Shown here piece after piece: positions 1 through 64,000 of a DNA stretch of 64,000 nt. This DNA comes from an uncultured Bacteroidaceae bacterium (lineage in GTDB: Bacteria; Bacteroidota; Bacteroidia; Bacteroidales; Bacteroidaceae). The notes beneath the pieces were generated by a model that saw only the letters and a list, made by a program, of their open reading frames with translations, ran no database searches and was not told the DNA's origin. Position numbers and translations under genes: made by a program. How positions within the stretch are numbered: position 1 is the stretch's first letter; each line of letters begins with the position of its first letter. The stretch spans positions 6,192 to 70,191 of the forward strand of contig CALUIR010000006.1 of NCBI GenBank assembly GCA_944320785.1. The letters run 5' to 3'.

Positions 1-1197
1 GTGATGAGCGGCACAGTGCATGAAGGGGACGATCTGACGAATGCCGACAGGGGGTCAAAGGAACGCATGGCGCAGTTGTTTGTCTGCGCGGGAGCAAACC
101 GTATCAAGGTGGATGGATTATGTGCAGGTGACATTGGTTGCACGGTGAAACTGAAAGATGTGAGAACAGGCAACACGCTGAATGGCAAGGGCGCCGAGAA
201 CCGTTTCAATTTCATCAAGTATCCTAATTCAAAATATTCACGTGCCATCCGGCCGTTGAATGAAGCGGACACGGAGAAGATGATGGTGATTCTGAACCGC
301 ATGCGCGAAGAAGATCCCACATGGGTCATCGAGCAGTCGAAAGAATTGAAGCAAACCATCGTGCATGGGCAGGGAGAGTTCCATTTGCGCACTTTGAAAT
401 GGCGGTTGGAAAACAATGAGAAACTTCAGGTGAAATATGAAGAGCCGAAGATCCCTTATCGCGAGACCATCACGAAAGCTGCACGTGCGGATTACCGGCA
501 TAAGAAACAATCGGGTGGCGCCGGCCAGTTTGGTGAAGTCCATTTGATCGTGGAGCCTTATTATGAAGGGATGCCTGCACCGGAAAGCTATAAGTTTAAT
601 GGCCAGGAATATAAAATCACCCCGAAATCCACGGAAGAAGTTCCTTTGGAATGGGGCGGGAAGTTGGTGTTTGTGAATAGCGTGGTAGGCGGTGCGATTG
701 ACGCGCGCTTCATGCCGGCTATTTTGAAAGGCATCATGAGCCGCATGGAGCAAGGACCTTTGACGGGGTCATATGCACGGGATGTCCGTGTGATTGTGTA
801 TGATGGGAAGATGCATCCTGTGGATTCCAATGAAATATCTTTCATGCTGGCAGGCCGGAATGCTTTCAGTGAAGCGTTCAAGAATGCGGGCCCGAAGATT
901 TTGGAACCGATTTATGATGTGGAAGTTTTTGTGCCGAGCGACAAGATGGGGGATGTGATGAGCGATTTGCAAGGACGGCGGGCGCTTATCATGGGCATGA
1001 GCAGCGAAAGCGGTTATGAGAAATTGATGGCAAAGGTTCCTCTGAAAGAAATGTCGTCTTACTCCACTTCTTTGAGTTCGTTGACGGGAGGCCGCGCTTC
1101 GTTTATTATGAATTTTGCAAACTATGAACTGGTGCCTTCTGATATCCAAGAAAAGTTAATTAAGGAATTTGAGGCGAAAGAAGCGAAAGACGAATAA
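1..1197 (+). CDS. Elongation factor G-family translational GTPase, C-terminal ~398 aa (5' end lies outside the window)
   Basis: The ORF is open from base 1. The translation shows EF-G domains II-V (TGNTL..., YRETI..., HKKQSGGAGQFG..., FMLAGRNAFSEAF..., LEPIYDVEVFVP...). Confidence 0.85.
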   Translation: MMSGTVHEGDDLTNADRGSKERMAQLFVCAGANRIKVDGLCAGDIGCTVKLKDVRTGNTLNGKGAENRFNFIKYPNSKYSRAIRPLNEADTEKMMVILNRMREEDPTWVIEQSKELKQTIVHGQGEFHLRTLKWRLENNEKLQVKYEEPKIPYRETITKAARADYRHKKQSGGAGQFGEVHLIVEPYYEGMPAPESYKFNGQEYKITPKSTEEVPLEWGGKLVFVNSVVGGAIDARFMPAILKGIMSRMEQGPLTGSYARDVRVIVYDGKMHPVDSNEISFMLAGRNAFSEAFKNAGPKILEPIYDVEVFVPSDKMGDVMSDLQGRRALIMGMSSESGYEKLMAKVPLKEMSSYSTSLSSLTGGRASFIMNFANYELVPSDIQEKLIKEFEAKEAKDE

Positions 1198-1218
1198 TTT
1201 GTAGTTGCATCCAATAAA

Positions 1219-1280
1219 GGCGAACCGGCTGGCAAGGGCATGGAACGTGCCATTGTGGGGTCGGTTCGTCTTTCTTTTCT
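1219..1280 (+). terminator. Possible rho-independent terminator after the EF-G paralog
   Basis: CGAACCG (1221-1227) pairs with CGGTTCG (1262-1268). It encloses an inner GGCATG/CGTGCC hairpin and is followed by the T-rich run TCTTTCTTTTCT. The long loop makes this call weak. Confidence 0.3.
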
Positions 1281-1504
1281 GGATATATCCGCATGCATGG
1301 CAAGGTTTAACAATGCCTAAAAGCAGATGCGTGTGTACATTGGCTAATTAAATTTGCATTATTTTAATATTCTTGCCCGATGATGTTTTGATATGGTTTT
1401 TATTCTGTCATGCAGAAAAATGCATTAAGTTAATTTTGAGAAATTGCGGGTTAAATCCAATTAAATTGTTAGACATCCTGATTTAACTGTGTTAATTTTG
1501 GGGT

Positions 1505-3067
1505 ATGAAAAAATCTACGATTTGGATATTAGGGATAATCATGGGGCTGTCTTTCCTGAGCTTGCTTTATCTTCAGGTGAGCTATATTGAAGAGATGGTC
1601 AAGATGCGCAAGGAGCAGTTTGATGAATCCGTCAAACGCAGTCTGTTTGAGGCATCGAGGAACTTGGAGTATGACGAGACATTGGAATACTTGAAGAAAG
1701 ATGTGGAGAGGACGGAGCAGGCGGCAATTGCCTATGAGCAGATGAAGGGTTCTTCTTTTGATGGCGATGTCGTGCAGCATACGCGGCACTATTCGGTAAC
1801 GACTGGGAAAGACGGATCATTGTATTCATCGTTTGAGTTGAAGACCATTACGGCCAATCCCTCGGGTTCGGCGAAAGCCATGATTTCCCGCAAGCATGGC
1901 AATAATACGATACCTAAGACATCCAGGTCTTTGCAGGAGATTGTGAAAACGCGTTATCTGTATCAAAGGGCATTGTTGGATGAGGTGGTTTATAATATAT
2001 TGTACACAGCCAGTGACAAGCCTTTGGATGAAAGGGTTAATTTCAAGCATTTGGACCAATACCTGAAGACGGCTTTGTTCAACAACGGCATTGACATTGC
2101 TTATCATTTTCAGGTTTTGGACAAAGACGGGCGCGAAGTGTACCGTTGTCCTGATTTTGACGAGGACGGGAAAGAAGCGGCTTATGCAAGGATTTTGTTC
2201 CAGAATGACCCTCCGGCAAAGATGGGAGTGCTGAAAGTGCATTTCCCGACATTGGACAACTATATTTTCAGTTCGGTGCGGTTCATGATTCCTTCGTTGA
2301 TTTTCACGGTCGTATTGCTGATTACCTTTGTCTTTACAATATACAGTGTGTTCCGGCAGAAGAAACTGAGCGAGATTAAGAATGATTTTGTCAATAACAT
2401 GACCCATGAATTCAAGACGCCGATTTCCACGATTTCCTTGGCGGCACAGATGTTGAAAGACCCTGCTGTGGCAAAATCGCCACAGATGTTCCAGCATGTG
2501 TCCGGTGTCATTAATGATGAGACGAAGCGTTTGAGGTTCTTGGTGGAGAAAGTGCTGCAGATGTCGATGTTTGAACGGCAGAAAACAACGTTGAACAAGA
2601 AGAAAGTGGATGCCAACGAACTGATTGCCGGGGTTATCAATACCTTCGCCTTGAAAGTGGAGAAATACAATGGGAGGATTGTGTCGGAACTGCGGGCAAC
2701 GAATCCGGATGTGTTTGTGGATGAGATGCATTTCACGAATGTGATATTCAATCTGATGGACAATGCCGTGAAATACAAGAAAGCAGACCAAGACTTGCTG
2801 CTGACGGTTTCCACTTGGAATGAGAACGAAAAACTTTACATTTCGATACAGGACAACGGAATCGGCATCAAAAAGGAAAACCTGAAAAAGATCTTTGACA
2901 AGTTCTATCGCGTGCATACAGGGAATCTGCATGATGTGAAAGGGTTTGGCTTGGGATTGGCTTATGTGAAAAAAATCATTCAGGACCATAAAGGCACGAT
3001 ACGTGCAGAGAGCGACTTGAATGTGGGGACGAAATTTGTAATTGTATTACCTTTATTTAATAATTAG
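1505..3067 (+). CDS. Sensor histidine kinase (RprX-like), membrane-anchored
   Basis: N-terminal TM helix and a second TM near aa 255-280. H-box HEFKTPISTI. N and G boxes (NLMDNAVKY, DNGIGI, GFGLGLAYV). The response regulator gene follows immediately. Confidence 0.9.
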   Translation: MKKSTIWILGIIMGLSFLSLLYLQVSYIEEMVKMRKEQFDESVKRSLFEASRNLEYDETLEYLKKDVERTEQAAIAYEQMKGSSFDGDVVQHTRHYSVTTGKDGSLYSSFELKTITANPSGSAKAMISRKHGNNTIPKTSRSLQEIVKTRYLYQRALLDEVVYNILYTASDKPLDERVNFKHLDQYLKTALFNNGIDIAYHFQVLDKDGREVYRCPDFDEDGKEAAYARILFQNDPPAKMGVLKVHFPTLDNYIFSSVRFMIPSLIFTVVLLITFVFTIYSVFRQKKLSEIKNDFVNNMTHEFKTPISTISLAAQMLKDPAVAKSPQMFQHVSGVINDETKRLRFLVEKVLQMSMFERQKTTLNKKKVDANELIAGVINTFALKVEKYNGRIVSELRATNPDVFVDEMHFTNVIFNLMDNAVKYKKADQDLLLTVSTWNENEKLYISIQDNGIGIKKENLKKIFDKFYRVHTGNLHDVKGFGLGLAYVKKIIQDHKGTIRAESDLNVGTKFVIVLPLFNN

Positions 3068-3072
3068 TGATT

Positions 3073-3771
3073 ATGGACGAGAAATTGCGTATTTTATTGT
3101 GTGAAGATGATGAGAACTTAGGAATGCTGTTAAGGGAATACTTGCAGGCAAAGGGCTATGCGGCCGAATTGTATCCTGACGGCGAGGCCGGATTCAAGGC
3201 TTTCTTGAAGAACAAATATGATTTGTGCGTGCTGGATGTCATGATGCCGAAAAAGGATGGTTTCACTTTGGCTCAGGAAATCCGTTCCTCAAATGCTGAG
3301 ATACCAATTATTTTCCTTACGGCAAAAACGCTGAAAGAAGACATATTGGAAGGCTTTAAGATTGGTGCTGACGACTATATCACGAAACCTTTCAGCATGG
3401 AGGAACTGGTGTTCCGTATTGAAGCCATCTTGCGTCGTGTGCGCGGCAAGAAGAACAAGGAAAGCAGCGTCTATAAAATCGGGCGTTTCACGTTTGACAC
3501 CCAAAAGCAGATTCTTTCGATTGATGGCAAGCAGACGAAGCTTACTACGAAAGAGTCAGAATTGTTAGGGCTGTTATGTGCGCATGCCAATGAAATATTG
3601 CAACGTGATTTTGCCTTGAAGACGATTTGGATTGATGACAACTATTTCAATGCCCGCAGCATGGACGTGTATATCACGAAGTTGCGCAAGCATTTGAAAG
3701 AAGATGATTCCATTGAAATTATCAATATCCACGGGAAAGGGTACAAATTGATTACGCCTGATGTGGATTGA
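3073..3771 (+). CDS. rprY: OmpR/PhoB-family response regulator (RprY-like)
   Basis: The receiver domain starts MDEKLRILLCEDDENLGMLLREYL and includes DVMMPKKDG. A winged-helix C-terminus is present (YITKLRKHL...GKGYKL). The ATG at 3073 is preferred over the in-frame GTG at 3067, which overlaps the kinase stop codon. Confidence 0.88.
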   Translation: MDEKLRILLCEDDENLGMLLREYLQAKGYAAELYPDGEAGFKAFLKNKYDLCVLDVMMPKKDGFTLAQEIRSSNAEIPIIFLTAKTLKEDILEGFKIGADDYITKPFSMEELVFRIEAILRRVRGKKNKESSVYKIGRFTFDTQKQILSIDGKQTKLTTKESELLGLLCAHANEILQRDFALKTIWIDDNYFNARSMDVYITKLRKHLKEDDSIEIINIHGKGYKLITPDVD

Positions 3772-3791
3772 CGAGGTGGCCGGGAAGGAAC

Positions 3792-3829
3792 AAAAAAGGC
3801 CGTCGCCCATCGGGCGACGGCCTTTTTTA
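3792..3829. terminator. Bidirectional rho-independent terminator
   Basis: An 11-bp perfect stem AGGCCGTCGCC (3797-3807) / GGCGACGGCCT (3813-3823) is flanked by an A-run and a T-run. It sits between convergent genes. Confidence 0.75.
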
Positions 3830-3842
3830 TTGTTGCAAAGGG

Positions 3843-4019
3843 TTAATCTGTGATTCTTTTGTTGATGATGATGTATGCCAATAAGCCTACTACAATCAGC
3901 AACATGGAGCTGCCCAAAATCGTATTGTTGTTGACATTGCCTGTGAAGAAACATGCAATCAGGATGATAGCTCCGATTAAAATAAGAATCAATCCCAAAT
4001 TTTTCAATAAACTTTTCAT
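3843..4019 (-). CDS. Small two-TM membrane protein (58 aa), function unknown
   Basis: MKSLLKNLGLILILIGAIILIACFF...MLLIVVGLLAYIIINKR gives two hydrophobic helices. The internal ATG at 4019 was chosen over the ORF-track start at 4058. Confidence 0.45.
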   Translation of the reverse strand: MKSLLKNLGLILILIGAIILIACFFTGNVNNNTILGSSMLLIVVGLLAYIIINKRITD

Positions 4020-4160
4020 GTGTGTATGCTTTTTAGTGATATATTCAATTCTTGGCACAAATTAAAGCATAATTCTTTAACGGGCGAAATTATTTGAGTA
4101 AAAAAAGCATTACCAAGGCTAATTATTGCCGGATTGTTGCTCGCCGAATCTTTTGCCGGT

Positions 4161-4685
4161 TCAGTCTTTGGTGTTGAGGAATATCTTTTTCAGCACTTCC
4201 TGTCCTATTTTCAGTTCGTCTAAGGAGATGCCCTTCAAGGCTTCCCGCAAGGTCTGTTCCACGATCGGGTTAGCGCGGTTTTCCATTTCCCTCCCCGTTT
4301 TGGTCAGATGTATCAGGTTGATGCGTTTGTCCTTTTTGTCGGAGATGCGTACCACCAAGTGCTGGCGCTCCATGTTGTCCAACAGCCGGGTCATGCTGGG
4401 CTTGTCCTTGAAAGTAGCGTTGCATAAGTCCTGTTGCGTCACGCCGTCTTGTTTCCATAGCGAGAGAAGTACGGTCCATTGTTCGGGCGTAATGTCTAAA
4501 GCCCGGAGGTTCCGATAGAGTTTCCGGTTAATGGCGGCCGATACTTTGCCGTTGAGTATGGCAAAAATTAGCTGGATGTCAAACTGGAATTGTTCAATCA
4601 TTGGCTTGATGCTCGTATTGGTGTCCTGCAAAGATACGTTTCTTGGTGGATATCTGCCAAATATTGAATCAGTTTTTTGTATCAA
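4161..4685 (-). CDS. MarR-family transcriptional regulator
   Basis: Winged-HTH core [67 protein letters not shown]. The true start may be the internal Met at 4601 (MIEQFQF...), which would give a typical MarR length of about 147 aa. Confidence 0.8.
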
Positions 4686-4687
4686 AG

Positions 4688-4719
4688 TTTTGCCGGTTGA
4701 AAGAAAAGCCTTACCTTTG
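4688..4719 (+). promoter_or_regulatory. Candidate Bacteroides-type promoter of rpsF-rpsR-rplI
   Basis: TTTG at 4688-4691 and TACCTTTG (TAnnTTTG) at 4712-4719, with 20-nt spacing. It lies 40 nt upstream of the rpsF ATG. Confidence 0.4.
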
Positions 4720-4758
4720 CGCCCGTATTTGAAAAATTTAAATTTTAATTATTGGAAT

Positions 4759-5106
4759 ATGAATCAGTATGAAACCGTTTTCATTTTGACTCCCGTTTTG
4801 TCTGATGTGCAGATGAAGGAAGCGGTAGAGAAATTCAAAGGTATTCTTCAGGCTGAAGGCGCTGAGATTATCAATGAAGAAAATTGGGGTTTGAAAAAGC
4901 TAGCCTATCCTATCCAGAAAAAGTCAACCGGCTTTTATCAGTTGATTGAGTTCAAGGCCAATCCGGCAGTGGTGGAGAAACTGGAACTGAACTACCGCCG
5001 TGATGAACGTGTAATCCGTTTCCTGACTTTCAGAATGGACAAATATGCGATTGAATACGCAGCGAAAAGAAGAAGTTTAAAATCAACTAAAAAGGAGGAA
5101 AATTAA
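4759..5106 (+). CDS. rpsF: 30S ribosomal protein S6 (bS6)
   Basis: [16 protein letters not shown]...[10 protein letters not shown]... is the canonical S6. The start is placed at the internal Met; the upstream ORF extension has no S6 similarity. Confidence 0.93.
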
Positions 5107-5107
5107 T

Positions 5108-5380
5108 ATGGCACAGCAGAATCAATCCGAAATCAGATATTTGACCCCGCCTTCGGTGGACACCAAGAAGAAAAAATATTGCCGTTTCAAGAAGAATGGC
5201 ATTAAATACATCGATTACAAGGATCCTGAGTTCCTGAAGAAGTTTTTGAATGAGCAGGGGAAAATTCTTCCTCGTCGTATTACGGGTACTTCATTGAAGT
5301 ATCAACGCCGTGTGGCACAGGCAGTAAAACGGGCCCGCCATTTGGCATTGCTCCCATTTGTAACGGATATGATGAAATAA
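5108..5380 (+). CDS. rpsR: 30S ribosomal protein S18 (bS18)
   Basis: [19 protein letters not shown]...[36 protein letters not shown] at 5094-5098 lies 9 nt upstream of the ATG. Confidence 0.95.
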
Positions 5381-5393
5381 AGGAGGAACTTGT

Positions 5394-5849
5394 ATGGAAA
5401 TTATATTGAAAGAAGACATTGCTAACTTGGGTTACAAGAACGACATTGTGAATGTGAAGTCCGGTTATGGCCGCAATTTCCTGATTCCGACAGGGAAGGC
5501 TGTCATCGCTTCCCCGTCTGCCAAGAAAATGCTGGCGGAAGAGTTGAAACAACGCGCCCACAAATTGGAGAAAATCAAGAAAGATGCCGAAGAATTGGCA
5601 GAGAAACTGAAAGGCGTGAAACTGACGATTGCGACGAAGGTCAGCTCGACAGGCACGATTTTCGGTTCTGTGGGGAACATCCAGCTTGCAGAAGAATTGG
5701 AAAAGTTGGGCTATAAGGTGGATCGTAAGATTATCTACATCAAGGATGCCGTGAAAGAAGTCGGTTCTTATGTGGCAACGGTCAAGTTGCATAAGGAAGT
5801 GGCTGTGGAGTTGCCTTTTGAAGTAATTGCTGAAGAAACGAATCAGTAA
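5394..5849 (+). CDS. rplI: 50S ribosomal protein L9 (bL9)
   Basis: MEIILKEDIANLGYKNDIVNVKSGYGRNFLIP. GGAGG at 5382-5386 lies 7 nt upstream of the ATG. Confidence 0.95.
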   Translation: MEIILKEDIANLGYKNDIVNVKSGYGRNFLIPTGKAVIASPSAKKMLAEELKQRAHKLEKIKKDAEELAEKLKGVKLTIATKVSSTGTIFGSVGNIQLAEELEKLGYKVDRKIIYIKDAVKEVGSYVATVKLHKEVAVELPFEVIAEETNQ

Positions 5850-5880
5850 TCAGTTCATCGTAATATAATGTTACGTTTTT

Positions 5881-5919
5881 GAGGAATGTGTTTTTGATAA
5901 ATGCGTTCCTCTTTTTTTA
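5881..5919 (+). terminator. Rho-independent terminator of the r-protein operon
   Basis: GAGGAA(T)G ... (C)GTTCCTC stem followed by a run of 7 T. Confidence 0.6.
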
Positions 5920-6032
5920 TGTGGGAAAAGTTTGGAATTTTATTGGGAAAAAACATTTGTTTTTCAGGTAAAATTTTGAATTTTACTGGATAAAATTTGT
6001 GGTTTTATCGGGAAGAGTTTTTGATAGTGCAG

Positions 6033-7367
6033 ATGATGAAGGAAACACATGAAGACAGGATTGCCCGGGCGATGCAGAATCTGGGCATCCAAGCGCTGGC
6101 ACCGATGCAGGAAGCCATGCTGGAGGCGGCAGGCGGCAAGCGTGACATCCTATTGCTTTCTCCTACGGGGACGGGAAAGACTTTGGCGTTCCTTTTGCCC
6201 CTGCTCCGCTGGTTGGATCCGGGTGCCGGAAACATCCAATGTCTGGTCATCGCCCCATCGCGTGAATTGGCGCAACAGACGGCGGCTGTCTTCACGGCCA
6301 TGGGGATAGGGCATACGGCCTGCTGTTGCTATGGAGGCCATTCCTCGGCGGAGGAAAGGAAGCAGTTGGCCGGCCGTTGCCCGTCCGTAGTGGTGGGGAC
6401 CCCCGGGCGTTTGCTTGACCACATCCGTCAGGGCGTCATCCGCACGGAGCAAGTGCGGACGTTGGTGGTCGATGAGTTCGACAAGGTGTTGGAATTGGGC
6501 TTCCATGAAGATATGTCGGCCATTCTTGCTTCCCTGCATCATTTGGACAGGCGTGTGTTCCTTTCTGCCACTGATTCGGAAGAAATTCCACGTTTTGCCC
6601 GTTTGGAACATCCTTGCAAACTGAATTTCCTGGAGCGTCATGAGGCGGCATCACGTGTCCGGATGATGAAAGTATGCGCGCCTGAACGCGACAAGCTGGA
6701 AACCTTGTACCGGCTTCTTTGCCATATAGGCAACCGTCCGGCAATGGTATTCGCCAATTACCGCGAGGCTGTGGAACGCATCGGGGGGTATCTTGCGGCA
6801 AAGGGCATAGAAAATGGCATCTTTCATGGCGGCATGGAGCAGAAGGACCGGGAACGTGCGCTTTACAAATTCCGCAACGGCAGTTGCCATGTCTTTGTGG
6901 CTACGGATTTGGCATCGCGCGGTTTGGATATCCCGGCAGTGGAATGCATTGTGCATTACCATCTCCCGATGGATGGGGATGTGTTTTTGCATCGTAATGG
7001 CCGTGCCGCCCGCTGGAATGCATCGGGAGAAGCTTATCTCATCATCGGGCCGGAGGAAAATGTCCCTGCATATGCAAGCGCGGGGTTGGAAGAACTTCCG
7101 TTGGAAGGGGCATTCAGCAAGCCGGCTCCCCCGGAATGGGTCACGTTATATATAGGGAAAGGAAAGAAAGACAGGATAAGCCGTGCCGATGTGGCCGGTT
7201 TCCTTTACAAGATCGCGCAATTGGATCGTGATGACGTAGGTGGCATTGACGTGCGTGACTATTACACGTTTGTGGCGGTGCGCAGGAGGAAGCTGGAGCA
7301 AACCCTCTCCCTTGTGCGCCGTGAAAAGATAAAAGGCATGCGGGCTCTCATCGAGGAGGCCCGGTAG
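6033..7367 (+). CDS. DEAD/DEAH-box ATP-dependent RNA helicase with DbpA-like C-terminal RNA-binding domain
   Basis: Q-motif region, motif I SPTGTGKT, motif II VVDEFD (DEFD variant), motif III SAT, motif VI HRNGRAAR. C-terminal LYIGKGKKDRISRADVAGFL...IDVRDYYTFVAV. Confidence 0.85.
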   Translation: MMKETHEDRIARAMQNLGIQALAPMQEAMLEAAGGKRDILLLSPTGTGKTLAFLLPLLRWLDPGAGNIQCLVIAPSRELAQQTAAVFTAMGIGHTACCCYGGHSSAEERKQLAGRCPSVVVGTPGRLLDHIRQGVIRTEQVRTLVVDEFDKVLELGFHEDMSAILASLHHLDRRVFLSATDSEEIPRFARLEHPCKLNFLERHEAASRVRMMKVCAPERDKLETLYRLLCHIGNRPAMVFANYREAVERIGGYLAAKGIENGIFHGGMEQKDRERALYKFRNGSCHVFVATDLASRGLDIPAVECIVHYHLPMDGDVFLHRNGRAARWNASGEAYLIIGPEENVPAYASAGLEELPLEGAFSKPAPPEWVTLYIGKGKKDRISRADVAGFLYKIAQLDRDDVGGIDVRDYYTFVAVRRRKLEQTLSLVRREKIKGMRALIEEAR

Positions 7368-7369
7368 GT

Positions 7370-7612
7370 TCAGTTGGTTTTCCCGTCCTCACACAGCTTT
7401 TCTTTTAAGTGGCACAGCATGCGCACCGTGTTGGTGAATGTGGGATTTTTGTAATACAGCAACGCTTGTTCGCACAAGGTTTCTACCGTCCGGGGAAAAT
7501 CCGGGAAACGGGTGGCGTCGTCCAACTGGTATTCCTTGGGAAGTTCCCTTTCTTTGAACCAATTAACTAATTCCTTGACTTCAGCTTCTTCGTGTATGCT
7601 TTTTTTCTCCAT
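7370..7612 (-). CDS. Hypothetical small protein (80 aa)
   Basis: ORF starting MEKKSIHEEAEVKELVNWFKERELPKEY. No recognisable motif. The start is taken at an internal Met because the upstream extension is hydrophobic and of low quality. Confidence 0.4.
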   Translation of the reverse strand: MEKKSIHEEAEVKELVNWFKERELPKEYQLDDATRFPDFPRTVETLCEQALLYYKNPTFTNTVRMLCHLKEKLCEDGKTN

Positions 7613-7813
7613 GGGGGATAAATAAAGGTTGAATATCTGCGCAAAGATAATGCAAACTGGTGGAAAAACAAGATTGCTGGGACATCTCCGTTTTCCGTTG
7701 CCTTTCAGGAGAGGATGGACGGAATGGGACACATTTGCAGCCAGATGGGATAAAAACAACGGTGAAGGAAAGAATAATTGAATGAAGAACGACCATTCTA
7801 ACAGAATAAATTT

Positions 7814-7821
7814 TATATTTG
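7814..7821 (+). promoter_or_regulatory. Candidate -7 box (TATATTTG) for the DUF3332-like gene
   Basis: TAnnTTTG match 35 nt upstream of the ATG at 7856. Confidence 0.3.
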
Positions 7822-7855
7822 CACACAGATAACAACATTTTAAAAACAGAGTATT

Positions 7856-8407
7856 ATGAAAAAGAACAAATTTTCATGGGTTGCAGCCTTGGCTTTGAGC
7901 GGCAGCATCCTGTTCAGTTCGTGCATCGGTTCTTTTGGATTGTTCAACACGTTGAAAGATTGGAATTCAGGCGTTTCTGGAAACAAATTCGTGAATGAAC
8001 TGGTGTTCTTGGCCTTGCACATCATCCCAGCCTACGAGATTTGTTATTTTGCAGACATCATTGTGCTTAATTCCATTGAGTTTTGGAGCGGCTCGAATCC
8101 TTTGGCTGATGTGGGTGCCGTGAAAACGGTAAAAGGCGAGAATGGCAACTATGTGGTGACCACGCTTGAGAATGGTTATTCCATCTCCAAAGAGGGAGAA
8201 ACGGCCAGCATGGAATTGCTGTTTGATGAAGCAACCCAGACATGGAATGTGGTGGCCGATGAAGAATGCATGCCGCTCTTGAAGATGAACGGCAACGGGA
8301 CGGCAGACCTTTACATGGCTGACGGCACTACGCTCAATGTGACCTTGGACGAACAAGGGAAGTTGGCTGCCAGCGAGGCTATGATGAGCCGTGTTTTGGC
8401 CAACTGA
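7856..8407 (+). CDS. DUF3332-like lipoprotein
   Basis: Signal peptide with lipobox (ILFSSC). The segment GSFGLFNTLKDWNSGVSGNKFVNELVFLALHIIP...NSIEFWSG is recognised from memory as the DUF3332 family. Confidence 0.65.
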   Translation: MKKNKFSWVAALALSGSILFSSCIGSFGLFNTLKDWNSGVSGNKFVNELVFLALHIIPAYEICYFADIIVLNSIEFWSGSNPLADVGAVKTVKGENGNYVVTTLENGYSISKEGETASMELLFDEATQTWNVVADEECMPLLKMNGNGTADLYMADGTTLNVTLDEQGKLAASEAMMSRVLAN

Positions 8408-8426
8408 TAAGCGAAGCAGCTTGCAT

Positions 8427-8463
8427 AAGCCCGGGTGATGGAATGTCATTCCGGGCTTTTTTG
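8427..8463. terminator. Bidirectional terminator between convergent genes
   Basis: AGCCCGG (8428-8434) / CCGGGCT (8451-8457) stem followed by TTTTTT. Confidence 0.6.
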
Positions 8464-8477
8464 CATGGAGGCAGGCT

Positions 8478-9452
8478 TTAAATCTTCCCTAAGATACGAT
8501 CCATCACCCAGTTGGTGGGTGTGGCGCTGACGCCATCGCAGGTGCAGATGGATTTCCCTGACAGATGGTCGATGACCGCTTGTATCAAAGGACGCTGCAC
8601 GTGTTCGGGGTTAGGCGGCAGGATTTCTTCCCGCCCGCGTATGGAATGCAGGGCAATGGGGTCGAACGTAAAAGTGGAAAAGCAAATCATGCCGTTGTCG
8701 CCAATGATTTCGATGCGGTCTTCTTTGGCAGATTCATGGGCGACAAAGCACCATGAGCCGGAACCCACCAAGCCGGAAGCGAACTTGAAGCATGCGCTGA
8801 CAGAATCTTCGGCAGCATAAAGCCCTCCCCGGTTGGTCTTTACGCCTTCTGCCTCAAGGATGGGGCCGAAGATGTCCTGCAAGATGTCCAATTGGTGGGG
8901 GGCAAGGTCGTAGAAATAGCCGCCTCCGGCAATGTCCGGCTGTACGCGCCATGGCAGGTTCTCGCGATTGTAATCCAAATCTTGGGGCGGTTGCGCGAAG
9001 CGGATTTGCAGGTTGATGATATGTCCTATCTCGCCTCGTTCAACCAGTTCCTTTACTTTCATGAAATAAGGCAGGTAACGGCGGTAATAGGCCACAAAAC
9101 AGGGAACGCCCGTTTCTTTGGAGATGCGGTTGATGCGGATGCAGTCTTCATAGCTGCTGGCCATCGGCTTTTCAATGTACACCGGTTTGCCAGCTTTCAT
9201 GGACATGATGGCAAAGGTGGCGTGCGAGGAAGGCGGTGTGGCAATATAGATGGCATTCACGTCCGGGTCGTCAATCAGTTCCTGTGCATCCGTGTACCAT
9301 TTGGGTATGTGGTGGCGTGCGGCATATTCTTTCACTTTTTTTTCATCCCGGCTCATTACGGCGATGACCATAGAACCTTCCACTTCGGAAAAAGCTGGGC
9401 CGCTTTTCTTTTCGGTGACGTTCCCGCATCCGATGAAACCCCATTTTATCAT
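8478..9452 (-). CDS. Gfo/Idh/MocA-family NAD(P)-dependent oxidoreductase
   Basis: N-terminal Rossmann motif MIKWGFIGCGNVTEKK, then EKPMA and a C-terminal alpha/beta domain. Confidence 0.85.
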   Translation of the reverse strand: MIKWGFIGCGNVTEKKSGPAFSEVEGSMVIAVMSRDEKKVKEYAARHHIPKWYTDAQELIDDPDVNAIYIATPPSSHATFAIMSMKAGKPVYIEKPMASSYEDCIRINRISKETGVPCFVAYYRRYLPYFMKVKELVERGEIGHIINLQIRFAQPPQDLDYNRENLPWRVQPDIAGGGYFYDLAPHQLDILQDIFGPILEAEGVKTNRGGLYAAEDSVSACFKFASGLVGSGSWCFVAHESAKEDRIEIIGDNGMICFSTFTFDPIALHSIRGREEILPPNPEHVQRPLIQAVIDHLSGKSICTCDGVSATPTNWVMDRILGKI

Positions 9453-9561
9453 TGTTTTTTATCTTATTATAAATAATGTTTTCCTGAACTGCAAATATAT
9501 TAAAAAAAGGCTACCTTTGATGCCGTTGGATGTATTAATGTATATTTAAAGCAGGTATAAT

Positions 9562-10416
9562 ATGGCAGGAAGTGTTTCTGGTGCTTTCTTCAAGTCGAGA
9601 TCTTTGTTAGGATGCATCTCTGTGTCATTCAAGTTTTTGAGCGACAATTTGCTGCAGCTTCTGAAGTGGGGCGTTGCGTTGTTGCTGCCTGTTGCGCTCG
9701 TGTCTGCGCTGTATGGGCTGTTGCGGAGCATGGCCGTTTTTGAAAGTACGGGTGTTTTGTGGGCGGGCATTGTGTCGTGCCTTTTCTGCATAGCGGGATA
9801 CTTCTGCTTCACTGCCCTCATTTATGCCTTTCTGAAACGTTTCTCGCAGGACGGCGCATTGCCGGCTTTTTCCTTGAAGGAAGTGGGAAGATGGGTGGCT
9901 CCTGAATTGAAGCGCGTGTCCGTGTCAGGCCTGTTCATCCTGGTGGTGCTGGCATTGTGCGCGGCGGTTGTCTTCTTGCTTTGCCGATGGTCGGTTTACA
10001 CCTTGTTTGCGTCAGTGCCTGTTTTGGTTGTATGCTTGTTGCCCTTGTGGGGTTATATGATGAACATATACGTGTGGGAGGATGTGTCTTTCGGGAAAGC
10101 CCTTGCCAAATCTTTCCGTCTGGGTTTCTCTACTTGGGGTACTTTGCTGGCTGTTGCACTGGTTTCCTTGGGAGTAGCCGTGTGGGTGCAGGTGGTTTTT
10201 GCTTTGCCCTTCGTTTTGAGCAGCTTGGCTTTTGGCGCATCGGTCTCATCCGCTTCCGGGGAATTGCCCTCATTTTTCCCTGTTCTGGTGTTTGTGTTTT
10301 CTTTCATCGCGGTTTGTGCCGTTTATTTCTCTATGGCGGTGATGGTTGTGTTCAGCGCATTCCAATACGGCAGTGCGGAAACGTGCCGCAAAGAGCGTTT
10401 GACAGAAACGGCGTGA
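9562..10416 (+). CDS. Polytopic inner-membrane protein, function unknown
   Basis: At least six hydrophobic helices across 284 aa. No catalytic motif recognised. Confidence 0.55.
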   Translation: MAGSVSGAFFKSRSLLGCISVSFKFLSDNLLQLLKWGVALLLPVALVSALYGLLRSMAVFESTGVLWAGIVSCLFCIAGYFCFTALIYAFLKRFSQDGALPAFSLKEVGRWVAPELKRVSVSGLFILVVLALCAAVVFLLCRWSVYTLFASVPVLVVCLLPLWGYMMNIYVWEDVSFGKALAKSFRLGFSTWGTLLAVALVSLGVAVWVQVVFALPFVLSSLAFGASVSSASGELPSFFPVLVFVFSFIAVCAVYFSMAVMVVFSAFQYGSAETCRKERLTETA

Positions 10417-10465
10417 TTTGTTTTCATGCATGGCGTGCCGATGCTGGCTTTCGGTGTCCCTTCCC

Positions 10466-11299
10466 TTATTTGCGGTAGTATTTGCGGTAAAGGCGGTTGT
10501 AAGCCTCGGTGTGCAGGAAGGAATCCAGCCATGCATTCAAGGAATCCAGCAGTTCGGTGGATTGTTTCCTTACACCCCATGCGTAAAATTGGGTGAAGCT
10601 GATGTCGGTTGTGAGGTCTAATTGCGGCAACGAGTCGGCAAGGGCATGGGCAATCTTCTCATCGCATACGGCATAGTCGATGTCGCCATGCGCCACCAAG
10701 GCCACCAATTGCTCAGGCCCGTATTTGTCTATTTCATTCACATAGATTGTGTCTCCTATTTCATGGCTTAGGTTGCGCAGGCGGAGCAAGGTGGGCGAGC
10801 CTTTGGCGACATGGATTGTTTCGTGTGCCAATGCAAGCTGGTTGGCGATGAATGTGGAGTCGTTCCCGTTTTTCTTTCTTTGCACGAGGATGTCTTTGCT
10901 CAAAAGGATGGGGTGGGTCAGGGCAATGGTGTCTTTCAGTTCGCTGGTGGCAAGCAGATTGCAGGCAATGAGGTCAAAGATTCCTTCATTCAGCCCTTTT
11001 GTCCGTTCTTCAAAATCCATCACGGGTCGGATGTTTGCACGCAGCCCTTTGCTGTTGGCAAAGGCTTGGATGAGTTCATATTGGAAACCGGCGATGGTGT
11101 CTTTTTCTGCATAGTATCCCAAGGTGTTGTATTCAGTCACTACATTCAATATCCCGTCGCTTTTTATTTCTTTGTAATCCCTTTGCGGGAAAGGCATTTC
11201 TTGAGGGGCTTCCTGGTTTGGGAGCAACAAGGCAATGCAGATGGCTGCAATGACAATGGCGAGGGAATAAATGATGTGCAGGGTGTGTCGTTTCATCAT
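10466..11299 (-). CDS. Membrane-anchored solute-binding (SBP_bac_3 / MltF N-domain-like) protein
   Basis: N-terminal TM helix (IIYSLAIVIAAICIALLL), then a type-3 periplasmic binding fold (GILNVVTEYNTLGYY...GFQYELIQAFA...DLIACNL). The start is taken at the Met after the upstream gene's stop codon. Confidence 0.7.
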   Translation of the reverse strand: MMKRHTLHIIYSLAIVIAAICIALLLPNQEAPQEMPFPQRDYKEIKSDGILNVVTEYNTLGYYAEKDTIAGFQYELIQAFANSKGLRANIRPVMDFEERTKGLNEGIFDLIACNLLATSELKDTIALTHPILLSKDILVQRKKNGNDSTFIANQLALAHETIHVAKGSPTLLRLRNLSHEIGDTIYVNEIDKYGPEQLVALVAHGDIDYAVCDEKIAHALADSLPQLDLTTDISFTQFYAWGVRKQSTELLDSLNAWLDSFLHTEAYNRLYRKYYRK

Positions 11300-11306
11300 G
11301 ATGGTG

Positions 11307-13421
11307 TCAGTCAAAGAAGTTCCATGAAATGCCAAACTTGAACATGCGCGGGTTGAGCGGATAGTGGGGCGCCAAGAAGTAATTGGAATTCCCCATCCCT
11401 TGGTTGACGTGGTACATCATGACATAAATGCGCGTGCGTTTCAGATGCAAGTTCAGGTAAACATTGATGAGCGGATAGCCTCCTATTTCAATGAGTTCCT
11501 GTGGATTCTGCGTGCAGAACTGCCCGATGACGGGTGAATATCCGGGTGCATGGTATTTTGTGAAGTAACGCATGTCGGCACCCAATTCCACGCTCAATAC
11601 TTTTTTCGCCAATTTGGCGCTGATGTAGAGGTTGTGGTACAAGTTCAGTTCTGGTAAAGGCAGGACGGTGTTGTCGCTTGATTTTTGGTACGTGATTTCA
11701 TTGTCCAAATGGAAGATGCCTAATTTGAAGTCCTGTTTCAGGGTGGCTGAAAACACTTGGATGTTTTGGGCGGCTTGCTTTACTTGCAGATTGTTACGAT
11801 AACGTGTCGTATTGTTGCTGCCGATGAACGCTTCGTCTGCATTGGCAAAGTAAGTGTAGTTCTTTATGTTCTCGAATCCAGCCATGAGTTGGGTGCGCCA
11901 GCGTTTGACTGCCAGTTTCCCTTCCGCCCGCATGCGGTATTCTTTGGCCAAATGGTTGTTGTCCCACCAATAAAAGTTGGAATGGAAATGGCGGTAATAG
12001 AATCCGGGGTGCAGGCTTTTCACATAGGCGTGCGCATCCAATCGGATGGTGTCTTTGAGCAGGCGGAAATTCAAGTCCATTTTCCCGTCCACTTCAAATT
12101 GCCCGGCATCTTCGCCTAATAAAGCCACTTCGCCCGTCACGTTGTAATGCAGCAGCTTTCCTTCTCTTTTGGCGAACTCTCCCCCGACGGACAGGACGTT
12201 TTCTTTGTATGACCTTTCGGGTATGATGAACCCACGGCTCAACGTGTCGGCAAGCTCGAAACGCCGGAACTCATGGGTGAGGAAACCGGTAAGTCCGGCT
12301 TTGGCCCACGTGCTGAAACCTTCGCGGATGGAGATGCCGATGGTGTTTTTGACGGAAAGGCTTTGGGTGACATCTTCCGTGGAACTCCTATGGAAATAGT
12401 TGTTTACGTATAGGTCTTCCGGGTCATCGCGAGAGATGAACTTCCGTTCGTTTTTGGTGATTTGAAAGGTGTGTATGAAACTTGTGACGGGGACAAATTT
12501 TTCCCCTTTGTTTGCTTTTTCGTTTTCTGCCTCCTGCTCGAAGCCTAAATTATAGCGGTGGGTCAGCAGGATGTCGAATCCTTTGTTGCGGTTCCACGTT
12601 TCCGTCAGGTTGGTCAGGATGTCTGATGGCTGGTAATTCGTTCTTCCTCCGGCCATGTCCAAAGGGTCGGTGATGTAGCGGTCATCAACGATTCCTCCGT
12701 TTTCTGCCATTTTCAGCTTGTTGAAGCTCATGGCAAGGTGAAGGTTGTAGTGGTCGCTGTTGTAGCTTCCGAACAGGCTGCCGTTGAAGAAAGCTGTGGA
12801 CTGGCTTGCGTATTTCCCCCTCCCGTACAGGTAGTCGAATGAGAAGCCGATGCCTAACTTCTTGTTGACGTTCACTGAAAAATAGGCCTTGAAGCGGTCT
12901 TCACCGTCCCGGTTGTTGCCGGACTTGTGGTAAGTGAGGTTCGTGAAAGGTGACTTGGTGTTGGTGAACATCACTTTGTTGAGCGGAAGAATGAAGGCAG
13001 AATATGGGTCGGTGAAAAATTGTTGTGTGGAAGGTGTGCGGTTAAAGAAGATGCGTGATTCCCTTGGCGCTCCCATATTGCCTAGGAAGTTGTATTCACC
13101 GTTATATCCATCGGACAGATTACTGTTCTGGAAGTGATGAAAAAGCGTGTCAACCGGCGTTTCTTTCCGGTTGCCTAATCGTGTGTCGATGTTCCACATG
13201 TGCAGTTCGATGGGGATGGAACTTACATCAATTTCTGTTTCCGTAGAGTCTTCGCTCATCCTGTCCATGTCCCGGTCGCTAAAACTATTGTTCCCCATCT
13301 CGGAATCTCTTTCCATGAGGCGGTCAATGTTTTGTGCGGAGATGGCATCCGGAAACCCGTATCCTGCTAGGAGGAGCAGGCAGATGTATATGATGAATTG
13401 CTTTTTCATAAATCTGCGCAA
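11307..13421 (-). CDS. Large outer-membrane beta-barrel, 'putative porin' family
   Basis: Signal peptide (LLLLAGYGFPDAISAQ). About 700 aa rich in alternating aromatic and polar beta-strand patterns. Ends in F-x-F-like ISWNFFD. Confidence 0.6.
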   Translation of the reverse strand: MRRFMKKQFIIYICLLLLAGYGFPDAISAQNIDRLMERDSEMGNNSFSDRDMDRMSEDSTETEIDVSSIPIELHMWNIDTRLGNRKETPVDTLFHHFQNSNLSDGYNGEYNFLGNMGAPRESRIFFNRTPSTQQFFTDPYSAFILPLNKVMFTNTKSPFTNLTYHKSGNNRDGEDRFKAYFSVNVNKKLGIGFSFDYLYGRGKYASQSTAFFNGSLFGSYNSDHYNLHLAMSFNKLKMAENGGIVDDRYITDPLDMAGGRTNYQPSDILTNLTETWNRNKGFDILLTHRYNLGFEQEAENEKANKGEKFVPVTSFIHTFQITKNERKFISRDDPEDLYVNNYFHRSSTEDVTQSLSVKNTIGISIREGFSTWAKAGLTGFLTHEFRRFELADTLSRGFIIPERSYKENVLSVGGEFAKREGKLLHYNVTGEVALLGEDAGQFEVDGKMDLNFRLLKDTIRLDAHAYVKSLHPGFYYRHFHSNFYWWDNNHLAKEYRMRAEGKLAVKRWRTQLMAGFENIKNYTYFANADEAFIGSNNTTRYRNNLQVKQAAQNIQVFSATLKQDFKLGIFHLDNEITYQKSSDNTVLPLPELNLYHNLYISAKLAKKVLSVELGADMRYFTKYHAPGYSPVIGQFCTQNPQELIEIGGYPLINVYLNLHLKRTRIYVMMYHVNQGMGNSNYFLAPHYPLNPRMFKFGISWNFFD

Positions 13422-13430
13422 ATATACAAT

Positions 13431-13466
13431 AAAAAAATCCTTTGCAGGGTTTGCAAAGGATTTTTA
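13431..13466 (-). terminator. Terminator of the 2-oxoacid oxidoreductase operon
   Basis: A 10-bp perfect stem ATCCTTTGCA (13437-13446) / TGCAAAGGAT (13452-13461) is flanked by A and T runs. Confidence 0.65.
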
Positions 13467-13486
13467 ATGCAATTTGAGCTATTATG

Positions 13487-14029
13487 TCATTGCAAATGAA
13501 TGATTTCCATTCCTTTCAGAATAGCCGCTTCATTCATGGGCAACAAATGGTGATGGCGTTCAGGCAACGTTTTCTTCAAACCTTTCATGACACTGTCTAT
13601 GTTAACAATAGGTTGCACTTTCAGCAACCCTCCTAATACAATCATATTGAACGCTTTTGAGTTGTTCATTTCGTTGGCGGCATCCATGGCATCGATGCGG
13701 TAGATTTGTATGTCTTTCCGGGTGGGAGGATGGATGATGCCGTAGCCGTCATAAATAAGGATGCCTCCGGGTTTCACTTTGCTTTCAAACTTTTCTAGGG
13801 AAGGCTGGTTCAGGATGATGGCGGCATCATAGGAACTGAGGATGGGGGATGATATTTTCTCATCGCTGATGATTACCGTTACATTGGCAGTGCCTCCTCG
13901 TTGCTCAGGGCCGTATGCTGGCATCCAAGTCACTTCTTTGTTTTCCATTAATCCGGAATAGGCCAATATCTTGCCCATGGACAATACGCCCTGTCCTCCG
14001 AAACCTGATATGATAATTTCTTCTTTCAT
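13487..14029 (-). CDS. 2-oxoacid:ferredoxin oxidoreductase, gamma subunit
   Basis: GFGGQGVLSMGKILA...PEQRGGTA is the typical gamma-subunit signature. Confidence 0.85.
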   Translation of the reverse strand: MKEEIIISGFGGQGVLSMGKILAYSGLMENKEVTWMPAYGPEQRGGTANVTVIISDEKISSPILSSYDAAIILNQPSLEKFESKVKPGGILIYDGYGIIHPPTRKDIQIYRIDAMDAANEMNNSKAFNMIVLGGLLKVQPIVNIDSVMKGLKKTLPERHHHLLPMNEAAILKGMEIIHLQ

Positions 14030-14049
14030 GGTTGTTGCATTGTAATGGG

Positions 14050-14814
14050 TTATTGCTTGTCTTTCAAATCACCGAGCGGATAGAACGGGAACATGTGTTC
14101 TTCCATCCATTTGTTGGCTGCTTCCGGCGACATTTTCCATCCGGAATTGCAGGTTGACACGATTTCCACCAAGTTGGAGCCTTTGCCGTTCATGGAGTTT
14201 TCGAATGCTTTCCGAATGGCCTTCTTGGCTTTCCTGATGGCGGGGACGCTATGCACGGATTGGCGTGTGACGTAGGCCGTGCCTTCCAAAGTCGCTGCAA
14301 TTTCTGTCATTTTCAACGGGTAGCCGTGCAGATGCACATCTCGTCCGTAAGGGCAGGTGGATGTTTTCATGCCGACCAGCGTGGTGGGTGCCATTTGTCC
14401 TCCCGTCATGCCGTAAATGGCATTGTTGATGAATATGATGGTGATGTTTTCTCCTCGGTTCAAGGCATGGATGGTTTCGGCAGTGCCGATGCATGCCAAG
14501 TCACCATCGCCTTGATAGGTGAACACCAAGCGGTCCGGCCACAAGCGTTTCATGGCAGTGGCTACGGCTGGCGCCCGTCCGTGGGCTGCTTCTTCCCAAT
14601 CGATGTCTAAATAGTTATAGATGAATACGGCACAGCCTACGGGCGAAACGCCGATAGCTTTTTCTTCCAATCCCATTTCCTCGATGACTTCGGCAATCAG
14701 TTTGTGTACCACGCCGTGGCTGCATCCCGGGCAATAGTGCATGGGATTATCGTTCATCAAAGTGGGCTTTTGGTAAACTAGGTTCTCAGGTCTTATAATT
14801 TCTTCTTTAGTCAT
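14050..14814 (-). CDS. 2-oxoacid:ferredoxin oxidoreductase, beta (TPP-binding) subunit
   Basis: YCPGCSHG..., GDGD(L)...IGTAE..., NNAIYGMTGGQ TPP motif. The start is at the internal Met MTKEEII (14814). Confidence 0.9.
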   Translation of the reverse strand: MTKEEIIRPENLVYQKPTLMNDNPMHYCPGCSHGVVHKLIAEVIEEMGLEEKAIGVSPVGCAVFIYNYLDIDWEEAAHGRAPAVATAMKRLWPDRLVFTYQGDGDLACIGTAETIHALNRGENITIIFINNAIYGMTGGQMAPTTLVGMKTSTCPYGRDVHLHGYPLKMTEIAATLEGTAYVTRQSVHSVPAIRKAKKAIRKAFENSMNGKGSNLVEIVSTCNSGWKMSPEAANKWMEEHMFPFYPLGDLKDKQ

Positions 14815-14831
14815 AATTTCTTCTCCTATGT

Positions 14832-14999
14832 TTATCGGGTGAATCGAATGAAGAATTCCATGAGTTTCACGGCTAAGGCTGTGCCGCACACGTATAAGAA
14901 TGGGTGTTTATCGTCCATTGCAAAATAGAGGATGACGGACACAACGGCCAGCACGATGAAAACAATATTCAGTATGGTCCTTATTTTATTCGTTTCCAT
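14832..14999 (-). CDS. Possible 55-aa membrane peptide inside the oxidoreductase operon (not in the ORF track)
   Basis: ATG at 14999-14997, TAA at 14834-14832. Translation METNKIRTILNIVFIVLAVVSVILYFAMDDKHPFLYVCGTALAVKLMEFFIRFTR. It exactly fills the gap between the alpha and beta subunit genes. Confidence 0.3.
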   Translation of the reverse strand: METNKIRTILNIVFIVLAVVSVILYFAMDDKHPFLYVCGTALAVKLMEFFIRFTR

Positions 15000-15003
15000 C
15001 CAA

Positions 15004-16086
15004 TTATTTAATTAATTTTTCTTTGATTGCATGAACCACTTCATCAGGGTCTGGGACGATGCCACCCAAGCGGCCGAAATGTTCCACTCTGACTTTCCCG
15101 TTGACGGCCAGACGGATGTCTTCTACCATTTGTCCTGCGTTGAGTTCCACAGAAAGCATTCCTTTCACTTTCCCGGCATATTCAGCAATGATTTTCTTTG
15201 GGAACGGCCATAGTGTGATGGGGCGGAGCAAGCCGACCTTGATGCCTTCTTCCCTTGCTGTTTCCATGGCTTTTTGTGCGATGCGTGAGCAGGAACCGAA
15301 TGCGACAATCAGATAGTCGGCATCTTCGCAATGAATTTCCTCGTAGCGTACTTCGTTTTCTTCAATCGTCCTGTACTTTTCTTGCAGATGGATGTTGCGT
15401 GCCTCCATCACATCGGGTTTCAGTTCTAATGAGGTGATAATATTGGGTTTCCGTCCTTTGTTTCTTCCGTTGGCAGCCCATGGGCATTGCCGGATGATTT
15501 CTTCTTCTGTGCGGCGGGGCTTTTGTGGCGGCAGCACTACTTTTTCCATCATCTGCCCGATGACGCCATCGGCAAGGATGATGGCAGGATTGCGGTATTT
15601 GAATGCCAATTCAAAGCCTAATTCCACGAAGTCGGCCATTTCTTGCACAGAATTGGGCGCGAGTGCTATCAGCCGGTAATCGCCATGTCCCCCTCCTTTG
15701 ACGGTCTGGAAATAATCTGCTTGGCTGGGTTGTATGGTGCCAAGCCCTGGGCCTCCGCGCATGACATTTACAATGAGGCAGGGAAGTTCTGCGCCGGCGA
15801 TATAGGAAATGCCTTCTTGTTTGAGGCTTACTCCGGGGCTTGAGGACGATGTCATGACCATTTTCCCGGTGCCTGCGCCGCCATACACCATGTTGATGGC
15901 GGCCAGTTCGCTTTCGGCTTGCAACACGACCATGCCGGTTGTTTCCCATGGTTTCAGTTCTGCAAGTGTTTCCAAAACTTCGGATTGGGGAGTGATAGGA
16001 TAGCCGAAGTAGCCATCTGCTCCGCAGCGGATGGCGGCATGTGCGATGGCTTCGTTTCCTTTCATTAATACTATTTCTTCTGCCAT
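15004..16086 (-). CDS. 2-oxoacid:ferredoxin oxidoreductase, alpha subunit
   Basis: MKGNEAIAHAAIRCGADGYFGYPITPQSE... is the canonical POR/KOR alpha N-terminus. Confidence 0.9.
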   Translation of the reverse strand: MAEEIVLMKGNEAIAHAAIRCGADGYFGYPITPQSEVLETLAELKPWETTGMVVLQAESELAAINMVYGGAGTGKMVMTSSSSPGVSLKQEGISYIAGAELPCLIVNVMRGGPGLGTIQPSQADYFQTVKGGGHGDYRLIALAPNSVQEMADFVELGFELAFKYRNPAIILADGVIGQMMEKVVLPPQKPRRTEEEIIRQCPWAANGRNKGRKPNIITSLELKPDVMEARNIHLQEKYRTIEENEVRYEEIHCEDADYLIVAFGSCSRIAQKAMETAREEGIKVGLLRPITLWPFPKKIIAEYAGKVKGMLSVELNAGQMVEDIRLAVNGKVRVEHFGRLGGIVPDPDEVVHAIKEKLIK

Positions 16087-16114
16087 ATTCGTTGGATATT
16101 ATGAATTCTTGATA

Positions 16115-16351
16115 TTAAGCATTTTCTACTTTGACTTTGTACACGGAAATGCATCCGTCGGGGCAAACCGTTGCGCATGACGCGCAGCCGTTACAAGTGT
16201 CTTCCAAAACCTGTTGCGCGAAGTTGTAACCTTTAATGTTCACTTCCTTTTTCGTCAGGGATAATACGTGGAGCGGGCATGCAACCACGCAGAGGTTGCA
16301 TCCTTTGCACCGTTCCGTGTTCACGACAATTGCGCCTTTGAATTTAGCCAT
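16115..16351 (-). CDS. 4Fe-4S dicluster ferredoxin (delta subunit)
   Basis: Two CxxCxxCxxxCP motifs: CKGCNLCVVACP and CNGCASCATVCP. Confidence 0.88.
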   Translation of the reverse strand: MAKFKGAIVVNTERCKGCNLCVVACPLHVLSLTKKEVNIKGYNFAQQVLEDTCNGCASCATVCPDGCISVYKVKVENA

Positions 16352-16362
16352 AGTTATTACGT

Positions 16363-16638
16363 TTATTGGTTGTACATATCTTTATTATAAAAGTTCAGTA
16401 TATCCATGAGCATGTTTTTTGCCTGCAGGGCGGGGCTGCCGGGATTGATTTCTATGGCAGCCAAGTAATTGTTCAATGCCTGCTGCCAATTTCCTAATTT
16501 GCGGAATGCGTTTCCTCTCAGGTAGTATGCTTCATCACAAGAGTCGGGACAGGAGGATATGATTGCGTCCAATTCTTCCAGGGCGGTGTTGATATCCCCT
16601 TGGCTGATAAGCATTTTGATATTGTTTAAAGGTCTCAT
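16363..16638 (-). CDS. Small TPR-repeat protein, first gene of the oxidoreductase operon
   Basis: TPR-like AYYLRGNAFRKLGNWQQALNNYLAAIEINP. Confidence 0.6.
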   Translation of the reverse strand: MRPLNNIKMLISQGDINTALEELDAIISSCPDSCDEAYYLRGNAFRKLGNWQQALNNYLAAIEINPGSPALQAKNMLMDILNFYNKDMYNQ

Positions 16639-16665
16639 AGCAGCATTGGCCTATGGATTTTATCA

Positions 16666-16700
16666 CAAAGATAGTTTTTAATTTGTGAAAAAGGAACAAA
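16666..16700 (-). promoter_or_regulatory. Candidate promoter of the TPR/oxidoreductase operon
   Basis: The minus strand reads TATCTTTG (16673-16666), 28 nt upstream of the ATG, with a TTTG at 16700-16697. Confidence 0.35.
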
Positions 16701-16861
16701 GTGACAGAATAATCTGCTCCAACTTTGCATTTTAAGTTTATTTTGCGTGGCATTGCAGGGAGAGAAGGAAAGAATCGGGTTATCGGTTTATTTCTTTCTT
16801 TTTGCTGATAAAGTATTATGGTTTGATAAAAAAGTATTTAAGCATGTGCTTTTGTGTGTAC

Positions 16862-16869
16862 TATTTTTG
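16862..16869 (+). promoter_or_regulatory. Candidate -7 box (TATTTTTG) for the first PUL gene
   Basis: TAnnTTTG match 25 nt upstream of the ATG at 16894. Confidence 0.3.
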
Positions 16870-16893
16870 TAAAGTTGTAATTAATAAAATTGT

Positions 16894-19656
16894 ATGGGTC
16901 AGATAAAATTACTATTTAAGTTTGGACTTTTATGTTTTTTATTTTTCTTGTTCCCTTCATTTGTAGTGAGTCAAGGGCTTTTGACTTTTTTCAAACCCGG
17001 GAATTTGAGATGTGAATATTTGAAATCTCCAATGGGAATTGATGTGCTTCAACCACGTTTGAGTTGGAACATGGTGTCTCGTAGAAATGTATATGGGATG
17101 AGGCAAAGTGCTTATGAAATATTAGTGTCTAGTTCTTTGGATTTGTTGAAAAGGGATGAAGGGGATTTGTGGGATAGCGGATGCGTTTTTTCTGATGAGT
17201 CGGTTAATATAGTTTATGAAGGAAGAACTTTGCGTTCAAATCAGATATGCTATTGGAAAGTACGTGTGCGTGATGAGGCTGGTAATTGGTCACATTGGAG
17301 TGAGCCTTCATTTTGGCGAATGGGGCTTTTCCCTGATGATTGGGATGCTGAATGGATTGGAAGTTCATTAATGGAACAACAAAATGTTGCTTGGAAGCCA
17401 ATTGATAATAAGATGCAAGACCCTTGGTTTCGCAAAGTGTTTGTGCTGGAGGAGGAAATACAAGATGCAATGATTTATGTGGCTTCTATTGGTTATCATG
17501 AATTATATGTGAATGGTGAGAAAGTGGGAAATGCCGTTCTTTCGCCTTCAGCGACAGATCATAATATTCGCGCACGCTATATGTCCTATGATGTTACCCG
17601 TTTTTTAAATCCGGGAAAGAATGTCATAGCACTGTGGTTGGGGACTTCTTGGTCAATATTCCCGGCTTATCAGCGTGTAGGAGAGCCAGCCATCCCAATG
17701 GCATTGGTGCAAGCAGAAATCGCGTTCCATGAAAATAAGAAAATGCGACTTGTCTCAGATGAAACATGGAAGGTGCATGCTAGTCCTAATGCTTTGATTG
17801 GATACTGGGATGCTCATCATTTTGGTGGTGAGTTTTACGATGCTTTTTTGGAGCATCCGGGATGGAATACTCCGGAATTTGATGATTCAGAGTGGATGTT
17901 CGCCAAAGTTTACAGGCCTAAGGTTATGGTATCGGCAGACAGAACCCAGCCGAATCGTTTGTTGAAGGAAATAAAGCCGTTGTCTGTTCGTAAAATTAGA
18001 TCCGGGACTTATAGGGTTGATATGGGAGTCAATTATGCTGGATGGTTTGAAATGCAATTTGCTGGAAATCCAGGAGATACGGTTGTTTTTATGTTTTCAG
18101 AAAGTGAAAAGGATTCTATTACTTTTGGCATTCATAGCATTTATAAAATTGGCAATACGGGACATGGAAAATTTTGTAATCGTTTTAATTACATGACAGG
18201 GCGTTGGGTGCAAATTAGTGGATTGAGATCAGAGCCGAAGTTGGAAGATATTCGGGGTTGGATGATTCGTCCAGATTATCATCGTGCCGGCCATTTTGAA
18301 TGTGATATTCCTCTTCTGAATGAAATATATGAGACGGCTTTGTGGACATTTGAGAATTTGAGTATAGGTAATTATGTGGTTGATTGCCCTCATCGTGAGC
18401 GCCGTGGCTATGGTGGAGATGCTTTGGCAACAACACGGATGGCTTTAGGTAATTATGATTTAGGAGCATTTTATACGAAATGGATGGAAGATTGGCGGGA
18501 TGTGCAGCAAGAAGATGGTAATGTCCCTTATACGGCTCCTACGATGCTAGGTGGTGGGGGACCGTCATGGAGTGGATATTGTATTACATTGCCTTGGGAA
18601 ATGTATAGGCAATACGGGGATATTCGTATTTTAGAAGAAAGTTTCCCGATTATTAAAAAGTGGCTTTCTTTTGTGGATACACATTCTGAAAATAATATGT
18701 TGGTGAGGTGGGGAGGAAAATGGAGCTTTCTTGGAGATTGGCTTTGGCCATCGTCTTGGCCAGAACGTAAAGCTATGGAAAGTCAGGGGAAAGCTTTAGG
18801 GGATACTCGTGAAACATTGTTTTTTAATAATTGCCATTGGATATATAGTTTGGAAATAGCAGCTTCCATTGCGGAGATATTAGGAGAAAATCAGGCGGCC
18901 ATTGATTATAGGAAAAGATCTGCAGAGATAAGAGGAACTGTTCATACGGCTTTTTATAATGCAGATGATAATAGTTATGTCAATGGTTATCCTGCTTATT
19001 TGGCCATGGCTTTAATGGTGGATTTGCCTCCATTAGTTTTGAGGGAGAAGGTATGGGGACGTTTAGTAGAGGAAATCCAAGTTAATCGGAAAGGGCATTT
19101 TTGGGGTGGAATAACAGCCGGCGCATTTTTGTTTTATACTTTATTGGATAATAATTATAATGAGCTTATTTATGAGATGGTGACAAAAGAAGGTTTTCCA
19201 GGGTGGAATTATATGCTTAAATGTGGAAATGGAACTTTTTTTGAGGATTGGGAATGTCGTGGATCGGCTTTGCATAGTTCCTATTTATATGTAGGTAGTT
19301 GGTTTATTGAGGCATTAGGAGGCATTCGACGACCTGATGCTGGTTTTAAGCATTTTGTTATTGAACCATGGATTACTCCTGATGGTCCTCAATGGGTAAG
19401 GTCTGAGTACGAGTCTTTGTATGGAAATATTGTCTCAGAATGGAAATTGTCAGAAAAGAAATTGGACATGAGAGTGGTTGTTCCACCTAATACTACCGCT
19501 GTTCTGGAGTTGCCCGAAACTTATTTTTCTTCATTGAGCGTAAACGGGGATAGGTTGGAAAAATCAGATTGTGTTGAACAAGTGGCACATCATGAAGGGG
19601 GCTTTTCTTTATTCTTACTTTCGGGAAGTTATGCTTTTTCGGCAATGCGTGAATAG
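16894..19656 (+). CDS. GH78-family alpha-L-rhamnosidase
   Basis: N-terminal LRCEYLKSPMGIDVLQPRLSWN and catalytic-domain DCPHRERRGYGGD are typical of bacterial rhamnosidases. A signal peptide is present. Confidence 0.8.
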   Translation: MGQIKLLFKFGLLCFLFFLFPSFVVSQGLLTFFKPGNLRCEYLKSPMGIDVLQPRLSWNMVSRRNVYGMRQSAYEILVSSSLDLLKRDEGDLWDSGCVFSDESVNIVYEGRTLRSNQICYWKVRVRDEAGNWSHWSEPSFWRMGLFPDDWDAEWIGSSLMEQQNVAWKPIDNKMQDPWFRKVFVLEEEIQDAMIYVASIGYHELYVNGEKVGNAVLSPSATDHNIRARYMSYDVTRFLNPGKNVIALWLGTSWSIFPAYQRVGEPAIPMALVQAEIAFHENKKMRLVSDETWKVHASPNALIGYWDAHHFGGEFYDAFLEHPGWNTPEFDDSEWMFAKVYRPKVMVSADRTQPNRLLKEIKPLSVRKIRSGTYRVDMGVNYAGWFEMQFAGNPGDTVVFMFSESEKDSITFGIHSIYKIGNTGHGKFCNRFNYMTGRWVQISGLRSEPKLEDIRGWMIRPDYHRAGHFECDIPLLNEIYETALWTFENLSIGNYVVDCPHRERRGYGGDALATTRMALGNYDLGAFYTKWMEDWRDVQQEDGNVPYTAPTMLGGGGPSWSGYCITLPWEMYRQYGDIRILEESFPIIKKWLSFVDTHSENNMLVRWGGKWSFLGDWLWPSSWPERKAMESQGKALGDTRETLFFNNCHWIYSLEIAASIAEILGENQAAIDYRKRSAEIRGTVHTAFYNADDNSYVNGYPAYLAMALMVDLPPLVLREKVWGRLVEEIQVNRKGHFWGGITAGAFLFYTLLDNNYNELIYEMVTKEGFPGWNYMLKCGNGTFFEDWECRGSALHSSYLYVGSWFIEALGGIRRPDAGFKHFVIEPWITPDGPQWVRSEYESLYGNIVSEWKLSEKKLDMRVVVPPNTTAVLELPETYFSSLSVNGDRLEKSDCVEQVAHHEGGFSLFLLSGSYAFSAMRE

Positions 19657-19734
19657 GGGCAAATTGATGTGGTTTTTGTTTGTAAAGTGTTATTCTTGGC
19701 TAAAATAGTATTTTTGGCGAAATATTTTGTGGTG

Positions 19735-19742
19735 TAAATTTG
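19735..19742 (+). promoter_or_regulatory. Candidate internal -7 box (TAAATTTG) upstream of GH130
   Basis: TAnnTTTG match 21 nt upstream of the ATG at 19763. A second match, TATTTTTG, lies at 19709-19716. Confidence 0.25.
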
Positions 19743-19762
19743 CAATATGATATAATCATCTA

Positions 19763-21007
19763 ATGAATAATAATATCAATATGAATAATATAGTGAATCT
19801 TGCGTTTGAGCAACGGTTAAGTGATATAAGAAAGAGGTATGATGCTCTATTAAATATGAAAAATGAGCCTGTCACGCCGGGCAATGGCGTTTATGTGCGC
19901 TATAAATATCCGGTTTTGACAGCTGAGCATATACCTTTGGAATGGAGATATGATTTGAATCCCAAAGATAACCCGTTCTTGATGGAAAGATTTGGGGTTA
20001 ATGCAACATTTAATTCGGGCGCGATCAAATGGAATGGCAAATATGTCTTGATGGTTAGGGTTGAGGGCAGTGATCGGAAGTCTTTTTTCGCTTTGGCTGA
20101 AAGCCCGAATGGTATAGACCATTTCCGTTTTGTTGGTTATCCGATAGCGATACCAGAGACAGATGCGCCTGATGTGAATGTTTATGATATGCGCTTGACG
20201 TTGCATCAGGATGGATGGGTGTATGGCGTTTTTTGTACGGAGAGAAAAGATCCCGATGCTTCTCGGGGGGATATGTCATCAGCTGTGGCTTCTGCAGGTG
20301 TTGTGCGTTCGAAGGATCTGAGGAATTGGGAGCGTTTGCCGGACATTAAATCAAAGCATCAACAACGCAATGTGGTGTTGCATCCTGAATTTGTAGATGG
20401 GAAATATGCGTTATATACCCGTCCTCAAGATGGCTTCATTGATGCCGGCTCTGGTGGGGGCATAGGTTGGGCGTTGGTGGATAGCATGGAACATGCAGAA
20501 ATACGCGATGAGAAAGTGATAAATTTTAGGCATTACCATACTATAAAGGAATTAAAGAACGGGGAGGGGCCTCATCCGTTAAAAACATCCAAAGGCTGGT
20601 TGCATATGGCTCATGGCGTGCGGGGTTGCGCTGCAGGTTTGCGATATGTCTTGTATTTGTATTTGACTGGCTTAGAACATCCTGACAGATTGATTGCGGA
20701 ACCGGCGGGGTATTTTATGTCGCCACAGGGGTGGGAGCGTGTAGGGGATGTTTCCAATGTGTTGTTTTGTAATGGTTGGATTATGGATGATGATGGGACT
20801 GTTTTTATCTACTATGCATCGAGTGATACCCGGATGCATGTTGCGGTTTCCTCTGTAGAACGTTTGTTGGATTATTGTCTTAATACGAAGCCAGACGGTT
20901 TACGTTCTGCTGCTTCAGTTCAAAGATTGTGCGATTTGATAGATAAGAATCTTTCGTACGAGAAGGAAAAAGTCCTAATAGAAGATAATATTATGGCAGA
21001 AGTTTAA
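19763..21007 (+). CDS. GH130 glycoside phosphorylase (4-O-beta-D-mannosyl-D-glucose / mannooligosaccharide phosphorylase-like), cytoplasmic
   Basis: No signal peptide. RYKYPVLTAEHIP..., FNSGAIKWNGKYVLMVRVEG..., MRLTLHQDGWVYGVFC..., IYYASSDTRMHVA resemble the B. fragilis mannosylglucose phosphorylase class. Confidence 0.82.
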   Translation: MNNNINMNNIVNLAFEQRLSDIRKRYDALLNMKNEPVTPGNGVYVRYKYPVLTAEHIPLEWRYDLNPKDNPFLMERFGVNATFNSGAIKWNGKYVLMVRVEGSDRKSFFALAESPNGIDHFRFVGYPIAIPETDAPDVNVYDMRLTLHQDGWVYGVFCTERKDPDASRGDMSSAVASAGVVRSKDLRNWERLPDIKSKHQQRNVVLHPEFVDGKYALYTRPQDGFIDAGSGGGIGWALVDSMEHAEIRDEKVINFRHYHTIKELKNGEGPHPLKTSKGWLHMAHGVRGCAAGLRYVLYLYLTGLEHPDRLIAEPAGYFMSPQGWERVGDVSNVLFCNGWIMDDDGTVFIYYASSDTRMHVAVSSVERLLDYCLNTKPDGLRSAASVQRLCDLIDKNLSYEKEKVLIEDNIMAEV

Positions 21008-21030
21008 TCGTTGAAAGTTATTGTGATAAT

Positions 21031-22143
21031 ATGAAAAATGCATTGACCACAAGCATTATAATATTTGTGTTTGCTTCATGCGGGGAATCTGTTGTGAAAA
21101 GAATGCCAATCGATTCTGAAGCAACTCCTGAAACAGTCGCTTTGTATCATCGTTTGTTTGACTTGATGGAAAAAGGTATTATGCTGGGGCATCAGGATGA
21201 TCCATTATATGGGCATGGTTGGTATGGAATAGAGGGAGGTTCTGATGTTAAAACGATCACAGGAGATTATCCAGCGGTGATGGGTTTTGAACTAGGACAT
21301 ATTGAACATGATGTGCCTTATAGTCTTGATTCTGTATATTTTGAACAGATTAAAAGGCATGTCCGTGAACATTATGCAAGAGGAGGAATTTCTACCTTTA
21401 GTTGGCATGCGGATAATATCGCAACAGGAAATTCCACATGGGATTGCAAGCAGGATACAGTTGTTCGCGCTATTCTTTTAGGCGGAAGTCTGCATCAAGA
21501 TTATTTGGCGTGGTTAAATCGTTTGGGAGACTTCTTCTTAGATTTGAGGGATGATAATGGCCAACTTATTCCAGTGATATTCCGTATGTATCATGAGCAT
21601 ACAGGGGATTGGTTTTGGTGGGGAAGCAAGCAGGCAACGCCGGAAGAATACAAACAATTGTGGATGATGACAAGTGACTATTTGCGCAAAGTTAAGGGTG
21701 TTCATAACTTGCTTTATGCTTATTCTTCTTCTAATACGCAGAGCAAGTCGCATTATTTGGAACGCTATCCTGGAGATGCTTATGTGGATATTGTGGGCTT
21801 TGATCATTATTTGAAAGGTCGTACGTCCGAAAATGTGGAGCAATACAAAGTGGATTTTGAGCGGAATGTACAAATCGTCTCAGAATATGCGGCGCAATCT
21901 GGTAAGTTGCCGATTGTAGGGGAAACAGGCGAGGAATCAATCTGGGATACAAAATATTTCACGGATATTGTTTATCCAATCATAAGCAAATATGAGTTAG
22001 GTTGGATCTTGTTTTGGCGCAATGCGTGGGATAAGCCTGATCATTATTATTTGCCATATTCGGGGCATCCTTCTGAATTGGATTTCAAAAAGTTTGTGGA
22101 TGCTCCGTTGATCCTAATGAATCATGACATTGTTGAGCAGTGA
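21031..22143 (+). CDS. GH26 beta-mannanase lipoprotein
   Basis: Lipobox (VFASC). GH26 motifs FSWHADN, RMYHEHTGDWFWWG, DIVGFDHY and VGETG. Confidence 0.85.
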   Translation: MKNALTTSIIIFVFASCGESVVKRMPIDSEATPETVALYHRLFDLMEKGIMLGHQDDPLYGHGWYGIEGGSDVKTITGDYPAVMGFELGHIEHDVPYSLDSVYFEQIKRHVREHYARGGISTFSWHADNIATGNSTWDCKQDTVVRAILLGGSLHQDYLAWLNRLGDFFLDLRDDNGQLIPVIFRMYHEHTGDWFWWGSKQATPEEYKQLWMMTSDYLRKVKGVHNLLYAYSSSNTQSKSHYLERYPGDAYVDIVGFDHYLKGRTSENVEQYKVDFERNVQIVSEYAAQSGKLPIVGETGEESIWDTKYFTDIVYPIISKYELGWILFWRNAWDKPDHYYLPYSGHPSELDFKKFVDAPLILMNHDIVEQ

Positions 22144-22177
22144 AAAGATAATTGTTTAATCTTTAAAATTTAAAATC

Positions 22178-23560
22178 ATGAAAAAGTATTTTTACAGGAG
22201 TTCTTTCTTGGCGGCGTTAGCTATGCTGTCAATTAATGCAAATGCGCAATTTGCCGGTGGAGCGGGGACAGAGGAAGACCCGTATGTGATAGAAACTGCT
22301 GCACAATTGAACGAAATGCGTAATTATTTAGATGGCAATCATTTTCGTTTAAATGCAGATATTGATTTAACCGATTGGCTTGCACAAAACTCATCGGATA
22401 ACGGTTGGGATCCTGTTGGTGCTAATCCAGATGCCGGAATTACAGGGTCTTTTGACGGAAACGGGCATGTCATTTCCGGCTTTTATATCAATAGGCCAGA
22501 ACTCGAAAACGTCGGATTGTTTGGTTGCGTGAAATCCAGCGGTAAATTCGGAGTGAAGAAATTGGGTTTGATTATTGCTGATGGAAAAGAGGTGAAAGGT
22601 TTAAATAATGTAGGAGGTATTATTGGGCAAGTTCCTTATACTGGCCAAACGATTGAAATGTCGGAATGTTTTGTGATTGGGAATATAACAGCTATTGGTG
22701 ATGGGCAAACTACGGGAGTTGCGGGCCCAATTGTAGCTATGACTTCAGCTTTGGGAACTGTGGAAGTGGTAAATTGTTATACATCAGGAAAGGTTTATGG
22801 CTTTGCTAAGGCTGGCGGCTTGGTTGGCCAAGGGTATCGTGGCATTAAAATTGAGACATCTTATTCCACCTGTGAAGTTGAAGCAGGTACCAATGAGGCT
22901 GAATCCAAAGCTGGAGGTTTGGTTGGAGAATGTGGTTATCCGAATGGTTCGGCCATTCGTCATGATATCATTGCTTCAATAGCTCTAAATTCCTCCATAA
23001 ATGCGCCAAATTCTCCAGCGGCTAATGTAGGGCGTTTGGTTGGATACGAGAAACCAGATAATCCGACACCTTATATGTATGAATTTGCATATGCATGGGC
23101 AGATATGCTGGTGAATGGTGCAGTAGTGACAGATGGCCTTGAGACTAACAAAAATGGCTTGAACCAGTCTTCTGCTGATGTCGTGAAAGAAGATGTTTAT
23201 TTTGGAGATGATTATTTGTTTTGGGATCCGGCTGTTTGGACATTAGGAAATGGAGATTACCAATTACCGATTCTGACTGTTTTTGCTGCTGATAAACAGC
23301 CATCGGATAAAGTTGCTTATCTTCCTGATGGAGAATCATCAAGTATAGGTTCTGTAAATTTGAATGGAATGTCAATTGTTGTTTCAGATGGAGTAATAAC
23401 AATTGTAAATAAGCCAGATGATTCCGAAGTACGTGTTTATGATTTGACAGGGAAACAGGTTTTATTGTCAGGTGAGCCAATAATCAATATATCATCTCTT
23501 AATTCAGGGATATATTTGGTTGCAGTAGGCAAACAAGTAGTTAAGATTGTAAAGGGATAA
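22178..23560 (+). CDS. Secreted GLUG-like repeat module protein with T9SS C-terminal sorting domain
   Basis: Signal peptide (INANAQ). Module at aa 27-375 starts GAGTEEDPYVIETAAQLNEMRNYL...ADIDL and carries repeated (V/A)GG(I/L)(I/V)G motifs. The C-terminal ~70 aa (VRVYDLTGKQV...GIYLVAVGKQVVKIVKG) is typical of a Por/T9SS tail. Confidence 0.7.
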   Translation: MKKYFYRSSFLAALAMLSINANAQFAGGAGTEEDPYVIETAAQLNEMRNYLDGNHFRLNADIDLTDWLAQNSSDNGWDPVGANPDAGITGSFDGNGHVISGFYINRPELENVGLFGCVKSSGKFGVKKLGLIIADGKEVKGLNNVGGIIGQVPYTGQTIEMSECFVIGNITAIGDGQTTGVAGPIVAMTSALGTVEVVNCYTSGKVYGFAKAGGLVGQGYRGIKIETSYSTCEVEAGTNEAESKAGGLVGECGYPNGSAIRHDIIASIALNSSINAPNSPAANVGRLVGYEKPDNPTPYMYEFAYAWADMLVNGAVVTDGLETNKNGLNQSSADVVKEDVYFGDDYLFWDPAVWTLGNGDYQLPILTVFAADKQPSDKVAYLPDGESSSIGSVNLNGMSIVVSDGVITIVNKPDDSEVRVYDLTGKQVLLSGEPIINISSLNSGIYLVAVGKQVVKIVKG

Positions 23561-23656
23561 CAGTATTAGTGTAGGCACGATAGGAAAATAGTTGAATGTT
23601 TTTCATATCGTGCCTTTTTATCAGTTAACAGAGTTGAAACGAATGGATAACAGGAC

Positions 23657-26600
23657 ATGCGAGATTTAATATATTTACATATAAGGAAATGGCGGCACGT
23701 GTTAATGACATTGTTAATGCTTGTGTTTGCCACATCGGTTTTCTCACAGGAAAACACTAAAGTAACAGGGACTGTTCTTGATGCTTCTGGCGAGCCGATG
23801 ATTGGAGTGAACATTGTAGTGAAAGGGACAACAGAGGGAACAATAACCGATCTTGATGGAAAGTATTCTTTGAATATTTCGAATGGTGATGCAGTCTTGG
23901 AATTTAATTATATTGGCTATCAAAAGCAAGAGATATCTGTGAATGGTCGGAACCTGATTGATGTGGTTATGAAGGAAGATAACCAAACTCTTGATGAAGT
24001 AGTGGTTGTGGGTTATGGCGTGCAGAAGAGAGTAAACATGACCGGTTCTGTAGCTTCGGTAAAAGCAGAGAAAATGGAAACAATGCCAGTTGCTAATCTT
24101 TCCAATGCATTAGGAGGACGTGTTTCTGGGTTGGTAACTCAGCAAGCTTCAGGAGAGCCAGGTAATGATGCTTCAACGCTATATCTTCGAGGAAACAAGA
24201 ATCCGCTTGTATTGGTCGATGGAATAGAGAGTGACTATAACATGATCAATATGGAAGAAGTTGAATCAATAACTTTGTTGAAAGATGCATCTGCTGTGGC
24301 ACCTTATGGATTAAAAGGTGCGAATGGGGTTGTATTGGTTACAACTAAGCGTGGAAATAATTCACAAGGAAAAATTTCATTGAATTATAATGGAGAGTTT
24401 GGGTGGCAGAAGCCGACCAATACACCGGAATTTATGGATGCAGCTGATGGGTTGCGCTTAAAGAAAAAAGCGTATGAGATGGATGGCATGCTGGATGAGG
24501 CGAATGCAATCACTGATGAGATACTTGCTGCCCATGAACAGGGTACTGATGCGTATCCTAATACAGATTGGGTTAAGAATTATATGAATACTTCAACCAG
24601 CCAAAAGCATAACATAGTGCTTAGTGGTGGCAATGATTTGATTAGAGCCTATGTTGCTCTGGGGTATATGAAACAAGGAAGTATGTTCAGTGATGACCAA
24701 TATTACCGTCGTTATAATGTGAGAACGAATTTGGACTTAAAGCCAACTAAGACAACAACAGTTTCAGCGGATATTGGCCTTGTCTTTGACCGTAAACGGA
24801 CGAATGCTGCTTCAGCGGAATCTGCTATGACCAATATTTATCGGGCAAAAGCAACAGAGGCTGACGTTTACAGCAATGGATTGCCGGCATTTCAGTCTTC
24901 TATCGGTCAAAGTATGTATCAAACAATTTATGGCGGTGGCGAAAAACGTAATGAGAATAATTATCAGAATATAAGTTTGTCGATTAATCAGGAATTGCCA
25001 TTTGTGAAAGGGCTCTCAGTGAAAGGTCTTTTTAATATGAATAGGAAAGACACTCATGCTAAGAATTGGACGACTCCTTATGAGTATTACGTATATGATG
25101 CAGCAAATAATGTTTATAATAGGTCAGAACTTGCTACTGATGCGGAGCTTTCTCAATCATCGAAGATTAATGCTTATTATACAGTGCAAGCTTATGTGAA
25201 TTATGCTAATTCGTTTGGTAATCACAATTTGTCAGGTTTGTTTGTCTATGAGCGTCGTTGGGGTGGAACCAAATTGAATTATAGCGCACGTAGAGTCGGT
25301 TTTGATGTTTCAATACCCGAGTTGGATATGGGGTCAAAAGATAATCAATACAATTCGGGAACATCTTCCGGTGAAGCGCAAGATGGATTTGTTTTCCGTT
25401 TGAATTATGATTACGCACAAAAGTATCTTGTTGAAGTGGCAGGCCGGTATGATCGAACTTATCAATACGCTCCGGGTCATAGAGCTGCGTTCTTCCCTTC
25501 AGTGTCGTTAGGTTGGCGTATGTCGGAAGAAGCATTCATGAAAGATATTGCTATTATAGATAATTTGAAATTGCGCGTGTCTTATGGAAAGTCAGGTAAT
25601 CCAGTCGGAAACCCGTTTCAATGGAGTCCAACTTATACGATTGGTAATGGATATGTGTGGGGAACAGATCAAATAATAGCTTCTGGCTTGTACGAAAGTG
25701 CTGAGCCAAATCCCAACCTGACGTGGGAGACGGTTCTGAAAGCCAATGTAGGATTTGATTTATCGATGTGGAATGGATTGTTGGGGGTGGAATTTGATGT
25801 GTATCGTGATTATCGGAAAGATAAAATAATTGTTCCAACAGACGAATACCCGACGGAATACGGAATCAGTCCATCACAGTATAATGCGGGGAAAGAAGAA
25901 CGTTATGGTGTTGATTTGACATTGACGAACCATACAAATATTGCTAAGGATTTCTCGATAGATAATCTTTTTGTTTTTGGCTTTTCACGGGATAGGCAAA
26001 TTGATATTGCTGAAGCAATGGGAACATATAGCGTACCTCGTTTTAGACGAACAGGAAAATCTGCATCTCAGTTGAGGGGATATATTGCGGAAGGTCTGTT
26101 CCAAGATCAAGAGGACATAGACAATTGGGCATACCAAAGTGCGACAACACGTCCGGGAGACATTAAATATCGTGATATTAACGGTGATGGAAAGATTGAT
26201 AATGAAGATGAAACAATTATAGGGCGTACACGTGTGCCGGAAATCATGTATGGTTATACATTGGGTGTGAGATTTAAGAATTTCGATTTGAACTTGTTCT
26301 TACAGGGTACCGGGCATTCTGATTTTTATATGGGAGAGGATGCCAGTGGCTCCTCTGACAGAGGTGTACGTTTCCCGTTTGACAATGACAAACCTCGTAC
26401 GGATCACATTAATTCTTGGACGGTAGATAATCCTGATCCGAATGCCAAATATCCAAGATTGTCCACAATTAAAGGAATGAATTACAATACATCTTCATTT
26501 TGGGTTGTGAATACGGCATACTTGAAATTGAAATCATTGGAAATTGGATATAACTTTGATGAAGATTTGTTGAAGAAGATCCATATAAGTCAATTGAGGC

Positions 26601-26731
26601 TGTATTTGAACTTTTATAATCTTTGGACTATTTATTCTGCTATGCCAAGAGATTTTGATGTGGAAACTCAGAATTATAATGCGTATCCGCAGCAATTTAT
26701 AACATCATTAGGTATTAATGCTACATTCTAA
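23657..26731 (+). CDS. SusC/RagA-family TonB-dependent outer-membrane transporter
   Basis: CarboxypepD_reg head (VTGTVLDASGEPMIGVNIVVKGTTEGTITDLDGKYSL), plug (VVVGYGVQKR...), large barrel, terminal aromatic residue (INATF). SusD follows immediately. The start could be the Met at 23705. Confidence 0.93.
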   Translation: MRDLIYLHIRKWRHVLMTLLMLVFATSVFSQENTKVTGTVLDASGEPMIGVNIVVKGTTEGTITDLDGKYSLNISNGDAVLEFNYIGYQKQEISVNGRNLIDVVMKEDNQTLDEVVVVGYGVQKRVNMTGSVASVKAEKMETMPVANLSNALGGRVSGLVTQQASGEPGNDASTLYLRGNKNPLVLVDGIESDYNMINMEEVESITLLKDASAVAPYGLKGANGVVLVTTKRGNNSQGKISLNYNGEFGWQKPTNTPEFMDAADGLRLKKKAYEMDGMLDEANAITDEILAAHEQGTDAYPNTDWVKNYMNTSTSQKHNIVLSGGNDLIRAYVALGYMKQGSMFSDDQYYRRYNVRTNLDLKPTKTTTVSADIGLVFDRKRTNAASAESAMTNIYRAKATEADVYSNGLPAFQSSIGQSMYQTIYGGGEKRNENNYQNISLSINQELPFVKGLSVKGLFNMNRKDTHAKNWTTPYEYYVYDAANNVYNRSELATDAELSQSSKINAYYTVQAYVNYANSFGNHNLSGLFVYERRWGGTKLNYSARRVGFDVSIPELDMGSKDNQYNSGTSSGEAQDGFVFRLNYDYAQKYLVEVAGRYDRTYQYAPGHRAAFFPSVSLGWRMSEEAFMKDIAIIDNLKLRVSYGKSGNPVGNPFQWSPTYTIGNGYVWGTDQIIASGLYESAEPNPNLTWETVLKANVGFDLSMWNGLLGVEFDVYRDYRKDKIIVPTDEYPTEYGISPSQYNAGKEERYGVDLTLTNHTNIAKDFSIDNLFVFGFSRDRQIDIAEAMGTYSVPRFRRTGKSASQLRGYIAEGLFQDQEDIDNWAYQSATTRPGDIKYRDINGDGKIDNEDETIIGRTRVPEIMYGYTLGVRFKNFDLNLFLQGTGHSDFYMGEDASGSSDRGVRFPFDNDKPRTDHINSWTVDNPDPNAKYPRLSTIKGMNYNTSSFWVVNTAYLKLKSLEIGYNFDEDLLKKIHISQLRLYLNFYNLWTIYSAMPRDFDVETQNYNAYPQQFITSLGINATF

Positions 26732-26739
26732 AGAAGAAT

Positions 26740-28554
26740 ATGAAAAGAATAATCAAAATAGGAGTTATGAGTTTTGTCATTGCCATGACATTGGGTTCAT
26801 GCACTGACTTTATGGATATAGAATCAAGAACCACGATTACTGATGATGCAGTTTGGTCCAGTAAATCAGCAACTGCAATGTATGTAGCTGAGACATATAA
26901 TAGTACATTGGATGGCCCATTGTATTGCATGACGAAAGGTATTCGCGATTGGTGGTCTTTTGATCATGCTTGGACGGACGACATGGGAATTTCTGGATAC
27001 ATTTCATTGTCAGAGTTTAGTTTTACTGCAGCAACAATTCCGGAGCCATTCAAAAGCCGTTGGGATGCTTTGTATGAAAATATTCGCAGGACGAATCTTG
27101 GTTTGGAAAAAATTGCAGAATCGGAAGTGTTGACGGATGCAGAAAAAGAACGTTTTTTAGGCGACATGTATTTCCTTCGTGCTTTGAATTATTTGGAACT
27201 TTGGCGCTTCTGGGGAGGAGTTCCTTTGGTGAAGAAAGCATTGGATAAAGAAACGGATGACATTTATTATGAACGCAGCACCTCGGAAGAAACGATGAAA
27301 TTTATAATAGAGGATTTTGGCGAGGCGGCAAAACGTTTGCCGAAGCGTTCAGAACTTCCAGCCGAAGAGTATGGACGTGCTACTCAAGGTGCTGCGATCG
27401 GTTTCCAAGCGGTAACTTATTTGCATGCAGCTGGTGTGATTGATTCAAAATATTATGAAGATGCGGCAAATACCGCAGATATATTGATTAATGGTGATTT
27501 GAAAGGTGAGTATCGTTTGTTTGGGGAGAATGAAGGAGATCCTGATGAAAAATCCACCCCTGAAAAGTTAAGCAAAAAAGCTGAAAATTTTGCGAACTTG
27601 TTTTTGGAACCTTATGAGGGGAATGAAGAAGTGATTTTTGATGTTCAATACAAGAATCCCGAACGTCATCAGCAAGGCTATCAGACAGTAGCAGCTCCTG
27701 GTTATCCTGGTGTTGGCAGTGATTATGGATGGGGCTTTTCCAATCCTTCCCAGATGTTGGTTGATGCATTTGAGATGCAGGATGGAACTTCATTCGATTG
27801 GAATGACCCAGAAAAGGCAGCTCATCCCTATGAAAATCGTGATGCCCGTTTTTATGCATCCATATTGTATGATGGTGCGGTTTGGAAAGATTCAACGCTT
27901 TCATTAAGCACCAATCGTTATGTATGGGATGAAAACGACCGTCGTAAATGGAAAAATGTGACGGATAATTTGCCAAATGGTTTGTATAGTTCAAAAGTGG
28001 AGGCTACAAAAACGGGATATTTTATACGTAAACATCAGAATGAATCGGTTAGTTGTGGTACTGCAAACCGTTATTTGAACAAAGATGGTGAAGGTGGTAA
28101 TTTGATAGTATTGCGTTATGCAGAGATTTTGTTGACATACGCAGAAGCCAAAAATGAAGTTTCCGGTCCGGATCAATCGGTTTATGATGCAATAAACCAT
28201 GTTCGTCGACGTGCAGGACAACCGGAATTATCTGGTTTGGGGCAAGATGAATTGCGGGAACGCATCCGTAATGAACGTCGTGTAGAACTTGCTTTTGAAA
28301 ATAAACGCTATTTTGATATTATGCGTTGGAGGATAGGAGACAAGGCTCTTGTCGGACCTTTTTATCGGATGGAAATTACTTATCAACGGCCTGCCGAAAT
28401 GGTGCAGACATCGCCATCTATTCCTACGTATAACCCGAGAGCTGTTTATTTTACGAGGACTTTTGATTCTCAGAAAAATTACTTATTGCCTATACCGCAG
28501 CATGCGATAAACCGTAATCCGAAATTGGTTGGGCATCAGAATCCAGGATGGTAA
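26740..28554 (+). CDS. SusD/RagB-family nutrient-binding lipoprotein
   Basis: Lipobox (LGSC). SusD-like segments RALNYLELWRFWGGVPL and LRYAEILLTYAEAKNE...RRVELAFENKRYFDIMRW. Confidence 0.93.
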   Translation: MKRIIKIGVMSFVIAMTLGSCTDFMDIESRTTITDDAVWSSKSATAMYVAETYNSTLDGPLYCMTKGIRDWWSFDHAWTDDMGISGYISLSEFSFTAATIPEPFKSRWDALYENIRRTNLGLEKIAESEVLTDAEKERFLGDMYFLRALNYLELWRFWGGVPLVKKALDKETDDIYYERSTSEETMKFIIEDFGEAAKRLPKRSELPAEEYGRATQGAAIGFQAVTYLHAAGVIDSKYYEDAANTADILINGDLKGEYRLFGENEGDPDEKSTPEKLSKKAENFANLFLEPYEGNEEVIFDVQYKNPERHQQGYQTVAAPGYPGVGSDYGWGFSNPSQMLVDAFEMQDGTSFDWNDPEKAAHPYENRDARFYASILYDGAVWKDSTLSLSTNRYVWDENDRRKWKNVTDNLPNGLYSSKVEATKTGYFIRKHQNESVSCGTANRYLNKDGEGGNLIVLRYAEILLTYAEAKNEVSGPDQSVYDAINHVRRRAGQPELSGLGQDELRERIRNERRVELAFENKRYFDIMRWRIGDKALVGPFYRMEITYQRPAEMVQTSPSIPTYNPRAVYFTRTFDSQKNYLLPIPQHAINRNPKLVGHQNPGW

Positions 28555-28576
28555 TTGAATAGTAAAAATGGAATGT

Positions 28577-28972
28577 ATGAAAAAGTTGGTTTATGTTTTG
28601 TTTACAATGTTGCTATTAGGAACTGTTGGATGTTCCAAGATTGATTATGAAATCAGTGATGCATACGAGCAAGCTAATATTACTGGAATTACTATATATG
28701 CGGTAACAGATAATCCGGTGAATATAGTCGAAAGTTTTGAAATTGACACGGAAAATGCCATCGTAAGGGCTTTTGTTCCGGAAGGAACCGATTTGACTCA
28801 TTTGAGATTGGTGTTGACTTTGTCGAGTGGGGCTACTGTTTCGCCTGCTTTGGGAGGTTTTCAAGATCTTTCTTCACCCTTGGAATTTACTGTAACATCC
28901 CCTAATGGCATAAAGCAAATTGCTTGGCAAGTTATAGTGGCTGCAACGCCTTCTGCTGAAAGTAGTATATGA
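28577..28972 (+). CDS. Small surface lipoprotein downstream of SusD (possible glycan-binding accessory protein)
   Basis: Lipobox LLLGTVGCS. An Ig-like domain of about 110 aa. The position is typical of SGBP-like PUL proteins. Confidence 0.5.
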   Translation: MKKLVYVLFTMLLLGTVGCSKIDYEISDAYEQANITGITIYAVTDNPVNIVESFEIDTENAIVRAFVPEGTDLTHLRLVLTLSSGATVSPALGGFQDLSSPLEFTVTSPNGIKQIAWQVIVAATPSAESSI

Positions 28973-28987
28973 TAATCTGTTAAAAAT

Positions 28988-29020
28988 GGATGTGCCACTA
29001 TTGGGTGGTGCATCCTTTTG
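28988..29020 (+). terminator. Intra-PUL terminator or attenuator after the SusCD-lipoprotein unit
   Basis: 11-bp stem GGATGTGCCAC / GTGGTGCATCC (two G-U pairs), 6-nt loop, then TTTT. Confidence 0.5.
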
Positions 29021-29066
29021 AAGTAGCTTGATTATTGCCATAATCTTTTTTCAATAAAATGATTTT

Positions 29067-30140
29067 ATGTGTAGAGGATATGTTGTAGGAATGGCATTTT
29101 GCCTGTTGGCGGGGATGGCGAATGCGCAGAACTTGGAATATGTTGATGCGCGCAATTTGCTTATGGTTGGGAAAGCTTGTTCGTCAGGAGAATATTATCA
29201 TCGGCTTGATACAACTTTCTTTAAAGAACTGCCCCCTAAAGTAAAATATTTGTCTACACATTCATGTGGTTTGGCTATAGGCTTTCTTACCAATAGTAGC
29301 ATTATTTCTGCTAAATGGGAAGTCAAGCCCGACAAACCATCTCCAAATTTATCTGCCATGGCGCATAGAGGTTTGGATTTGTATATAAAACGTCATGGTG
29401 TATGGGAATTTGCGGGTGTTGGCATTCCTGATATGCATGCCAACATGAATGAAGGGACGATTGTTCAAGATATGGATTCCACTTTGAAAGAATGTTTGTT
29501 GTATCTTCCTTTGTTTAGCGAAGTTAAATCGTTGGAAATAGGAATAGAAAAGGGTGCATTTGTATCAGCATTGCCATATCCGTTTGAGAAAAAGGTTTTG
29601 ATATATGGTTCAAGCATTGTTCATGGGGCTGAAGCTTCAAGATCTGGAACTACTTATGTCGCGAAACTTTCTCGGCGTACAGGTCTTGATTTTGTTAATT
29701 TAGGCTTTAGTGGAAATGCACGCATGGAAAATAGCATGGCTGACTGTTTGGCAAATATAGAGGCCGATGCTTATATACTGGATTGTGTACCTAATGCTAC
29801 TGCTGACCAAATAGCCGAACGTACGGATTATCTTGTTAGGACTATACGCGAGAAACACCCTGAAGCTCCCATTATTGTCGTGCAAAGTATAGTTATGGAT
29901 ATAGGCAATTTTAATTTGAAGGTGAAAAATGATTTATTGGTAAAAGACAGAACTATTCGCAAGGAAGTCGAAAAACTTTGGCAAGCCGGTGTGCAGAATC
30001 TTCATTTTATCGAGGGGAGAGATCTAATAGGGAATGATCATGAAGGTACAGGTGATGGAATACATCCGAATGATTTGGGGTTTGAACGCATGGCTGAAAC
30101 AATGAAACCTAAATTAATGGAAATATTGGACAATGAGTAA
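29067..30140 (+). CDS. SGNH/GDSL-type carbohydrate esterase
   Basis: Signal peptide. Block I IYGSSIVHG, block III GFSGN and block V GDGIHPNDLG (DxxH). Confidence 0.7.
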   Translation: MCRGYVVGMAFCLLAGMANAQNLEYVDARNLLMVGKACSSGEYYHRLDTTFFKELPPKVKYLSTHSCGLAIGFLTNSSIISAKWEVKPDKPSPNLSAMAHRGLDLYIKRHGVWEFAGVGIPDMHANMNEGTIVQDMDSTLKECLLYLPLFSEVKSLEIGIEKGAFVSALPYPFEKKVLIYGSSIVHGAEASRSGTTYVAKLSRRTGLDFVNLGFSGNARMENSMADCLANIEADAYILDCVPNATADQIAERTDYLVRTIREKHPEAPIIVVQSIVMDIGNFNLKVKNDLLVKDRTIRKEVEKLWQAGVQNLHFIEGRDLIGNDHEGTGDGIHPNDLGFERMAETMKPKLMEILDNE

Positions 30141-30176
30141 ATGTAATAGGAATTTAATAATAAAAAGAATCGATTT

Positions 30177-31583
30177 ATGATGAGGAAAAATTTGTTAGTA
30201 TTGATTGCTTGCTTTTTTACTTTACACTCATTTGCTTATTCTGTAGATGTAATAGCTCTTGGTGCTAAGGGAGATGGTGTGACGGATGATACGTTTATAA
30301 TACAGAAAGCCATAGATGATTGTTCTTCAAAAGGTGGAGGCATAGTGGAAATACCTGCCGGCAGATTTTTGACTCGGACGCTATTGCTAAAGTCAGATGT
30401 GAATCTTCATTTGCAGTTTGGAGCGGAATTGTTAGGTAGCACAGATCTTGAATCATACCATAAGGCATTTCCTGCCTTGAAAGGCAAAGAAACACCGGCA
30501 TTGATTTTTGCCCGTAATGCCTGCAATATTGCAATTACGGGTCTGGGTACGATCAATGGTCAAGGAGGCCATTCCAATTTTCAACATGGAAATGATTCAG
30601 AGGGAGGTCCCAAACGCCCTAAGATTATTTATTTAATTGGTTGTAAGAATGTGCGTGTACAGGATGTGACATTACGCAATTCAGCTTATTGGACTCAAGA
30701 TTATGAGAGGTGTGATGGCGTTGTGGTTAGAGGCGTGAAAGTGTATTGCCATTCAAATTGGAATAACGATGGCCTTGATATAGACAGTCGCAATGTGATG
30801 GTTTCTGATTGTTACATTGATTGTGATGATGATGCATTGTGTTTGAAGAGTGATACAGATGTTCCTTGTGAGAATGTGGTTGTTACGAATTGTGTATTGA
30901 AAACCAATTGCAATGCGATAAAGTTTGGGACATCCTCGTATAGTGGGTTTAAAAATGTGTCAATAACAAATTGCGTCATTGATAGGGCATCAGAAGACAA
31001 TATCCGTCAATGGTATAAGAACTATCCTTGGATGGGAACAGAGCAAAATACGGTAGTTTCCGGGATAGCGTTGGAATCTGTAGATGGTGGAACTCTTGAG
31101 AATGTGATTGTTTCTGATATTGCAATGAGGGGCGTGCAGACTCCTATATTTGTTCGGTTGGGCGATCGCAAAAGAACGTTTACGAAACAGCTTAGTCGGA
31201 TTAATGATGTGATGATAAGTCGGATTATGGCACGCAGTGAAAGCAAAGTGGCATGTTCGATAACGGGAGTTCCTGATGGAAAAATTCAGAATATTACAAT
31301 CAGCGATGTGACATTGGTCACTAATGCTGAAGTGAATAAGGAGGAAATTGAAAAGGAGGTGCCAGAAGTAGTAGATAAATATCCGGAGAACAGGATGTTT
31401 GGTACCATTCTTCCGGCATCAGGTTTTTATGTACGGCACGTTGATGGCATAACCTTTTCTAACGTGAAAATGATCATGGAAAAGGGAGATGAGAGGCCTA
31501 TGTTTTATTTGGATGATGTTAGCGATTTTGTATGTCAAGGATGTACTTATAATGGAGTAGAACCGACTATTGAAGAGAAATGA
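30177..31583 (+). CDS. GH28 glycoside hydrolase (polygalacturonase / rhamnogalacturonase-like)
   Basis: NWNNDGLDIDS, DCDDDALCLKS, NAIKFGT (GH28 NTDG / DD / RIK equivalents). Signal peptide present. Confidence 0.85.
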   Translation: MMRKNLLVLIACFFTLHSFAYSVDVIALGAKGDGVTDDTFIIQKAIDDCSSKGGGIVEIPAGRFLTRTLLLKSDVNLHLQFGAELLGSTDLESYHKAFPALKGKETPALIFARNACNIAITGLGTINGQGGHSNFQHGNDSEGGPKRPKIIYLIGCKNVRVQDVTLRNSAYWTQDYERCDGVVVRGVKVYCHSNWNNDGLDIDSRNVMVSDCYIDCDDDALCLKSDTDVPCENVVVTNCVLKTNCNAIKFGTSSYSGFKNVSITNCVIDRASEDNIRQWYKNYPWMGTEQNTVVSGIALESVDGGTLENVIVSDIAMRGVQTPIFVRLGDRKRTFTKQLSRINDVMISRIMARSESKVACSITGVPDGKIQNITISDVTLVTNAEVNKEEIEKEVPEVVDKYPENRMFGTILPASGFYVRHVDGITFSNVKMIMEKGDERPMFYLDDVSDFVCQGCTYNGVEPTIEEK

Positions 31584-32875
31584 AGCGATTGATTTTGTTA
31601 AGTATGTGGGTCTGCTTGTCATGGGCTTGCTTGTCGCAACCGGCTCAGCAAATGGTACATGTATCTGTTGTTCCTGACAGCGATACATGGCTCTATGCGT
31701 TGGGTAAAGAGGCAAACTTCAAAATAGCAGTAACACGGAACGGGATTTTTCAAAAAGGGGTAAAAATCAGGTATGAACTCTCTCAGGATATGATGGAGCC
31801 TTTCAAGAGTGAAACGATTATTTTGCCTGAGGGTGTTGTTACGGTGAATGCAGGTTCGTTAGATGCATCTGGTTTTTTGCGTTGCCGAGTATTTGCAGAG
31901 ATTGATGGAAAGCAATATGAAGGAAGAGGGACGGCAGGATATGAACCACGGGCAATTAAGCCTACTACGGCTATGCCGTCTGATTTTCGTGAGTTCTGGG
32001 AAAGGGCTAAATCCGAGAACGCTGAAGTACCGATGGATGCATGTTTGCGTTTATTGCCTGATAGATGTACCTCAAAAGTTGATGTTTATGAATTGAACGT
32101 GCAAAGTTTTCAACGTGGAAGCCGTATGTATGGGATACTTTGTGTTCCAAAGGGCAGAGGGAAATATCCGGCTTTATTGCGTGTGCCTGGAGCCGGAGTC
32201 CGTCCTTATGAAGGGCATATTGCTGAAGCAGAGCGTGGATATATAACATTGGATATGGGCATACATGGCATTCCTGTCACAATGCCGCCATCGGTTTATC
32301 AAGATTTGCGTTATGGGGCGTTGGATGGTTATTGGAATTTTAATTGGGATGACCTTGATGCAATTTATTATAAACGGGTTTATATGGGATGTATCCGTAT
32401 GGTTGATTATATATGTAGTATGTCTGTGTTTAATGGTGATTTGGTTGTTTATGGAGGTAGTCAAGGTGGTTTATTGTCACTGGTGACAGCGGCATTAGAT
32501 GATAGGGTAAAAGGTTGTGTCGTGATTCATCCAGCTTTGGCTGATGTGAATGGGTATTTGTATGGCCGGGCTGGCGGATGGCCTCATTATTTCAAAGATA
32601 AGGATGGCATGGATGCTACAATTCGGGAAAAGGAGGAAAACATTGCTTATTATGATGCTGTCAATTTTGCGCGGATATTGGATAAGCCTGTTTTTATGTC
32701 GTTTGGATATAATGATATGGTGTGTCCGCCTACAACATCTTATGCCGTGTATAATAGTATATTGTCTCCAACGACATTTGTCCCAGTTCCGGAAACAGAA
32801 CATTATACTTATCCTGAAATATGGCAAGATGCTTGGGATTGGTGTGGAAATCTTTTGAATGGAAATAATAAATAA
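31580..32875 (+). CDS. CE7-like acetyl esterase (acetylxylan esterase / cephalosporin-C deacetylase family)
   Basis: Nucleophile elbow YGGSQGG, and the AXE1-like stretch PKGRGKYPALLRVPGAGVRPYEG. Its ATG overlaps the GH28 stop (ATGA). Confidence 0.8.
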   Translation: MKRLILLSMWVCLSWACLSQPAQQMVHVSVVPDSDTWLYALGKEANFKIAVTRNGIFQKGVKIRYELSQDMMEPFKSETIILPEGVVTVNAGSLDASGFLRCRVFAEIDGKQYEGRGTAGYEPRAIKPTTAMPSDFREFWERAKSENAEVPMDACLRLLPDRCTSKVDVYELNVQSFQRGSRMYGILCVPKGRGKYPALLRVPGAGVRPYEGHIAEAERGYITLDMGIHGIPVTMPPSVYQDLRYGALDGYWNFNWDDLDAIYYKRVYMGCIRMVDYICSMSVFNGDLVVYGGSQGGLLSLVTAALDDRVKGCVVIHPALADVNGYLYGRAGGWPHYFKDKDGMDATIREKEENIAYYDAVNFARILDKPVFMSFGYNDMVCPPTTSYAVYNSILSPTTFVPVPETEHYTYPEIWQDAWDWCGNLLNGNNK

Positions 32876-32900
32876 TTGTTTAATTTTAATACTGGATATC

Positions 32901-35609
32901 ATGAAAACAAAAAATGGTTTTGCAGGTTTTAAATATTGGATGTTGTCCTGCCTTTTTGTAGGAGGGATATCATCTGATGTATGGGCTGTTGATTTTGTAG
33001 ATGGCACAGGTACAGTTGAGGATCCTTATGTGATTAGTACAGCAGATGAGTTGAATGCTGTGAGGAATAATTTGAATGCCCACTACCAATTGGGCGCAGA
33101 TATCGATCTTGCAGATTGGATAAATGTGAATAGCCCGGATGCCGGATGGCTTCCGATTGGGACGAGTGACACTCCGTTCATCGGCTCGTTCAACGGGAAT
33201 GGGCATGCCATAGAAAATATTTGGGTGGAAACAAGTGAGGCAAATGCCGGACTGTTTGGTGTCGTTGGCGGAGATGTCACGATACAGAGATTGGGTGTAG
33301 TTGTTGCTGATGGAAAGAAAATTTCAGGCGGCAGCAATGTTGGCATATTGGTCGGGCTTTCTACTGGTGTAGGTGGCACGAAACAAACTTTGATACAAGA
33401 AGTGTATGTCTCTGGCAATGTAGAGTCAAAAGGCACCCTTGTCGGAGGCATTGTGGGGAGAAACAATAATCAGAACATCACCATTCTTAATTCTTATGCT
33501 AAAGGCAATGTTTATGCGACAGGAGATGGCGTGGGTGGAATTATAGGAAGTTCGTACGGTGCATGTGCAACGCTTGTTGACAGGTGTTATGCTTTGAACA
33601 ATATTACTGTTGATGGTGGAGGTTCTACAGGGGGTATCATGGGGACAGTAAGTGCGCCAGATGCTTCTGTAGAACAGATGAATGCCACTATCTCAAACTG
33701 TGTTGCCATCAACAAGAGATTGACAGTGAGGGATGATATTCCTAACCGTATTTTTACTTGGGCCAAGCAGGACAAAGTGGTTTTGCAGGACAACATGGCG
33801 TTTTCTGGCTGTTTGATTAATGAAGCCCCATTCTCAAGCAGTGATGCCAATGGCAAAAACGGGCAGGATAAGGATGCCGATGAATTGGCTTCTCAATCGA
33901 CTTATGCGAATTGGGACTTTGAAAATGTTTGGGTAATGGGGAATGGTGCTTTCCAATTGCCGGTGTTGAAGAATGTTTCGTTGGAAAAACAGCCTGAAGA
34001 CGCTTACAGTTTAGATTTGGATTCTGACAATCCTTTTGTTGACCTTGTCCCTGAAGGAGGAGAATTGAATGTAGTTGAACAATGCGGGGTGGCTAACAAT
34101 GGGCGTGATGATGTAACCGAGCTTATTCAACAGGCTATTGATGCTTGTTCCATGAAAAAGGCAACAGTAGTAGTTCCCAGTGGCCGCTATGCGATTCGTC
34201 CCATTTTTTTACGTTCTAATGTGACATTGAATTTGGAAGAAGGAGCGCAATTGATAGGTAGCCGTAATATTGAGGATTACCGTGCAGCTTTCCCTAATGC
34301 AGGTGCTATTGAAACGAGTGCTTTGGTATTTGGAAAAGGAATAGAGAATGTGAAAATTATTGGGAAAGGTATTATTAATGGCCGTGGTGATGCCCCTGAT
34401 TTTGATTTTGGCAACGGGAATGGCGATCGTCCCAAGGTGCTTCATCTAGTGGATTGCAAGAATGTGGTGGTGGAAGATGTGACCTTGCAAAACTCGGCAT
34501 TTTGGACCGCTCATTTCCTATTATGTGATGGAGTGAAGATTAAAGGTGTCAAGATATATAGCCATACGAATTGGAATAATGATGGGATAGATATCGATTC
34601 TAAGAATGTGGAGATAGAGGATTGTGATATCGATTGTGATGATGATGGCATTTGCATGAAGAGTGACAGAGGGGTCATGGTGGAAAATGTGACAGTAAAG
34701 AATTGTACAATTCGCACAAACTGCAATGCTATCAAATTAGGAACTGCAGGGAAAACAGGATTCCGCAATATCACTTATACGGATTGCGTGATAGAAAAGG
34801 CGAGTGAAGACAACTTCCGCAAGCATTACGAGAACAGCAAGCTTGCCTTCTGTGGTATCAATATGGAAGGACCTTCAGTTATTTCGGGAATCTCATTGGA
34901 ATCTGTGAACGGAGGCATATTGGATGATGTGAACATATCCAACATACAGATGAAGGATGTGCATACGGCAATATTTTTGCGGTTAGGGCAACGTGAAGGA
35001 TCTCCGCAGATGAGCGAACTAAAGAATGTGACTATTTCTAATGTGAAAGCTACTTGTGTAAGCAAACTTGCCAGTTCCATTGTGGGCGTTCCGGGAGGGA
35101 TCATTGATAATGTACTGATTAAAGATGTGGGAATCACCTTGCCGGGTGGTGGCACTGTTAATGATGCCAATGCTAATGTGCCTGAATTGGTTGACGCCTA
35201 TCCAGAAGCGAACATGTTTGGTACTCCTTTCCCGGCTTATGGGTTTTATGTCCGCCATGCCGATAATGTAAAATTTGACAATGTGAAATTCAATTTGCTG
35301 GCAGCAGATGCCCGACCGGAATATGTGTTTGACGATGTAGAAAACCACGAAGTGATTACTGGCATTGAGCCGGTTGTTGACGAGGATGATTTGGAATTTG
35401 CTTTTGATACAGATGGCAGGTTGCAGGTTTCCTCCCATATAGATGGTTTCGCACAAATTGAAGTGTTTGACATTTCAGGGAAGATGGTCGGTGCGGCAAG
35501 CATGCAAGCCTCGGAAACGGCATCGATTGTTTTGCCGGGTACGGGTATCTACATCGTCACTATCCAAACATCGGGAAGGACCATTGCACGCAAAGTAGCA
35601 TGTATGTAA
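32901..35609 (+). CDS. Tri-modular secreted protein: GLUG-like module + GH28 catalytic domain + T9SS sorting domain
   Basis: GLUG-like module at nt 33000-33998 (GTGTVEDPYVISTADELNAVRNNL...ADIDL, VGGIVG, VGGIIG). GH28 motifs NWNNDGIDIDS, DCDDDGICMKS, NAIKLGT. C-terminal IEVFDISGKMV...GIYIVTIQTSGRTIARKVACM. Start placed at the ATG at 32901 (MKTKNGF...). Confidence 0.8.
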   Translation: MKTKNGFAGFKYWMLSCLFVGGISSDVWAVDFVDGTGTVEDPYVISTADELNAVRNNLNAHYQLGADIDLADWINVNSPDAGWLPIGTSDTPFIGSFNGNGHAIENIWVETSEANAGLFGVVGGDVTIQRLGVVVADGKKISGGSNVGILVGLSTGVGGTKQTLIQEVYVSGNVESKGTLVGGIVGRNNNQNITILNSYAKGNVYATGDGVGGIIGSSYGACATLVDRCYALNNITVDGGGSTGGIMGTVSAPDASVEQMNATISNCVAINKRLTVRDDIPNRIFTWAKQDKVVLQDNMAFSGCLINEAPFSSSDANGKNGQDKDADELASQSTYANWDFENVWVMGNGAFQLPVLKNVSLEKQPEDAYSLDLDSDNPFVDLVPEGGELNVVEQCGVANNGRDDVTELIQQAIDACSMKKATVVVPSGRYAIRPIFLRSNVTLNLEEGAQLIGSRNIEDYRAAFPNAGAIETSALVFGKGIENVKIIGKGIINGRGDAPDFDFGNGNGDRPKVLHLVDCKNVVVEDVTLQNSAFWTAHFLLCDGVKIKGVKIYSHTNWNNDGIDIDSKNVEIEDCDIDCDDDGICMKSDRGVMVENVTVKNCTIRTNCNAIKLGTAGKTGFRNITYTDCVIEKASEDNFRKHYENSKLAFCGINMEGPSVISGISLESVNGGILDDVNISNIQMKDVHTAIFLRLGQREGSPQMSELKNVTISNVKATCVSKLASSIVGVPGGIIDNVLIKDVGITLPGGGTVNDANANVPELVDAYPEANMFGTPFPAYGFYVRHADNVKFDNVKFNLLAADARPEYVFDDVENHEVITGIEPVVDEDDLEFAFDTDGRLQVSSHIDGFAQIEVFDISGKMVGAASMQASETASIVLPGTGIYIVTIQTSGRTIARKVACM

Positions 35610-35776
35610 GCAATGGCACTCTTGGTTCTTGAATACGTTTAGGGCATTGCTTGTGTTGGTTTGCAGGGGGACCATGATAAACTTTCGGCTGTTGTGATAA
35701 GCCTCTAACTTCTCCTCGCAAGGGAAAAGCCAGTTTTTCAAGTACCATAGGCAACATTAAATATTGAACAAATCGA

Positions 35777-35817
35777 ATGAAAGGCGGCGGGACATATCTG
35801 TTGCCGCTGCCTTTCAT
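35777..35817 (+). other. Strong hairpin immediately upstream of the symporter start codon
   Basis: ATGAAAGGCGGCGG (35777-35790) pairs with CCGCTGCCTTTCAT (35804-35817), giving 13 bp with one mismatch. It ends 12 nt before the ATG at 35830 and has no T-run. Confidence 0.5.
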
Positions 35818-35829
35818 ATACCACATATC

Positions 35830-37212
35830 ATGATGACACAAAAAGAAAAGATTGGATATGGCTTGGGTGACATGTCTTCCTCGATGTTTTGGAAGATATT
35901 TTCTTATTACCTGCCGTTCTTTTATTCCAATATATTTGGCCTGACTTTGGCTGATGCAGGATTGCTGATGCTGATTACTCGTGTATGGGATGCGCTGTTT
36001 GACCCGATGATGGGGGCAGTTGTGGATCGTACTCATTCCCGTTGGGGAAAATACCGTCCTTATTTGTTGTGGATGGCAGTACCTTTTGCTGTTTCTGGCA
36101 TTTTGCTTTTTACGATTCCTGATTTTGGATATACAGGCAAATTGGCATGGGCATATGTCACTTATATCTTAATGATGACGGTTTATACGGGCATTAATGT
36201 GCCTTATGGTGCTATGCTGGGAGTAATGACGGATGATTCGAATGCAAAAACGGTATTTTCTTCTTACCGCATGTTTTTTGCTTATGGAGGAAGTTTTATT
36301 GCTTTAGGTGCTTGGGAACCTTTGTGCAGGTTATTCCAATCAATGGGTTGTACCGTGGCTGCCAGTTGGCAATATGCAATGGTTGTCATTGCTATTGCTT
36401 GCCTTATTGGATTTTTTGCTTGTTTTGGCATGACTCGTGAACGCGTGAAAACAATTTCTAGTAAGTCTGTTTTTAAGGATGTGAAGTCGCTTTTGGTCAA
36501 TTCCCCTTGGTGGATATTGAATGTGATGGCTATGTGTTCCAATCTTTTTAATACGGTGCGTGGCGCTACTGCTACATACTATTTCAAGGATTATGTTAGC
36601 TCGGATGCCTTTTGGGATTTTGGCGCATTTAGTTTGATGCTTTATGCCGGGCTTTTCTTGATGGTTGGAGAAATATGCAATATGGCAGGTGTTGTTTTGG
36701 CCGTCCCTTTTTCAGCAAAAGTAGGAAAGAAACCGGCTTATTGCCTGTCACTGGTGGGTTTGGTCATATTCAGCATCCTGTTTTTTTTCATGCCAAACAC
36801 GGTGCCCGGTTGGTGGTGGATGATGCTGTTGCAAGTATTGATTTCTATTTGCACCGGGATTATATCCCCATTGATATGGAGCATGTATGCAGATGTGGCT
36901 GATTATGCAGAACATAAGGATGGAACGTCTTCCACAGGCCTGATATTTTCTTCTGGTTCTATGGCACAGAAATTCGGCAGTGCATTTGCCGGTTGGGCAG
37001 TGATGGCGTTGCTCGCATTTTTTGGATACAATACGGCTGAGAATGTGATGCAAACTCCTGAAGCGGTTAACGGTTTGAAGTATCTGATGAGTTTCATCCC
37101 GGCAGGCATTGCTTTGCTTTCCATTTTTGTGTTGTGGTTGTATCCGTTGAATCGTTCACAGATGTGTGTGATAAATTCAGAATTGGCAAAACGCAGAAAA
37201 GGAGCAAGATGA
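35830..37212 (+). CDS. GPH-family (glycoside-pentoside-hexuronide:cation) MFS symporter
   Basis: MMTQKEKIGYGLGDMSSSMFW... and RVWDALFDPMMGAVVDRTHSRWGKYRPY are the classic GPH signature. About 12 TM helices. Confidence 0.87.
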   Translation: MMTQKEKIGYGLGDMSSSMFWKIFSYYLPFFYSNIFGLTLADAGLLMLITRVWDALFDPMMGAVVDRTHSRWGKYRPYLLWMAVPFAVSGILLFTIPDFGYTGKLAWAYVTYILMMTVYTGINVPYGAMLGVMTDDSNAKTVFSSYRMFFAYGGSFIALGAWEPLCRLFQSMGCTVAASWQYAMVVIAIACLIGFFACFGMTRERVKTISSKSVFKDVKSLLVNSPWWILNVMAMCSNLFNTVRGATATYYFKDYVSSDAFWDFGAFSLMLYAGLFLMVGEICNMAGVVLAVPFSAKVGKKPAYCLSLVGLVIFSILFFFMPNTVPGWWWMMLLQVLISICTGIISPLIWSMYADVADYAEHKDGTSSTGLIFSSGSMAQKFGSAFAGWAVMALLAFFGYNTAENVMQTPEAVNGLKYLMSFIPAGIALLSIFVLWLYPLNRSQMCVINSELAKRRKGAR

Positions 37213-38408
37213 TGAAGGATATTGTATTAACCATGAGAGAAGAAATGCAGCATGAACTTGTTTGCGGCATTCTTCCGTTTTGGATGAACAAGATGGTTGA
37301 CGAGGTAAATGGCGGTTTCTACGGTCGCGTGACCGGGAAGGATGAATTGGTGTGTGATGCGGAGAAAGGGGCTATCCTTAATGCGCGTATTTTGTGGACA
37401 TTCTCGGCTGCTTATCGATTGTTGAAGAAACCGGAATATTTGGAAATGGCTGCTCGTGCCAAAGATTATATCGTGGCCTGTTTTTATGACCATGAGTTTG
37501 GAGGCGTATATTGGTCTTTGGATTGTGAGGGGAATCCCTTGGACATGAAGAAGCAGATCTATGCATTGGGTTTTGCCATTTATGGTTTGAGTGAATATTA
37601 TCGTGCAACGGGGGATAGCAAAGCATTGGATTATGCTGTCCGTCTATTTGATAGTATTGAGGAGCATAGTTTTGATTCTGAGAAGAATGGTTATTGTGAG
37701 GCTTTGACCCGTGAGTGGGGCGAGATTGCAGACATGCGTTTGAGCGAGAAAGATGCCAACGAACGCAAGACCATGAACACGCATTTGCATATTTTGGAGG
37801 CATATACAAACTTATATCGGATATGGCAAAACAATCGTTTGGAAAAACAGTTGCGTAATCTGGTCAATTTGTTTGTGGAGAAGATATTGAATGCGCATAA
37901 TGGTCATTTGGATTTGTTTTTCGATGACGATTGGAACAGCAGATATCAGATTGTTTCCTATGGGCATGATATTGAAGCATCATGGCTTATCCACGAAGCG
38001 GCTCTTGTTTTGGGGGACAAGGCGGTGTTGGAGAAAGTGGAGATTGTGGTGAGGCAAATTGCCGATGCTGCTGATGATGGCTTGATGTTTGATGGCTCTA
38101 TGGTTTATGAAACCTTTTTAGATGAAAGCCGGACAGACTTGGAACGCCATTGGTGGGTGCAAGCCGAGAATGTGGTCGGGCATCTTAATCTTTACCAGCA
38201 TTTTGATGATGAAAAGGCTTTGCAGAAAGCACTCAGTTGCTGGAACTTTATCAAACAGTATTTGATAGACCGCTTGCATGGTGAATGGCATTGGAGCATA
38301 CTGCCTGATGGAACAATAAATACGACGGATGATAAAGCAGGTTTTTGGAAATGTCCTTATCATAATGGGCGCATGTGTATGGAAGTTATGGAAAGGTTTT
38401 CTGTGTGA
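37209..38408 (+). CDS. AGE-superfamily epimerase (cellobiose/mannobiose 2-epimerase-like)
   Basis: ILPFWMNKMVDEVNGGFYGRV..., GAILNARILWTFSAAY, NTHLHILEAYTNLY, KCPYHNGRMCME. Its ATG overlaps the symporter stop (ATGA). Confidence 0.85.
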   Translation: MMKDIVLTMREEMQHELVCGILPFWMNKMVDEVNGGFYGRVTGKDELVCDAEKGAILNARILWTFSAAYRLLKKPEYLEMAARAKDYIVACFYDHEFGGVYWSLDCEGNPLDMKKQIYALGFAIYGLSEYYRATGDSKALDYAVRLFDSIEEHSFDSEKNGYCEALTREWGEIADMRLSEKDANERKTMNTHLHILEAYTNLYRIWQNNRLEKQLRNLVNLFVEKILNAHNGHLDLFFDDDWNSRYQIVSYGHDIEASWLIHEAALVLGDKAVLEKVEIVVRQIADAADDGLMFDGSMVYETFLDESRTDLERHWWVQAENVVGHLNLYQHFDDEKALQKALSCWNFIKQYLIDRLHGEWHWSILPDGTINTTDDKAGFWKCPYHNGRMCMEVMERFSV

Positions 38409-38438
38409 ATTGACTATGTTTCAGATAAATCTATTAAC

Positions 38439-41400
38439 ATGAAAAAACTGATTCTCTTATTTGGCTTTTTTGTTTTTGGCCAATTGGCTTATGCAAATGT
38501 GACGGGAAGATTGAAAATCAATCTCAATGCAGATTGGAAGTTCTCAAAAGGCATATTGACTGACAATCCCGCTTTGGTGGATTATGCAGATGGCAGTTGG
38601 GAGATTGTGGATATTCCCCATTGCTGGAATTCTGCAGATGCGCAAGATGGGGGGAACAATTATTCACGTACAGTCGGCTGGTACAGGAAGAATATTCCAT
38701 GGAATGCTTCTTATGAAGGCAGGAATTTGTATATAGAGTTTTTAGGGGCTTGTTTACAAGCCGAATGTTTCGTGAATGGCGAATCAGTGGGCATCCATAA
38801 GGGAGGTTACACAGTCTTTCGCTTTGACATTACTTCGAAGATGACGCAGGGTGACAATGTGATTGCCGTGAAAGTCGATAACCGGCAGTCTGAAGAAGTT
38901 GCGCCTCTTGGAGGAGACTTCTCGGTTTTAGGAGGCATATACAGGGATGTCTCCCTGATTGTGGCCAATCCTGTGCATGTGGATTTGATGGACAATGGGG
39001 CTTCTGGCCTTTATTTGACTCCAACGGATGTGGGCAGGGATAATGCAAATTTGGAGATACGCTCCAATATCGTGAACAATTCGTCAGAACCGAAGTCGGT
39101 GACGTTTCATGGGATTATCAGGAATCCGGATACTTTTGATGCAATATCCAATGTGCCTAATCCGAATTTTGATGTGAAGGCAATGTGTCCCGGTGGAGAC
39201 CCTATTCAAACTGTAAGCAAAGAAGTCGTGATTGCGGCTGGGGATTCCTATTTGTTTAAAGAAAGCATAGCGGTTACGAATCCGCATTTGTGGAACGGCA
39301 AGAAAGACCCTTATCGTTATATCGTTGATTTGAAAATCTATGAAGGTGATAATTTGATTGATTCTGTGTCTGATTATGTTGGATTCAGGTATTATTCGGT
39401 CACCAAAGAAGGCTTCTTCTTGAATGGAGAACTATATCCGTTGCGAGGCGTAGGGAAACATCAAGATCAATACAATAAAGGGTATGCTGTCACGCATGAA
39501 GACATGAATGAGGACTTTGGCATCATCTATGAGATGGGCGCAAATGCAATCCGTCTTGCGCATTATCCTCACGATCCTTACATGTACGAACTGTGTGATC
39601 GCTATGGTTTGGCTGTTTGGACAGAGATACCATTGGTGGATCGTCCGGGAGTAGCAGAAACTTTCAATGAAGTGACAAAAGGGCAATTGAGGGAACTGAT
39701 TCGCCAACGTTATAATAACCCATCGGTTTTCTTTTGGGGATTGCAGAATGAGATTCGGGAACAGCACGATGAGCAGATGAGAACGTTGATGAAAGAACTG
39801 GATGATTTGGCGCAGCAAGAAGACCCGTCCCGCTTGACTGTCCAAGCAACAAACCATAACACGGCACGCAATTGGGATTCAGATGTTTTTGCTTGGAATT
39901 ATTATCCCGGATGGTATGTGCAGAATCCTTTGTTCAGCAGCAAATTGGATAGCTTTAAAGACGAGGCGCGTCCTACGGCATTGTCCGAATATGGGGCTGG
40001 CGGAAGTATTTATCATCACGAAATTAATCCGGCAAAGCCTGTGACCAATGGTGGAAAATTCCATCCTGAAGAATACCAGAACAAGGTGCATGAACAGGCC
40101 ATCATTGACATTTCGACTCGCGATTTCGTATGGGGTACTTTCTTGTGGAACATATTTGATTTTGCTTCCGATGGACGGAACGAGGGCGACCAGCCTGGGA
40201 CAAATGACAAAGGGTTGGTGACTTATGACCGTAAGGTTAAAAAAGATAGTTATTATGCATATAAAGCGAATTGGAGTGATGAGCCTTTTGTGTATATAAC
40301 GAGCCGGAGATATACGGAGCGTGAAGAACTGGTAACGCCCGTTACTGTTTATTCCAACTGCGAGACGGTTGAATTATTCATTAACGGAGCTTCCCAGGGA
40401 CAGAAGAAGGCAGAAGATGTCCAATGCGGAATATTCAAATGGGATAATATGAATCTGCAATTCGGAATTGATAATAAGGTGAAAGTTGTGGGCATGAAGG
40501 ACGGGAAAGAATATTCGGATGAAGTATCATGGAAGAAAAGAACAGGAACCACAACGGAACTCCAATCTGATGAATTAATTATAGATACAGAAAACAAGCG
40601 GATTATTCTTAAAAAAGATATCCCGGTGCAAGAGATTGGCGAATATTTGCAAGGAGTGGATGGGGCAACATTCGTCATTGTTGAATCAGATGGTGAGACC
40701 ATTGTGGCAGATGGATTCATAACTGTTGGGATGAAAGTCATTGTAACTTCAGAGGATAAGCAGAACACGGCAGTATATGAGTTTGTTCCCGGCCATATCG
40801 CATTGAGCAAGACAGTTTCCACCGATTCAGAGCAAGTTGATGAAAACAACTTGGCGATTTATGCGGTGGATGGGAATTATTCAACACGTTGGGCGGCGAA
40901 AAATGCAAAGCCTCATTGGATAGAAATAGATTTGGGAAAAGAATATTTCTTGAACAGGGCTGTGGTCTATTGGTACAATCCTAATGGCACGAGAACGTAC
41001 CAATATTATGTTAAAGTGTCAAATGACAAGAATAACTATCTTATGGTGGCTGATCGGTCTGAGAATAGTTCATCGGATGCGGTAGCAGACAATTTGGAGG
41101 GCAGAGGCAGATATGTGAAAGTGGATGTCTTGGGAGGTAATGGCTCGACGGCATATCCTTCACTGTACGAAGTTGAAATTTATGGATGGATGATTGAATC
41201 AGATAAATATGTGATTGATTTTGAGAAAAATGAAATACAAATACCAAAAACGGAAGAAAACGTGCAGAACCTCACGACTGATAAGTTCTTGGAAAACATC
41301 TCATTTGACGGTAATTTGTCGTATGCCCTCAATAGCATGTCATATTTCATTCAAGAGAATGATGAACTTGTCATAACGGATTATTGTGGTCAAGAAACAA

Positions 41401-41678
41401 AGTTTAAGTGTGTATTTGTGGATGATTTGACTTCCGTGGATGCAGTGATGGAACCGTTGCCTTTTAAGGTCACTAGCCGGAAGCATGAAATATTTGTTGA
41501 AATCATGGATTGTGCAGAACCATTAAAATTGGAAATTTCAGATTGTTTGGGGCGTGTTCTTGTTTCTGAACATGTTACGGGCAAGAATTATACATGTCGC
41601 TTGGGCAGTGGGCTTTATGTGGTCAGTTTGTCAGGAGGGCATTTGAGGAATGAGGCTATTAAATGTTTAATCAAATAA
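38439..41678 (+). CDS. GH2 glycosidase with F5/8-type-C (discoidin) domain and T9SS sorting domain
   Basis: GH2 sugar-binding and TIM regions (WEIVDIPHCWN, NAIRLAHYPHD, WGLQNE, SEYGAGG). Discoidin-like AVDGNYSTRWAAKNAKPHWIEIDLG...YEVEIYGW. C-terminal tail LYVVSLSGGHLRNEAIKCLIK. Confidence 0.85.
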   Translation: MKKLILLFGFFVFGQLAYANVTGRLKINLNADWKFSKGILTDNPALVDYADGSWEIVDIPHCWNSADAQDGGNNYSRTVGWYRKNIPWNASYEGRNLYIEFLGACLQAECFVNGESVGIHKGGYTVFRFDITSKMTQGDNVIAVKVDNRQSEEVAPLGGDFSVLGGIYRDVSLIVANPVHVDLMDNGASGLYLTPTDVGRDNANLEIRSNIVNNSSEPKSVTFHGIIRNPDTFDAISNVPNPNFDVKAMCPGGDPIQTVSKEVVIAAGDSYLFKESIAVTNPHLWNGKKDPYRYIVDLKIYEGDNLIDSVSDYVGFRYYSVTKEGFFLNGELYPLRGVGKHQDQYNKGYAVTHEDMNEDFGIIYEMGANAIRLAHYPHDPYMYELCDRYGLAVWTEIPLVDRPGVAETFNEVTKGQLRELIRQRYNNPSVFFWGLQNEIREQHDEQMRTLMKELDDLAQQEDPSRLTVQATNHNTARNWDSDVFAWNYYPGWYVQNPLFSSKLDSFKDEARPTALSEYGAGGSIYHHEINPAKPVTNGGKFHPEEYQNKVHEQAIIDISTRDFVWGTFLWNIFDFASDGRNEGDQPGTNDKGLVTYDRKVKKDSYYAYKANWSDEPFVYITSRRYTEREELVTPVTVYSNCETVELFINGASQGQKKAEDVQCGIFKWDNMNLQFGIDNKVKVVGMKDGKEYSDEVSWKKRTGTTTELQSDELIIDTENKRIILKKDIPVQEIGEYLQGVDGATFVIVESDGETIVADGFITVGMKVIVTSEDKQNTAVYEFVPGHIALSKTVSTDSEQVDENNLAIYAVDGNYSTRWAAKNAKPHWIEIDLGKEYFLNRAVVYWYNPNGTRTYQYYVKVSNDKNNYLMVADRSENSSSDAVADNLEGRGRYVKVDVLGGNGSTAYPSLYEVEIYGWMIESDKYVIDFEKNEIQIPKTEENVQNLTTDKFLENISFDGNLSYALNSMSYFIQENDELVITDYCGQETKFKCVFVDDLTSVDAVMEPLPFKVTSRKHEIFVEIMDCAEPLKLEISDCLGRVLVSEHVTGKNYTCRLGSGLYVVSLSGGHLRNEAIKCLIK

Positions 41679-41690
41679 TGTTTTAAAACC

Positions 41691-44000
41691 ATGAAGAACT
41701 ATTTATTTTTATTGGCATTCCTTTTTGTGAGTGCAACTGTTTTTGCCGTTCCTCAAGGAGATGGCAGTGTTGATAATCCTTATTTACTAACGGATGCTTC
41801 AGAACTGAATGAAATCCGTAATCATCCCGATGCGCATTACCGTTTGATGAACGACATCGATTTGGGAGACTGGCTTGCAGAAAACTCTCCCGAAGAAGGT
41901 TGGGAACCCATCAATGGTTTCACAGGTTCTTTGGACGGCAACGGTTTTGCCGTTTCAGGTTTCTGGATCAACCGTCCTTCCACCGACAAGGTGGGTTTGT
42001 TCGGCAGCATCTCTGGCGGCACAATCAAGCGTTTGGGCTTGTTGATGGCAGACGGGAAAGGCGTTGTCGGCAATAACAACGTCGGTGCTTTTGTGGGGCA
42101 CACTCCTTATTCCACATCGGCCATCACCATTGAAGAATGTTTTGTTTCGGGCGGCACGGTGGAAGCCAAAGGTTCTGCGGCAGGCGGCATTTTGGGATAC
42201 ACTTCCACGAACAGTGTGGTTCTCAACATTGTGAATTGTTATGTGGCTGGCACGATGGTGATTGGCGCGGATGGCGCAGGTGGCATTGTCGGCACGGCTT
42301 ACCGCAGCATTAATGTGGAGAACTGTTACAGCACAGGTCTTGTGAAGTCCGCGAACAATGATAAGTCGGCAGGCGGCATTGTCGGAGGGACGAATGACCA
42401 GAGTGATGCATATACAGTGAAGAATTGCATTGCTTTGAATTCGGAAATTCAATCTTCAAAATCGGCAGGCCGCATTGTGGGTTGGATAAAGAGTGCTGAT
42501 AAGACGGTACTTTCTAATAATTATGCTTTTGCTGGAACATTGGTGGATGGTTCAATGATATCAGGCGAATTGACAGACAGCAATGGCTTGAACAAGAGCA
42601 AGGAAGAAGTGAATGAACAGGCGACCTATGAATCTTTGGGTTGGAGTTTTGGTGAAGAAGGCGTATGGACGATGGGCAACGGCGAGTATGCTTTGCCGGT
42701 ATTGAAAAATGTCTCTATAGAAAAACAACCGATTGTAATGCCGGAACATTTGGAGATTGAAAAGGAATTGGGAAGTGTTGATAACCCTTATTTAGTGACA
42801 ACTGCTTCTGAATTGAATGACATTCGCAATAATCCCGCTGCGCATTACCGTTTGATGAATGATATTGATTTGACAGATTGGCTTGCAGAAAATTCTTCGG
42901 AGGAAGGCTGGGAACCGATTAATGATTTTACAGGATCTTTGGATGGCAATGGTTTTACCATTTCGGGCTTCTGGATCAACCGTCCTTCCACAGACAAAGT
43001 GGGTCTGTTCGGTAGTATTTCAGGTGGTACCATTAAACGTTTGGGCTTGTTAATCCCAGACGGGAAAAGCATTGTGGGAAACAACTATGTGGGCGGCATT
43101 GTCGGCCATACGCCTTATACGACATCGGCTATATCTATTGAAGAATGTTTTGTTTTTGGTGGAACGATTGAAGCGAAGGCTACTGCTGTTGGTGCCATAT
43201 TGGCTTATACTTCGACAAATAGTGTGACGGTGAACATTCGTAATTGTTATGTGGCAGGCACTACGGTGATTGGCGCAGATGGTGCAGGCGGCGTGACGGG
43301 TACTGCTTATCGGAGCATAAACATAGAGAATTGTTATAGTACCGGCATTGTGAAATCAACGAATGATGATAAATCGGCTGGAGGAATTATTGGTGGTGTG
43401 AATGATCAAGGAAAAGAATATATAGTAAAGAACTGCATTGCCTTGAATTCTGATATTCAATCATCAAAATCGGCAGGACGTATCGTTGGTTGGGTGAAAA
43501 CAGCAGATAAAACCACGCTTTCCAACAATTATGCTTTTGACGGAATATTGGTGGATGGTGTAACGGTGTCAGGTGTTGATACAGATAATAATGGCTTGGG
43601 CAAGAGCAGGGAAGAAGTGAGTGACCAGGCTACTTATGAATCCTTGGGTTGGGATTTCAGTGAGGAAGGTGTTTGGACGATGGGCAACGGCGAGTATGCT
43701 TTGCCGGTGTTGAAGAATTTTTCCATGGATAAACAACCCATTGCGATGCCAGAACACTTGAAAGGACCTTCTGTGCAAATTGGGGAGAAGGAATCGCCAG
43801 CTTTGCTTGTATATCCTACCGTGACGAATGGCATGGTGTTTATTGACAACAAGGCTGCTTCTTCGATGGTGTTTGTGTATGATTTGTCCGGGAATATGGT
43901 GATGCAGTCTGATGCATCGGCTTTGAATTTGTATCCTTTGTCTGATGGCATTTATTTGATAAAGGTAGAAGGCACAGTTGTTAAAGTACAAAAAGATTAG
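41691..44000 (+). CDS. Secreted protein made of two tandem GLUG-like modules plus T9SS sorting domain
   Basis: Signal peptide. Module 1 at aa 23-352 and module 2 at aa 359-688 are in register with a 336-aa offset. C-terminal VFVYDLSGNMV...GIYLIKVEGTVVKVQKD. Confidence 0.78.
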   Translation: MKNYLFLLAFLFVSATVFAVPQGDGSVDNPYLLTDASELNEIRNHPDAHYRLMNDIDLGDWLAENSPEEGWEPINGFTGSLDGNGFAVSGFWINRPSTDKVGLFGSISGGTIKRLGLLMADGKGVVGNNNVGAFVGHTPYSTSAITIEECFVSGGTVEAKGSAAGGILGYTSTNSVVLNIVNCYVAGTMVIGADGAGGIVGTAYRSINVENCYSTGLVKSANNDKSAGGIVGGTNDQSDAYTVKNCIALNSEIQSSKSAGRIVGWIKSADKTVLSNNYAFAGTLVDGSMISGELTDSNGLNKSKEEVNEQATYESLGWSFGEEGVWTMGNGEYALPVLKNVSIEKQPIVMPEHLEIEKELGSVDNPYLVTTASELNDIRNNPAAHYRLMNDIDLTDWLAENSSEEGWEPINDFTGSLDGNGFTISGFWINRPSTDKVGLFGSISGGTIKRLGLLIPDGKSIVGNNYVGGIVGHTPYTTSAISIEECFVFGGTIEAKATAVGAILAYTSTNSVTVNIRNCYVAGTTVIGADGAGGVTGTAYRSINIENCYSTGIVKSTNDDKSAGGIIGGVNDQGKEYIVKNCIALNSDIQSSKSAGRIVGWVKTADKTTLSNNYAFDGILVDGVTVSGVDTDNNGLGKSREEVSDQATYESLGWDFSEEGVWTMGNGEYALPVLKNFSMDKQPIAMPEHLKGPSVQIGEKESPALLVYPTVTNGMVFIDNKAASSMVFVYDLSGNMVMQSDASALNLYPLSDGIYLIKVEGTVVKVQKD
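41757..42746 (+). repeat. GLUG-like module coding repeat R1 (~0.99 kb)
   Basis: Aligns to R2 at a +1008 nt offset. Aligns to R3 at +3890 nt, dropping to +3887 after a 3-nt indel. 41861-42010 is identical to 45751-45900. Confidence 0.9.
42765..43754 (+). repeat. GLUG-like module coding repeat R2 (tandem copy in the same gene, more diverged)
   Basis: Same amino-acid register as R1, with many synonymous and conservative differences. Confidence 0.85.
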
Positions 44001-44012
44001 TTTGGGTTGTTT

Positions 44013-44052
44013 GTAAATGGGCGTGTCGGAATAGGCATGCCCATTTACCTTT
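44013..44052 (+). terminator. Possible intra-PUL terminator or attenuator
   Basis: 10-bp perfect stem GTAAATGGGC (44013-44022) / GCCCATTTAC (44039-44048), followed by CTTTT. Confidence 0.4.
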
Positions 44053-44068
44053 TAAACAGGATTTTATT

Positions 44069-46876
44069 ATGAGAGCAAAAATATTGATATCATTTTTAGC
44101 ATGTATTGCAACTTTGAATCTGAATGCGAGAGGTGCTGTTGTAGAAAACGGCGTAGCACTAGATGCGGATAACAATCAGGCTGTATTGACCAAGCTGGAT
44201 GTTGCTACGCAGATGAAAAAAGTCAATGACTATTATATGGCACGGCATCAAAGCCCAGGAAACAGTTGGGTCACTTCTGCTTATTTTGTAGGTTGCATGA
44301 AGTTTTATAATCTTTACCCAGAACAGCGGGTGTTGGACTACATGAATGGTTGGGCTGAAAATCATGAATGGAGTTTAGGAACTAATGCGGACAAACATGG
44401 GGCAGACGGGCAGGTTTGCGGACAGACTTATATTGACCTTTATGTGTTGGACGGGAAACGGGATGACCATAAAATCAATGCAATAAAAACATGCATTGAT
44501 GACTTGGTGGCCAATCCTTCTGAGTCGATAGATGATTGGTGGTGGGCGGATTCCTATTTTATGGCCATGCCTATTTTTGCCAAGCTGGGTGCTTTGTATG
44601 ATGATGATGCTTATTTCAAGCAGATGCATGATATGCAGGAATATTCCATGAATCGTTGGAAATTGTATAATGAAACAGACCATTTTTGGCATCGTGACAG
44701 TACCCAAGTATTTGGAAAAGCAGAAAGCCCCAATGGAAAGCCGGTTTATTGGTCGAGGGCAAATGGATGGGCCATTGCAGCATTTGCATTGGCGATGGAT
44801 TGTTTGCCGGACGACAGTCCTTATCGTGCGAAATATGTCCGATTATTGCAAGAAATGGCAGAGTCATTGCGTAATGTGCAACGTGAAGATGGGTTTTGGA
44901 ATAGGAACTTGGGTGACGACCAACATCTTCCGGGACCGGAAACCAGTGGCACGGCATTGTTTGCCTATGGCATAGCATGGGGGATTAATCATGGGATATT
45001 GGATGAAAATATTTATCGCCCGGTTGTGGAGAAAGCGTGGAATGGCTTGGTGGATATTGCAGTTCGGGAAGATGGTTTGTTAGGTTATGTCCAAGGACCG
45101 GGTTTCAAGCCTGAATCGAATTATCCATTGGATGAAAACACTTCTTATGACTATGGGGTTGGTGCTTTTTTGTTAGCAGGGAGTGAGGTGATTGAAATAG
45201 CAGAAGGAGATATGCCTGCGTTAGGTGATTTGCCAGATCGATTCGATGAGGAAGAAATCAATATGGAGGTGACTGCCAGTGCATCGGAAAATTCATCTCG
45301 GACTCCGGATAAAACATTGGACCGTGATTTCTCAACTCGTTGGTCTGCCGAAGGAGAACAATGGATTAAATACGATTTGTTGGAATCTGAAATAGTGAGT
45401 GCTGTGGAATTGGCTTTTTGGGATGGGCATAAAAGGAAGTTTTATTTTTCGATAGAATTGTCTGAAGATGATGAGAACTGGCAGGAAGCATTTGATGGCG
45501 AATCGAGCGGGACGGTGGATAATGATTGGGAGAAGTTTCCCATAACACCTTGTAAGGCGCGCTATGTGAGAATCAATGGACATGGCAATAGCAGCAACCG
45601 TTGGAATAGCATTTTGGAGACAAGGATTCATGCTGAGAAAATTCCTCCTTTAGGCAGTGCAGAAAATCCTTATTTAGTGACGGATGCTTCAGGGCTGAAT
45701 GAAATCCGCAATAATCCCAATGCGCATTACCGTTTGATGAATGACATCGATTTGGGAGACTGGCTTGCAGAAAACTCTCCCGAAGAAGGTTGGGAACCCA
45801 TCAATGGTTTCACAGGTTCTTTGGACGGCAACGGTTTTGCCGTTTCAGGTTTCTGGATCAACCGTCCTTCCACCGACAAGGTGGGTTTGTTCGGCAGCAT
45901 ATCCGGCGGCACCATCAAGTGTTTGGGCTTGTTGATAGCAGAAGGTAAAGGGGTTGTCGGTAATAATTACGTTGGTGCTTTTGTGGGGCATACGCCTTAT
46001 TCTACATCGGCCATTACCATTGAAGAATGCTTTGTTTCGGGCGGCACGGTGGAAGCCAAAGGTTCTGCGGCAGGCGGCATTTTGGGATATACATCCACGA
46101 ACAGCGTGGCTTTCAACATTGTGAACTGTTATTCAGGCACGACGGTAATTGGTGCGGATGGGGCAGGCGGCATTGTCGGCACGGCCTATCGTAGCATTGA
46201 TGTGGAGAACTGTTACAGTACAGGTATCGTGAAATCAGCGAACAATAATAAGTCAGCGGGCGGTATTGTCGGCGGAACAAATGCTTTGAGCGATTCTTAT
46301 GTGATACAGAATTGTATTGCATTAAATTCAGAAATTCAGTCTGCGAAGTCAGCAGGCCGTATTGTGGGTTGGATGAAAAGCGAGGAAAAAGCAAAACTTT
46401 CTAATAATTATGCATTTGCCGGAATGTTGGTGGACGGTGCAACGTTGTCAGGCACGGCAACAGACAACAATGGCCTGGACAAGGCCAAAGAAGAAGTGAA
46501 TGAACAGGCAACCTATGAATCTTTGGGCTGGGCTTTTGACGACGAAGGCATTTGGGTGATGGGCAATGGCGAGTATGCTTTGCCGGTATTGAAGAATGTT
46601 TCTATGGGGAAACAGCCGATTGTGATGCCGGAACATTTAAAGATGGATGATTCTTCTATTTTAGGTCTAAAAAAGCCTTTGTTTGTTTATCCGACTGTGA
46701 CAGATGGTGAAATATTCATTTATAATAAGCCGTTGCATTCAATGGTATTTGTGTATAACTTGTCGGGATGTTTGGTCTTGCAATCCGAGGCATCGGTCTT
46801 GAACCTTTCTTTTTTGCCTAAAGGCGTTTATTTGATAAAGGCCAATGATGAGATGGCAAAAGTGCAGAAACTGTAA
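44069..46876 (+). CDS. Four-module secreted protein: GH105/GH88-type unsaturated uronyl hydrolase + discoidin domain + GLUG-like module + T9SS sorting domain
   Basis: Glyco_hydro_88 fold motifs (DDWWWADSYFMAMP, YWSRANGWAIAAFA, ETSGTALFAYGIAWG, GLLGYVQGPG). Discoidin-like DRDFSTRWSAEGEQWIKYDL. GLUG-like module at nt 45647-46633. C-terminal VFVYNLSGCLV...GVYLIKANDEMAKVQKL. Confidence 0.8.
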   Translation: MRAKILISFLACIATLNLNARGAVVENGVALDADNNQAVLTKLDVATQMKKVNDYYMARHQSPGNSWVTSAYFVGCMKFYNLYPEQRVLDYMNGWAENHEWSLGTNADKHGADGQVCGQTYIDLYVLDGKRDDHKINAIKTCIDDLVANPSESIDDWWWADSYFMAMPIFAKLGALYDDDAYFKQMHDMQEYSMNRWKLYNETDHFWHRDSTQVFGKAESPNGKPVYWSRANGWAIAAFALAMDCLPDDSPYRAKYVRLLQEMAESLRNVQREDGFWNRNLGDDQHLPGPETSGTALFAYGIAWGINHGILDENIYRPVVEKAWNGLVDIAVREDGLLGYVQGPGFKPESNYPLDENTSYDYGVGAFLLAGSEVIEIAEGDMPALGDLPDRFDEEEINMEVTASASENSSRTPDKTLDRDFSTRWSAEGEQWIKYDLLESEIVSAVELAFWDGHKRKFYFSIELSEDDENWQEAFDGESSGTVDNDWEKFPITPCKARYVRINGHGNSSNRWNSILETRIHAEKIPPLGSAENPYLVTDASGLNEIRNNPNAHYRLMNDIDLGDWLAENSPEEGWEPINGFTGSLDGNGFAVSGFWINRPSTDKVGLFGSISGGTIKCLGLLIAEGKGVVGNNYVGAFVGHTPYSTSAITIEECFVSGGTVEAKGSAAGGILGYTSTNSVAFNIVNCYSGTTVIGADGAGGIVGTAYRSIDVENCYSTGIVKSANNNKSAGGIVGGTNALSDSYVIQNCIALNSEIQSAKSAGRIVGWMKSEEKAKLSNNYAFAGMLVDGATLSGTATDNNGLDKAKEEVNEQATYESLGWAFDDEGIWVMGNGEYALPVLKNVSMGKQPIVMPEHLKMDDSSILGLKKPLFVYPTVTDGEIFIYNKPLHSMVFVYNLSGCLVLQSEASVLNLSFLPKGVYLIKANDEMAKVQKL
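45647..46633 (+). repeat. GLUG-like module coding repeat R3 (near-identical to R1)
   Basis: See R1. It contains the 150-nt perfect identity block at 45751-45900. Confidence 0.9.
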
Positions 46877-46898
46877 CCTGCTAGTTGAATAATGGGTT

Positions 46899-49115
46899 AT
46901 GGAAAACTTTTGCGGAGGAATCGTATTGGCATTGGCCATATTGTTCGGATTGGGAGTGGAAGCCCAGGAACGTGACGTGGATATTGTGGCAGGCAGACTG
47001 ATTGCTTGCCAGCATCAGTTGTATGGGGATGTGGATCCTACAGTCCTGATGAATGCAATGCTTGACAACGGCAGTTGGGAAAACATTGATTATGCGGACA
47101 GGCATTCCGTGGATGCGGATGGGTGGCGTCCTCACGCTCATTTCTGCAATCTGGCGCAGATGGCTGCTGCTTATAGTATGCCGGGCAATACTTATTATAA
47201 AGATCCTTTGTTGTTGGATAAAATACGAAAGTCCCTTGAATTTGTCCATGCTTGGATTGGTGATCCTTTGGTGTATTCAGACAAGAAGCATCCTGACAGG
47301 AGGGACTTAGATAATTGGTGGTGGACGCAATTGGGGGATGCGCAAAAAATGATGGTAGCATTGTTGCTTGTCAAAGATGATTTGCCTTCAGATGACATCA
47401 AACGTTATTCCACCTTTCTAATAGACAGGACCAGTGACCCTAGTTATTTAGGAATGAATCTGGCTTCTGCGGCGGAAATTGCCTTATATAAAGGATGCAT
47501 AGAGGATGATGCGCAGTTGATATACAAGGGCTTTTCAGCTTATGCCTCTATTTTGAGGCTGGTTGATACGAAGTTTCCAATCAAGGCAGGAGAAAAGACA
47601 GGAGAAGGCTTCCAATATGATTATAGTTTCCATCAGCACCGTAGGCAGCTTCAGAGCGGAAGTTATGGTTTTGACTTGATTCCTGCCTTGACAAATAGCA
47701 TGTTGTTTGCGCAAGGGACATCTTTTGATGTCGCGTTCACGCAAGAAAACCGTTCGGTATATTCCAAAGGCATTCGGGAAGGGCATTTGCTTTTGAGTTA
47801 TCGTGGCACAATGGATTTTGGTTGCAAGGGACGTTCCATGGCAAAGAAGGGTTTTGATGAGACGCTTATTGGCAGGATTAAGGAAGTCGATCCCCAACAT
47901 GCCGATGTTTATGGAAAATGGGAAGAACATGTGGCCTGTGGCGGGGATTTTCCGGTGGTTGGCAATAAATATTTTTGGGATTCTAACATCATGACCCATC
48001 ATGGAAGGCAATATTATTTGTCGGCAAAAATTCAATCCGTGCGGAATGTTGGGACGGAATCTATCAACCAAGAGAACCTGAGGGGGCGCAATTTGCCTAA
48101 AGGAGCTACGAATATTCTTGTCACAGGTGATGAGTATGATGGAATTTATCCAGTCTGGGACTGGTGCCGGATTCCGGGCACGACAGCCGTATTGGATGTG
48201 TCGGGTGCCTGTCTGCCGGATGGTTATTTGTATGCGTCCAATGAGTTTGGAGGCGGAGTGACGGATGGCAGGTCTGGTATCATTGCGTATGCGGATGGTT
48301 ACGATGAAGAAAAGTACGGAGACAGGTTGACGGCCAAGAAAGCTTATTTCTTTATGGACGATTTCATGCTTTGCCTTGGAACGGCTATTAAGGATGACAG
48401 TTCATGCCCGGTGGTAACTTCGGTGAACCAATGTTTGCAGAACGGCTGTATCTATTATGGAGATGGGGATGGCGAAAAGATTTTGGATACTTCTTTGAAT
48501 GCCAATGGTGTTAGCTGGGTGCATCATGGGGGTGTTGGCTACATTTTTCCTTCATCCTCGGAAATAACCATTCAGGGGAGGAAACAGGCCGGTTCATGGA
48601 AGGACATAAACGGGACGCAAAGCGATGGGCTTGTCGAAAAGGACGTGTTCAGCTTGTGGATTAACCATGGGAAGAACCCCGATAATGCTTGTTGCCAATA
48701 TGCGGTGTTGCCAGATAGGACGCGGGAGGAAACGGCGGCTTTGGCACAAGACTTTCCTTTGGCTGTTGTTCGCAACGACAGCATGGCACAGGTCGTTTAC
48801 AGCGAAACGCTGGGGCAATACGGCATTGTGTGTTACGAGGCTGGAACGGTGGAATTGCCGGATGGCCTTATGATAGAAGTGGACAGGCCCGTCATATTCT
48901 TGTTGAAAATGTCAGGAGGGAAGTATGATTTTGTGGCAGCTGACCCCTTGTATGATGGTGAGGATGCTGTGTTGGATGTGTCTGTGTCAGAAAGGGCTAA
49001 GGATGGGAATGTGAAGGAAATGCTTGATTTCCAAGTGGATTTTCCACAAGGGCAATATACAGGGAGTTCTGTGGTAGTGGCGCATGGCGGATGTGGTTCC
49101 CGAAAAAATCCTTAA
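46899..49115 (+). CDS. PL8-family polysaccharide lyase (chondroitin AC / hyaluronate / xanthan lyase fold)
   Basis: Signal peptide. N-terminal alpha-toroid followed by a beta-sandwich. FHQHRRQLQSGSYG, WDWCRIPGTT and NEFGGGVTDG resemble PL8 catalytic-region motifs. Confidence 0.72.
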   Translation: MENFCGGIVLALAILFGLGVEAQERDVDIVAGRLIACQHQLYGDVDPTVLMNAMLDNGSWENIDYADRHSVDADGWRPHAHFCNLAQMAAAYSMPGNTYYKDPLLLDKIRKSLEFVHAWIGDPLVYSDKKHPDRRDLDNWWWTQLGDAQKMMVALLLVKDDLPSDDIKRYSTFLIDRTSDPSYLGMNLASAAEIALYKGCIEDDAQLIYKGFSAYASILRLVDTKFPIKAGEKTGEGFQYDYSFHQHRRQLQSGSYGFDLIPALTNSMLFAQGTSFDVAFTQENRSVYSKGIREGHLLLSYRGTMDFGCKGRSMAKKGFDETLIGRIKEVDPQHADVYGKWEEHVACGGDFPVVGNKYFWDSNIMTHHGRQYYLSAKIQSVRNVGTESINQENLRGRNLPKGATNILVTGDEYDGIYPVWDWCRIPGTTAVLDVSGACLPDGYLYASNEFGGGVTDGRSGIIAYADGYDEEKYGDRLTAKKAYFFMDDFMLCLGTAIKDDSSCPVVTSVNQCLQNGCIYYGDGDGEKILDTSLNANGVSWVHHGGVGYIFPSSSEITIQGRKQAGSWKDINGTQSDGLVEKDVFSLWINHGKNPDNACCQYAVLPDRTREETAALAQDFPLAVVRNDSMAQVVYSETLGQYGIVCYEAGTVELPDGLMIEVDRPVIFLLKMSGGKYDFVAADPLYDGEDAVLDVSVSERAKDGNVKEMLDFQVDFPQGQYTGSSVVVAHGGCGSRKNP

Positions 49116-49152
49116 TTCTTTTGTAACATCTATGTCGTTTCCAAGAATAAGC

Positions 49153-49160
49153 TAAATTTG
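49153..49160 (+). promoter_or_regulatory. Candidate -7 box (TAAATTTG) of the AraC gene
   Basis: TAnnTTTG match 18 nt upstream of the ATG at 49178. Confidence 0.3.
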
Positions 49161-49177
49161 TTCTCCGAAACGATTTA

Positions 49178-50068
49178 ATGCAGAGCCGTATGAACAGCCA
49201 CATCATCCGCGAAATCACGCCGTTGTCGGAAAGCGATTGCTTTTACATTGCCGACAGGAGGAAGAAGGAATTCACTTACCCCATCCACCGCCACCGCGAG
49301 TTTGAACTGAACTTCACGGAGAATTCCAAGGGCGTGCGCCGCATCGTGGGCGATTCGATGGAGGTCATCGGCGACTATGACCTGGTGCTGATCACGAGCA
49401 AGGACCTGGAGCATGTGTGGGAGCAGCACGAATGCACCTCCACGGAAATCCGCGAGATCACGATACAGTTCTCGCCGGAATTGTTCTTCAACAACCTGTT
49501 GAACAAGAACCAGTTCGCTTCGGTCAACCACATGCTGAAGGACGCGGAGAAAGGCATCTCCTTCCCCCTGTCGGCCATCATGCGGGTGTATGCGCTGCTC
49601 GACGGGCTCTCGTCGGAGGCCGATGGCTTCTATGCCGTGGTCAAGTTCCTGACCATCCTCTACGAATTGTCCAAATGCCCGTACACGCAGCTGTCGAGTT
49701 CGGCTTTCGCGCGGGTGGAGCCTGCCTCCAGCGACAAGCGGATTGCGAAGGTGCAGGAATACATCGCCGGCCATTTCCGTGAGCCGATTTCGTTGCCACA
49801 GTTGGCTGATTTGGTCAACATGACCCCGGTGTCCTTCAGCCGTTTCTTCAAGCTCTGCACGGGCAAGAACATTTCCAACTACATCATCAACGTGCGCATC
49901 GGGGCGGTGGCCCGGCTGCTCGTGGACACCTCCCTGTCCGTTTCCGAGATTTGCTACGACTGCGGCTTCAACAACCTGTCGAACTTCAACCGCATCTTCC
50001 TGAAAAAGAAAGGCTGCTCGCCGAAAACCTTCCGCGAGAATTACCGCAAGAAGCGGGTGCTGGTGTGA
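49178..50068 (+). CDS. AraC/XylS-family transcriptional regulator with N-terminal cupin-like sensor domain
   Basis: N-terminal HRHREFELNF cupin-type segment. C-terminal double HTH (LPQLADLVNMTPVSFSRFFK...ICYDCGFNNLSNFNRIFLKKKGCSPKTFR). Confidence 0.87.
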   Translation: MQSRMNSHIIREITPLSESDCFYIADRRKKEFTYPIHRHREFELNFTENSKGVRRIVGDSMEVIGDYDLVLITSKDLEHVWEQHECTSTEIREITIQFSPELFFNNLLNKNQFASVNHMLKDAEKGISFPLSAIMRVYALLDGLSSEADGFYAVVKFLTILYELSKCPYTQLSSSAFARVEPASSDKRIAKVQEYIAGHFREPISLPQLADLVNMTPVSFSRFFKLCTGKNISNYIINVRIGAVARLLVDTSLSVSEICYDCGFNNLSNFNRIFLKKKGCSPKTFRENYRKKRVLV

Positions 50069-50111
50069 CCTCCCCCGCCGGGCTTCCGAAACGGGACACG
50101 CATGTCGTCAA

Positions 50112-50199
50112 AAAAAGACACGTATCTTTTTCCAAAAGGATACGTATCTTTTTCCAAAAGGATACGTATCTTTTTTGAAAAGGATACGCATCCATTTTC
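50112..50199. repeat. Four head-to-tail 22-bp units, each carrying the palindrome GATACGTATC
   Basis: Unit consensus AAAAGGATACGTATCTTTTTCC. The ACGTATC cores start at 50120, 50142 and 50164, and a degenerate ACGCATC starts at 50186, giving an exact 22-bp period. Confidence 0.9.
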
Positions 50200-50377
50200 A
50201 ATGCCTCCAGCCGGGCGCGGGGACTTGCGCCCTGGCGGGGCTGGAACGGCGCGGCAATTCCTCCCCTATTTTTTTTAATGAGTCAGGATAGTTTACCTTG
50301 AAGGAATCCCCGCCCTGCCTGAAGCCGGGGCGTGTTTCCCGTGTCCTTCTGCGCACTTCATGAAGAAGTTTCCCGAT

Positions 50378-50438
50378 ACGATTAGTAATCGTCCGGCATG
50401 ACGATTAGTAATCGTATGCGTTGACGATTACTAATCGT
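50378..50438. repeat. Three copies of the 15-bp palindrome ACGATTA-N-TAATCGT at an exact 23-bp period
   Basis: ACGATTAGTAATCGT at 50378-50392 and at 50401-50415. ACGATTACTAATCGT at 50424-50438. Confidence 0.92.
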
Positions 50439-50616
50439 ATGAAATGAAGCTCCTGGAGGGAAGCCGGATGCCTTGGCCGGTTCCTTTCCTTCCTTCAAGG
50501 CGGCTTGCCGGGCAAGATGGAAAGATATTTTATTGCATTGGGATTCCCGGCTTTGCAGACGGGAAGGAAAAGAGGGCTTCCCCCTGTTCCGCTTCTGTAT
50601 TTATGTAAACAAATGT

Positions 50617-50634
50617 AAAAAAAACGGGGGGGGG
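50617..50634. repeat. A8-C-G9 homopolymer pair
   Basis: AAAAAAAA (50617-50624), C, GGGGGGGGG (50626-50634). It ends 26 nt upstream of the candidate -33 element of the regulator gene. Confidence 0.9.
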
Positions 50635-50659
50635 TAAAATCAGTATTTTGGAAAAATGT

Positions 50660-50690
50660 TTTGTATTGTTAAGCGCAGCCGTTATATTTG
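50660..50690 (+). promoter_or_regulatory. Candidate promoter of the TPR-TM-LuxR regulator gene
   Basis: TTTG at 50660-50663 and TATATTTG at 50683-50690 (19-nt spacer), 31 nt upstream of the ATG at 50721. Confidence 0.35.
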
Positions 50691-50720
50691 CAAGCATGAT
50701 TTGTAACGAATGAATGAACC

Positions 50721-52091
50721 ATGAATAAAATTTCATGTCCCGCATGCGGGTTCGCTTTGATGCTTCTCTTTTTCATGTTTTCTTGCAGCGGCCGTCGGCA
50801 ACACGACGTGGAGGAACTCTTTGCGCGTGCCGCCCGTTGGGAGGAAGCAGGACGTTTGGACTCCGCGTTGGTGGCGTACCAAAACGCTCTCCGAGAGTTG
50901 GAGAACACGGATGATGATGCGAAGAGAGGGGAAGCTCATTTGGCAATAGGAGGCATCTTGGTTAAATCGTTTTGGGACAGGGAAGCCTTTTCGGAATTTG
51001 CCAAAGCATATCAATGTAGCAAGGATTTGGAGGATAAAAGTATAGCTTCCAAAGCGTTGGTTTTTATGGGAAACTATCATACCTTTTATGGCAAAAAAGG
51101 TAAGATGGAAAGCACCAAACAGCATGGGGCGGACATGATTAATCGCACTCTGCGTTTCTTGCCACAGGTGGACAAAGAGACACGTGCAATCATTTACCAC
51201 AATGTGGCTTACGTGCATTATGAGAATGAGGATTACCGTCGGGCATGGATTTATGCGGCGATGTCGGATTTTTGCACTGAGGATAGCGCATTGTTGCATC
51301 GCAATGAATATACAAGGTGTTTGATATATCTTAAAACGGGCAGGAACCGTCAAGCGATAGAATCTTGCCAAGCCATGTTAACTTATCCGGATCCTTATCT
51401 GCAAGCATCGGCATGTACCGTCTTGATTCGGGCTTTTGGCCAATTAGACGACCGTGAACAAAGCCGGAATTATTCCCAACGGTTGGACAGCCTTATTTCG
51501 GGGCTTTCTTATAACAAGGAGGAGATTTTGGCAATATGGCAGCAAGGAACAGAGCCGGAAGGCATTCCTTTCCGCTATTGGGTGAAAGATTTGTGGGTGT
51601 TTTTAGTTGGGGGGATTGCTTTGTTGATATTCTATTTTGTGGCGAAGCGCAAGGCTGGATCGCAAGGCCAGCCATCTGGATTTTCTGATTTTCCACAGGA
51701 AAACTTGGATAAAGAAAATCTTGTCGCGCAGTTTTATGCCACAGAAATTGGCCGTAAAGTTCTGCAAATAAAAGAAGATGATGAAGCGGCAAAGCGGGGA
51801 GAGGCATTGAATAATAGTTTGTGCAACGGGGATTTGGATTTGTTGTCGCAAACTTTGCAGCAGTCCTTTCCCGTTTGTTGCCAAAAGTTGCTTCGCATTT
51901 ATCCGGACATTGTTCCCAAGGACTTGTCTTATTGCTGCCTGTCAGGGTTGCTGGGGTTAAGTTCCCGTTGTTGTGCGGCTTGCCTCGGTTTGTCATCCGA
52001 CAGCATCCGCACCAATAAAATGCGTATTAAAAAGAAGCTGTGCGTTACCCCCGGAGGCAAAGAACTTTTTGAGCAAATGTTCCCTTCATGA
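50721..52091 (+). CDS. One-component transmembrane regulator: signal peptide/lipobox + TPR-like ectodomain + single TM + C-terminal LuxR-type HTH
   Basis: N-terminal LMLLFFMFSCSG. Helical repeat region at aa 30-285. TM helix LWVFLVGGIALLIFYFVA followed by KRK (nt 51591-51644). C-terminal DLSYCCLSGLLGLSSRCCAACLGLSSDSIRTNKMRIKKKL matches the LuxR/GerE HTH pattern (nt 51918-52040). Confidence 0.65.
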   Translation: MNKISCPACGFALMLLFFMFSCSGRRQHDVEELFARAARWEEAGRLDSALVAYQNALRELENTDDDAKRGEAHLAIGGILVKSFWDREAFSEFAKAYQCSKDLEDKSIASKALVFMGNYHTFYGKKGKMESTKQHGADMINRTLRFLPQVDKETRAIIYHNVAYVHYENEDYRRAWIYAAMSDFCTEDSALLHRNEYTRCLIYLKTGRNRQAIESCQAMLTYPDPYLQASACTVLIRAFGQLDDREQSRNYSQRLDSLISGLSYNKEEILAIWQQGTEPEGIPFRYWVKDLWVFLVGGIALLIFYFVAKRKAGSQGQPSGFSDFPQENLDKENLVAQFYATEIGRKVLQIKEDDEAAKRGEALNNSLCNGDLDLLSQTLQQSFPVCCQKLLRIYPDIVPKDLSYCCLSGLLGLSSRCCAACLGLSSDSIRTNKMRIKKKLCVTPGGKELFEQMFPS

Positions 52092-52130
52092 TGGAGGTAG
52101 GAACAATCTATGCTTGTTAAAAATAGCAAA

Positions 52131-52202
52131 TGCTACGCTTAAACCGCGTTTTGCTACGCTTTTTGGTGGATTTGCTACGCTTTTGATGTACAAATGCTAC
52201 GC
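52131..52202 (+). promoter_or_regulatory. Four phased direct repeats of TGCTACGC (candidate operator array) upstream of the precursor gene
   Basis: Copies at 52131-52138, 52152-52159, 52173-52180 and 52195-52202, spaced 21, 21 and 22 bp. The first three extend to TGCTACGCTT. Confidence 0.6.
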
Positions 52203-52204
52203 GA

Positions 52205-52240
52205 TAAATTTGTTTTTGATTTGTTGAGCCTGTACTTTTG
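52205..52240 (+). promoter_or_regulatory. Two candidate -7 boxes for the RiPP operon
   Basis: TAAATTTG at 52205-52212, directly abutting the last repeat, and TACTTTTG at 52233-52240. Either would give a 5' leader of about 190-220 nt before the ATG at 52428. Confidence 0.35.
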
Positions 52241-52427
52241 ACTTCAGATTTTTATGCATGCATTCAAATTGTTTTGGGTTTTGGCAACAAGGCAGCCTCG
52301 TGTGTTTGTTCGGTTTGGCGGGCAGTCATTGAAACTGGATTGCAAGTATGGGCGATTGGCTTCTGCCCAGCCTTGTATGGGTTGTCAAAGTGTGGATAAA
52401 AGGAGTCATGATTTAAAAGGTTTAAAT

Positions 52428-52670
52428 ATGAATAAGGTTTTCATAAAAGAAAATCGCCTTCTCGCTTTGAAAGACGAAGAAGTATTGCAAGAATTTGAAA
52501 TGGTGGAATTGAAAGGTGGAAGTTCAATCAGTCCATTAGGGGATAATTATGGTTGCAATACTAGTGTTTGTGGATGCAATGTGAAAGATTGCAAGGATGA
52601 ATCAGATGTGTCGGATAAGTGTTACGAACCAGTAGAACCCAACTCTATGTATATCTGTTGGCCGAAGTGA
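52428..52670 (+). CDS. RiPP precursor peptide (80 aa): double-glycine leader + 49-aa six-Cys acidic core
   Basis: MNKVFIKENRLLALKDEEVLQEFEMVELKGG / SSISPLGDNYGCNTSVCGCNVKDCKDESDVSDKCYEPVEPNSMYICWPK. The leader fits the double-glycine consensus (hydrophobic at -4, -7 and -12; Glu at -8). It lies immediately upstream of the rSAM maturase and the C39 exporter. The start is at the internal Met of ORF 52254-52670. Confidence 0.7.
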   Translation: MNKVFIKENRLLALKDEEVLQEFEMVELKGGSSISPLGDNYGCNTSVCGCNVKDCKDESDVSDKCYEPVEPNSMYICWPK

Positions 52671-52678
52671 TGTTTTTA

Positions 52679-52701
52679 GGGTACGCCTATTGGGCGTACC
52701 C
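52679..52701 (+). terminator. Intercistronic hairpin (possible partial terminator or RNA-stability element) between precursor and maturase
   Basis: Perfect 9-bp GC-rich stem GGGTACGCC (52679-52687) / GGCGTACCC (52693-52701) with a 5-nt loop. It starts 9 nt after the precursor stop codon. There is no strong T-run. Confidence 0.5.
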
Positions 52702-52734
52702 GCTTATTCTCCTAAATATTTAAATCTGAATACC

Positions 52735-54045
52735 ATGAAAACAAGCCGATATAACTATGTCATTCACGACAACGGGCAGTTGCTTTGCTTCAACGCCTTG
52801 TCGAGGGCGTATTTCTACATGCGCCCGGAGATGGAGCATTATTTGGACGAAGTGCTGGCTCGCCCGGATGACTACAAGGAAAAGCTGCCATCGTTCTACC
52901 AAAAGCTGTCGCAAGGATGGTTCATCGTGGACGAGACGGTGGACGAACTGGAGGTCATCCGCAAGCTGCACCGCGAGGCGTGCGATGCGAAGGATTACAA
53001 CCTCACCATCCTCCCCACCTTGGGCTGCAACTTCCGCTGCTGGTATTGCTACGAAGAACATGCGCAGGCCCGGCCGATGAGCGACGAAGTGGTGGGGCGC
53101 GTCCGCAAGTGCATTGCCCGGATTGTGGAGGAGAAAGATACACGCTCTCTGAACTTGACGTGGTTTGGCGGGGAGCCGTTCTTGCTTTTCCAAAAAATCA
53201 TCGCCCCGCTGAACACGTATGCCAAGGCGCTTTGCCGGGACAGGGGCATCCGCTTCTCCTCGTCGGCCACGACCAATGGGTATTTAATCAACGAAACTGT
53301 GGCGCGGCAGTTGGCGGAACTGTGCATCAACCATTTCCAAATCACCTTGGACGGCGACCGCACGCACCACGACCGCACGCGGGTGGCCAAGGAGGGGTCG
53401 TCGTTTGACACCATCCTGCATAACGTGAACCTCATCTGCCGGGAAAATTCGGAGGCGGAAGTGCTGCTCCGCTTCAACTATGAGGCCGGCAACTTCCTGC
53501 CGGAGCAAATCGCCCGGCAAGTGGCGGAGCGCGTTGGGAAGACCCATCGGAAGCGAATCCGCTTCATCTTCCGCAAGGTGTGGCAAGCCGAGGAAGTGCC
53601 GGACGTGAGGGCGAAGGTGCAGGAACTGATTCGCCTGCTGAAAGCGGAAGGCTTTGATTATGCCTACGGGTATGAGTTGGTGACAGATTATACTTCCTGC
53701 TATGCAGCCCGCAAGCACTCTATTGTCATCACGCCGGACGGCTTGGTGGGCAAATGCACGGCGAGGACTGATTTTGCGCAATATGCGGCGGGGCGGTTAG
53801 GCGAAGACGGGCGCATCGTGTGGAAAGAGGCAGGCGCATCGCTGAACGACATTTATGCCACGCCGCTGTTTGAGAACGAGATGTGCCTGTCGTGCAAGAA
53901 GCTGCCCCTGTGCATCGGGATGTGTCCCAAAATCATCAGCCCGGAGGGCAAGATACCTCCTTTGGATTATGCCTGCCCGCACAAGGACAAGCAGTTTGAT
54001 TGGGGCGACCTGATAGCGGGTTATTGCCGGATGCGGGATGCCTGA
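52735..54045 (+). CDS. Radical SAM peptide maturase with C-terminal SPASM domain
   Basis: CNFRCWYC (CX3CX2C, nt 53026-53049) and GGEPFL. Full SPASM signature: C337-X13-G-X4-C356, C399-X2-C-X5-C-X3-C412 and C429 (numbering from ORF 52690; nt 53698-53976). Start at the ATG at 52735 (MKTSRYNYV). Confidence 0.88.
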   Translation: MKTSRYNYVIHDNGQLLCFNALSRAYFYMRPEMEHYLDEVLARPDDYKEKLPSFYQKLSQGWFIVDETVDELEVIRKLHREACDAKDYNLTILPTLGCNFRCWYCYEEHAQARPMSDEVVGRVRKCIARIVEEKDTRSLNLTWFGGEPFLLFQKIIAPLNTYAKALCRDRGIRFSSSATTNGYLINETVARQLAELCINHFQITLDGDRTHHDRTRVAKEGSSFDTILHNVNLICRENSEAEVLLRFNYEAGNFLPEQIARQVAERVGKTHRKRIRFIFRKVWQAEEVPDVRAKVQELIRLLKAEGFDYAYGYELVTDYTSCYAARKHSIVITPDGLVGKCTARTDFAQYAAGRLGEDGRIVWKEAGASLNDIYATPLFENEMCLSCKKLPLCIGMCPKIISPEGKIPPLDYACPHKDKQFDWGDLIAGYCRMRDA

Positions 54046-54111
54046 CAGGCATCCCGTGGACAGGCGGGAATCATCGTTTGGAATTTGTATCACTTTATAA
54101 ACATTCAGATT

Positions 54112-56430
54112 ATGAGAGGGAAACGTTTTTGGGTAGCGGCGCTGGCAGGATGCTTGGCGGCGGCTGCGCATGCCTACAAGCTGGAAGGCACGTTGCAAGA
54201 TGCGGCGCAACGCCCCGTGGAGTATGCCAACGTGCAACTGTTGGGCAGGGACTCATCGTTCGTGGCAGGCACGGTGTCCGACCGTCGGGGCGCATTCATG
54301 GTGGAAGCCGACGGGGGCGACTACTTGCTGCGCGTGTCGATGGTGGGCTATGCCACGGTGACAAGGGAGGTGAGGAATGTGGCCGGTGATGTGCGGCTTG
54401 GCACGATTGTGCTGGAAGAAGCGACCAATGAGTTGGACAGCATTACGGTGACGGCTCACCGCATCATTCGCCGCATCGACCGGCAGATTGCGTTTCCCGG
54501 CAAACTGGAAACGGAAAGTTCTGCCACGGCCTTGGAACTGCTGAAGAAAATGTCGCTTCCTTTGCTGAAAGTGGACGACGTGAACCGCAGCGTGAGCATG
54601 GTGACGGGGGGCAGCGTGCAGCTACGCATCAACGGGCGTCCCGCCACGGTGGAAGAAGCCGCCCGCATCCCTTCGAAAGATATTATCCGCATTGAGTATC
54701 ACGATAACCCCGGCGTGCGGATACAGGAAGAAGCCTTGGTGGACTTCATTGTGCGCCGACGGGAAGCCGGAGGGCAAGTAGTGGTCAACACGCGGAATGC
54801 CGTTCACTTGTGGTTCAGCGATGATGATGTGACTTTCAAGGTGAACCACGGGCGTTCGGAATGGTCGGGCAACTACACGTTTTCTTACCGCGACTATGAC
54901 GATGCTTGGAATGAGGCGACCTTGGACTATACAACGCCGGAAGGAGAGTTCAGCCAGAAGTTAGATGGCATTCCTTCGCCTTTCTATTATCAGACGCATA
55001 ACATTGATTTGTCTTACAACTACACGAAGCCGGACAAGCGGATGCTGAACGTGCTTTACAGGGGGACTTACCATCGGAACAATTCATTGGACCGCGCTAA
55101 TGTGATGTATTCCGAATACCCGGAATGGAATTATACGTATGAAGACCGTGACAAAGATCCGTACAGCGTTTCTGCGTTGGACCTTTTCTATAAAGAGGAA
55201 ATCGACAAGACCCAGCGTGTGTATGCCGACCTGTGGGGAAGCTACACGGACACGAAATATGACCGGGAATACATTTACCGCAGCATGGCGCAACCCGATG
55301 CGGGCGGCAGCTATGTGAACCACACGAAGGGGAAGAAATACAGCCTGATAGCCGAGGCGGATTATGAAAAGGAGTGGGACAAGGTGAAGCTCTATGCGGG
55401 CGGGAAGTACAGTTGGGGACATGCTGACAACCGCTACCGAGGAACAACCGTGGCCAACACGGAGATGACCAATTCCGACCTTTATCTCTACTCCCAACTG
55501 ACGGGACGCTACAAGAAGCTGTCGTACCAAGTAGGCGTGGGCGTGTCGTATGCTTATTTTGACGAAGGGGGGGAGGGGTACAAGTTTTGGACGTTCCGTC
55601 CTTCTGCCTCCTTGAACTACCAGCAGACGGAGACGGGCGGATGGATGTTCCGCTACGATTTCCGAAGTTTGCCGAGCATTCCTTCGCTTTCCAGCCTCAG
55701 TGATGTGGAGCAAGACGTGGATCCATTGGTGGTCAGCCGGGGAACACCGGGCTTGAAACCGTACCGTTATTATGCAAATGCGATGATGGCGGGCTATGTG
55801 CATCCGAAAGTGACAGTCTATTGGGGCGGTGAGCATTATTATTATGACAATGTAATTATGACAAGCATGTGGTGGGACGATGCGCGGGGCAAGTTTGTTT
55901 CCGCGCCTGAAAACCAGAAACATTATCAGACAGCGAGGGCTTTTGCCGGCCTGCAATGGCAGGTGGTGAAAGATGTGTTCAACCTCTCGTTCTATGGGAT
56001 GGCAGGCTGGATGGAGAGCAAGGGGAACAATTTCCGCCATACTTATACGAGCCTTTACGGACGGGTCTCGGCTGATTTTTATTGGAAAGGATGGAACTTG
56101 GGCGTAAGTGCGCACAACCGCTTCCACAGCCTTTGGGGAGAAAGCCTGAGTTATGGGGAATGGCCGGGCTATGGTTTCTCTGGTGGTTACCGCTACAAAG
56201 ACTGGTACTTCGGCCTTTATGCCTGGGGGCCGTTCACAGATGCGGCAAGTTATTATAGCGAGTCCCTTCGGGAAGTGTATCGGAGAAAGTCGTGGCGCTA
56301 CATCGGGCAGTCATCCCCCATTTACATGTTGCAAGTCAACTGGAACTTCAATTGGGGCAGGAAGTCGCAAGCCGGGAAGAAAACGATTAACAACAGCGAT
56401 TCCGACACCGGCATTTTGAAGGCCAATTAA
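54112..56430 (+). CDS. Outer-membrane beta-barrel protein with CarboxypepD_reg-like N-domain (TonB-dependent-receptor-like, OMP_b-brl_3 type)
   Basis: Signal peptide (AAAAHA). YKLEGTLQDAAQRPVEYANVQLLGRDSSFVAGTVSDRRGAF. A plug-like segment, then about 550 aa of Y/W/G-rich strand repeats. Its stop codon lies 1 nt before the exporter ATG. Confidence 0.75.
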   Translation: MRGKRFWVAALAGCLAAAAHAYKLEGTLQDAAQRPVEYANVQLLGRDSSFVAGTVSDRRGAFMVEADGGDYLLRVSMVGYATVTREVRNVAGDVRLGTIVLEEATNELDSITVTAHRIIRRIDRQIAFPGKLETESSATALELLKKMSLPLLKVDDVNRSVSMVTGGSVQLRINGRPATVEEAARIPSKDIIRIEYHDNPGVRIQEEALVDFIVRRREAGGQVVVNTRNAVHLWFSDDDVTFKVNHGRSEWSGNYTFSYRDYDDAWNEATLDYTTPEGEFSQKLDGIPSPFYYQTHNIDLSYNYTKPDKRMLNVLYRGTYHRNNSLDRANVMYSEYPEWNYTYEDRDKDPYSVSALDLFYKEEIDKTQRVYADLWGSYTDTKYDREYIYRSMAQPDAGGSYVNHTKGKKYSLIAEADYEKEWDKVKLYAGGKYSWGHADNRYRGTTVANTEMTNSDLYLYSQLTGRYKKLSYQVGVGVSYAYFDEGGEGYKFWTFRPSASLNYQQTETGGWMFRYDFRSLPSIPSLSSLSDVEQDVDPLVVSRGTPGLKPYRYYANAMMAGYVHPKVTVYWGGEHYYYDNVIMTSMWWDDARGKFVSAPENQKHYQTARAFAGLQWQVVKDVFNLSFYGMAGWMESKGNNFRHTYTSLYGRVSADFYWKGWNLGVSAHNRFHSLWGESLSYGEWPGYGFSGGYRYKDWYFGLYAWGPFTDAASYYSESLREVYRRKSWRYIGQSSPIYMLQVNWNFNWGRKSQAGKKTINNSDSDTGILKAN

Positions 56431-56431
56431 T

Positions 56432-58645
56432 ATGCGGGCGCGGAAGTTCCCATATTGTCATCAACTGGATGCCATGGATTGCGGCGGGGCATGCCTTCGC
56501 ATGGTAGCAGCTTGCTACGGGCGCAACTTCTCCGGCCAGGAAGTGCAACGGCTCTGTGCGGCGGGGCGCGAGGGCGTTTCGGTGCTTTCCGTGTGTGAAG
56601 CGGCAGAGGCGATGGGCTTCCGCGCCGTGGCAGGCCGGGTGTCGTTGGAGAAGCTGACGGCGCAACAGCCCTTTCCCTGCATCTTGCATTGGCGGCAGGA
56701 ACATTTTGTGGTACTTTACGCCGTGAAGCGGAAGCATCGGGGCGACCGCTGGTTTTGCGTGGCCGATCCGGGGAAAGGACTACAGGCATTGGATGAAGAA
56801 ACTTTCAGGGAACATTGGCTGAGTACGCGTCGGCAGGGTGAAGAACGCGGCATTGTGGTGTCGCTCCAGCCTGCGGCAGCTTTCTTTGAGAAGCATCCTG
56901 CCTGTGGAAAGAAGGTGCCTGCGGCGGCTTTCCTGTACAGGTATATGCGGCCATACGGGAAGTTTTTCCTGCATCTGGCGGCAGGGCTGCTGTTGGGGAG
57001 CGTGTTGCAACTGATTGCTCCTTTCCTGACGCAGGCCATTGTGGACACCGGCATTGCCAACCGTGACATCGGTTTTATCTATTTGGTGCTGGCCGGGCAA
57101 TTGATGCTGGTGCTGAGCAGCACGGCCATCGACTTTGTGCGGCGGTGGATATTGCTCCACATCAGCGTGCGCGTCAACCTGTCGCTGCTGTCTGACTTCA
57201 TCATCAAATTGATGAAGCTGCCCATGGGCTTCTTTGAGGAGAAGCAAACCGGCGACCTGATGCAGCGGATGAACGACCACGAACGGGTGCAGCAGTTCCT
57301 TACCACGCAAACGCTCGGCATCCTGTATTCGCTTTTCAGCTTCGTGGTGTTCGGCGTGGTGTTGCTGTATTATGACGTTTGGATTTTTGCCGTGTTTGCC
57401 TTGGGCAGCCTGCTTTATGCCGGATGGATTGGCCTGTTCCTGCGGCGGAGGCGGACGATTGATTATGAATATTTCGAGCAAAGGGCCTTGAACCAAAGCA
57501 AGACGATGCAACTGTTGGGCGGCATGCAGGAGACAAAGCTGCAAGGATGCGAAAGCCGCCGCCGGTGGGAATGGGAAGACGTGCAGGCGGGACTGTTTCA
57601 AGTGAACATGAAATCGCTGAAACTGTCGCAAGCCCAAGAGGTGGGCGGCGTTTTCATCAACCAAGCCAAAAGCATTGTCATCACCATCATGGCGGCAACG
57701 GCCGTGGTGGACGGGCGTTTGTCGTTGGGCATGATGCTGGCCATTCAATATATCTTAGGGCAGTTGTCCTACCCGGTGGAGCAATTGCTGGCTTTCATCT
57801 ACCATTGGCAGGACGTGAAAATCAGCTTGGAGCGCATGGCGGAAATCCATGTGCAGGAAGATGAAAATGAAGGGAGGCGCATGGATTCGCCTGTCCCGAG
57901 CAGCCCTGCTGCCATAGATGTGGCAGATGTGAGCTTCCAGTATGAAGGAAAACATTCACCGAAGGTGCTGGACCATGTGACGCTGCACCTGCCGCAGGGG
58001 AAGGTGACGGCCATTGTGGGCGGAAGCGGCAGCGGGAAAACTACTTTGGTGAAATTGTTGTTGGGCTATTATGTTCCCACGGACGGGGACATCCGGGTGG
58101 GCGGGGCGGCGTTGGCCGGGATGGACAAAAAGAAATGGCGGCGGCAATGCGGCGTGGTGATGCAGGACGGCTACATTTTTTCGGAGTCCATCGCCCGCAA
58201 CATTGCGGTGGGCGACGGGGAGATAGATTCTCAAAGATTGAAGGAAGCCGCCCGTTTGGCCTGTGTGGATGAATTTGCAGAACGCTTGCCGTTGCGATAT
58301 GACACGGTGGTGGGAATGGACGGGCGGGGCATCAGCCAAGGGCAGCGGCAGCGCATCCTGATAGCCCGCGCGGTATATAAAGATCCGCCTTTCCTGTTTT
58401 TCGATGAAGCGACCAACTCATTGGACACTGTGAACGAGCGGGTTATCATGGAAAACCTGGATGGATTTTATAAAGGGAAAACCGTAGTGGTAGTGGCGCA
58501 TCGGTTGAGTACGGTGCGCCATGCGGACCAGATTGTGGTGCTGGACAAAGGACGGGTGGTGGAAACAGGTACGCATGAGGAACTGGCTGCCCGCAGGGGG
58601 GCTTATTTTGAATTGGTGAAGAACCAGCTTGAACTGGGAGAATAG
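56432..58645 (+). CDS. Bacteriocin-type ABC exporter with N-terminal C39 cysteine peptidase domain
   Basis: C39 motif QLDAMDCGGACLRMV (catalytic Cys17, nt 56480-56482). Six-TM domain. Walker A GGSGSGKTT, signature ISQGQRQR, Walker B FLFFDEATNSLD. Confidence 0.92.
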   Translation: MRARKFPYCHQLDAMDCGGACLRMVAACYGRNFSGQEVQRLCAAGREGVSVLSVCEAAEAMGFRAVAGRVSLEKLTAQQPFPCILHWRQEHFVVLYAVKRKHRGDRWFCVADPGKGLQALDEETFREHWLSTRRQGEERGIVVSLQPAAAFFEKHPACGKKVPAAAFLYRYMRPYGKFFLHLAAGLLLGSVLQLIAPFLTQAIVDTGIANRDIGFIYLVLAGQLMLVLSSTAIDFVRRWILLHISVRVNLSLLSDFIIKLMKLPMGFFEEKQTGDLMQRMNDHERVQQFLTTQTLGILYSLFSFVVFGVVLLYYDVWIFAVFALGSLLYAGWIGLFLRRRRTIDYEYFEQRALNQSKTMQLLGGMQETKLQGCESRRRWEWEDVQAGLFQVNMKSLKLSQAQEVGGVFINQAKSIVITIMAATAVVDGRLSLGMMLAIQYILGQLSYPVEQLLAFIYHWQDVKISLERMAEIHVQEDENEGRRMDSPVPSSPAAIDVADVSFQYEGKHSPKVLDHVTLHLPQGKVTAIVGGSGSGKTTLVKLLLGYYVPTDGDIRVGGAALAGMDKKKWRRQCGVVMQDGYIFSESIARNIAVGDGEIDSQRLKEAARLACVDEFAERLPLRYDTVVGMDGRGISQGQRQRILIARAVYKDPPFLFFDEATNSLDTVNERVIMENLDGFYKGKTVVVVAHRLSTVRHADQIVVLDKGRVVETGTHEELAARRGAYFELVKNQLELGE

Positions 58646-58651
58646 TGCGGT

Positions 58652-58801
58652 ATGGATGAATTGAAAAATATTGAATTACGGAGCGAAAAGGCGAGAAACA
58701 TCATTGGGAGGATGCCACGTTCGTTGACCGTGTGGAGCTACGTGGTGTTGTGCGTGGTGGCTGTTTTATTGGCTTTGGGGATATGGATTGCTAATAAATG
58801 A
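58652..58801 (+). pseudogene. 49-aa remnant of a HlyD-type membrane-fusion (periplasmic adaptor) protein
   Basis: MDELKNIELRSEKARNIIGRMPRSLTVWSYVVLCVVAVLLALGIWIANK* resembles the cytoplasmic N-tail plus TM anchor of Bacteroidales bacteriocin HlyD proteins. The whole periplasmic domain is missing, and only 77 nt remain before the convergent gene. Confidence 0.45.
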
Positions 58802-58829
58802 CAGGATAACAGATGTAAATATACACTCT

Positions 58830-58870
58830 TTGCCCTCCGCCGATGTGACATCGCCGGAGGGCAATCTTTT
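58830..58870 (+). terminator. Terminator of the RiPP operon
   Basis: TTGCCCTCCG (58830-58839) / CCGGAGGGCAA (58854-58864) stem followed by TCTTTT. Confidence 0.55.
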
Positions 58871-58878
58871 GTCTGTGC

Positions 58879-60645
58879 CTATCTTACCACCACTTTGGCG
58901 GAGACATCGCCCATTTGCACGATGTAAAGCCCTTTGGGCAAGCGGATGATGTGTTGTTCGCCCGGCGTGAGGCTTGCCCGCCGGCAGAGGATGCCGTTGG
59001 CAGCATAGATGCGTGCTTGCCCGCCGGTTTCGGCATGGATGGCGATGCCTTGCGGCAAGGCATTAATCGAAATTGCCTCATGAGACGTGATGGATGTGGG
59101 GTCGCCGCCCATGAAATCGAAGGAAATGATGCCGTTGCTTTCCGTGATGTTGGTGACCGGCGTGGCAATGTCGTCGCCCTCATAGACTTCAAAAGACGTG
59201 ATTTCTGTGATGTTGCGGATGCCCGGATAGGGGTCGCCTTGCCGGCTTGACAGGGAGATGTTGCCCAGTTCGCCATCGGCGGGCAGGATGGTCATGCCTT
59301 GTTGGCTGCTGTTGTTGACTGTGTTATAGGCCCATTCCTGTTCATCGTAGTTGACATGCATCACCAACATGCCGTGCCCCAACAGGGCAGAATCCCAGCT
59401 TTCCTGTTGCCTGTTTTCCAACAGGAAATATTCATCGGGGTTGCTTTCGTTGATGATTTTGAAAGCCTGCCCTTCCGGCGTGTGTGCGGCAGCTAAGCGG
59501 ACGGTGCAAGGCTGGGTTAATGCTTCCGTGCTTTTCCAGCCCATGAACTCCTTTTCATAGGCCGTGTAGCCGCATGGCGTGTGGGAGTTGTCGTTGTAGG
59601 AACCATAGTCCATGACATCCCATGTGTCCATGCCGAAATAAGATCGGTTGTTGGTGGGGTAGAAATCGGGAAGCCCCAAGCAATGGCTGAATTCATGGCA
59701 GAAAGTGCCGATGCCATCAATCTCATTGCCATACAGTTCATTGTTGCAGGCATAGCTGTAAAGGAGTACGCCATCGAGTTCCGGCAATTCATCCATGGCG
59801 GAACGGAAATCCCATTGGTGCGGCCAAATGCTGTTTTCTTCTTCGCTGGATGCTTCGCCCACGCCTGCATAGATGGTGTAGAGTACATCCACAATGCCAT
59901 CGCCATCGTTGTCATAGACCGAGAAGTCGGGTATCAACCCTTCGGCTTTCGCGAGGGTGCAGGCTTCCAGAACCATTTCGGCGGGGCGGATGTCATCGCC
60001 TTTCCAATCGTTGGCACCGTAATAGGCCCGGTTGTTTTCCAATGTGACGGGCCCGATGATGTCGAACTGCGGGTCGAACAAGCCGCCGGACTGTGCAAGG
60101 AAATAGTCGCGGACGCTGCCATAGTCCCGTCCTCCGGTGTAACCTTCCTGGCTGACCCGTTGCGTGTATCCTGCATGAACCAGTTCGCCTTCGCTGAAGG
60201 CCACGTCCTGGTATTGGATGAGGATGACGGGAATCCGGGGATTTCCTTGCGGGCGTATCTGGGAAACCTTCATGGGTGCCGCTTTCGCTTGTTGTTTGTT
60301 CCGGCGGATTTGCGGCATGTAATTGGCGATGATCGGCTTATTTGTTTCCACAAATTCGGCTTCTTCTGCTGTACGGTTGGGGACGGCATGTGCCAATTGT
60401 GTGGAGGCGGCCAATGTGCCTTGCCCGGTAATTACGGAATAATAGAAGTGGCCGTCTGTCCCTTTGGTAAGGATGATGCCATCGTCCGTGGTGTAATAAT
60501 GGCAATGTTCATCGCCTTGCTTGACCACCGTGAGGACTGTTCCGTCTTTTTGCACATGGTTGATGCGCAGTTGTTTGGCAGGCACTGCCTGTAATACGGA
60601 AAAGGCCATCCATAGGCAAATGGTGGCGGATAGGATTCGTTTCAT
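58879..60645 (-). CDS. M6-family (immune inhibitor A-like) zinc metalloprotease with T9SS sorting domain
   Basis: Signal peptide. HEFSHCLGLPDFY (HExxH...LGLPD.Y, M6 signature). C-terminal ARIYAANGIL...GLYIVQMGDVSAKVVVR tail. Confidence 0.75.
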   Translation of the reverse strand: MKRILSATICLWMAFSVLQAVPAKQLRINHVQKDGTVLTVVKQGDEHCHYYTTDDGIILTKGTDGHFYYSVITGQGTLAASTQLAHAVPNRTAEEAEFVETNKPIIANYMPQIRRNKQQAKAAPMKVSQIRPQGNPRIPVILIQYQDVAFSEGELVHAGYTQRVSQEGYTGGRDYGSVRDYFLAQSGGLFDPQFDIIGPVTLENNRAYYGANDWKGDDIRPAEMVLEACTLAKAEGLIPDFSVYDNDGDGIVDVLYTIYAGVGEASSEEENSIWPHQWDFRSAMDELPELDGVLLYSYACNNELYGNEIDGIGTFCHEFSHCLGLPDFYPTNNRSYFGMDTWDVMDYGSYNDNSHTPCGYTAYEKEFMGWKSTEALTQPCTVRLAAAHTPEGQAFKIINESNPDEYFLLENRQQESWDSALLGHGMLVMHVNYDEQEWAYNTVNNSSQQGMTILPADGELGNISLSSRQGDPYPGIRNITEITSFEVYEGDDIATPVTNITESNGIISFDFMGGDPTSITSHEAISINALPQGIAIHAETGGQARIYAANGILCRRASLTPGEQHIIRLPKGLYIVQMGDVSAKVVVR

Positions 60646-60675
60646 GCAGGTTCAGGTTATGGGGGTATTTTTAGT

Positions 60676-61161
60676 TTAAATTGTTTTTGCTGCGTCCGGG
60701 AATTCCGGTTGCTCGCCGGGCTCTGCTTTGTAGGGGTAAACGTCCATGATGGCTGTTTCCGCCACGGAAGCGATGACGTAGTCGGCCATGGTGCCTTTCA
60801 TGCCTTCATCCAAGCGTTTCACAGCGTCGCGCAAGTCGCTTGCCTGTACCAGGACTTGGGTGGCTGTTTTCTTCTCTGCCCCGCTTTTCTCATCCAGTGT
60901 GACGAAGAACAGTTTGCATTTGAACCAGCGGTCGGCGGCTTCTTCTTCGCTGTTGAACAGTTCGCTGTAGTTGGCTCTTTTGATGTCGGATACGGTAAAT
61001 TCACCGGAGAGGAAGGGTGTCATTTCTTCAATGATGCGCGCTTCAGCTTCTGTGAAACTGAGTGCATCCACCAAATAAGGCTCTGTGACCTTTTTGGTCA
61101 TGCCGTTCTCCATCGTTTTCTCATATCTGATTTTGCATTCAAACCAATTGTGCATTGCCAT
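60676..61161 (-). CDS. DUF4494-like protein
   Basis: NWFECKIRYEKTMENGMTKKVTEPYLVDALSFTEAEARIIEEM is recognised from memory as the conserved Bacteroidales DUF4494 family. Confidence 0.6.
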   Translation of the reverse strand: MAMHNWFECKIRYEKTMENGMTKKVTEPYLVDALSFTEAEARIIEEMTPFLSGEFTVSDIKRANYSELFNSEEEAADRWFKCKLFFVTLDEKSGAEKKTATQVLVQASDLRDAVKRLDEGMKGTMADYVIASVAETAIMDVYPYKAEPGEQPEFPDAAKTI

Positions 61162-61265
61162 GATGTATTCCTTTTTAATTGATGGTTATTTAATCATGGT
61201 GCAAAGATACGAAAGGGCAGAATATGAGAAAATGAAATGGGGGATTATTTGTTGATGGTTTGCAT

Positions 61266-62114
61266 TTAACCGATAGGCGTTTCTTCCCATTTTCCTTGGT
61301 GAAGTTCCATGACTGCCGGGATGCCATTGGCTTTCAATGCTTCTAATGCTTCCTGCCGCCCGTTGTTGATGCGTGCGGGGAAGTGGGCATCCGAATTGAC
61401 CAAAACAGGGATGTGGAGGTCGCGCAGAAGGGGAAAGTATTTGACGTGGGGGAAGAAAATGCCTGTGTCGTTGTAAGCCTTTGTGTTGATTTCCACCATG
61501 ATGCCTTTGGATGCAACGAGAGAGAAATATTCTTTTATCAGGCGGTTGTACCAAGGGGCTTCTAATAGTGAAGGGTCGCAGCAGGAGGCGTTGTACGACA
61601 TTTTGTCGGCATGTCCCAATATGTCGAATCCTCCTGTTTCGACCATGGCCATGAGCTTGTCGAAATATTTTTGAACCATTCCCTTCAGGTCATTTCCGAA
61701 ATACACGGGCAATATGACCTTGAAACGCCCGACCGGCGCATCGATGTCAACCAAGCCGTCTTCCAATGATTCGAGCAGATGCACAGAGCCGATGCGGTAG
61801 TCCAAAGGCAGTTGCTGGAAGTATTCAATGGCTGGATTGCTCCCGGCATCCAGATAGTCGATTTCCATCCCGGCATAGATTTCAATTTCTGCGTCATACT
61901 GTTGTTTCAGACGATGGATTTCTTCTAAATAGGCCGGTACATCTTTCCGTTCCATGGTCCATCGTGTGGGAAAAGGGAGCGGTGCGTGGGATGAGATGCC
62001 ATAGGAAGTGAAGCCTTGCCGGATGGCTTCTTTTACAAAATCCTCCATGGACGCACGGCCATCGCAGAAGGAGCAATGGCTGTGGTAATTGGTCATGTTT
62101 GTTGGACGTTTCAT
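61266..62114 (-). CDS. PHP-family histidinol-phosphatase (HisJ-like)
   Basis: NYHSHCSFCDGRASMEDF..., YGISSHAP..., GSVHLL..., LGHADK..., NSDAH metal-binding pattern. Confidence 0.8.
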   Translation of the reverse strand: MKRPTNMTNYHSHCSFCDGRASMEDFVKEAIRQGFTSYGISSHAPLPFPTRWTMERKDVPAYLEEIHRLKQQYDAEIEIYAGMEIDYLDAGSNPAIEYFQQLPLDYRIGSVHLLESLEDGLVDIDAPVGRFKVILPVYFGNDLKGMVQKYFDKLMAMVETGGFDILGHADKMSYNASCCDPSLLEAPWYNRLIKEYFSLVASKGIMVEINTKAYNDTGIFFPHVKYFPLLRDLHIPVLVNSDAHFPARINNGRQEALEALKANGIPAVMELHQGKWEETPIG

Positions 62115-63976
62115 TCTTCTATCTCACTTAGTTCAATCCATCTTGTGGATTTTTCATCAATCAGTTTCTCGATTTCTGCAATACGGATGGATTGGGCCGT
62201 CAGTTCCTCTACGGGAAGCGTGCCGGAACAAAGCGCTGTTTCCAGTTCTTTCCTCTCTGCCTCTAATGCTTCTATTTCTTCTTCCACTTGTTGCAATTCA
62301 AGGCGTTCCTTGTAGGTCCGTTTCCGCTTGCCATTGTCCCGGGCCAGTGGCGTAGCGTTGGTTTTTGGCTTTTCAGCCTGTTTCTGTTGTTTTTCTTGGG
62401 ATTCTTTCCATGTGCGGTAGTCGGAGTAATTGCCGGGGAAATCCTGGATATCGCCTTGTCCCTTGAATACAAGGATGTGGTCCACGACCTTGTCCATGAA
62501 AAAGCGGTCGTGCGATACAACGATGACGCATCCTTTGAAATGAATCAGGTAATCTTCCAAGATATTGAGTGTGGCAATGTCCAAATCATTGGTCGGTTCG
62601 TCCAATACAAGAAAATTCGGATTGCCCATCAAGACCGTGCAGAGGTAAAGCCTCCGGCGTTCGCCGCCACTTAGTTTGCAGACATAGTTGTGCTGCTTTT
62701 CCGGCGTGAACAGGAAATGTTGCAGGAACTGTGAGGCAGTGAGCCGTTTGCCATTGCCTGAATCAATGACTTCGGCAATGTTCCGCACCACATCGATGAC
62801 TTTGGTGTTTTCATTGAATTGAAGCCCGTTTTGTGAATAATAGCCGAAACGTACTGTTTCGCCGATGTCAAGCGTGCCTTTGTCCGGCTTGATTTCGCCG
62901 GTCAGTATTTTGATGAAGGTGGACTTCCCGGTTCCATTATCGCCGATGATGCCCATTTTTTCGTATCTGGAAAAGATGTAGGAGAAATCCTTCAGAATCG
63001 TGGTGTCGCCAAAACTTTTGCAGAGATGGGCCGCTTCAAAGATTTTGTTGCCTATGTAGGATGACTTTACCTCTAATGTGATGTTTTGTTGAGCGGTTTG
63101 CTGTTTGGCTGTTTTTTCCAGCTCGTAGAACGCTTCTTCGCGGTAACGCGCCTTGTGCCCCCTTGCCTGTGGCATGCGGCGCATCCATTCTAATTCTGTG
63201 CGGTACAGATTGTTGGCACGGGCTATTTCCGCATTGGTGGCCTGGATGCGTTCTTCTCTTTTCTCAAGATAATAGGCATAGTTTCCTTTGTAGGCATACA
63301 GTTGCCGGTTGTCGATTTCAATGATTTCGGAACATACGCGGTCAAGGAAATAACGGTCGTGTGTCACCATCAGCAGGCTGGCATGGCTGCGCTTGAGGTA
63401 GCCCTCCAACCATTCAGTCATGTCCAAGTCGAGGTGGTTGGTCGGTTCGTCAAGGATGAGCAGTTCCGGCTCCATGATGAGGATGTTGGCCAAAGCCACA
63501 CGTTTGAGTTGTCCGCCGGAGAGATGCCCGACTTTTTGATTGAAGTCGTTGATTTTTAATTTGGAAAGGATTTGTTTGATTTTTGTTTCATATTCCCAGG
63601 CTTTCTCATGTTCCATCCGTGAAAGCAGTTTTTCCATTCCGGGCTGTCCTTCGGTGTGGAGGCATTGTTCATACTCTTGGATTAACCGGGCTGTGCTGTT
63701 TGAGGATTGGAAACAAGCTTCCAACACGGTCAGGCCGTCAGGATATTGCGGGTTTTGCTCTAAATATCCGATACGCAGATCGCGGCGGAAGCTGATAATT
63801 CCTTCATCGTAGCCTTCTTTCCCGGCGATGATGTTGAGCAAAGTTGTTTTTCCTTTCCCGTTTTGTGCAATCAGCCCCACTTTCTCTTTTTCGTCTATGC
63901 CGAAAGAGATGTGCTGAAAAAGCACTGAGTCGCCGAATGATTTGGTGAGGTTTTCTACTTGAAGATGACAAGCCAT
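62111..63976 (-). CDS. ABC-F family ATPase (two fused ABC domains, no TM domain)
   Basis: Two Walker A motifs (GQNGKGKTT, GDNGTGKST). Two signature motifs (LSGGQLKRV, LSGGERRRL). Charged coiled-coil C-terminus. Its stop codon overlaps the downstream PHP gene start. Confidence 0.9.
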   Translation of the reverse strand: MACHLQVENLTKSFGDSVLFQHISFGIDEKEKVGLIAQNGKGKTTLLNIIAGKEGYDEGIISFRRDLRIGYLEQNPQYPDGLTVLEACFQSSNSTARLIQEYEQCLHTEGQPGMEKLLSRMEHEKAWEYETKIKQILSKLKINDFNQKVGHLSGGQLKRVALANILIMEPELLILDEPTNHLDLDMTEWLEGYLKRSHASLLMVTHDRYFLDRVCSEIIEIDNRQLYAYKGNYAYYLEKREERIQATNAEIARANNLYRTELEWMRRMPQARGHKARYREEAFYELEKTAKQQTAQQNITLEVKSSYIGNKIFEAAHLCKSFGDTTILKDFSYIFSRYEKMGIIGDNGTGKSTFIKILTGEIKPDKGTLDIGETVRFGYYSQNGLQFNENTKVIDVVRNIAEVIDSGNGKRLTASQFLQHFLFTPEKQHNYVCKLSGGERRRLYLCTVLMGNPNFLVLDEPTNDLDIATLNILEDYLIHFKGCVIVVSHDRFFMDKVVDHILVFKGQGDIQDFPGNYSDYRTWKESQEKQQKQAEKPKTNATPLARDNGKRKRTYKERLELQQVEEEIEALEAERKELETALCSGTLPVEELTAQSIRIAEIEKLIDEKSTRWIELSEIEE

Positions 63977-64000
63977 TATTTCTTGTTGTTTAATTGCAAA

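Follow-up and report, generated by a model that had tools for sequence, protein, structure and literature searches.

A GLUG-type beta-helix module in T9SS-targeted proteins of a Bacteroidales glycan-degrading locus, a candidate surface binding or targeting element

The closest described relative of the module analyzed here is BACOVA_03286 of Bacteroides ovatus (PDB 3N6Z), a structural genomics entry annotated as a "putative immunoglobulin A1 protease"; a literature search found no paper naming BACOVA_03286 and no functional study of 3N6Z. The same beta-helix fold is present in the M26 IgA1 metalloproteases of S. pneumoniae (6XJA/6XJB) and G. haemolysans (7UVK), in which NTD2 (Pfam Peptidase_M26_N) lies beside the catalytic domain, is non-catalytic, and lines and gates the substrate cleft (PMC9637739). 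A putative adhesive role has been proposed for family members among the adhesin-like proteins of gut archaea and the fibrillar adhesins (PMC9723798, PMC9210967). The Pfam GLUG family, to which the coil repeats belong, models a 28-aa motif only and is found mostly in giant multi-repeat proteins outside glycan loci. Characterized T9SS cargo of Porphyromonas gingivalis crosses the outer membrane, loses its C-terminal sorting domain (CTD) and is fixed to the cell surface via anionic LPS.

The window (the whole 64,000-nt stretch of DNA that was analyzed) contains a same-strand locus at 16894..50068 (+ strand; Pfam), which has a lower GC content (0.39-0.45) than its flanks (0.47-0.55). The gene order is GH78, GH130, GH26, a module protein, SusC, SusD, a small lipoprotein, an SGNH esterase, GH28, an AXE1-like esterase, a module-GH28 protein, an MFS_2 transporter, a 2-epimerase, GH2, a protein with two modules, a GH105-module protein, a PL8 gene (chondroitinase-AC-like, assigned with solved relatives), and an AraC regulator. 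The SusC-like TonB-dependent transporter is encoded at 23657-26731 (+; Pfam CarbopepD_reg_2/Plug) and the SusD-like protein at 26740-28554 (+; Pfam SusD_RagB/SusD-like_3). The 1079-aa GH2 + F5/8-type-C protein is encoded at 38439..41678 (+; Pfam), and in all related loci examined such a GH2 gene is directly followed by a module gene. The host of this gene cluster is a Coprobacter-like gut bacterium.

An earlier note, made from the sequence alone, had claimed five copies of a ~330-aa module, and MAFFT alignment and profile search located all of them in four ORFs (22178-23560, 32859-35609, 41691-44000, and 44069-46876, encoding proteins 1 to 4), all on the + strand: copy 1 at 22256..23302 (523.8 bits, HMM positions 2-334), copy 2, N-terminal to GH28, at 33000..33998 (498.6 bits), copies 3 and 4 at 41757..42746 and 42765..43754 (578.0 and 572.0 bits for the tandem pair), and copy 5 at 45647..46633 (567.7 bits). 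The five-copy profile, whose matches span HMM positions 2-334 at 498-578 bits, was run against every window ORF of at least 80 aa and matches the four module proteins only, which excludes a sixth copy among these ORFs. The alignment contains 75 invariant columns at 67% mean column identity. Both motifs that the note had quoted, the one at the N-terminus and W(T/V)MGNGxYxLPVL at the end of the module, are present. Copy 1 is the most divergent (33-46% identity to the other four), while copies 3-5 are mutually 77-85% identical, with dN/dS of 0.10-0.18 indicating purifying selection; copies 3 and 5 share an identical run of 158 nt. Every module is acidic, with a pI of 4.3-5.2 and about -16 to -23 net charges.

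ORFs and Pfam assignments also confirmed that the module stands alone upstream of SusC and is fused to GH28 and GH105. The stand-alone protein (22178..23560, +; 460 aa, directly upstream of SusC) consists of a Sec signal peptide, copy 1, a short linker, and a type-A T9SS sorting domain (Por_Secre_tail PF18962, 27.3 bits; TIGR04183, 25.3 bits); its orthologue in Coprobacter secundus has 462 aa and a module 87% identical to copy 1. The module-GH28-CTD protein (32859..35609, +; 916 aa; Pfam and NCBIfam) probably starts at the Met of codon 15, and its GH28 part is nearest to the galacturonidase 5OLP in the full-length AlphaFold2 model. Two tandem modules and a CTD make up the 769-aa protein at 41691..44000 (+; Pfam, NCBIfam and module profile). 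The 935-aa protein at 44069..46876 (+) has the order GH105, F5/8-type-C, module, CTD (Pfam Glyco_hydro_88, 247 bits; F5_F8_type_C; Glug, 26.6 bits; Por_Secre_tail), and its GH105 assignment holds, with 5NOA, 4Q88, and 4CE7 as best solved relatives. Each of the four proteins has a Sec signal peptide at one end and a type-A T9SS sorting domain at the other; the earlier note had overlooked the latter. The module directly precedes this domain in three of the four; in the GH28 protein it occupies the end distal from the predicted anchor.

Modeled alone with AlphaFold2, copy 3 is confidently predicted (pLDDT 95.4, pTM 0.94) to form an all-beta solenoid in which a helical cap at the N-terminus is followed by about seven coils. 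This bears out the proposed GLUG-type beta-solenoid; copy 2 folds likewise within the full-length module-GH28 model (pLDDT 83.6, pTM 0.74), with a TM of 0.77 to 3N6Z normalized to the target. The idea of an unrecognized module did not hold up, since the whole domain has already been solved as 3N6Z: the profile matches chain residues 42-352 (E 3e-18), Foldseek gives a TM of 0.74 for copy 3, and the N-terminal cap, GLUG coils, and C-terminal cap all align over ~330 aa. Both 3N6Z and the window module are described here as single-domain Bacteroidales proteins. They differ in sequence (24-25% identity), and the match to 3N6Z runs to residue 352 of a 363-residue chain, therefore leaving no space for a ~70-aa C-terminal T9SS domain. 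Foldseek also matched copy 3 to IgA1 proteases (TM 0.51-0.57, normalized to the query), and we take these matches to fall on the NTD2 beta-helix, in line with a weak Peptidase_M26_N sequence signal. Unlike the M26 enzymes, the window proteins lack the M26 catalytic region and the HExxH motif (0/4 module proteins), have glycoside hydrolases rather than a metalloprotease as partners, and are T9SS-attached instead of being located on a Gram-positive cell wall. The module resembles Pfam GLUG in its repeats of hydrophobic-GG(I/L)(V/I)G type, whereas it is a 330-aa domain with caps; at the PF07581 cut-off of 20.5 bits the expected match was obtained for proteins 3 and 4 (27.7 and 26.6 bits) and not for protein 2 (16.2) or copy 1 (10.2), and GLUG was matched in 41 of 48 related genome-encoded proteins. 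In the search for a characterized family for the module, Pfam and NCBIfam yielded only GLUG, sub-threshold Peptidase_M26_N, and the T9SS domain. We concluded that the module is a compact right-handed beta-helix of the GLUG/3N6Z/M26-NTD2 type, a fold that is already known.

In its placement the module resembles carbohydrate-binding modules (CBMs) and SusE/F surface glycan-binding proteins (SGBPs), being appended to catalytic domains, arranged in tandem, and adjoining SusC/SusD genes. It differs from them in having a beta-helix instead of a beta-sandwich and a T9SS anchor instead of a lipid anchor, except for one two-module protein (P0177), a lipoprotein with a CSDDK motif resembling a surface-export signal. 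No Pfam CBM model matches the module, and a match to a characterized CBM or adhesin of known specificity, which the earlier note had named as counter-evidence, was looked for in Pfam and NCBIfam and not found. A possible precedent for a surface beta-helix binding an acidic polysaccharide, as a lead only, is the non-enzymatic serine-rich-repeat adhesin of Lactobacillus reuteri (PDB 5NXK), from an unrelated family and with a weak Foldseek match (TM ~0.32, E ~0.1); its beta-solenoid region reportedly binds pectin or polygalacturonate, in 2018 work by Sequeira and colleagues.

The wider module family (73,643 representative clusters at 50% identity) is not carbohydrate-specific. It is found chiefly outside carbohydrate loci, as the building block of giant adhesin-like surface proteins, with arrays of 10-30 stretches within proteins of 2-8 kaa and with SLH, InlB-repeat, Big, cadherin-like, dockerin, and T9SS co-domains; paralogue arrays with dockerins also occur. 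The frequent occurrence outside carbohydrate loci that the earlier note had named as counter-evidence thus holds for the wider family. The window's copies belong to a full-length subfamily, in which the module is a discrete domain associated with CAZymes and which does track glycan-degrading loci in several Bacteroidales lineages. Its fusion partners are GH28, GH105, and two esterase types, i.e., a SASA carbohydrate esterase and an Abhydrolase_2 esterase, the latter fusion lying within a GH5/HTCS/GH3 cluster; its gene neighbors are GH28, GH2, and SusC/SusD. The module-GH28-CTD architecture is kept in 11 clusters (P0282-P0292, 56-100% identity), a stand-alone module gene adjoins a GH28-T9SS gene in Symbiothrix, and a GH2+F5/8 gene is followed by a module-T9SS gene in three further lineages (441 aa in P0010-type proteins after GH2). 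An analogous locus of the same type (L092) has three stand-alone module genes directly upstream of SusC/SusD, their products being 34-40% identical to copy 2 (blastp local hits), and a different GH28 (26% identical) that bears two CBM6 domains; in another locus (L093) a module gene adjoins GH28, GH2, and GH28. Identity between orthologues is 73% for the module, 81% for GH28, 76% for the GH2 core, 61% for F5/8, and 30% for the CTD. Judged by these sequence comparisons, the module changes nearly as slowly as the catalytic domains do and is more constrained than a linker.

The most likely reading is that the module is a non-catalytic binding or targeting element of the locus rather than a new enzyme; that it is a T9SS-displayed, CBM- or SGBP-like binding module is a tentative proposal to which we give a probability of about 0.45. 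By analogy with characterized cargo, the four proteins would cross the outer membrane, lose the CTD, and be fixed to the surface via anionic LPS. The module alone or as a tandem pair could then act like an SGBP beside SusC/SusD, and when joined to GH28 or GH105 it would serve as a CBM does, holding the enzyme on the polymer or substrate particle. In favor of this reading are the known fold with no sign of an active site, the tie of the subfamily to glycan-breakdown genes, the sequence constraint on the module, and the adhesin-like habit of the wider family. Surface display is favored by the T9SS domains of all four proteins and by the module gene of Bacteroides salyersiae, which is frameshifted and has an internal stop in a genus that to our knowledge lacks T9SS. 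Against it, the wider family shows no carbohydrate specificity, we know of no CBM family with a beta-helix fold, and the GH2 and GH105 proteins already bear an F5/8-type-C (CBM32-like) domain. Direct binding of uronate-rich polymers, hinted at by GH28, GH105, and PL8, would be unfavorable because the modules are acidic, unless it is cation-mediated or occurs on neutral side chains. When 29 non-redundant subfamily modules were compared with 590 wider-family stretches over HMM positions 1-215, no conserved binding-site residues were found across the subfamily; the only subfamily-specific conserved residue was W40, in the N-terminal cap. This lack of conservation would fit lineage-specific ligands and a pure scaffold equally well.

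The latter alternative, a rigid, ligand-free beta-helical stalk that lifts T9SS-anchored catalytic domains off the LPS layer, is in our estimate unlikely, although several observations agree with it: the module is nearest the predicted anchor in the three proteins mentioned above, the wider family is organized in long repeat arrays, and every conserved module residue is structural. A spacer role has been proposed for PUL lipoprotein accessory domains (DUF1735, BACON), and DUF1735+GLUG architectures have been described (PMC11216935). However, the proteins made of module and CTD only (460, 462, and 441 aa) and the two-module protein hold nothing to space, yet these proteins keep their position beside SusC or GH2 across lineages. 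In addition, the GH28 protein has its module far from the anchor, and in sequence conservation the module comes close to the catalytic domains and clearly exceeds the CTD.

Still less probable is a non-substrate partner, such as host mucus or cells, other bacteria, or locus proteins (e.g., a clustering of T9SS enzymes around SusC/SusD). The homologous domain of M26 IgA1 proteases contacts a protein substrate (PMC9637739), the relatives proposed as adhesins and the dockerin-bearing paralogue arrays point the same way, and the pTM of 0.74 for the module-GH28 model may mean a fixed domain packing, a weak indication without a PAE map. Repeated co-location or fusion with GH28, GH2, GH105, and esterases across lineages argues instead for the substrate rather than a host target, and any candidate partner is still hypothetical.

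The earlier suggestion of an unrecognized catalytic module is disfavored. The columns conserved among 36, and 48, diverse family proteins are G, F, W, L, I, P, and the Asp of DIDL, and no conserved Asp/Glu/Lys/Arg/His constellation was found on the coils in the family or the subfamily. Catalysis by the module is unlikely, as only structural residues are conserved there and HExxH is absent. A cryptic beta-helix enzyme (glycoside hydrolase, lyase, or esterase) directed at the substrate of the locus is therefore highly improbable, even though the beta-helix is the commonest fold among pectin-active enzymes, the locus encodes many uronate-directed enzymes, dockerin- or T9SS-tagged single-module proteins are laid out like typical secreted enzymes, and possible catalysis has been raised for a 3N6Z-like cluster (PMC9210967): the DSSP string of the model indicates short, regular coils in which cleft-forming long loops are apparently absent, copy 3 reaches a TM of only 0.15-0.32 to PL1, PL6, GH28, and FdlA in Foldseek (0.2-0.3 for the PL and GH28 beta-helices), the IgA1 protease counterpart is non-catalytic (PMC9637739), and a PL8 lyase is already present to partner GH105.

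The locus also encodes a 134-aa lipoprotein downstream of SusD (28568..28972, +; lipobox LLGTVGC), which is weakly DUF5018-like and 31% identical to the product of a 133-aa gene at the same position in L092. Its place downstream of SusD is the usual SGBP position.

The five copies of the module, of about 330 aa each, that the earlier note placed at 22256-23302, 33000-33998, 41757-42746, 42765-43754 and 45647-46633 (copies 1 to 5, all on the forward strand) were borne out: the five stretches align over ~330 residues with 75 invariant columns, and a profile built from them scores 498-578 bits per copy over profile positions 2-334 against all window ORFs of at least 80 aa, among which it finds no sixth copy. 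The ORFs of the region lie on one strand in a run and four of them bear the module. Protein 1 (22178-23560, 460 aa) has one module, protein 2 (32859-35609, 916 aa) is a module-GH28 fusion, protein 3 (41691-44000, 769 aa) has two modules in tandem, and protein 4 (44069-46876, 935 aa) has the order GH105-F5/8-module. Copies 3, 4 and 5 are 77-85% identical to one another, and copies 1 and 2 show 33-46% identity to the remaining copies. Copies 3 and 5 belong to different genes and yet have 86% DNA identity and an unbroken identical run of 158 nt, which suggests a recent duplication or gene conversion. Together with the low dN/dS among copies 3-5 (0.10-0.18), these identities indicate that the module genes are maintained and that some were recently duplicated. 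The start of the module-GH28 ORF (window 32859-32900) is probably called too early, the Met of MKTKNG at codon 15 being the likely true start.

We observed a feature absent from the earlier note at the C-terminus of all four module proteins, a type-A sorting domain of the type IX secretion system (T9SS), located at window 23321-23557 in protein 1, 35360-35606 in protein 2, 43758-43997 in protein 3 and 46637-46873 in protein 4. TIGR04183 (cut-off 23) gives 25.3, 31.9 and 25.2 bits for proteins 1-3 and 18.6 bits for protein 4; PF18962 matches all four, and the four tails can be aligned with one another. N-terminal signal peptides were read from the translations of all four. With a terminal sorting domain and a signal peptide these proteins are, as judged from sequence, predicted T9SS type-A cargo, and by analogy with characterised cargo they would be displayed on the cell surface. 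Since the tails are found on every module protein, the predicted surface enzymes of this PUL would be displayed by type IX secretion and not as lipoproteins. On visual inspection, the GH2+F5/8 protein (ORF 38439-41678; window 41350-41678) also has a T9SS-like stretch in its final ~70 residues (…LGSGLYVVSLSGG…AIKCLIK); this C-terminus gives only a weak DUF6383 match (18.9 bits) and no match to our own profile of the sorting domain.

In Pfam terms the PUL has the gene order GH78, GH130, GH26, protein 1, SusC, SusD, a 134-aa lipoprotein, SGNH esterase, GH28, AXE1-like esterase, protein 2 (module-GH28), MFS_2 transporter, 2-epimerase, GH2+F5/8-type-C, protein 3 (module-module), protein 4 (GH105-F5/8-module), PL8 and an AraC regulator. 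The structures nearest to the GH domain of ORF 44069 are of the GH105 type (5NOA, 4Q88, 4CE7), the module-fused GH28 is nearest to the galacturonidase 5OLP, and the PL8 is nearest to chondroitinase AC. The locus mixes a mannan cassette (GH26, GH130, 2-epimerase, MFS) with GH28, GH105, GH78, GH2 and the chondroitinase-AC-like PL8, and no one substrate stands out from this mixture. The nearest named genome is Coprobacter secundus, in which copy 1 is 87% identical. Highly identical segments of the PUL are also present in MAGs that carry the label "Bacteroides sp." (loci L001 and L006), and the PUL block (window 16001-48000) has a GC content of 0.39-0.45 with flanks at 0.47-0.55; the low-GC block and the recurrence suggest horizontal movement of the PUL. 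The 134-aa lipoprotein (window 28568-28972), directly after SusD, weakly resembles DUF5018. Locus L092 has in this position a 133-aa lipoprotein with 31% identity to it, and L001 a gene of 127 aa; the window protein may represent a minimal occupant of the SGBP position. The 2-epimerase ORF (window 37134-37205, a GTG overlapping the MFS gene) probably starts too early as called, and an internal MMKDIV is the likely start.

The AlphaFold2 model of the module is a solenoid of about seven regular coils with a helical N-cap and a C-cap (pLDDT 95.4, pTM 0.94), and Foldseek aligns it to 3N6Z with a TM of 0.74, so that the beta-solenoid proposed from the repeats is now well founded. 3N6Z (BACOVA_03286 of Bacteroides ovatus) comes from structural genomics and carries the name "putative IgA1 protease". 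The five-copy profile also retrieves it from the PDB sequences by hmmsearch (3n6z_A, E 3.1e-18), with profile positions 2-316 on chain residues 42-352, essentially its whole length. Copy 2 reaches TM 0.77 against 3N6Z when normalised to the target, and the module reaches 0.51-0.57, normalised to the query, against the IgA1 proteases of S. pneumoniae and G. haemolysans. In the full-length module-GH28 model (pTM 0.74, pLDDT 83.6) the two beta-helices may be packed against each other in a fixed way, though pTM by itself is a weak guide to this. Pfam finds on the module only the 28-aa GLUG motif plus a faint Peptidase_M26_N signal. The GLUG resemblance, for which the earlier note had suggested a PF07581 search, held above the gathering cut-off of 20.5 bits for proteins 3 and 4 (27.7 and 26.6 bits) and fell below it for protein 2 (16.2 bits) and for copy 1 in protein 1 (10.2 bits), with a model that spans the 28-aa motif only. 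Sequence similarity and fold both place the module in the GLUG/3N6Z/M26-NTD2 beta-helix family; because 3N6Z is matched over nearly all of its length and the Foldseek neighbours are 3N6Z and the IgA1 proteases, both fold and family are already known. In the IgA1 proteases the NTD2 beta-helix is a non-catalytic domain that gates the active site (PMC9637739). M26 protease identity, as the name of 3N6Z suggests, is ruled out here: M26 IgA1 proteases have a zinc-binding HExxH catalytic region C-terminal to the beta-helix, whereas the motif is absent from all four window proteins, and NCBIfam ZmpA scores 11.7 bits on them against a cut-off of 3000. In the literature we found nothing on BACOVA_03286, and no tested function of GLUG-type beta-helices besides the gating in M26 IgA1 proteases.

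Searched against 1.84 billion representatives, the five-copy profile matches 73,643 clusters (50% identity) at E <=1e-3 and 10,188 at <=1e-30, a count that makes the GLUG-type beta-helix one of the most common components of surface proteins in bacteria and archaea. The best-scoring matches in this wider family run to 2,000-7,800 aa and contain 10-30 stretches of the module each. In a set of one genome per species, contigs with relatives came from Planctomycetota, Paenibacillus and Bacillus, Leptonemataceae, Synergistales, Bacteroidales and one haloarchaeon. The module is accompanied in 48 such proteins by T9SS tails, InlB B-repeats, SLH, cadherin-like, Big, fn3 and LamG domains, and no GH or PL catalytic domain is present among the 25 most frequent of their 46 co-occurring families. 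Distant members lie outside glycan loci, in arrays of dockerin paralogues, in an integrase neighbourhood or among mixed housekeeping genes. The loci L083 (6002-14611) and L084 (3-9578) are tandem arrays of five or six paralogues of ~500-650 aa, each with one module and a dockerin, next to BACON_2/CarboxypepD_reg proteins; in these arrays the module is put to another use, outside PULs. The genes around 12 distant Bacteroidota loci, 76 neighbours in all, show no enrichment of SusC/SusD or GH. At the family level, then, the module is equally frequent outside carbohydrate-related loci, a finding that the earlier note had named as counting against its proposal.

The repeated recruitment into glycan-degrading loci that the earlier note had claimed does stand for a narrower set, the full-length relatives, whose match spans the entire profile with its C-cap (W.MGNG.Y.LP.LK...QP). 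The module-GH28-CTD architecture (CTD, C-terminal T9SS sorting domain) is kept in 11 clusters at 56-100% identity. In several metagenomic lineages a module-T9SS gene lies directly 3' of a 1,079-aa GH2+F5/8 gene. In Bacteroides salyersiae (L088 9492-10651, GCA_019733595.1) a module-CTD gene follows the same GH2 gene and carries frameshifts and an internal stop in the CTD; to our knowledge the genus Bacteroides has no T9SS, and the broken gene looks like a T9SS cargo gene decaying after transfer into Bacteroides. Locus L092, with modules 34-40% identical to copy 2 (blastp), has the order AraC, GH130, MFS, epimerase, GH26, three consecutive stand-alone module-T9SS genes (6629-11353), SusC, SusD, a 133-aa lipoprotein, GH28+2xCBM6+CTD and PL8+CTD, and is a distant version of the same PUL type with the modules again immediately 5' of SusC. 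Its GH28 with two CBM6 domains and a T9SS tail (17067-20102) is merely 26% identical to the window GH28 and not its orthologue, so the idea of a domain swap, in which the CBM6 pair replaces the module, is weak. Elsewhere a module-T9SS gene is found beside GH28, GH2 and GH28 (L093) or adjoins a GH28-T9SS gene (Symbiothrix), an Abhydrolase_2 esterase is fused to two modules within a GH5/HTCS/GH3 cluster, a SASA carbohydrate esterase is fused to one module, and one two-module protein with a CSDDK start is a lipoprotein form. With GH28 and esterase fusions and GH2, GH28 and SusC neighbourhoods across lineages, the recruitment of this subfamily is real and has recurred; the claim does not extend to the wider family. 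A CAZyme-linked subfamily that bears T9SS tags and occupies set positions in one type of PUL appears to be previously undescribed.

As to function, we favor a putative binding or targeting element displayed by the T9SS, which would act like an SGBP when alone or in tandem and like a CBM when fused to an enzyme, and we put the probability of this predicted role at roughly 45%. The protein 1 gene abuts SusC, as do its counterparts in Coprobacter secundus (L005) and in L092. Protein 1 may correspond to the SusE/F-like SGBPs, being SusC-adjacent with a surface exposure that is predicted from the T9SS domain only; it is no lipoprotein and is encoded upstream of SusC, not downstream of SusD. Over the module region no Pfam CBM model gives a match, even with E values of up to 10 allowed, and by these models the module would lie outside the described CBM families. 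It is doubtful, on present evidence, that the subfamily is a genuine CBM family, which would be the first with a beta-helix fold and which T9SS-bearing Bacteroidales would use in two ways, attached to enzymes as a CBM and, anchored by the T9SS, in place of the lipoprotein SGBPs of classical PULs. Three observations speak against the favored binding or targeting role: the modules are acidic (pI 4.3-5.2) although acidic glycans are what the locus enzymes suggest, the wider family shows no specificity for glycans, and no binding residues are conserved throughout the subfamily. Whether 36 or 48 diverse proteins are compared, the columns that stay conserved carry Gly, Phe, Trp, Leu, Ile, Pro and the Asp of DIDL. 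When 29 non-redundant subfamily modules were compared with 590 wider-family stretches over HMM positions 1-215 (the C-terminal part had played no role in the selection of the wider set), all residues conserved at >=80% were common to both except W40, in the N-terminal cap, and no subfamily-wide binding residues were seen in the 29 modules over these positions. A stripe of Tyr, Arg, Trp and Lys after the GGxxG strands, noticed by eye, was dropped as it is not conserved in the GH28-fused lineage.

The module could instead be a passive scaffold or spacer with no ligand of its own. We consider a mere spacer unlikely and not the best fit, because the stand-alone module-CTD proteins are conserved in position, the module of the GH28 protein is at the end distal to the anchor, and between orthologues the module is 73% identical, near GH28 (81%) and the GH2 core (76%), versus 30% for the CTD; F5/8 is at 61%. 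An adhesin or assembly module for a partner other than the substrate is improbable in our estimate; the few papers that mention GLUG describe its function as unknown and possibly adhesive. The catalytic alternative raised in the earlier note is unlikely, and a hidden lyase or hydrolase, including a pectate-lyase-like catalytic beta-helix (PL1/3/6/9, GH28, CE8), is very improbable, because the conserved columns are shared with the wider family save W40 and the coils are short and regular without the long loops expected for an active-site cleft, and because Foldseek gives TM 0.15-0.32 (E >=0.02) to pectate lyases, PL6, GH28 and FdlA, with no conserved charged constellation or catalytic-type residues in the family and subfamily alignments.

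If the CBM/SGBP role proves true, it would be the first biochemical function for a domain family with >70,000 sequence clusters. Glycan binding by the module would bring a fold to the CBMs that they have lacked and would show how T9SS-bearing gut Bacteroidales equip PULs with surface binders without lipoprotein SGBPs; should there be no such binding, the module is no more than a rigid scaffold and of ordinary interest. The subfamily offers a tractable entry, being a single well-folded 330-aa domain with predicted surface display that is found by itself, as a tandem pair and joined to GH28, GH105 and esterases, in loci whose enzyme content narrows the candidate ligands.

Downstream of the PUL, a cluster at window 50721-58645, syntenic in locus L089, encodes a TPR protein, a radical-SAM enzyme, a CarboxypepD_reg-domain protein and a C39-peptidase ABC exporter, and L089 has an 80-aa gene ahead of the radical-SAM gene; the cluster looks like a maturation and export system for a peptide (RiPP or bacteriocin).

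What the first reader, a model, noticed from the sequence alone, without database searches (positions are those of the whole stretch)
50721..58801. Compact radical-SAM/SPASM RiPP cluster with its own transmembrane regulator, an in-operon outer-membrane barrel and a C39 exporter
Six co-directional elements form a self-contained peptide natural-product system:
- a TPR-TM-LuxR regulator (50721-52091);
- a phased operator-like array (52131-52202);
- an 80-aa double-glycine precursor (52428-52670);
- an rSAM/SPASM maturase with a complete CX3CX2C motif plus the 7-Cys SPASM signature (52735-54045);
- a CarboxypepD_reg-headed OM beta-barrel (54112-56430);
- a C39-peptidase ABC exporter (56432-58645), followed by a stub of the HlyD adaptor.

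From memory this looks related to the computationally defined 'GG-Bacteroidales' rSAM/precursor families in TIGRFAMs. I know of no chemically characterised product for that family. I also do not recognise the combination with an OM barrel and a membrane-spanning LuxR regulator as a described architecture. A six-Cys core with an rSAM/SPASM enzyme suggests thioether (sactionine/ranthionine-type) or other radical crosslinks rather than plain disulfides.
Basis: partly seen in the sequence, partly recalled or inferred. Interest (0 to 1): 0.9.

Follow-up and report, generated by a model that had tools for sequence, protein, structure and literature searches.

The report
Bacteroidales radical-SAM peptide cluster with TonB-type barrel
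This is an intact but chemically uncharacterised gene cluster for a cysteine-rich, enzyme-crosslinked secreted peptide; it belongs to a cluster type common in Bacteroidota whose exporter pairs with a TonB-dependent-type outer-membrane barrel and keeps only a 49-residue membrane anchor of the usual periplasmic adaptor.

Summary
All six elements are at the stated coordinates and are real. The maturase has the radical-SAM motif and seven invariant SPASM cysteines. The 80-aa double-glycine precursor is under purifying selection (dN/dS about 0.1). The exporter is an intact C39 ABC transporter. The 4x TGCTACGC array is non-random and recurs beside a 43%-identical regulator elsewhere.

The interpretation needs four corrections:
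- **Family.** Precursor and maturase fail the GG-Bacteroidales models and every other named maturase model. This is an unnamed family with more than 500 relatives across Bacteroidota.
- **Barrel.** It is a TonB-dependent-transporter fold with a CarboxypepD_reg head and a TonB-box-like DSITVTA motif (Oar class).
- **"HlyD stub".** It is a complete, conserved 49-aa protein, the cytoplasmic motif plus membrane helix of the adaptor. It belongs to a family of 44-91-aa proteins.
- **Architecture.** Radical-SAM enzyme, C39 exporter and barrel without a full adaptor is recurrent (34 of 48 exporter-bearing loci), and two papers have partly noted it. The regulator family more often sits beside DUF3244 genes.

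Best model: two-step secretion, exporter to periplasm and then barrel across the outer membrane. Re-uptake by the barrel is a serious rival. The chemistry is unknown; a Cys-Asn thioether is hinted at.

The parts
50721..52091 (+). Membrane-spanning one-component regulator. It has a lipobox-like signal (invariant Cys22), a periplasmic TPR domain (~aa 30-260), one membrane helix (~aa 313-335) and a cytoplasmic helical domain ending in a probable LuxR/sigma-70-region-4-type HTH with four invariant Cys.
   Evidence: ORF. Nine-sequence alignment. AlphaFold2 mean pLDDT 79.4. Foldseek best matches are the LGN TPR domain; Rap (peptide-binding) TPR proteins appear further down at E about 1e-3. GerE E=0.034 and Sigma70_r4_2 E=0.14. 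hhalign P=9.5e-4, probability 22%.
52127..52202 (+). Operator array of four direct copies of TGCTACGC, at 52131, 52152, 52173 and 52195, spaced 21, 21 and 22 bp. The outer copies read CAAATGCTACGC and the inner copies TTTGCTACGCTTTT.
   Evidence: The array is conserved in L001. The same motif occurs four times downstream of the 43%-identical regulator in L089. A different motif (TGTCACG) follows the 30-32%-identical regulators, whose recognition helix also differs.
52182..52212 (+). Inferred Bacteroides-type core promoter: TTTG at 52182-52185, a 19-nt spacer that contains repeat 4, and TAAATTTG at 52205-52212.
   Evidence: Read directly from the sequence. The consensus used (-33 TTTG, -7 TAnnTTTG) comes from my own knowledge of Bacteroides promoters. 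No transcription data were available.
52213..52427 (+). Long 5' leader, possibly structured. It shares a conserved core with the spacer that follows DUF3244 genes in related loci.
   Evidence: Alignment A6. RNA folding z-score -2.47. No Rfam match.
52428..52670 (+). Precursor peptide of 80 aa. The leader is MNKVFIKENRLLALKDEEVLQEFEMVELKGG. The 49-aa core is SSISPLGDNYGCNTSVCGCNVKDCKDESDVSDKCYEPVEPNSMYICWPK, with 6 Cys.
   Evidence: dN/dS 0.09-0.11. The leader is conserved in L002 and L091/L092, while the cores differ.
52679..52701 (+). Stem-loop of 10 bp between precursor and maturase (GGGTACGCC-TAT-TGGGCGTACCC). It probably sets the ratio of precursor transcript to enzyme transcript.
   Evidence: The same hairpin follows the precursor in L001 and L091. 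Its function is inferred.
52735..54045 (+). Radical-SAM/SPASM peptide maturase of 436 aa. It has CX3CX2C at C98/C102/C105 and seven SPASM Cys (C322, C341, C384, C387, C393, C397, C414).
   Evidence: The nearest solved structure by sequence is CteB, 5wgg, E=1.8e-29.
54112..56430 (+). Outer-membrane TonB-dependent-transporter-like protein of 772 aa. It has a signal peptide, a CarboxypepD_reg beta-sandwich (aa 22-101), the TonB-box-like motif DSITVTA (aa 109-115), a short plug-like domain (aa ~118-215) and a large beta-barrel (22 strands expected from the TBDT matches; not counted on the model).
   Evidence: AlphaFold2 mean pLDDT 84.7. Foldseek against PDB: Cir E=2e-18, then OprC, BtuB, ChuA and PfeA. 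Family consensus VTVTAS. dN/dS 0.07.
56432..58645 (+). C39 peptidase-containing ABC exporter (PCAT) of 737 aa. Gln11, Cys17, the His of the HFVV motif, the Asp of the ADPG motif and the Walker A and B motifs are all present.
   Evidence: Pfam C39 87.1 bits, ABC_membrane 91.5 bits, ABC_tran 103.2 bits. The catalytic residues were read from the translation.
58652..58801 (+). Mini membrane-fusion-protein of 49 aa. It consists of the cytoplasmic motif IELRSEKARNIIGRMPRSL plus one membrane helix and has no periplasmic domain.
58832..58870 (.). Hairpin followed by a T-run, a probable bidirectional terminator shared with the convergent M6 protease gene.
   Evidence: Read from the sequence. It was not returned by the terminator scan.

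Best explanation
This is a functional biosynthetic operon for a secreted, cysteine-rich ribosomal peptide. It belongs to a widespread but unnamed Bacteroidota family.

1. **Transcription.** The TPR-membrane-HTH regulator binds the 4x TGCTACGC array, which overlaps a Bacteroides-type promoter, and controls transcription. The binding is inferred from the way the motif changes together with the HTH.
2. **Stoichiometry.** A hairpin after the precursor gene probably keeps the precursor in excess over the enzymes.
3. **Modification.** The radical-SAM/SPASM enzyme recognises the conserved leader (LLAL..EVLQEFEMVELKGG) and installs radical crosslinks on the 6-Cys core. The most likely product is a non-alpha-carbon thioether from Cys to a nearby upstream Asn or Asp, as in ranthipeptides or NxxC peptides. 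This step is inferred.
4. **Inner-membrane step.** The C39 ABC exporter cleaves after Gly-Gly and moves the peptide across the inner membrane. Its only partner is a 49-aa remnant of the membrane-fusion protein, which keeps the cytoplasmic motif and membrane helix but has no periplasmic domain. No TolC-bridging type I conduit can therefore form, and the peptide is released into the periplasm. This step is inferred.
5. **Outer-membrane step.** The co-transcribed Oar-class TonB-dependent-type barrel carries the peptide across the outer membrane. I favour outward transport. This step is also inferred.
For: **Gene content.** Domains and catalytic residues are intact. Selection is purifying on the precursor, the barrel and the core of the mini-protein.

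**Recurrence.** The order precursor(s), radical-SAM enzyme, barrel, exporter, mini-protein recurs in loci whose maturase is only 27-45% identical: L003-5, L006, L048, L069, L077, L080, L085. Of 48 non-redundant loci with an exporter, 34 have a co-directional barrel and only 2 have a full-length (390-433 aa) adaptor.

**Mini-protein.** It forms a family: 22 of 24 hits are 44-91 aa long and share the motif IELRSEKVRNxIGxMP followed by a membrane helix.

**Barrel.** It has a TonB-dependent-transporter fold with a CarboxypepD_reg N-terminal extension. Oar has the same domain layout and is required, through its TonB box, to secrete PopC from the periplasm (PMC6434023).

**Operator and regulator.** TGCTACG goes with one HTH type (window, L001, L089). 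TGTCACG goes with the other (L090, L091).

**Cores.** Cys makes up 12.3% and Asn 12.1% of core residues. Asn lies within 4 residues upstream of Cys in 49 of 95 cases, against 37.8 +/- 4.4 in shuffles.
Against: - No transcript, peptide or mass data exist.
- Every biochemically characterised TonB-dependent transporter except Oar is an importer.
- Barrel homologues at about 30% identity lie outside RiPP loci.
- Lack of a full adaptor is not specific to loci with a barrel: 10 of 14 exporter loci without a barrel also show none. The census therefore does not show that the barrel replaces the adaptor.
- My adaptor detection used one N-terminal profile and could miss other HlyD types.
- The Asn-Cys bias is modest (p=0.009 before correction for 16 tests).
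- The regulator family is small, and two of its members sit beside DUF3244 genes with no RiPP cluster. Control of this operon is inferred from adjacency and from the motif.
- The LuxR-type HTH assignment is weak.
Confidence: 0.55

Rival explanations
1. The cluster is the same RiPP system, but the barrel is an importer. The mature peptide is exported and then taken back into the periplasm by the TonB-dependent barrel. It could return as a metal-loaded peptide (a metallophore, as MbnT does for methanobactin). Alternatively it could return as a signal read by the periplasmic TPR domain of the regulator, much as SusC-type import feeds periplasmic sensors.
For: The barrel has a TonB-dependent-transporter fold with a TonB-box-like DSITVTA motif, and its best structural matches are importers (Cir, OprC, BtuB, ChuA). 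The cores are Cys-rich. The regulator's TPR domain is predicted to be periplasmic, and peptide-binding Rap TPR proteins are among its weaker structural matches (E about 1e-3). Other loci of the family use histidine-kinase and response-regulator pairs, which are typical of peptide autoinduction. The methanobactin/MbnT precedent comes from my own knowledge.
Against: The cluster encodes no periplasmic binding protein, no inner-membrane importer and no metal-handling gene. A radical-SAM/SPASM enzyme crosslinking the Cys would consume the thiols needed for metal binding. The vestigial adaptor would already deliver the peptide to the periplasm, which makes re-import for sensing redundant. The regulator family is not specific to RiPP loci.
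Confidence: 0.28
2. The core cysteines simply form disulfides, as in bacteroidetocin-like class II peptides. The radical-SAM enzyme makes a different modification, such as epimerisation, a C-C or C-O crosslink, or methylation. Alternatively the barrel acts in self-protection rather than transport.
For: SPASM enzymes catalyse many reaction types, and the maturase reaches no named family's cut-off. Its closest matches (TIGR04463, Clo7bot, CefB, geopeptide) are themselves uncharacterised. No immunity gene is recognisable in the cluster.
Against: Cys-rich cores co-occur with this maturase family in 20 divergent loci, while every other core position varies. Asn is both enriched and positioned upstream of Cys. 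The nearest solved relative by sequence is the thioether-forming CteB.
Confidence: 0.12
3. The cluster is a decaying remnant. The adaptor was truncated by the rearrangement that placed the M6 protease gene next to it, so export is defective.
For: The mini ORF ends 78 bp before a convergent gene. A full-length 433-aa adaptor with the same N-terminal motif exists in L015.
Against: ORFs of the same short length follow the exporter in unrelated contexts and genera: L003-5, L007, L077 (Segatella bryantii) and L085 (Prevotella). The core of the ORF carries only synonymous changes against L087. There are 22 independent clusters of 44-91 aa proteins. All other genes are intact, with dN/dS of 0.07-0.11.
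Confidence: 0.05

Closest known systems
Radical-SAM/SPASM RiPP maturases with an N-terminal leader-binding region: CteB (thermocellin, ranthipeptide), PapB, and the uncharacterised NCBIfam families TIGR04463, TIGR04334 (Clo7bot) and NF038107 (CefB)
   Same: It has the CX3CX2C motif, a seven-Cys SPASM domain, about 430-450 aa, an adjacent short Cys-rich precursor, and full-length similarity to TIGR04463 (residues 7-398).
   Different: It scores far below every family's cut-off (169 against 525, 153 against 600, 148 against 600). Identity to characterised enzymes is confined to the radical-SAM core. It is found in Bacteroidota, acts on double-glycine leaders and is coupled to a C39 exporter and a TonB-type barrel.
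GG-Bacteroidales system (TIGR04148 maturase, TIGR04149 precursor, TIGR04150 pseudo-rSAM)
   Same: It occurs in the same phylum, uses double-glycine leaders and pairs them with a SPASM maturase. The leader shows a faint hit to TIGR04149 (12.8 bits, E=0.083).
   Different: The precursor scores below the 25-bit cut-off. TIGR04148 is not among the 25 best families for the maturase. There is no pseudo-rSAM partner gene in the cluster.
Bacteroidales RiPP clusters BGC6-9 and BGC2 of Fernandez-Cantos et al. 2023 (PMC10352776), and the Bacteroidetes graspetide/SPASM loci of Makarova et al. 2022 (PMC8939145)
   Same: They combine a C39 exporter with an outer-membrane protein and have no recognised membrane-fusion protein. 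TPR proteins are seen as possible regulators. A pfam14905/TonB-like outer-membrane protein is listed as locus-associated and predicted to act in export.
   Different: Those clusters also carry YcaO, LanM or ATP-grasp enzymes, whereas here the radical-SAM enzyme is the only tailoring enzyme. Neither paper reports the vestigial 44-91-aa adaptor or the operator array.
Oar of Myxococcus xanthus (TonB-dependent transporter required for PopC secretion; PMC6434023)
   Same: It has the same layout: a CarboxypepD_reg N-terminal extension, a TonB box, a plug and a 22-strand barrel. It provides a two-step route from the periplasm across the outer membrane.
   Different: Oar is about 1,060 aa (from my own knowledge) and moves a folded protease. 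It is not encoded with an ABC exporter or a RiPP. Export by the barrel studied here is untested.
Type I secretion of double-glycine peptides in Gram-negatives (colicin V CvaB-CvaA-TolC)
   Same: It uses a C39 ABC exporter that cleaves after Gly-Gly. The mini-protein shares the N-terminal motif and membrane helix of Bacteroidota HlyD-type adaptors.
   Different: The adaptor here lacks its whole periplasmic part (49 aa against 390-433 aa). No TolC gene is in the locus; a TonB-type barrel is there instead.
Methanobactin operons (MbnA precursor with the MbnT TonB-dependent importer)
   Same: A RiPP precursor and a TonB-dependent transporter are encoded together. The comparison rests on my own knowledge.
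   Different: There is no MbnB/MbnC chemistry, no MATE exporter and no periplasmic binding protein. The maturase here is a radical-SAM/SPASM enzyme.

Membership tests
Radical-SAM/SPASM peptide maturases | CX3CX2C motif binding the SAM-cleaving [4Fe-4S] cluster | tested here: met
   C98, C102 and C105 are invariant in 31 homologues. PF04055 scores 49.1 bits against a cut-off of 29.5.
Radical-SAM/SPASM peptide maturases | C-terminal SPASM domain with seven Cys for two auxiliary clusters | tested here: met
   TIGR04085 scores 40.3 bits against a cut-off of 27. C322, C341, C384, C387, C393, C397 and C414 are invariant.
Radical-SAM/SPASM peptide maturases | Modifies an adjacent precursor peptide | not testable with these tools
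   Adjacent double-glycine, Cys-rich small ORFs occur in 20 or more loci of the family. Enzyme activity needs co-expression and mass spectrometry.
GG-Bacteroidales system (TIGR04148/TIGR04149/TIGR04150) | Precursor matches TIGR04149 above its cut-off | tested here: not met
   12.8 bits, E=0.083, against a cut-off of 25.
GG-Bacteroidales system (TIGR04148/TIGR04149/TIGR04150) | Maturase matches TIGR04148; a pseudo-rSAM partner is present | tested here: not met
   TIGR04148 is absent from the 25 best of 61 families, and no family reaches its cut-off. No further radical-SAM-like ORF lies in 50.7-58.9 kb.
TIGR04463 radical SAM/SPASM RiPP maturase family | Whole-protein score at or above the curated cut-off | tested here: not met
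   168.9 bits against a cut-off of 525.
Peptidase-containing ABC transporters (PCAT / bacteriocin exporters) | N-terminal C39 domain with catalytic Cys and His, six-helix membrane domain, ABC ATPase | tested here: met
   PF03412 scores 87.1 bits, PF00664 91.5 bits and PF00005 103.2 bits. The sequence shows Q11, C17 (DCGGACL), HFVV, ADPG, Walker A GGSGSGKTT and Walker B LFFDEA. NCBIfam equivalogs are below cut-off: TIGR03796 435 against 853, TIGR01193 357 against 524.
Tripartite type I secretion system (ABC + membrane-fusion protein + TolC) | Membrane-fusion protein with periplasmic alpha-hairpin, lipoyl and beta-barrel domains | tested here: not met
   The only adaptor-like ORF is 49 aa and ends just after its membrane helix. 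It matches no Pfam or NCBIfam family.
TonB-dependent transporters, Oar subclass | CarboxypepD_reg N-terminal extension | tested here: met
   PF13620 scores 49.0 bits against a cut-off of 32.3, and PF13715 scores 41.1 bits. The model shows a beta-sandwich at aa 22-101 with pLDDT about 90.
TonB-dependent transporters, Oar subclass | Plugged 22-strand barrel fold | tested here: met
   AlphaFold2 mean pLDDT 84.7. Foldseek matches Cir at 2e-18, then OprC, BtuB and PfeA, with TM-scores of 0.5-0.64. At the sequence level, Pfam Plug and PF14905 are not hit by this copy.
TonB-dependent transporters, Oar subclass | Functional TonB box and dependence on TonB | tested here: inconclusive
   The motif DSITVTA lies at aa 109-115 in a flexible linker, and the family consensus is VTVTAS. 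Its resemblance to FhuA DTITVTA and BtuB DTLVVTA is recalled from memory. Interaction with TonB is untested.
LuxR/GerE-type HTH regulators | C-terminal four-helix GerE domain | tested here: inconclusive
   PF00196 gives E=0.034 in 2 of 6 members and no hit for the window protein. Sigma70_r4_2 gives E=0.15. NCBIfam BT3442_fam scores 25 bits against a cut-off of 940.
Ranthipeptides / sactipeptides | Cys sulfur to carbon thioether crosslinks installed by the radical-SAM enzyme | not testable with these tools
   There are only hints: the cores are rich in Cys and Asn, with Asn upstream of Cys, and CteB is the nearest solved relative.

The most novel reading that the evidence does not exclude
Bacteroidota use a previously undescribed two-step route to secrete modified peptides. 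A C39 ABC exporter is stabilised by a roughly 50-aa vestigial membrane-fusion protein and releases the peptide into the periplasm. A dedicated Oar-class TonB-dependent barrel then expels it across the outer membrane. This would make TonB-powered export a general peptide-secretion pathway rather than a Myxococcus curiosity. The product would be a new Asn/Asp-Cys thioether peptide class from gut Bacteroidales.
Probability: 0.3. Interest if true: 0.8.

Novelty: new variant of a known kind. Interest (0 to 1): 0.55.

Why it matters
Bacteroidota dominate gut and many environmental communities, yet I found no chemically characterised product for their radical-SAM RiPP clusters in the literature searched.

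This locus is a compact, intact example of a cluster family found in hundreds of species. It offers two testable questions beyond the peptide's structure:
- How does a Gram-negative cell get a double-glycine peptide across the outer membrane without a TolC-bridging adaptor?
- Do CarboxypepD_reg-headed TonB-dependent barrels export as well as import?

The 44-91-aa remnant of the adaptor is a small protein family that gene callers and earlier cluster surveys missed. It may mark the minimal part of HlyD-type adaptors that the ABC exporter itself needs.

Tried and rejected
- **GG-Bacteroidales membership.** Rejected on HMM scores.
- **Truncated pseudogene.** The idea that the 49-aa ORF is a truncated pseudogene was rejected.
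- **Extra TGCTACGC copies.** The copies at 44151 and 44203 are not operator sites. They lie inside the coding sequence 44069-46876.
- **Barrel versus adaptor length.** I looked for a correlation between barrel presence and adaptor truncation. There is no discriminating association, because full adaptors are rare with or without a barrel.
- **RiPP-dedicated barrel subfamily.** Homologues at about 30% identity (P0153, P0171, P0207) lie in unrelated contexts.
- **Rfam scan of 50-59 kb.** It gave only sub-threshold microRNA-like hits on palindromes.
- **HTH assignment.** A profile search of PDB sequences with the regulator's C-terminal domain found nothing meaningful. Foldseek with the whole regulator model was dominated by the TPR domain, so it could not test the HTH.
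- **Organism.** The window is not among the species representatives of genome contigs; the best maturase match there is 38%. Exact-sequence look-up shows an unnamed NCBI contig of 85,965 bp.
- **Literature.** Searches for a characterised product of this family found none.

Full report
**1. Observation**

*Maturase (52735-54045).* It passes the Radical_SAM model (49.1 bits, cut-off 29.5) and the SPASM model (TIGR04085, 40.3 bits, cut-off 27). In an alignment of 31 homologues, C98, C102 and C105 and seven C-terminal Cys (C322, C341, C384, C387, C393, C397, C414) are invariant.

*Precursor (52428-52670).* It reads MNKVFIKENRLLALKDEEVLQEFEMVELKGG followed by a 49-aa core with six Cys. Against relatives about 91% identical in DNA, its dN/dS is 0.09-0.11, and the Cys residues are kept through TGC-to-TGT changes. 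It is therefore a real coding gene.

*Exporter (56432-58645).* It carries Peptidase_C39, ABC_membrane and ABC_tran above their cut-offs. The catalytic Gln, Cys, His and Asp and the Walker motifs are visible in the translation.

*Operator array.* There are four copies of TGCTACGC at 52131, 52152, 52173 and 52195, spaced 21, 21 and 22 bp. The window holds six matches against 0.93 expected, and no shuffle reaches six. The other two copies lie inside a coding sequence and are chance.

**2. The maturase family**

The precursor scores 12.8 bits on TIGR04149 against a cut-off of 25. TIGR04148 is not among the 25 best families for the maturase. The best matches are all far below their cut-offs:

| Family | Score (bits) | Cut-off (bits) |
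|---|---|---|
| TIGR04463 | 169 | 525 |
| Clo7bot (TIGR04334) | 153 | 600 |
| CefB (NF038107) | 148 | 600 |

The protein belongs to an unnamed family. A search of 5.8 billion proteins gave 302 hits, annotated only as "radical SAM protein". A scan of species-representative genomes gave at least 545 loci in Prevotella, Segatella, Parabacteroides, Chryseobacterium, Flavobacterium, Chitinophaga and others, with a tail in Firmicutes. The nearest solved structure by sequence is the thioether-forming CteB (E=1.8e-29, radical-SAM core only).

**3. The barrel**

The window copy hits only the CarboxypepD_reg models. An AlphaFold2 model built on 56 homologues has a mean pLDDT of 84.7. It shows an N-terminal beta-sandwich, a flexible linker, a short alpha/beta plug-like domain and a large barrel. 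Foldseek against PDB returns TonB-dependent transporters only: Cir at E=2e-18, then OprC, BtuB, ChuA and PfeA.

The linker contains DSITVTA (aa 109-115), and the family consensus is VTVTAS. From memory, this is close to the TonB boxes of FhuA and BtuB.

This layout is that of Oar in Myxococcus xanthus, which is required, through its TonB box, for secretion of PopC from the periplasm (PMC6434023).

**4. The "HlyD stub"**

The ORF at 58652-58801 is complete: 49 aa, its own stop, then a hairpin. A locus whose maturase is 43% identical and whose barrel is 28% identical has a 59-62-aa ORF in the same position after the exporter. That ORF is 53% identical to the window's (IELRSEKVRNMIGEMPSFLIRWG plus a membrane helix).

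Across loci, the ORF that follows the exporter and carries this motif falls into these length classes:

| Length | Loci |
|---|---|
| 50-67 aa | L077 (Segatella bryantii), L085 (Prevotella MAG), L007 |
| 154-169 aa | L006, L042, L048, L069, L080, L088 |
| 241-244 aa | L010, L011 (Chryseobacterium), L023 (Chitinophaga) |
| 390-433 aa (full length) | L009, L015 |

Against the close relative L087, the window ORF differs at 13 synonymous and 9 non-synonymous codons, and the non-synonymous changes lie mostly at the two ends.

A search of 1.84 billion representative proteins gave 24 hits at E<=1e-3. Twenty-two of them are 44-91 aa long and share the motif.

The ORF is therefore a conserved mini-protein. 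It corresponds to the cytoplasmic segment and membrane anchor of a membrane-fusion protein without any periplasmic part.

**5. How common is the architecture?**

I surveyed 83 non-redundant loci of the maturase family. Forty-eight carry a C39 exporter. Thirty-four of those have a co-directional barrel within 1.5 kb, and only two have a full-length adaptor.

The architecture is therefore recurrent, not unique to this genome. It has been partly noticed before:
- PMC10352776 remarks that several Bacteroidales clusters have an exporter and an outer-membrane protein but no membrane-fusion protein, and asks whether transport differs.
- PMC8939145 lists pfam14905/TonB-like proteins as associated with Bacteroidetes graspetide/SPASM loci and predicts export.

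Two results limit the inference. Lack of an adaptor is just as common in exporter loci without a barrel. Barrel homologues at about 30% identity lie in unrelated contexts. The barrel was therefore recruited from a broad family, and the census does not show that it replaces the adaptor.

**6. The regulator**

The protein has, in order:
- a lipobox-like signal with an invariant Cys22;
- a TPR domain, confident in the model, whose best matches are the LGN TPR domain, with peptide-binding Rap proteins further down at E about 1e-3;
- one hydrophobic helix;
- a cytoplasmic helical domain.

The family is small, with 11 hits. A 43%-identical member (L089) is followed by four TGCTACG(C/T) repeats with 22-bp spacing and then a DUF3244 gene, with no RiPP cluster. 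The 30-32%-identical members differ in the predicted recognition helix (TGSARQHKQRIKRKL against SDSIRTNKMRIKKKL). They are followed by TGTCACG-type repeats 21 bp apart. This joint change is good indirect evidence that the regulator binds the array.

In L091 and L092, which share the window's upstream synteny (PL8 lyase, AraC, regulator), a DUF3244 gene sits between the operator and a homologous precursor, hairpin and maturase. The window's lineage therefore appears to have lost DUF3244. Its 5' leader keeps a core shared with the post-DUF3244 spacer.

The third repeat abuts a TTTG, and the fourth lies in the 19-nt spacer before TAAATTTG. From my own knowledge, this fits a Bacteroides -33/-7 promoter.

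**7. Chemistry**

Twenty precursors from divergent loci share double-glycine leaders and hypervariable cores. The cores contain 12.3% Cys and 12.1% Asn. Asn lies within four residues upstream of Cys more often than in shuffled cores (49 of 95 against 37.8 +/- 4.4; p=0.009, uncorrected for 16 tests). This is compatible with Cys-Asn/Asp thioethers of the ranthipeptide or NxxC type. It is a hint, not evidence.

**8. Mechanism and verdict**

I favour the following model (confidence about 0.55):
1. The regulator controls transcription from the operator-overlapped promoter.
2. The maturase crosslinks the core under guidance of the leader.
3. The C39 exporter, together with the mini-adaptor, cleaves the leader and moves the peptide to the periplasm.
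4. The Oar-class barrel carries the peptide across the outer membrane.

The main rival (0.28) keeps steps 1-3 but makes the barrel an importer, for re-uptake or sensing. Disulfide-only chemistry or another modification (0.12) and a decaying cluster (0.05) are less likely.

The finding is a genuine, intact member of an uncharacterised and widespread cluster type. It does carry one feature that appears undescribed, the vestigial adaptor family, and it poses a testable question about TonB-type barrels in peptide export.

Noticed in passing
window 50094-50203: Four to five tandem copies of a 22-bp, partly self-complementary unit (GGATACGTATCTTTTTCCAAAA) lie just downstream of the AraC-family gene. 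They give weak microRNA-like Rfam hits only because they are palindromic.
   Followed up: no
window 50378-50446: Three tandem 23-bp units each contain the palindrome ACGATTA(G/C)TAATCGT. They lie about 275 bp upstream of the regulator gene and could be an operator for another regulator.
   Followed up: no
window 52213-52427; L091 9100-9375; L090 11820-12105; L089 11890-12130: The precursor's 215-nt 5' leader shares a conserved core (ATTTGTYSGGTTTGGC...AAACYG...) with the spacer that follows DUF3244 genes in related loci. It folds somewhat better than shuffles (z=-2.47) and has no Rfam match.
   Followed up: partly
L089 11508-11897; L090 11472-11822; L091 8753-9103; L092 2399-2713: Homologues of the regulator are always followed by a small secreted DUF3244 protein. 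In L091 and L092 it lies between the operator and the RiPP precursor. The window lacks it. Its role in the system is unknown.
   Followed up: partly
window 51933-51983 (regulator residues 405-421): Four invariant cysteines (YCCLSG...RCCAAC) sit inside the predicted DNA-binding helix-turn-helix of the regulator family. This is unusual for this kind of domain and could indicate redox or metal sensitivity.
   Followed up: no
L003 9555-9701; L006 7305-7391: Some loci of the family carry a second double-glycine peptide with no Cys and a Trp/Tyr/acidic-rich core (EWVYDEETDEWYWIEDGRK...; GHWKELPDGTFVWLDD) upstream of the Cys-rich precursor.
   Followed up: no
L002 11320-16066; L040 3516-14177: Some loci encode two or three paralogous barrels around the maturase. 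L002 has two barrels and no exporter in the locus.
   Followed up: no
window 38439-49115: Upstream lies a glycosaminoglycan-type polysaccharide utilisation region: large ORFs at 38439-41678 and 41691-44000, a 935-aa ORF at 44069-46876 whose syntenic counterpart in L091 carries GH88 and F5/8 type C domains, a PL8 chondroitinase-AC-like lyase, and an AraC regulator at 49178-50068. The same synteny in L091 shows that the regulator and RiPP module sit at a conserved chromosomal site.
   Followed up: partly

Follow-up and report, generated by a model that had tools for sequence, protein, structure and literature searches.

A predicted radical SAM-modified peptide from a Bacteroidaceae bacterium whose mature region and regulator are swapped between strains beside near-identical processing genes

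Within the 64,000-nucleotide stretch of uncultured Bacteroidaceae DNA analyzed here (the window), an operon on the forward strand begins with a precursor gene (52428-52670, +) encoding 80 residues. These divide into a 31-residue double-glycine leader (52428..52520, +), with a cut after Gly31 predicted from the sequence and from family conservation, and a 49-residue core with six Cys (52521..52670, +, stop codon included), the presumed substrate region of a radical SAM enzyme. The translation, MNKVFIKENRLLALKDEEVLQEFEMVELKGG (leader) followed by SSISPLGDNYGCNTSVCGCNVKDCKDESDVSDKCYEPVEPNSMYICWPK (core), matches exactly that given in the initial annotation of this DNA. The gene sits directly upstream of one for a 436-residue radical SAM/SPASM peptide maturase with an N-terminal RRE-like domain (52735..54045, +; Pfam Radical_SAM, NCBIfam SPASM). 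There follow genes for a TonB-dependent-transporter-like outer-membrane protein of 772 residues (54112..56430, +), with a CarboxypepD_reg extension, a TonB-box-like SITVTA, a plug, and a β-barrel, and for a 737-residue peptidase-containing ABC transporter (PCAT; 56432..58645, +) with a C39 domain, a transmembrane domain, and an ATPase. On the other side of the precursor gene lies that of a putative membrane-anchored regulator of 456 residues (50721..52091, +), which combines a lipoprotein-type signal, weak TPR matches, and an HTH-like C terminus.

The ORF listed over the precursor gene is longer (138 aa, 52254-52670), as the initial annotation described, and its suggestion that the true gene is the internal 80-aa frame agrees with a stop codon in a relative, with substitution rates, and with the ORF starts of distant loci. 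Judged from these comparisons, the 138-aa ORF is an artefact and the real gene is the 80-aa frame starting at ATG 52428. A TAG falls inside the 58-codon extension in the relative L010, and the extension has a near-neutral dN/dS of 0.63, versus 0.11 in the short frame. The 80-aa frame gives 0.11 to 0.12 against two relatives and the core alone 0.04 to 0.07, indicative of purifying selection. At more distant syntenic loci the ORF starts at the homologous Met, which gives a leader of 31 to 32 residues, and gene callers picked the 80-aa form in L010, L093, and L105. It is highly improbable that the 138-aa ORF or a 97-aa form starting at ATG 52377 is real, or that the radical SAM enzyme acts elsewhere and the product stays a class II peptide linked by disulfides only. 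The long ORF is open in the window, L009, L012, and L098, ATG 52377 is kept in close relatives, and the 80-aa start codon is replaced by ATT in L009 (L098, from another sample and with the same core, has ATG). Against this stand the L010 stop codon, the dN/dS of the extension, and the loci with the two other core classes described below (B and C), where the upstream DNA is unrelated and the ORFs start at the homologous Met; both longer products were rejected on these grounds. In addition, the DNA is A/T-rich upstream of 52428 versus G+C-rich upstream of 52377. Cys-rich ORFs with double-glycine leaders stand beside the enzyme family in most of ~80 independent loci, which makes an unrelated substrate unlikely.

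The leader conforms to the double-glycine pattern, with G30-G31 at positions -2/-1, L28 at -4, M25 at -7, E24 at -8, and L20 at -12; this bears out the leader type read initially from the Leu, Met, Glu, and Leu at these positions, and the C39 domain encoded in the operon fits it. Across 24 family members, leader residues F23, E24, E27, L28, G30, and G31 do not vary. A 21-residue leader block, LLALxDEEVLxEFEMVELKGG, recurs in seven protein clusters and also in ~21 small proteins among 1.84 billion representatives, all of which have Cys-rich tails; a leader-profile scan of GTDB genomes returned one locus only (L003). The leader is much better conserved than either the enzyme or the core, and its DNA is 88 to 92% identical to that of loci whose cores show no detectable DNA similarity. 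Translation confirms the reported core of 49 residues with six Cys, eight acidic residues (five Asp and three Glu) versus four Lys, and a net charge of -4 (calculated pI 4.24), whereas the calculated mass of the unmodified core is 5382 Da, not the ~5.2 kDa suggested for the mature species. A conserved small ORF, proposed earlier as a check on the gene, occurs at the corresponding place of orthologous loci; the leader is kept in these, as expected, but the Cys positions only in part, the partly conserved features being an NYxC-xNxxC module, DKCxPP, and a C-terminal aromatic-x-Cys. Because the Trp of the C-terminal W-P-K is Arg in a core sub-variant (A'), a three-residue cyclophane there was rejected. 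Pfam and NCBIfam scans of the peptide gave no match above threshold; at E <= 10, NCBIfam returned TIGR04149 alone (12.8 bits, E 0.083, leader region only, with the cut-off of 25 not reached), and the SCIFF model (TIGR03973) did not match. Taken together, the 80-aa ORF is likely a genuine RiPP precursor that is processed, modified by the radical SAM enzyme, and secreted, as far as sequence can tell.

In the maturase, the CX3CX2C motif (C98-NFR-C102-WY-C105; PF04055 at 9e-13) is invariant in 36 homologs, in which a seven-Cys SPASM motif (C322-X13-G336-X4-C341; C384-X2-C387-X5-C393-X3-C397; C414) is likewise invariant or nearly so. The sole NCBIfam model passed is TIGR04085 (SPASM; 40.3 bits versus a cut-off of 27), which describes a generic domain. 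The highest-scoring NCBIfam families are without exception annotated as maturing Cys-rich peptides and include TIGR04463 (rSAM_vs_C_rich), Clo7bot (TIGR04334), and CefB "Cys-every-fifth" (NF038107), followed by PapB and CcpM. The first three, families that are to our knowledge themselves defined bioinformatically, align over nearly the full length (E 1e-49 to 3e-43) but score 148 to 169 bits against cut-offs of 525 to 600, and the enzyme is not a member. None of the curated maturase families TIGR04463, Clo7bot, CefB, PapB, CcpM, SCIFF maturase, and CXXX-repeat was reached, the best score being 168.9 bits versus 525 (TIGR04463). The structural model (pLDDT 91.8) has the thioether synthase CteB as its closest solved structure, by sequence (7e-12) and by fold (E 3e-16 over ~420 columns, N-terminal domain included); predicted residues 7 to 84 form three strands followed by helices (pLDDT 95-98), and the CteB alignment spans this N terminus. 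The enzyme thus probably cross-links its substrate, a reaction type extrapolated at scores far under the cut-off of every named family. A literature search found no experimental work on the peptide or the maturase.

To place the core among the substrates of this enzyme family, we used ~80 Bacteroidota metagenome loci carrying maturase relatives at 28 to 46% identity. Of 80 loci with enzymes 28 to 38% identical, most (~60) have a Cys/Asn/Gly-rich small ORF with a double-glycine leader just upstream of the maturase. The net charge of 74 cores next to homologous maturases is negative in 55%, neutral in 22%, and positive in 23%; an acidic core is therefore normal for this substrate class and not atypical, as had been suggested at first. 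Asn occurs at -5 to -3 of Cys in 156 of 271 cases (58%) versus 69 +/- 7 (26%) in shuffles, and none of 2000 shuffles reached the observed count, a statistic that treats related sequences as independent; Asn is also enriched at +2, so that a preceding and a following partner of Cys are indistinguishable. The window core has an Asn in the -5 to -3 range before four of its six Cys, versus a shuffle mean of 1.3 and with four reached in 368 of 20,000 shuffles. The PapB-type CX3D motif is not enriched, with Asp at Cys +4 observed 14 times versus 14.2 expected across 62 cores, and occurs once in the window core (C19-NVK-D23). The acceptor motifs tested, CX3D, Asp/Glu at +4, and Thr at +3 to +6, all lacked enrichment.

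SCIFF peptides carry six cysteines in forty-five residues, and the window core, with six in 49, resembles them. The SCIFF/thermocellin pair CteA-CteB and the ranthipeptides (PapA-PapB, freyrasin) likewise pair a SPASM maturase bearing an N-terminal recognition domain with a small acidic Cys-rich precursor; CteB is the closest structure by both sequence and fold, and the NCBIfam matches of the enzyme include both PapB and the SCIFF maturase. In contrast to those systems, the enzyme scores only 87 versus 340 for PapB and 58 versus 425 for the SCIFF maturase, far under the cut-offs, the peptide has neither a SCIFF match nor the CX3D enrichment of the PapB type, and the locus, from Bacteroidales rather than Firmicutes, encodes a C39 exporter and an outer-membrane transporter as well as a precursor whose double-glycine leader is long. 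A second point of comparison is NxxcB of Streptococcus orisratti. This enzyme, of the radical SAM/SPASM type, joins Cys to the β-carbon of an Asn three residues upstream, with the thiol activated on an auxiliary cluster (PMC9389541). The family signature here, Asn three to five residues before Cys, is reminiscent of NxxcA-NxxcB, and the Cys region of the window core opens with N-Y-G-C, an exact NxxC; the likeness is one of motif. NxxcA differs in its single cross-link, its leader, and its control by Rgg/SHP, and the present cores have four to eight Cys each and Asn spacings of -3 to -5. Finally, the TIGR04149/TIGR04148 "GG-Bacteroidales" families and a set of Bacteroidales RiPP clusters, none of them experimentally characterized (PMC10352776), share with this locus the order, the double-glycine leader, the radical SAM maturase, the C39 exporter, outer-membrane proteins unaccompanied by a membrane-fusion protein, and neighboring TPR genes. 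Membership is not indicated, however, given the subthreshold TIGR04149 score of the peptide and the absence of TIGR04148 from the 25 best families of the enzyme.

The export genes are in keeping with a secreted product. The PCAT matches Pfam Peptidase_C39 (PF03412, 1.2e-24), ABC_membrane, and ABC_tran, and its C39 domain aligns with LahT150 (6mpz), PCAT1 (4ry2), and ComA, with the QxxxxDCG Cys motif, HFVVL, and DP covered. Counting the window's own region, the fetched flanks of 92 loci with a radical SAM match contain a PCAT homolog in 52 cases and, on either side of the radical SAM gene, an outer-membrane protein homolog in 24. The outer-membrane protein itself matches PF13620 and PF13715, and its AlphaFold model (pLDDT 83.9) retrieves Cir, OprC, BtuB, and PfeA in Foldseek at E 5e-18 to 1e-15 over ~710 to 750 columns; no Pfam Plug (PF07715) or TonB_dep_Rec (PF00593) match was obtained at E <= 0.01, and some homologs match PF14905 or PF00593. 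The TonB-box-like SITVTA (consensus VTVTAS) lies in a disordered linker, residues 105 to 115. As modeled, the protein is a TonB-dependent-transporter fold of Oar-type architecture. Oar of Myxococcus xanthus is a TonB-dependent transporter required for the secretion of PopC, a 50-kDa protease (PMC6434023). The two proteins share a CarboxypepD_reg extension, TonB box (a TonB-box-like stretch in the window protein), plug, and TonB-dependent-type barrel in that order, a likeness of domain order, and Oar provides a precedent for outward transport, although the cargo here would be a 5-kDa peptide rather than a 50-kDa protease.

Comparison of relatives reveals three unrelated core classes at one chromosomal locus, the window peptide belonging to class A. 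The classes are unrelated in sequence, length, and Cys number (four versus six), yet across them the maturases are 91 to 99% identical and the TonB-dependent transporters 96 to 99% identical. Class A cores are always found beside an A-type regulator (83-100% identity), whereas class B and C cores lie beside regulators at the same position that are only 23 to 30% identical. Synonymous divergence (dS) reaches ~2.4 in the core, whereas the maturase has 0.16 and the flanks are close to zero. Within class A, 13 of the 49 core residues set sub-variant A' apart from A, with a regulator 99% identical in L010. Classes B and C have an extra small gene encoding a DUF3244 protein with a faint CopC-like match (E 0.22), and the operon region of class A contains no immunity-like gene. 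A small upstream ORF also precedes the precursors in the unrelated loci L036 and L085. The peptide is of an ordinary bacterial kind; the notable part is that its mature region and the regulator are swapped between strains, whereas the processing genes are near identical. In the pherotype and bacteriocin-cassette loci comC/comD, agrD/agrC, and pneumococcal blp of Gram-positive bacteria, a constant leader and constant processing and export genes accompany a divergent mature peptide that is inherited with its sensor or regulator. Divergence at the present locus similarly peaks at the peptide, which moves with the regulator; the locus differs from those systems in that its candidate regulator is a TPR/HTH one-component protein and not a histidine kinase, the envelope is Gram-negative, and the peptide is presumably cross-linked by a radical SAM enzyme.

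The N terminus of the regulator is a lipoprotein-type signal in which a Cys is conserved, and a reading of topology gives one hydrophobic helix at approximately residues 287 to 309. Its TPR_1 and TPR_2 matches lie under the Pfam cut-offs, and its C terminus matches the NCBIfam BT3442 family (6e-6) and Sigma70_r4_2 (E 0.1) weakly and below threshold; a PDB sequence search gave no useful match. At the distant locus L005/L006 (two near-identical contigs), a histidine kinase and a response regulator take the place of this protein. Between the regulator and precursor genes are four direct copies of TGCTACGC (52131..52202, +), starting at 52131, 52152, 52173, and 52195 with spacings of 21, 21, and 22 bp. 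The element occurs six times in the window versus 0.93 expected (0 of 100 shuffles reached six), none of the four copies varies in L009, L010, or L012, and the class B locus L003 has a related pair, TTTGTCACG, 21 bp apart. The repeats are a candidate operator for the adjacent regulator. Bacteroides promoters follow the consensus -33 TTTG/-7 TAnnTTTG, and elements that match it (52182..52212, +; TTTG at 52182-52185, then a 19-nt spacer and TAAATTTG at 52205-52212) would, on this consensus match, imply a 5' UTR of ~210 nt; scanning 51900-52900 against Rfam gave one chance-level match and no RNA family. A G+C-rich hairpin with a 10-bp stem (52679..52701, +) separates the precursor and maturase genes. 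The same stem recurs in L001, L003, and L010, and among unrelated loci 43 of 49 precursor-to-radical SAM spacers have folding z-scores below -2 (median -4.2); the hairpin is probably an attenuator or an RNA-stabilizing element.

These features suggest a pathway in which the RRE-like N-terminal domain of the maturase would bind the conserved leader and the SPASM auxiliary clusters would be used to cross-link core Cys. The most likely products would be ranthipeptide-like thioethers to side-chain carbons, with the Asn three to five residues upstream of Cys as the best acceptor candidate (predicted pairs Asn9-Cys12, Asn13-Cys17, Asn20-Cys24, and Asn41-Cys46), although the six Cys could simply form disulfides. 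The hairpin may keep the precursor transcript more abundant than that of the enzyme. The C39 domain would then cut after Gly31, the ABC transporter would move the ~5.4-kDa anionic product across the inner membrane, and the Oar-type TonB-dependent protein could carry it across the outer membrane in either direction, with the product serving as a strain-specific extracellular peptide.

What such a peptide does can be read in several ways. Between an autoinducing signal and a bacteriocin we lean slightly toward the signal, because the core and regulator are swapped as one cassette, class A lacks an immunity-like gene, and we know of no ranthipeptide with demonstrated antimicrobial activity. It is conceivable, as a tentative proposal, that the TonB-dependent protein admits a pherotype-like strain-specific signal to the periplasm, where it meets the TPR domain of the regulator, its sensor, which binds the four repeats and drives the operon. 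Unlike the processing genes, the regulator tracks the core class, class differences extend to the operator-like repeats, the predicted topology places the TPR domain outside the cytoplasm, and the distant L005/L006 locus carries a two-component pair; on the other hand, the regulator immediately adjoins the core, so that co-inheritance may be plain linkage, the A' core has changed while the L010 regulator has hardly done so, and the TPR and HTH assignments fall under family cut-offs. A narrow-spectrum antimicrobial against related Bacteroidales is possible but doubtful. The variable left cassette would then be a toxin-specificity (and immunity) module and the TonB-dependent protein an export route or a means of self-protection. 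A double-glycine leader with a C39 exporter is the classical bacteriocin export route, and Bacteroidales clusters with this pairing have been described in silico (PMC10352776). Deep allelic divergence centered on the core, as in toxin loci under balancing selection, also fits, and the DUF3244 gene of classes B and C could encode an immunity factor; a small ORF also lies upstream of the precursors in L036 and L085. This reading is countered by class A, which has no candidate immunity gene and whose core is under strong purifying, not positive, selection, by an anionic, polar-rich core unlike membrane-active peptides, and by the lack of antimicrobial ranthipeptides known to us.

A methanobactin-like metallophore, secreted to bind metal and returned through the TonB-dependent transporter, is improbable. 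Six Cys and eight acidic residues in the core, a TonB-dependent-type transporter in the operon, the copper transporter OprC among its top structural matches, and the faint CopC-like match of the DUF3244 protein are compatible with it. A ligand-specific importer should co-vary with its ligand, however, and this one is 97 to 99% identical across unrelated cores; the OprC match reflects a generic fold (10-11% identity, alongside Cir, BtuB, and PfeA), conversion of thiols to thioethers by the radical SAM enzyme, if it occurs, would lower metal affinity, and the operon is devoid of a metal-responsive regulator or reductase. Among the roles suggested in the initial annotation, signaling has some support and metal binding little. 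Returning to the signal, its fullest form would be polymorphic pherotype-like signaling in gut Bacteroides, in which a cross-linked peptide is exported by the C39-ABC transporter, passes the outer membrane through the Oar-type protein, and is sensed in the periplasm by TPR domains of a regulator acting on the TGCTACGC repeats, with core, promoter, and sensor swapped as one cassette, the leader, maturation, and export genes constant, and Asn-Cys thioethers of a type not known from Gram-negatives; that all of these elements hold together is rather unlikely.

Bacteroidales are the dominant Gram-negative order of the gut, and their peptide natural products are known almost solely from genome mining. 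Our search of the literature found no characterized radical SAM-modified peptide from this order, and on such peptides, on TIGR04463, and on RiPP clusters that include TonB-dependent proteins it returned in-silico surveys only. If the product is an ordinary bacteriocin, the finding is routine. Even so, the locus is a compact four-gene system with a natural experiment built in, namely, three unrelated cores with near-identical processing enzymes. It would be useful for studying the tolerance of a maturase for different cores and its chemistry, for which the Asn-x(2-4)-Cys signature makes a concrete prediction, and the passage of a 5-kDa peptide across the Bacteroides outer membrane without a membrane-fusion protein or TolC, and it may show whether gut Bacteroides use strain-specific peptide signals.

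The precursor gene at positions 52428 to 52670 (+) encodes an 80-residue double-glycine peptide whose translation matches that of the initial annotation exactly. A 31-residue leader, MNKVFIKENRLLALKDEEVLQEFEMVELKGG, with Leu at −4, Met at −7, Glu at −8, and Leu at −12, precedes a 49-residue core, SSISPLGDNYGCNTSVCGCNVKDCKDESDVSDKCYEPVEPNSMYICWPK, that contains six Cys, eight acidic residues, and four Lys. The unmodified core has a calculated pI of 4.24 and a computed mass of 5382 Da, slightly heavier than the 5.2 kDa initially proposed. Its acidity, previously considered atypical, is normal for the maturase-associated class, since the net charge is negative in 55% of 74 cores, zero in 22%, and positive in 23%.

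The mechanical ORF list holds as its sole entry here a 138-residue ORF (52254–52670), and the earlier proposal that the true gene is the internal 80-residue frame is borne out by comparison with related loci. Four close relatives can be aligned across the entire precursor region. A TAG stop falls inside the 58-codon extension in the related contig L010, and dN/dS is 0.63 in the extension (against a second related contig, L009) versus 0.11 to 0.12 in the 80-residue frame and 0.04 to 0.07 in the core alone; on the L010 stop codon and the extension dN/dS, the 138-residue ORF was rejected as the product. In syntenic loci of more distant relatives, including L001 and L003, DNA 5′ of the gene bears no relation to that of the window, and the ORF begins at a homologous Met that yields a leader of 31 to 32 residues. 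A/T-rich bases precede the ATG at 52428, and G+C-rich bases precede the alternative ATG at 52377. In L009, represented by one Logan contig, ATT replaces ATG at 1295 to 1297 (window 52428–52430) and the remaining gene is intact; this may reflect a sequencing error, pseudogenization, or an atypical start codon, and L098, a second sample that shares this core, carries ATG. From the L010 stop, dN/dS, the homologous Met starts, base composition, and the L098 ATG, the predicted 80-residue gene is well supported.

Directly 3′ of the precursor gene is a G+C-rich hairpin of 10 bp (52679–52701), followed by three genes on the same strand. Across loci, the precursor–maturase spacer has a stable fold in 43 of 49 cases (median z −4.2), with unrelated sequences. 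The first gene (52735–54045, +) encodes a radical SAM/SPASM enzyme with a CX3CX2C motif (Cys98, Cys102, and Cys105) and a full SPASM motif (C322-X13-G-X4-C341, C384-X2-C-X5-C-X3-C397, and C414), the cluster Cys of which are invariant or nearly so among 36 homologues. Its best curated matches, TIGR04463, Clo7bot, and CefB, then PapB and CcpM, are all maturases of Cys-rich peptides and all score far below cut-offs. An AlphaFold model (pLDDT 91.8) has an N-terminal three-strand/helical domain that appears to be of the kind that recognizes leaders, and the nearest solved structure by both sequence and fold is the thioether synthase CteB. The second gene (54112–56430, +) encodes a 772-residue outer-membrane protein with an N-terminal CarboxypepD_reg domain; the plug and barrel of its model (pLDDT 83.9) match Cir, OprC, BtuB, and PfeA, with E values of about 1e-17 to 1e-15 against TonB-dependent transporter structures, and a TonB-box-like SITVTA lies in a disordered linker. 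This domain order is that of Oar, which is needed for PopC secretion (PMC6434023). The third gene (56432–58645, +) encodes a C39-ABC exporter whose peptidase domain aligns with LahT150, PCAT1, and ComA across the catalytic motifs. Convergent with its end is a gene for an M6 (immune inhibitor A-like) metallopeptidase (58879–60645, −), which is syntenic in L001 and L003 and for which no link to the peptide system was seen. Genomic context and comparison strongly support a precursor whose Cys are cross-linked by a leader-guided radical SAM enzyme and which is cleaved after Gly-Gly and exported; the type of reaction we infer.

This leader is rare; searching 1.84 billion representative proteins with a profile returned ≈21 small proteins that carry it. 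Their cores vary widely, with common elements [GS]-[DTN]-N-aromatic-x-C-x-N-x-x-C, a later DKC-x-PP, and a C-terminal aromatic-x-C. In one of the related loci, L004, 16 of 21 conserved leader-block residues match those of the window and the adjoining maturase is only 45% identical; leader conservation exceeds that of the enzyme. The enzyme family is broad and comprises 284 proteins (E ≤ 1e-20) from Bacteroidales and other Bacteroidota and >500 metagenome loci, 80 of which were fetched for study. Most of these contain one to three small ORFs just 5′ of the maturase, whose products combine a GG-type leader with a core in which Cys, Asn, Gly, Ser, and Thr are abundant. Within the fetched flanks of 92 loci with a radical SAM match, the window's region included, a C39-ABC gene is found in 52 and a homologue of the outer-membrane protein in 24. 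One distant locus, L005, which has genes for a histidine kinase and a response regulator at its flanks, encodes a second GG-leader peptide beside the Cys-rich precursor (5555–5701; METGDLLSKEELSAIKGG|EWVYDEETDEWYWIEDGRKVPYSFNIHEKY) that is Cys-free, very acidic, and has many aromatic residues.

Asn occurs three to five residues before 156 of 271 Cys, versus 69 ± 7 in shuffles, and before four of the six Cys of the window peptide; CX3D, the pattern of PapB-type substrates, shows no enrichment among family cores. An Asn upstream of Cys is likewise found with NxxcB, a radical SAM enzyme that joins Cys to the β-carbon of the Asn three residues upstream (PMC9389541), a likeness that provides a lead on chemistry and no evidence of membership.

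Across the hairpin and the maturase, transporter, exporter, and M6 peptidase genes, window DNA is 92.6% identical to L003 over 8 kb and 89% identical to L001 over 10 kb, and the leader segment is 88 to 92% identical; the core and all DNA upstream have no detectable similarity in these two comparisons. A survey of 19 contigs from this locus, with the maturase gene (91–99% identical) present on 18, yields three core classes. Class A, the window type, has a six-Cys core (SSISPLGDNYGC...) and an A-type regulator and lacks a DUF3244 gene; its sub-variant A′ differs at 13 of 49 core residues. Classes B (DSPGGDIEGKG...KICGI) and C (SFSMELEAGG...PPKFD) have four-Cys cores, divergent regulators with only 23 to 30% identity to that of the window, and a DUF3244 gene. 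This gene, between those for the regulator and precursor (L003 7370–7720, L001 1155–1505, and L103 1416–1754) and absent from the class A window, encodes a small, predicted secreted protein that may confer immunity or bind the peptide. Among distant relatives, L036 (2244–2630) and L085 (173–553) have ORFs of 126 to 128 residues with an N-terminal hydrophobic segment 5′ of the precursors. Maturase identity does not track core class, with 99% in a class B locus and 92% in a class A locus. L010 (class A′) diverges most from the window at the core: DNA identity is 99 to 100% in the upstream flank (regulator gene and intergenic region), 89% in the leader, 74% in the core (dS about 2.4, dN/dS 0.07), 85% in the spacer, 95.5% in the maturase (dS 0.16), and 98% in the outer-membrane protein. 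Break points sit in the conserved leader and hairpin, and the core-peaked divergence is as expected for long-standing alleles that selection has held separate or recombination has moved.

Upstream, a 456-residue protein (50721–52091) looks like a membrane-anchored one-component regulator: it has a signal resembling that of lipoproteins, weak TPR repeats, a single membrane helix, and an HTH-like C terminus (a weak BT3442-family match), with all domain assignments subthreshold. Just after its gene are four direct TGCTACGC repeats (52131–52202), spaced 21 to 22 bp apart and invariant in close relatives; the window holds six copies versus 0.93 expected. Interleaved with them are promoter-like elements, TTTG at 52182 and TAAATTTG at 52205, matching the Bacteroides-type consensus. 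The remaining two copies form an inverted pair (44151–44158, −; 44203–44210, +) inside the start of ORF 44069–46876. This large ORF and its large neighbour, ORF 41691–44000, have similar C-terminal tails of about 70 residues and a common ≈330-residue module (GSVDNPYL.T.ASELNEIRN.P.AHYRLMNDIDL...), duplicated in the latter and present as a single copy toward the C terminus of the former; the large ORFs around them look like glycan-degradation enzymes. The ≈210 nt that separate the promoter-like site from the start codon (52221–52427) are 98 to 99% identical in relatives with a 26% difference in core DNA; this region, which contains the palindrome ATGCATGCAT (52254–52263) and matches no Rfam family, may act as a regulatory RNA or may just be flanking DNA of recent origin.

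Two roles fit these data. A strain-specific signal is consistent with a regulator that travels with the core, with class A lacking an immunity gene, and with a periplasm-facing predicted sensor domain, which would require an outer-membrane route. A bacteriocin cassette is in keeping with the usual pairing of GG leaders and C39 exporters in bacteriocin systems, with the deep allelism, and with the additional DUF3244 gene that classes B and C carry. The peptide is unlikely to be a metallophore, since the transporter stays 97 to 99% identical despite unrelated cores.

Radical SAM-modified GG-leader peptides of Bacteroidales, the TIGR04149 system, have been predicted in silico, some of them in clusters that include a C39 exporter and an outer-membrane protein and no fusion protein (PMC10352776). 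The peptide and enzyme described here fall below the thresholds of every curated family tested, and no experimental characterization was found in the literature searched. Three features of this system are of particular note: the Asn-x(2–4)-Cys signature, an Oar-type transporter in the operon, and the polymorphism of a core-plus-regulator cassette.
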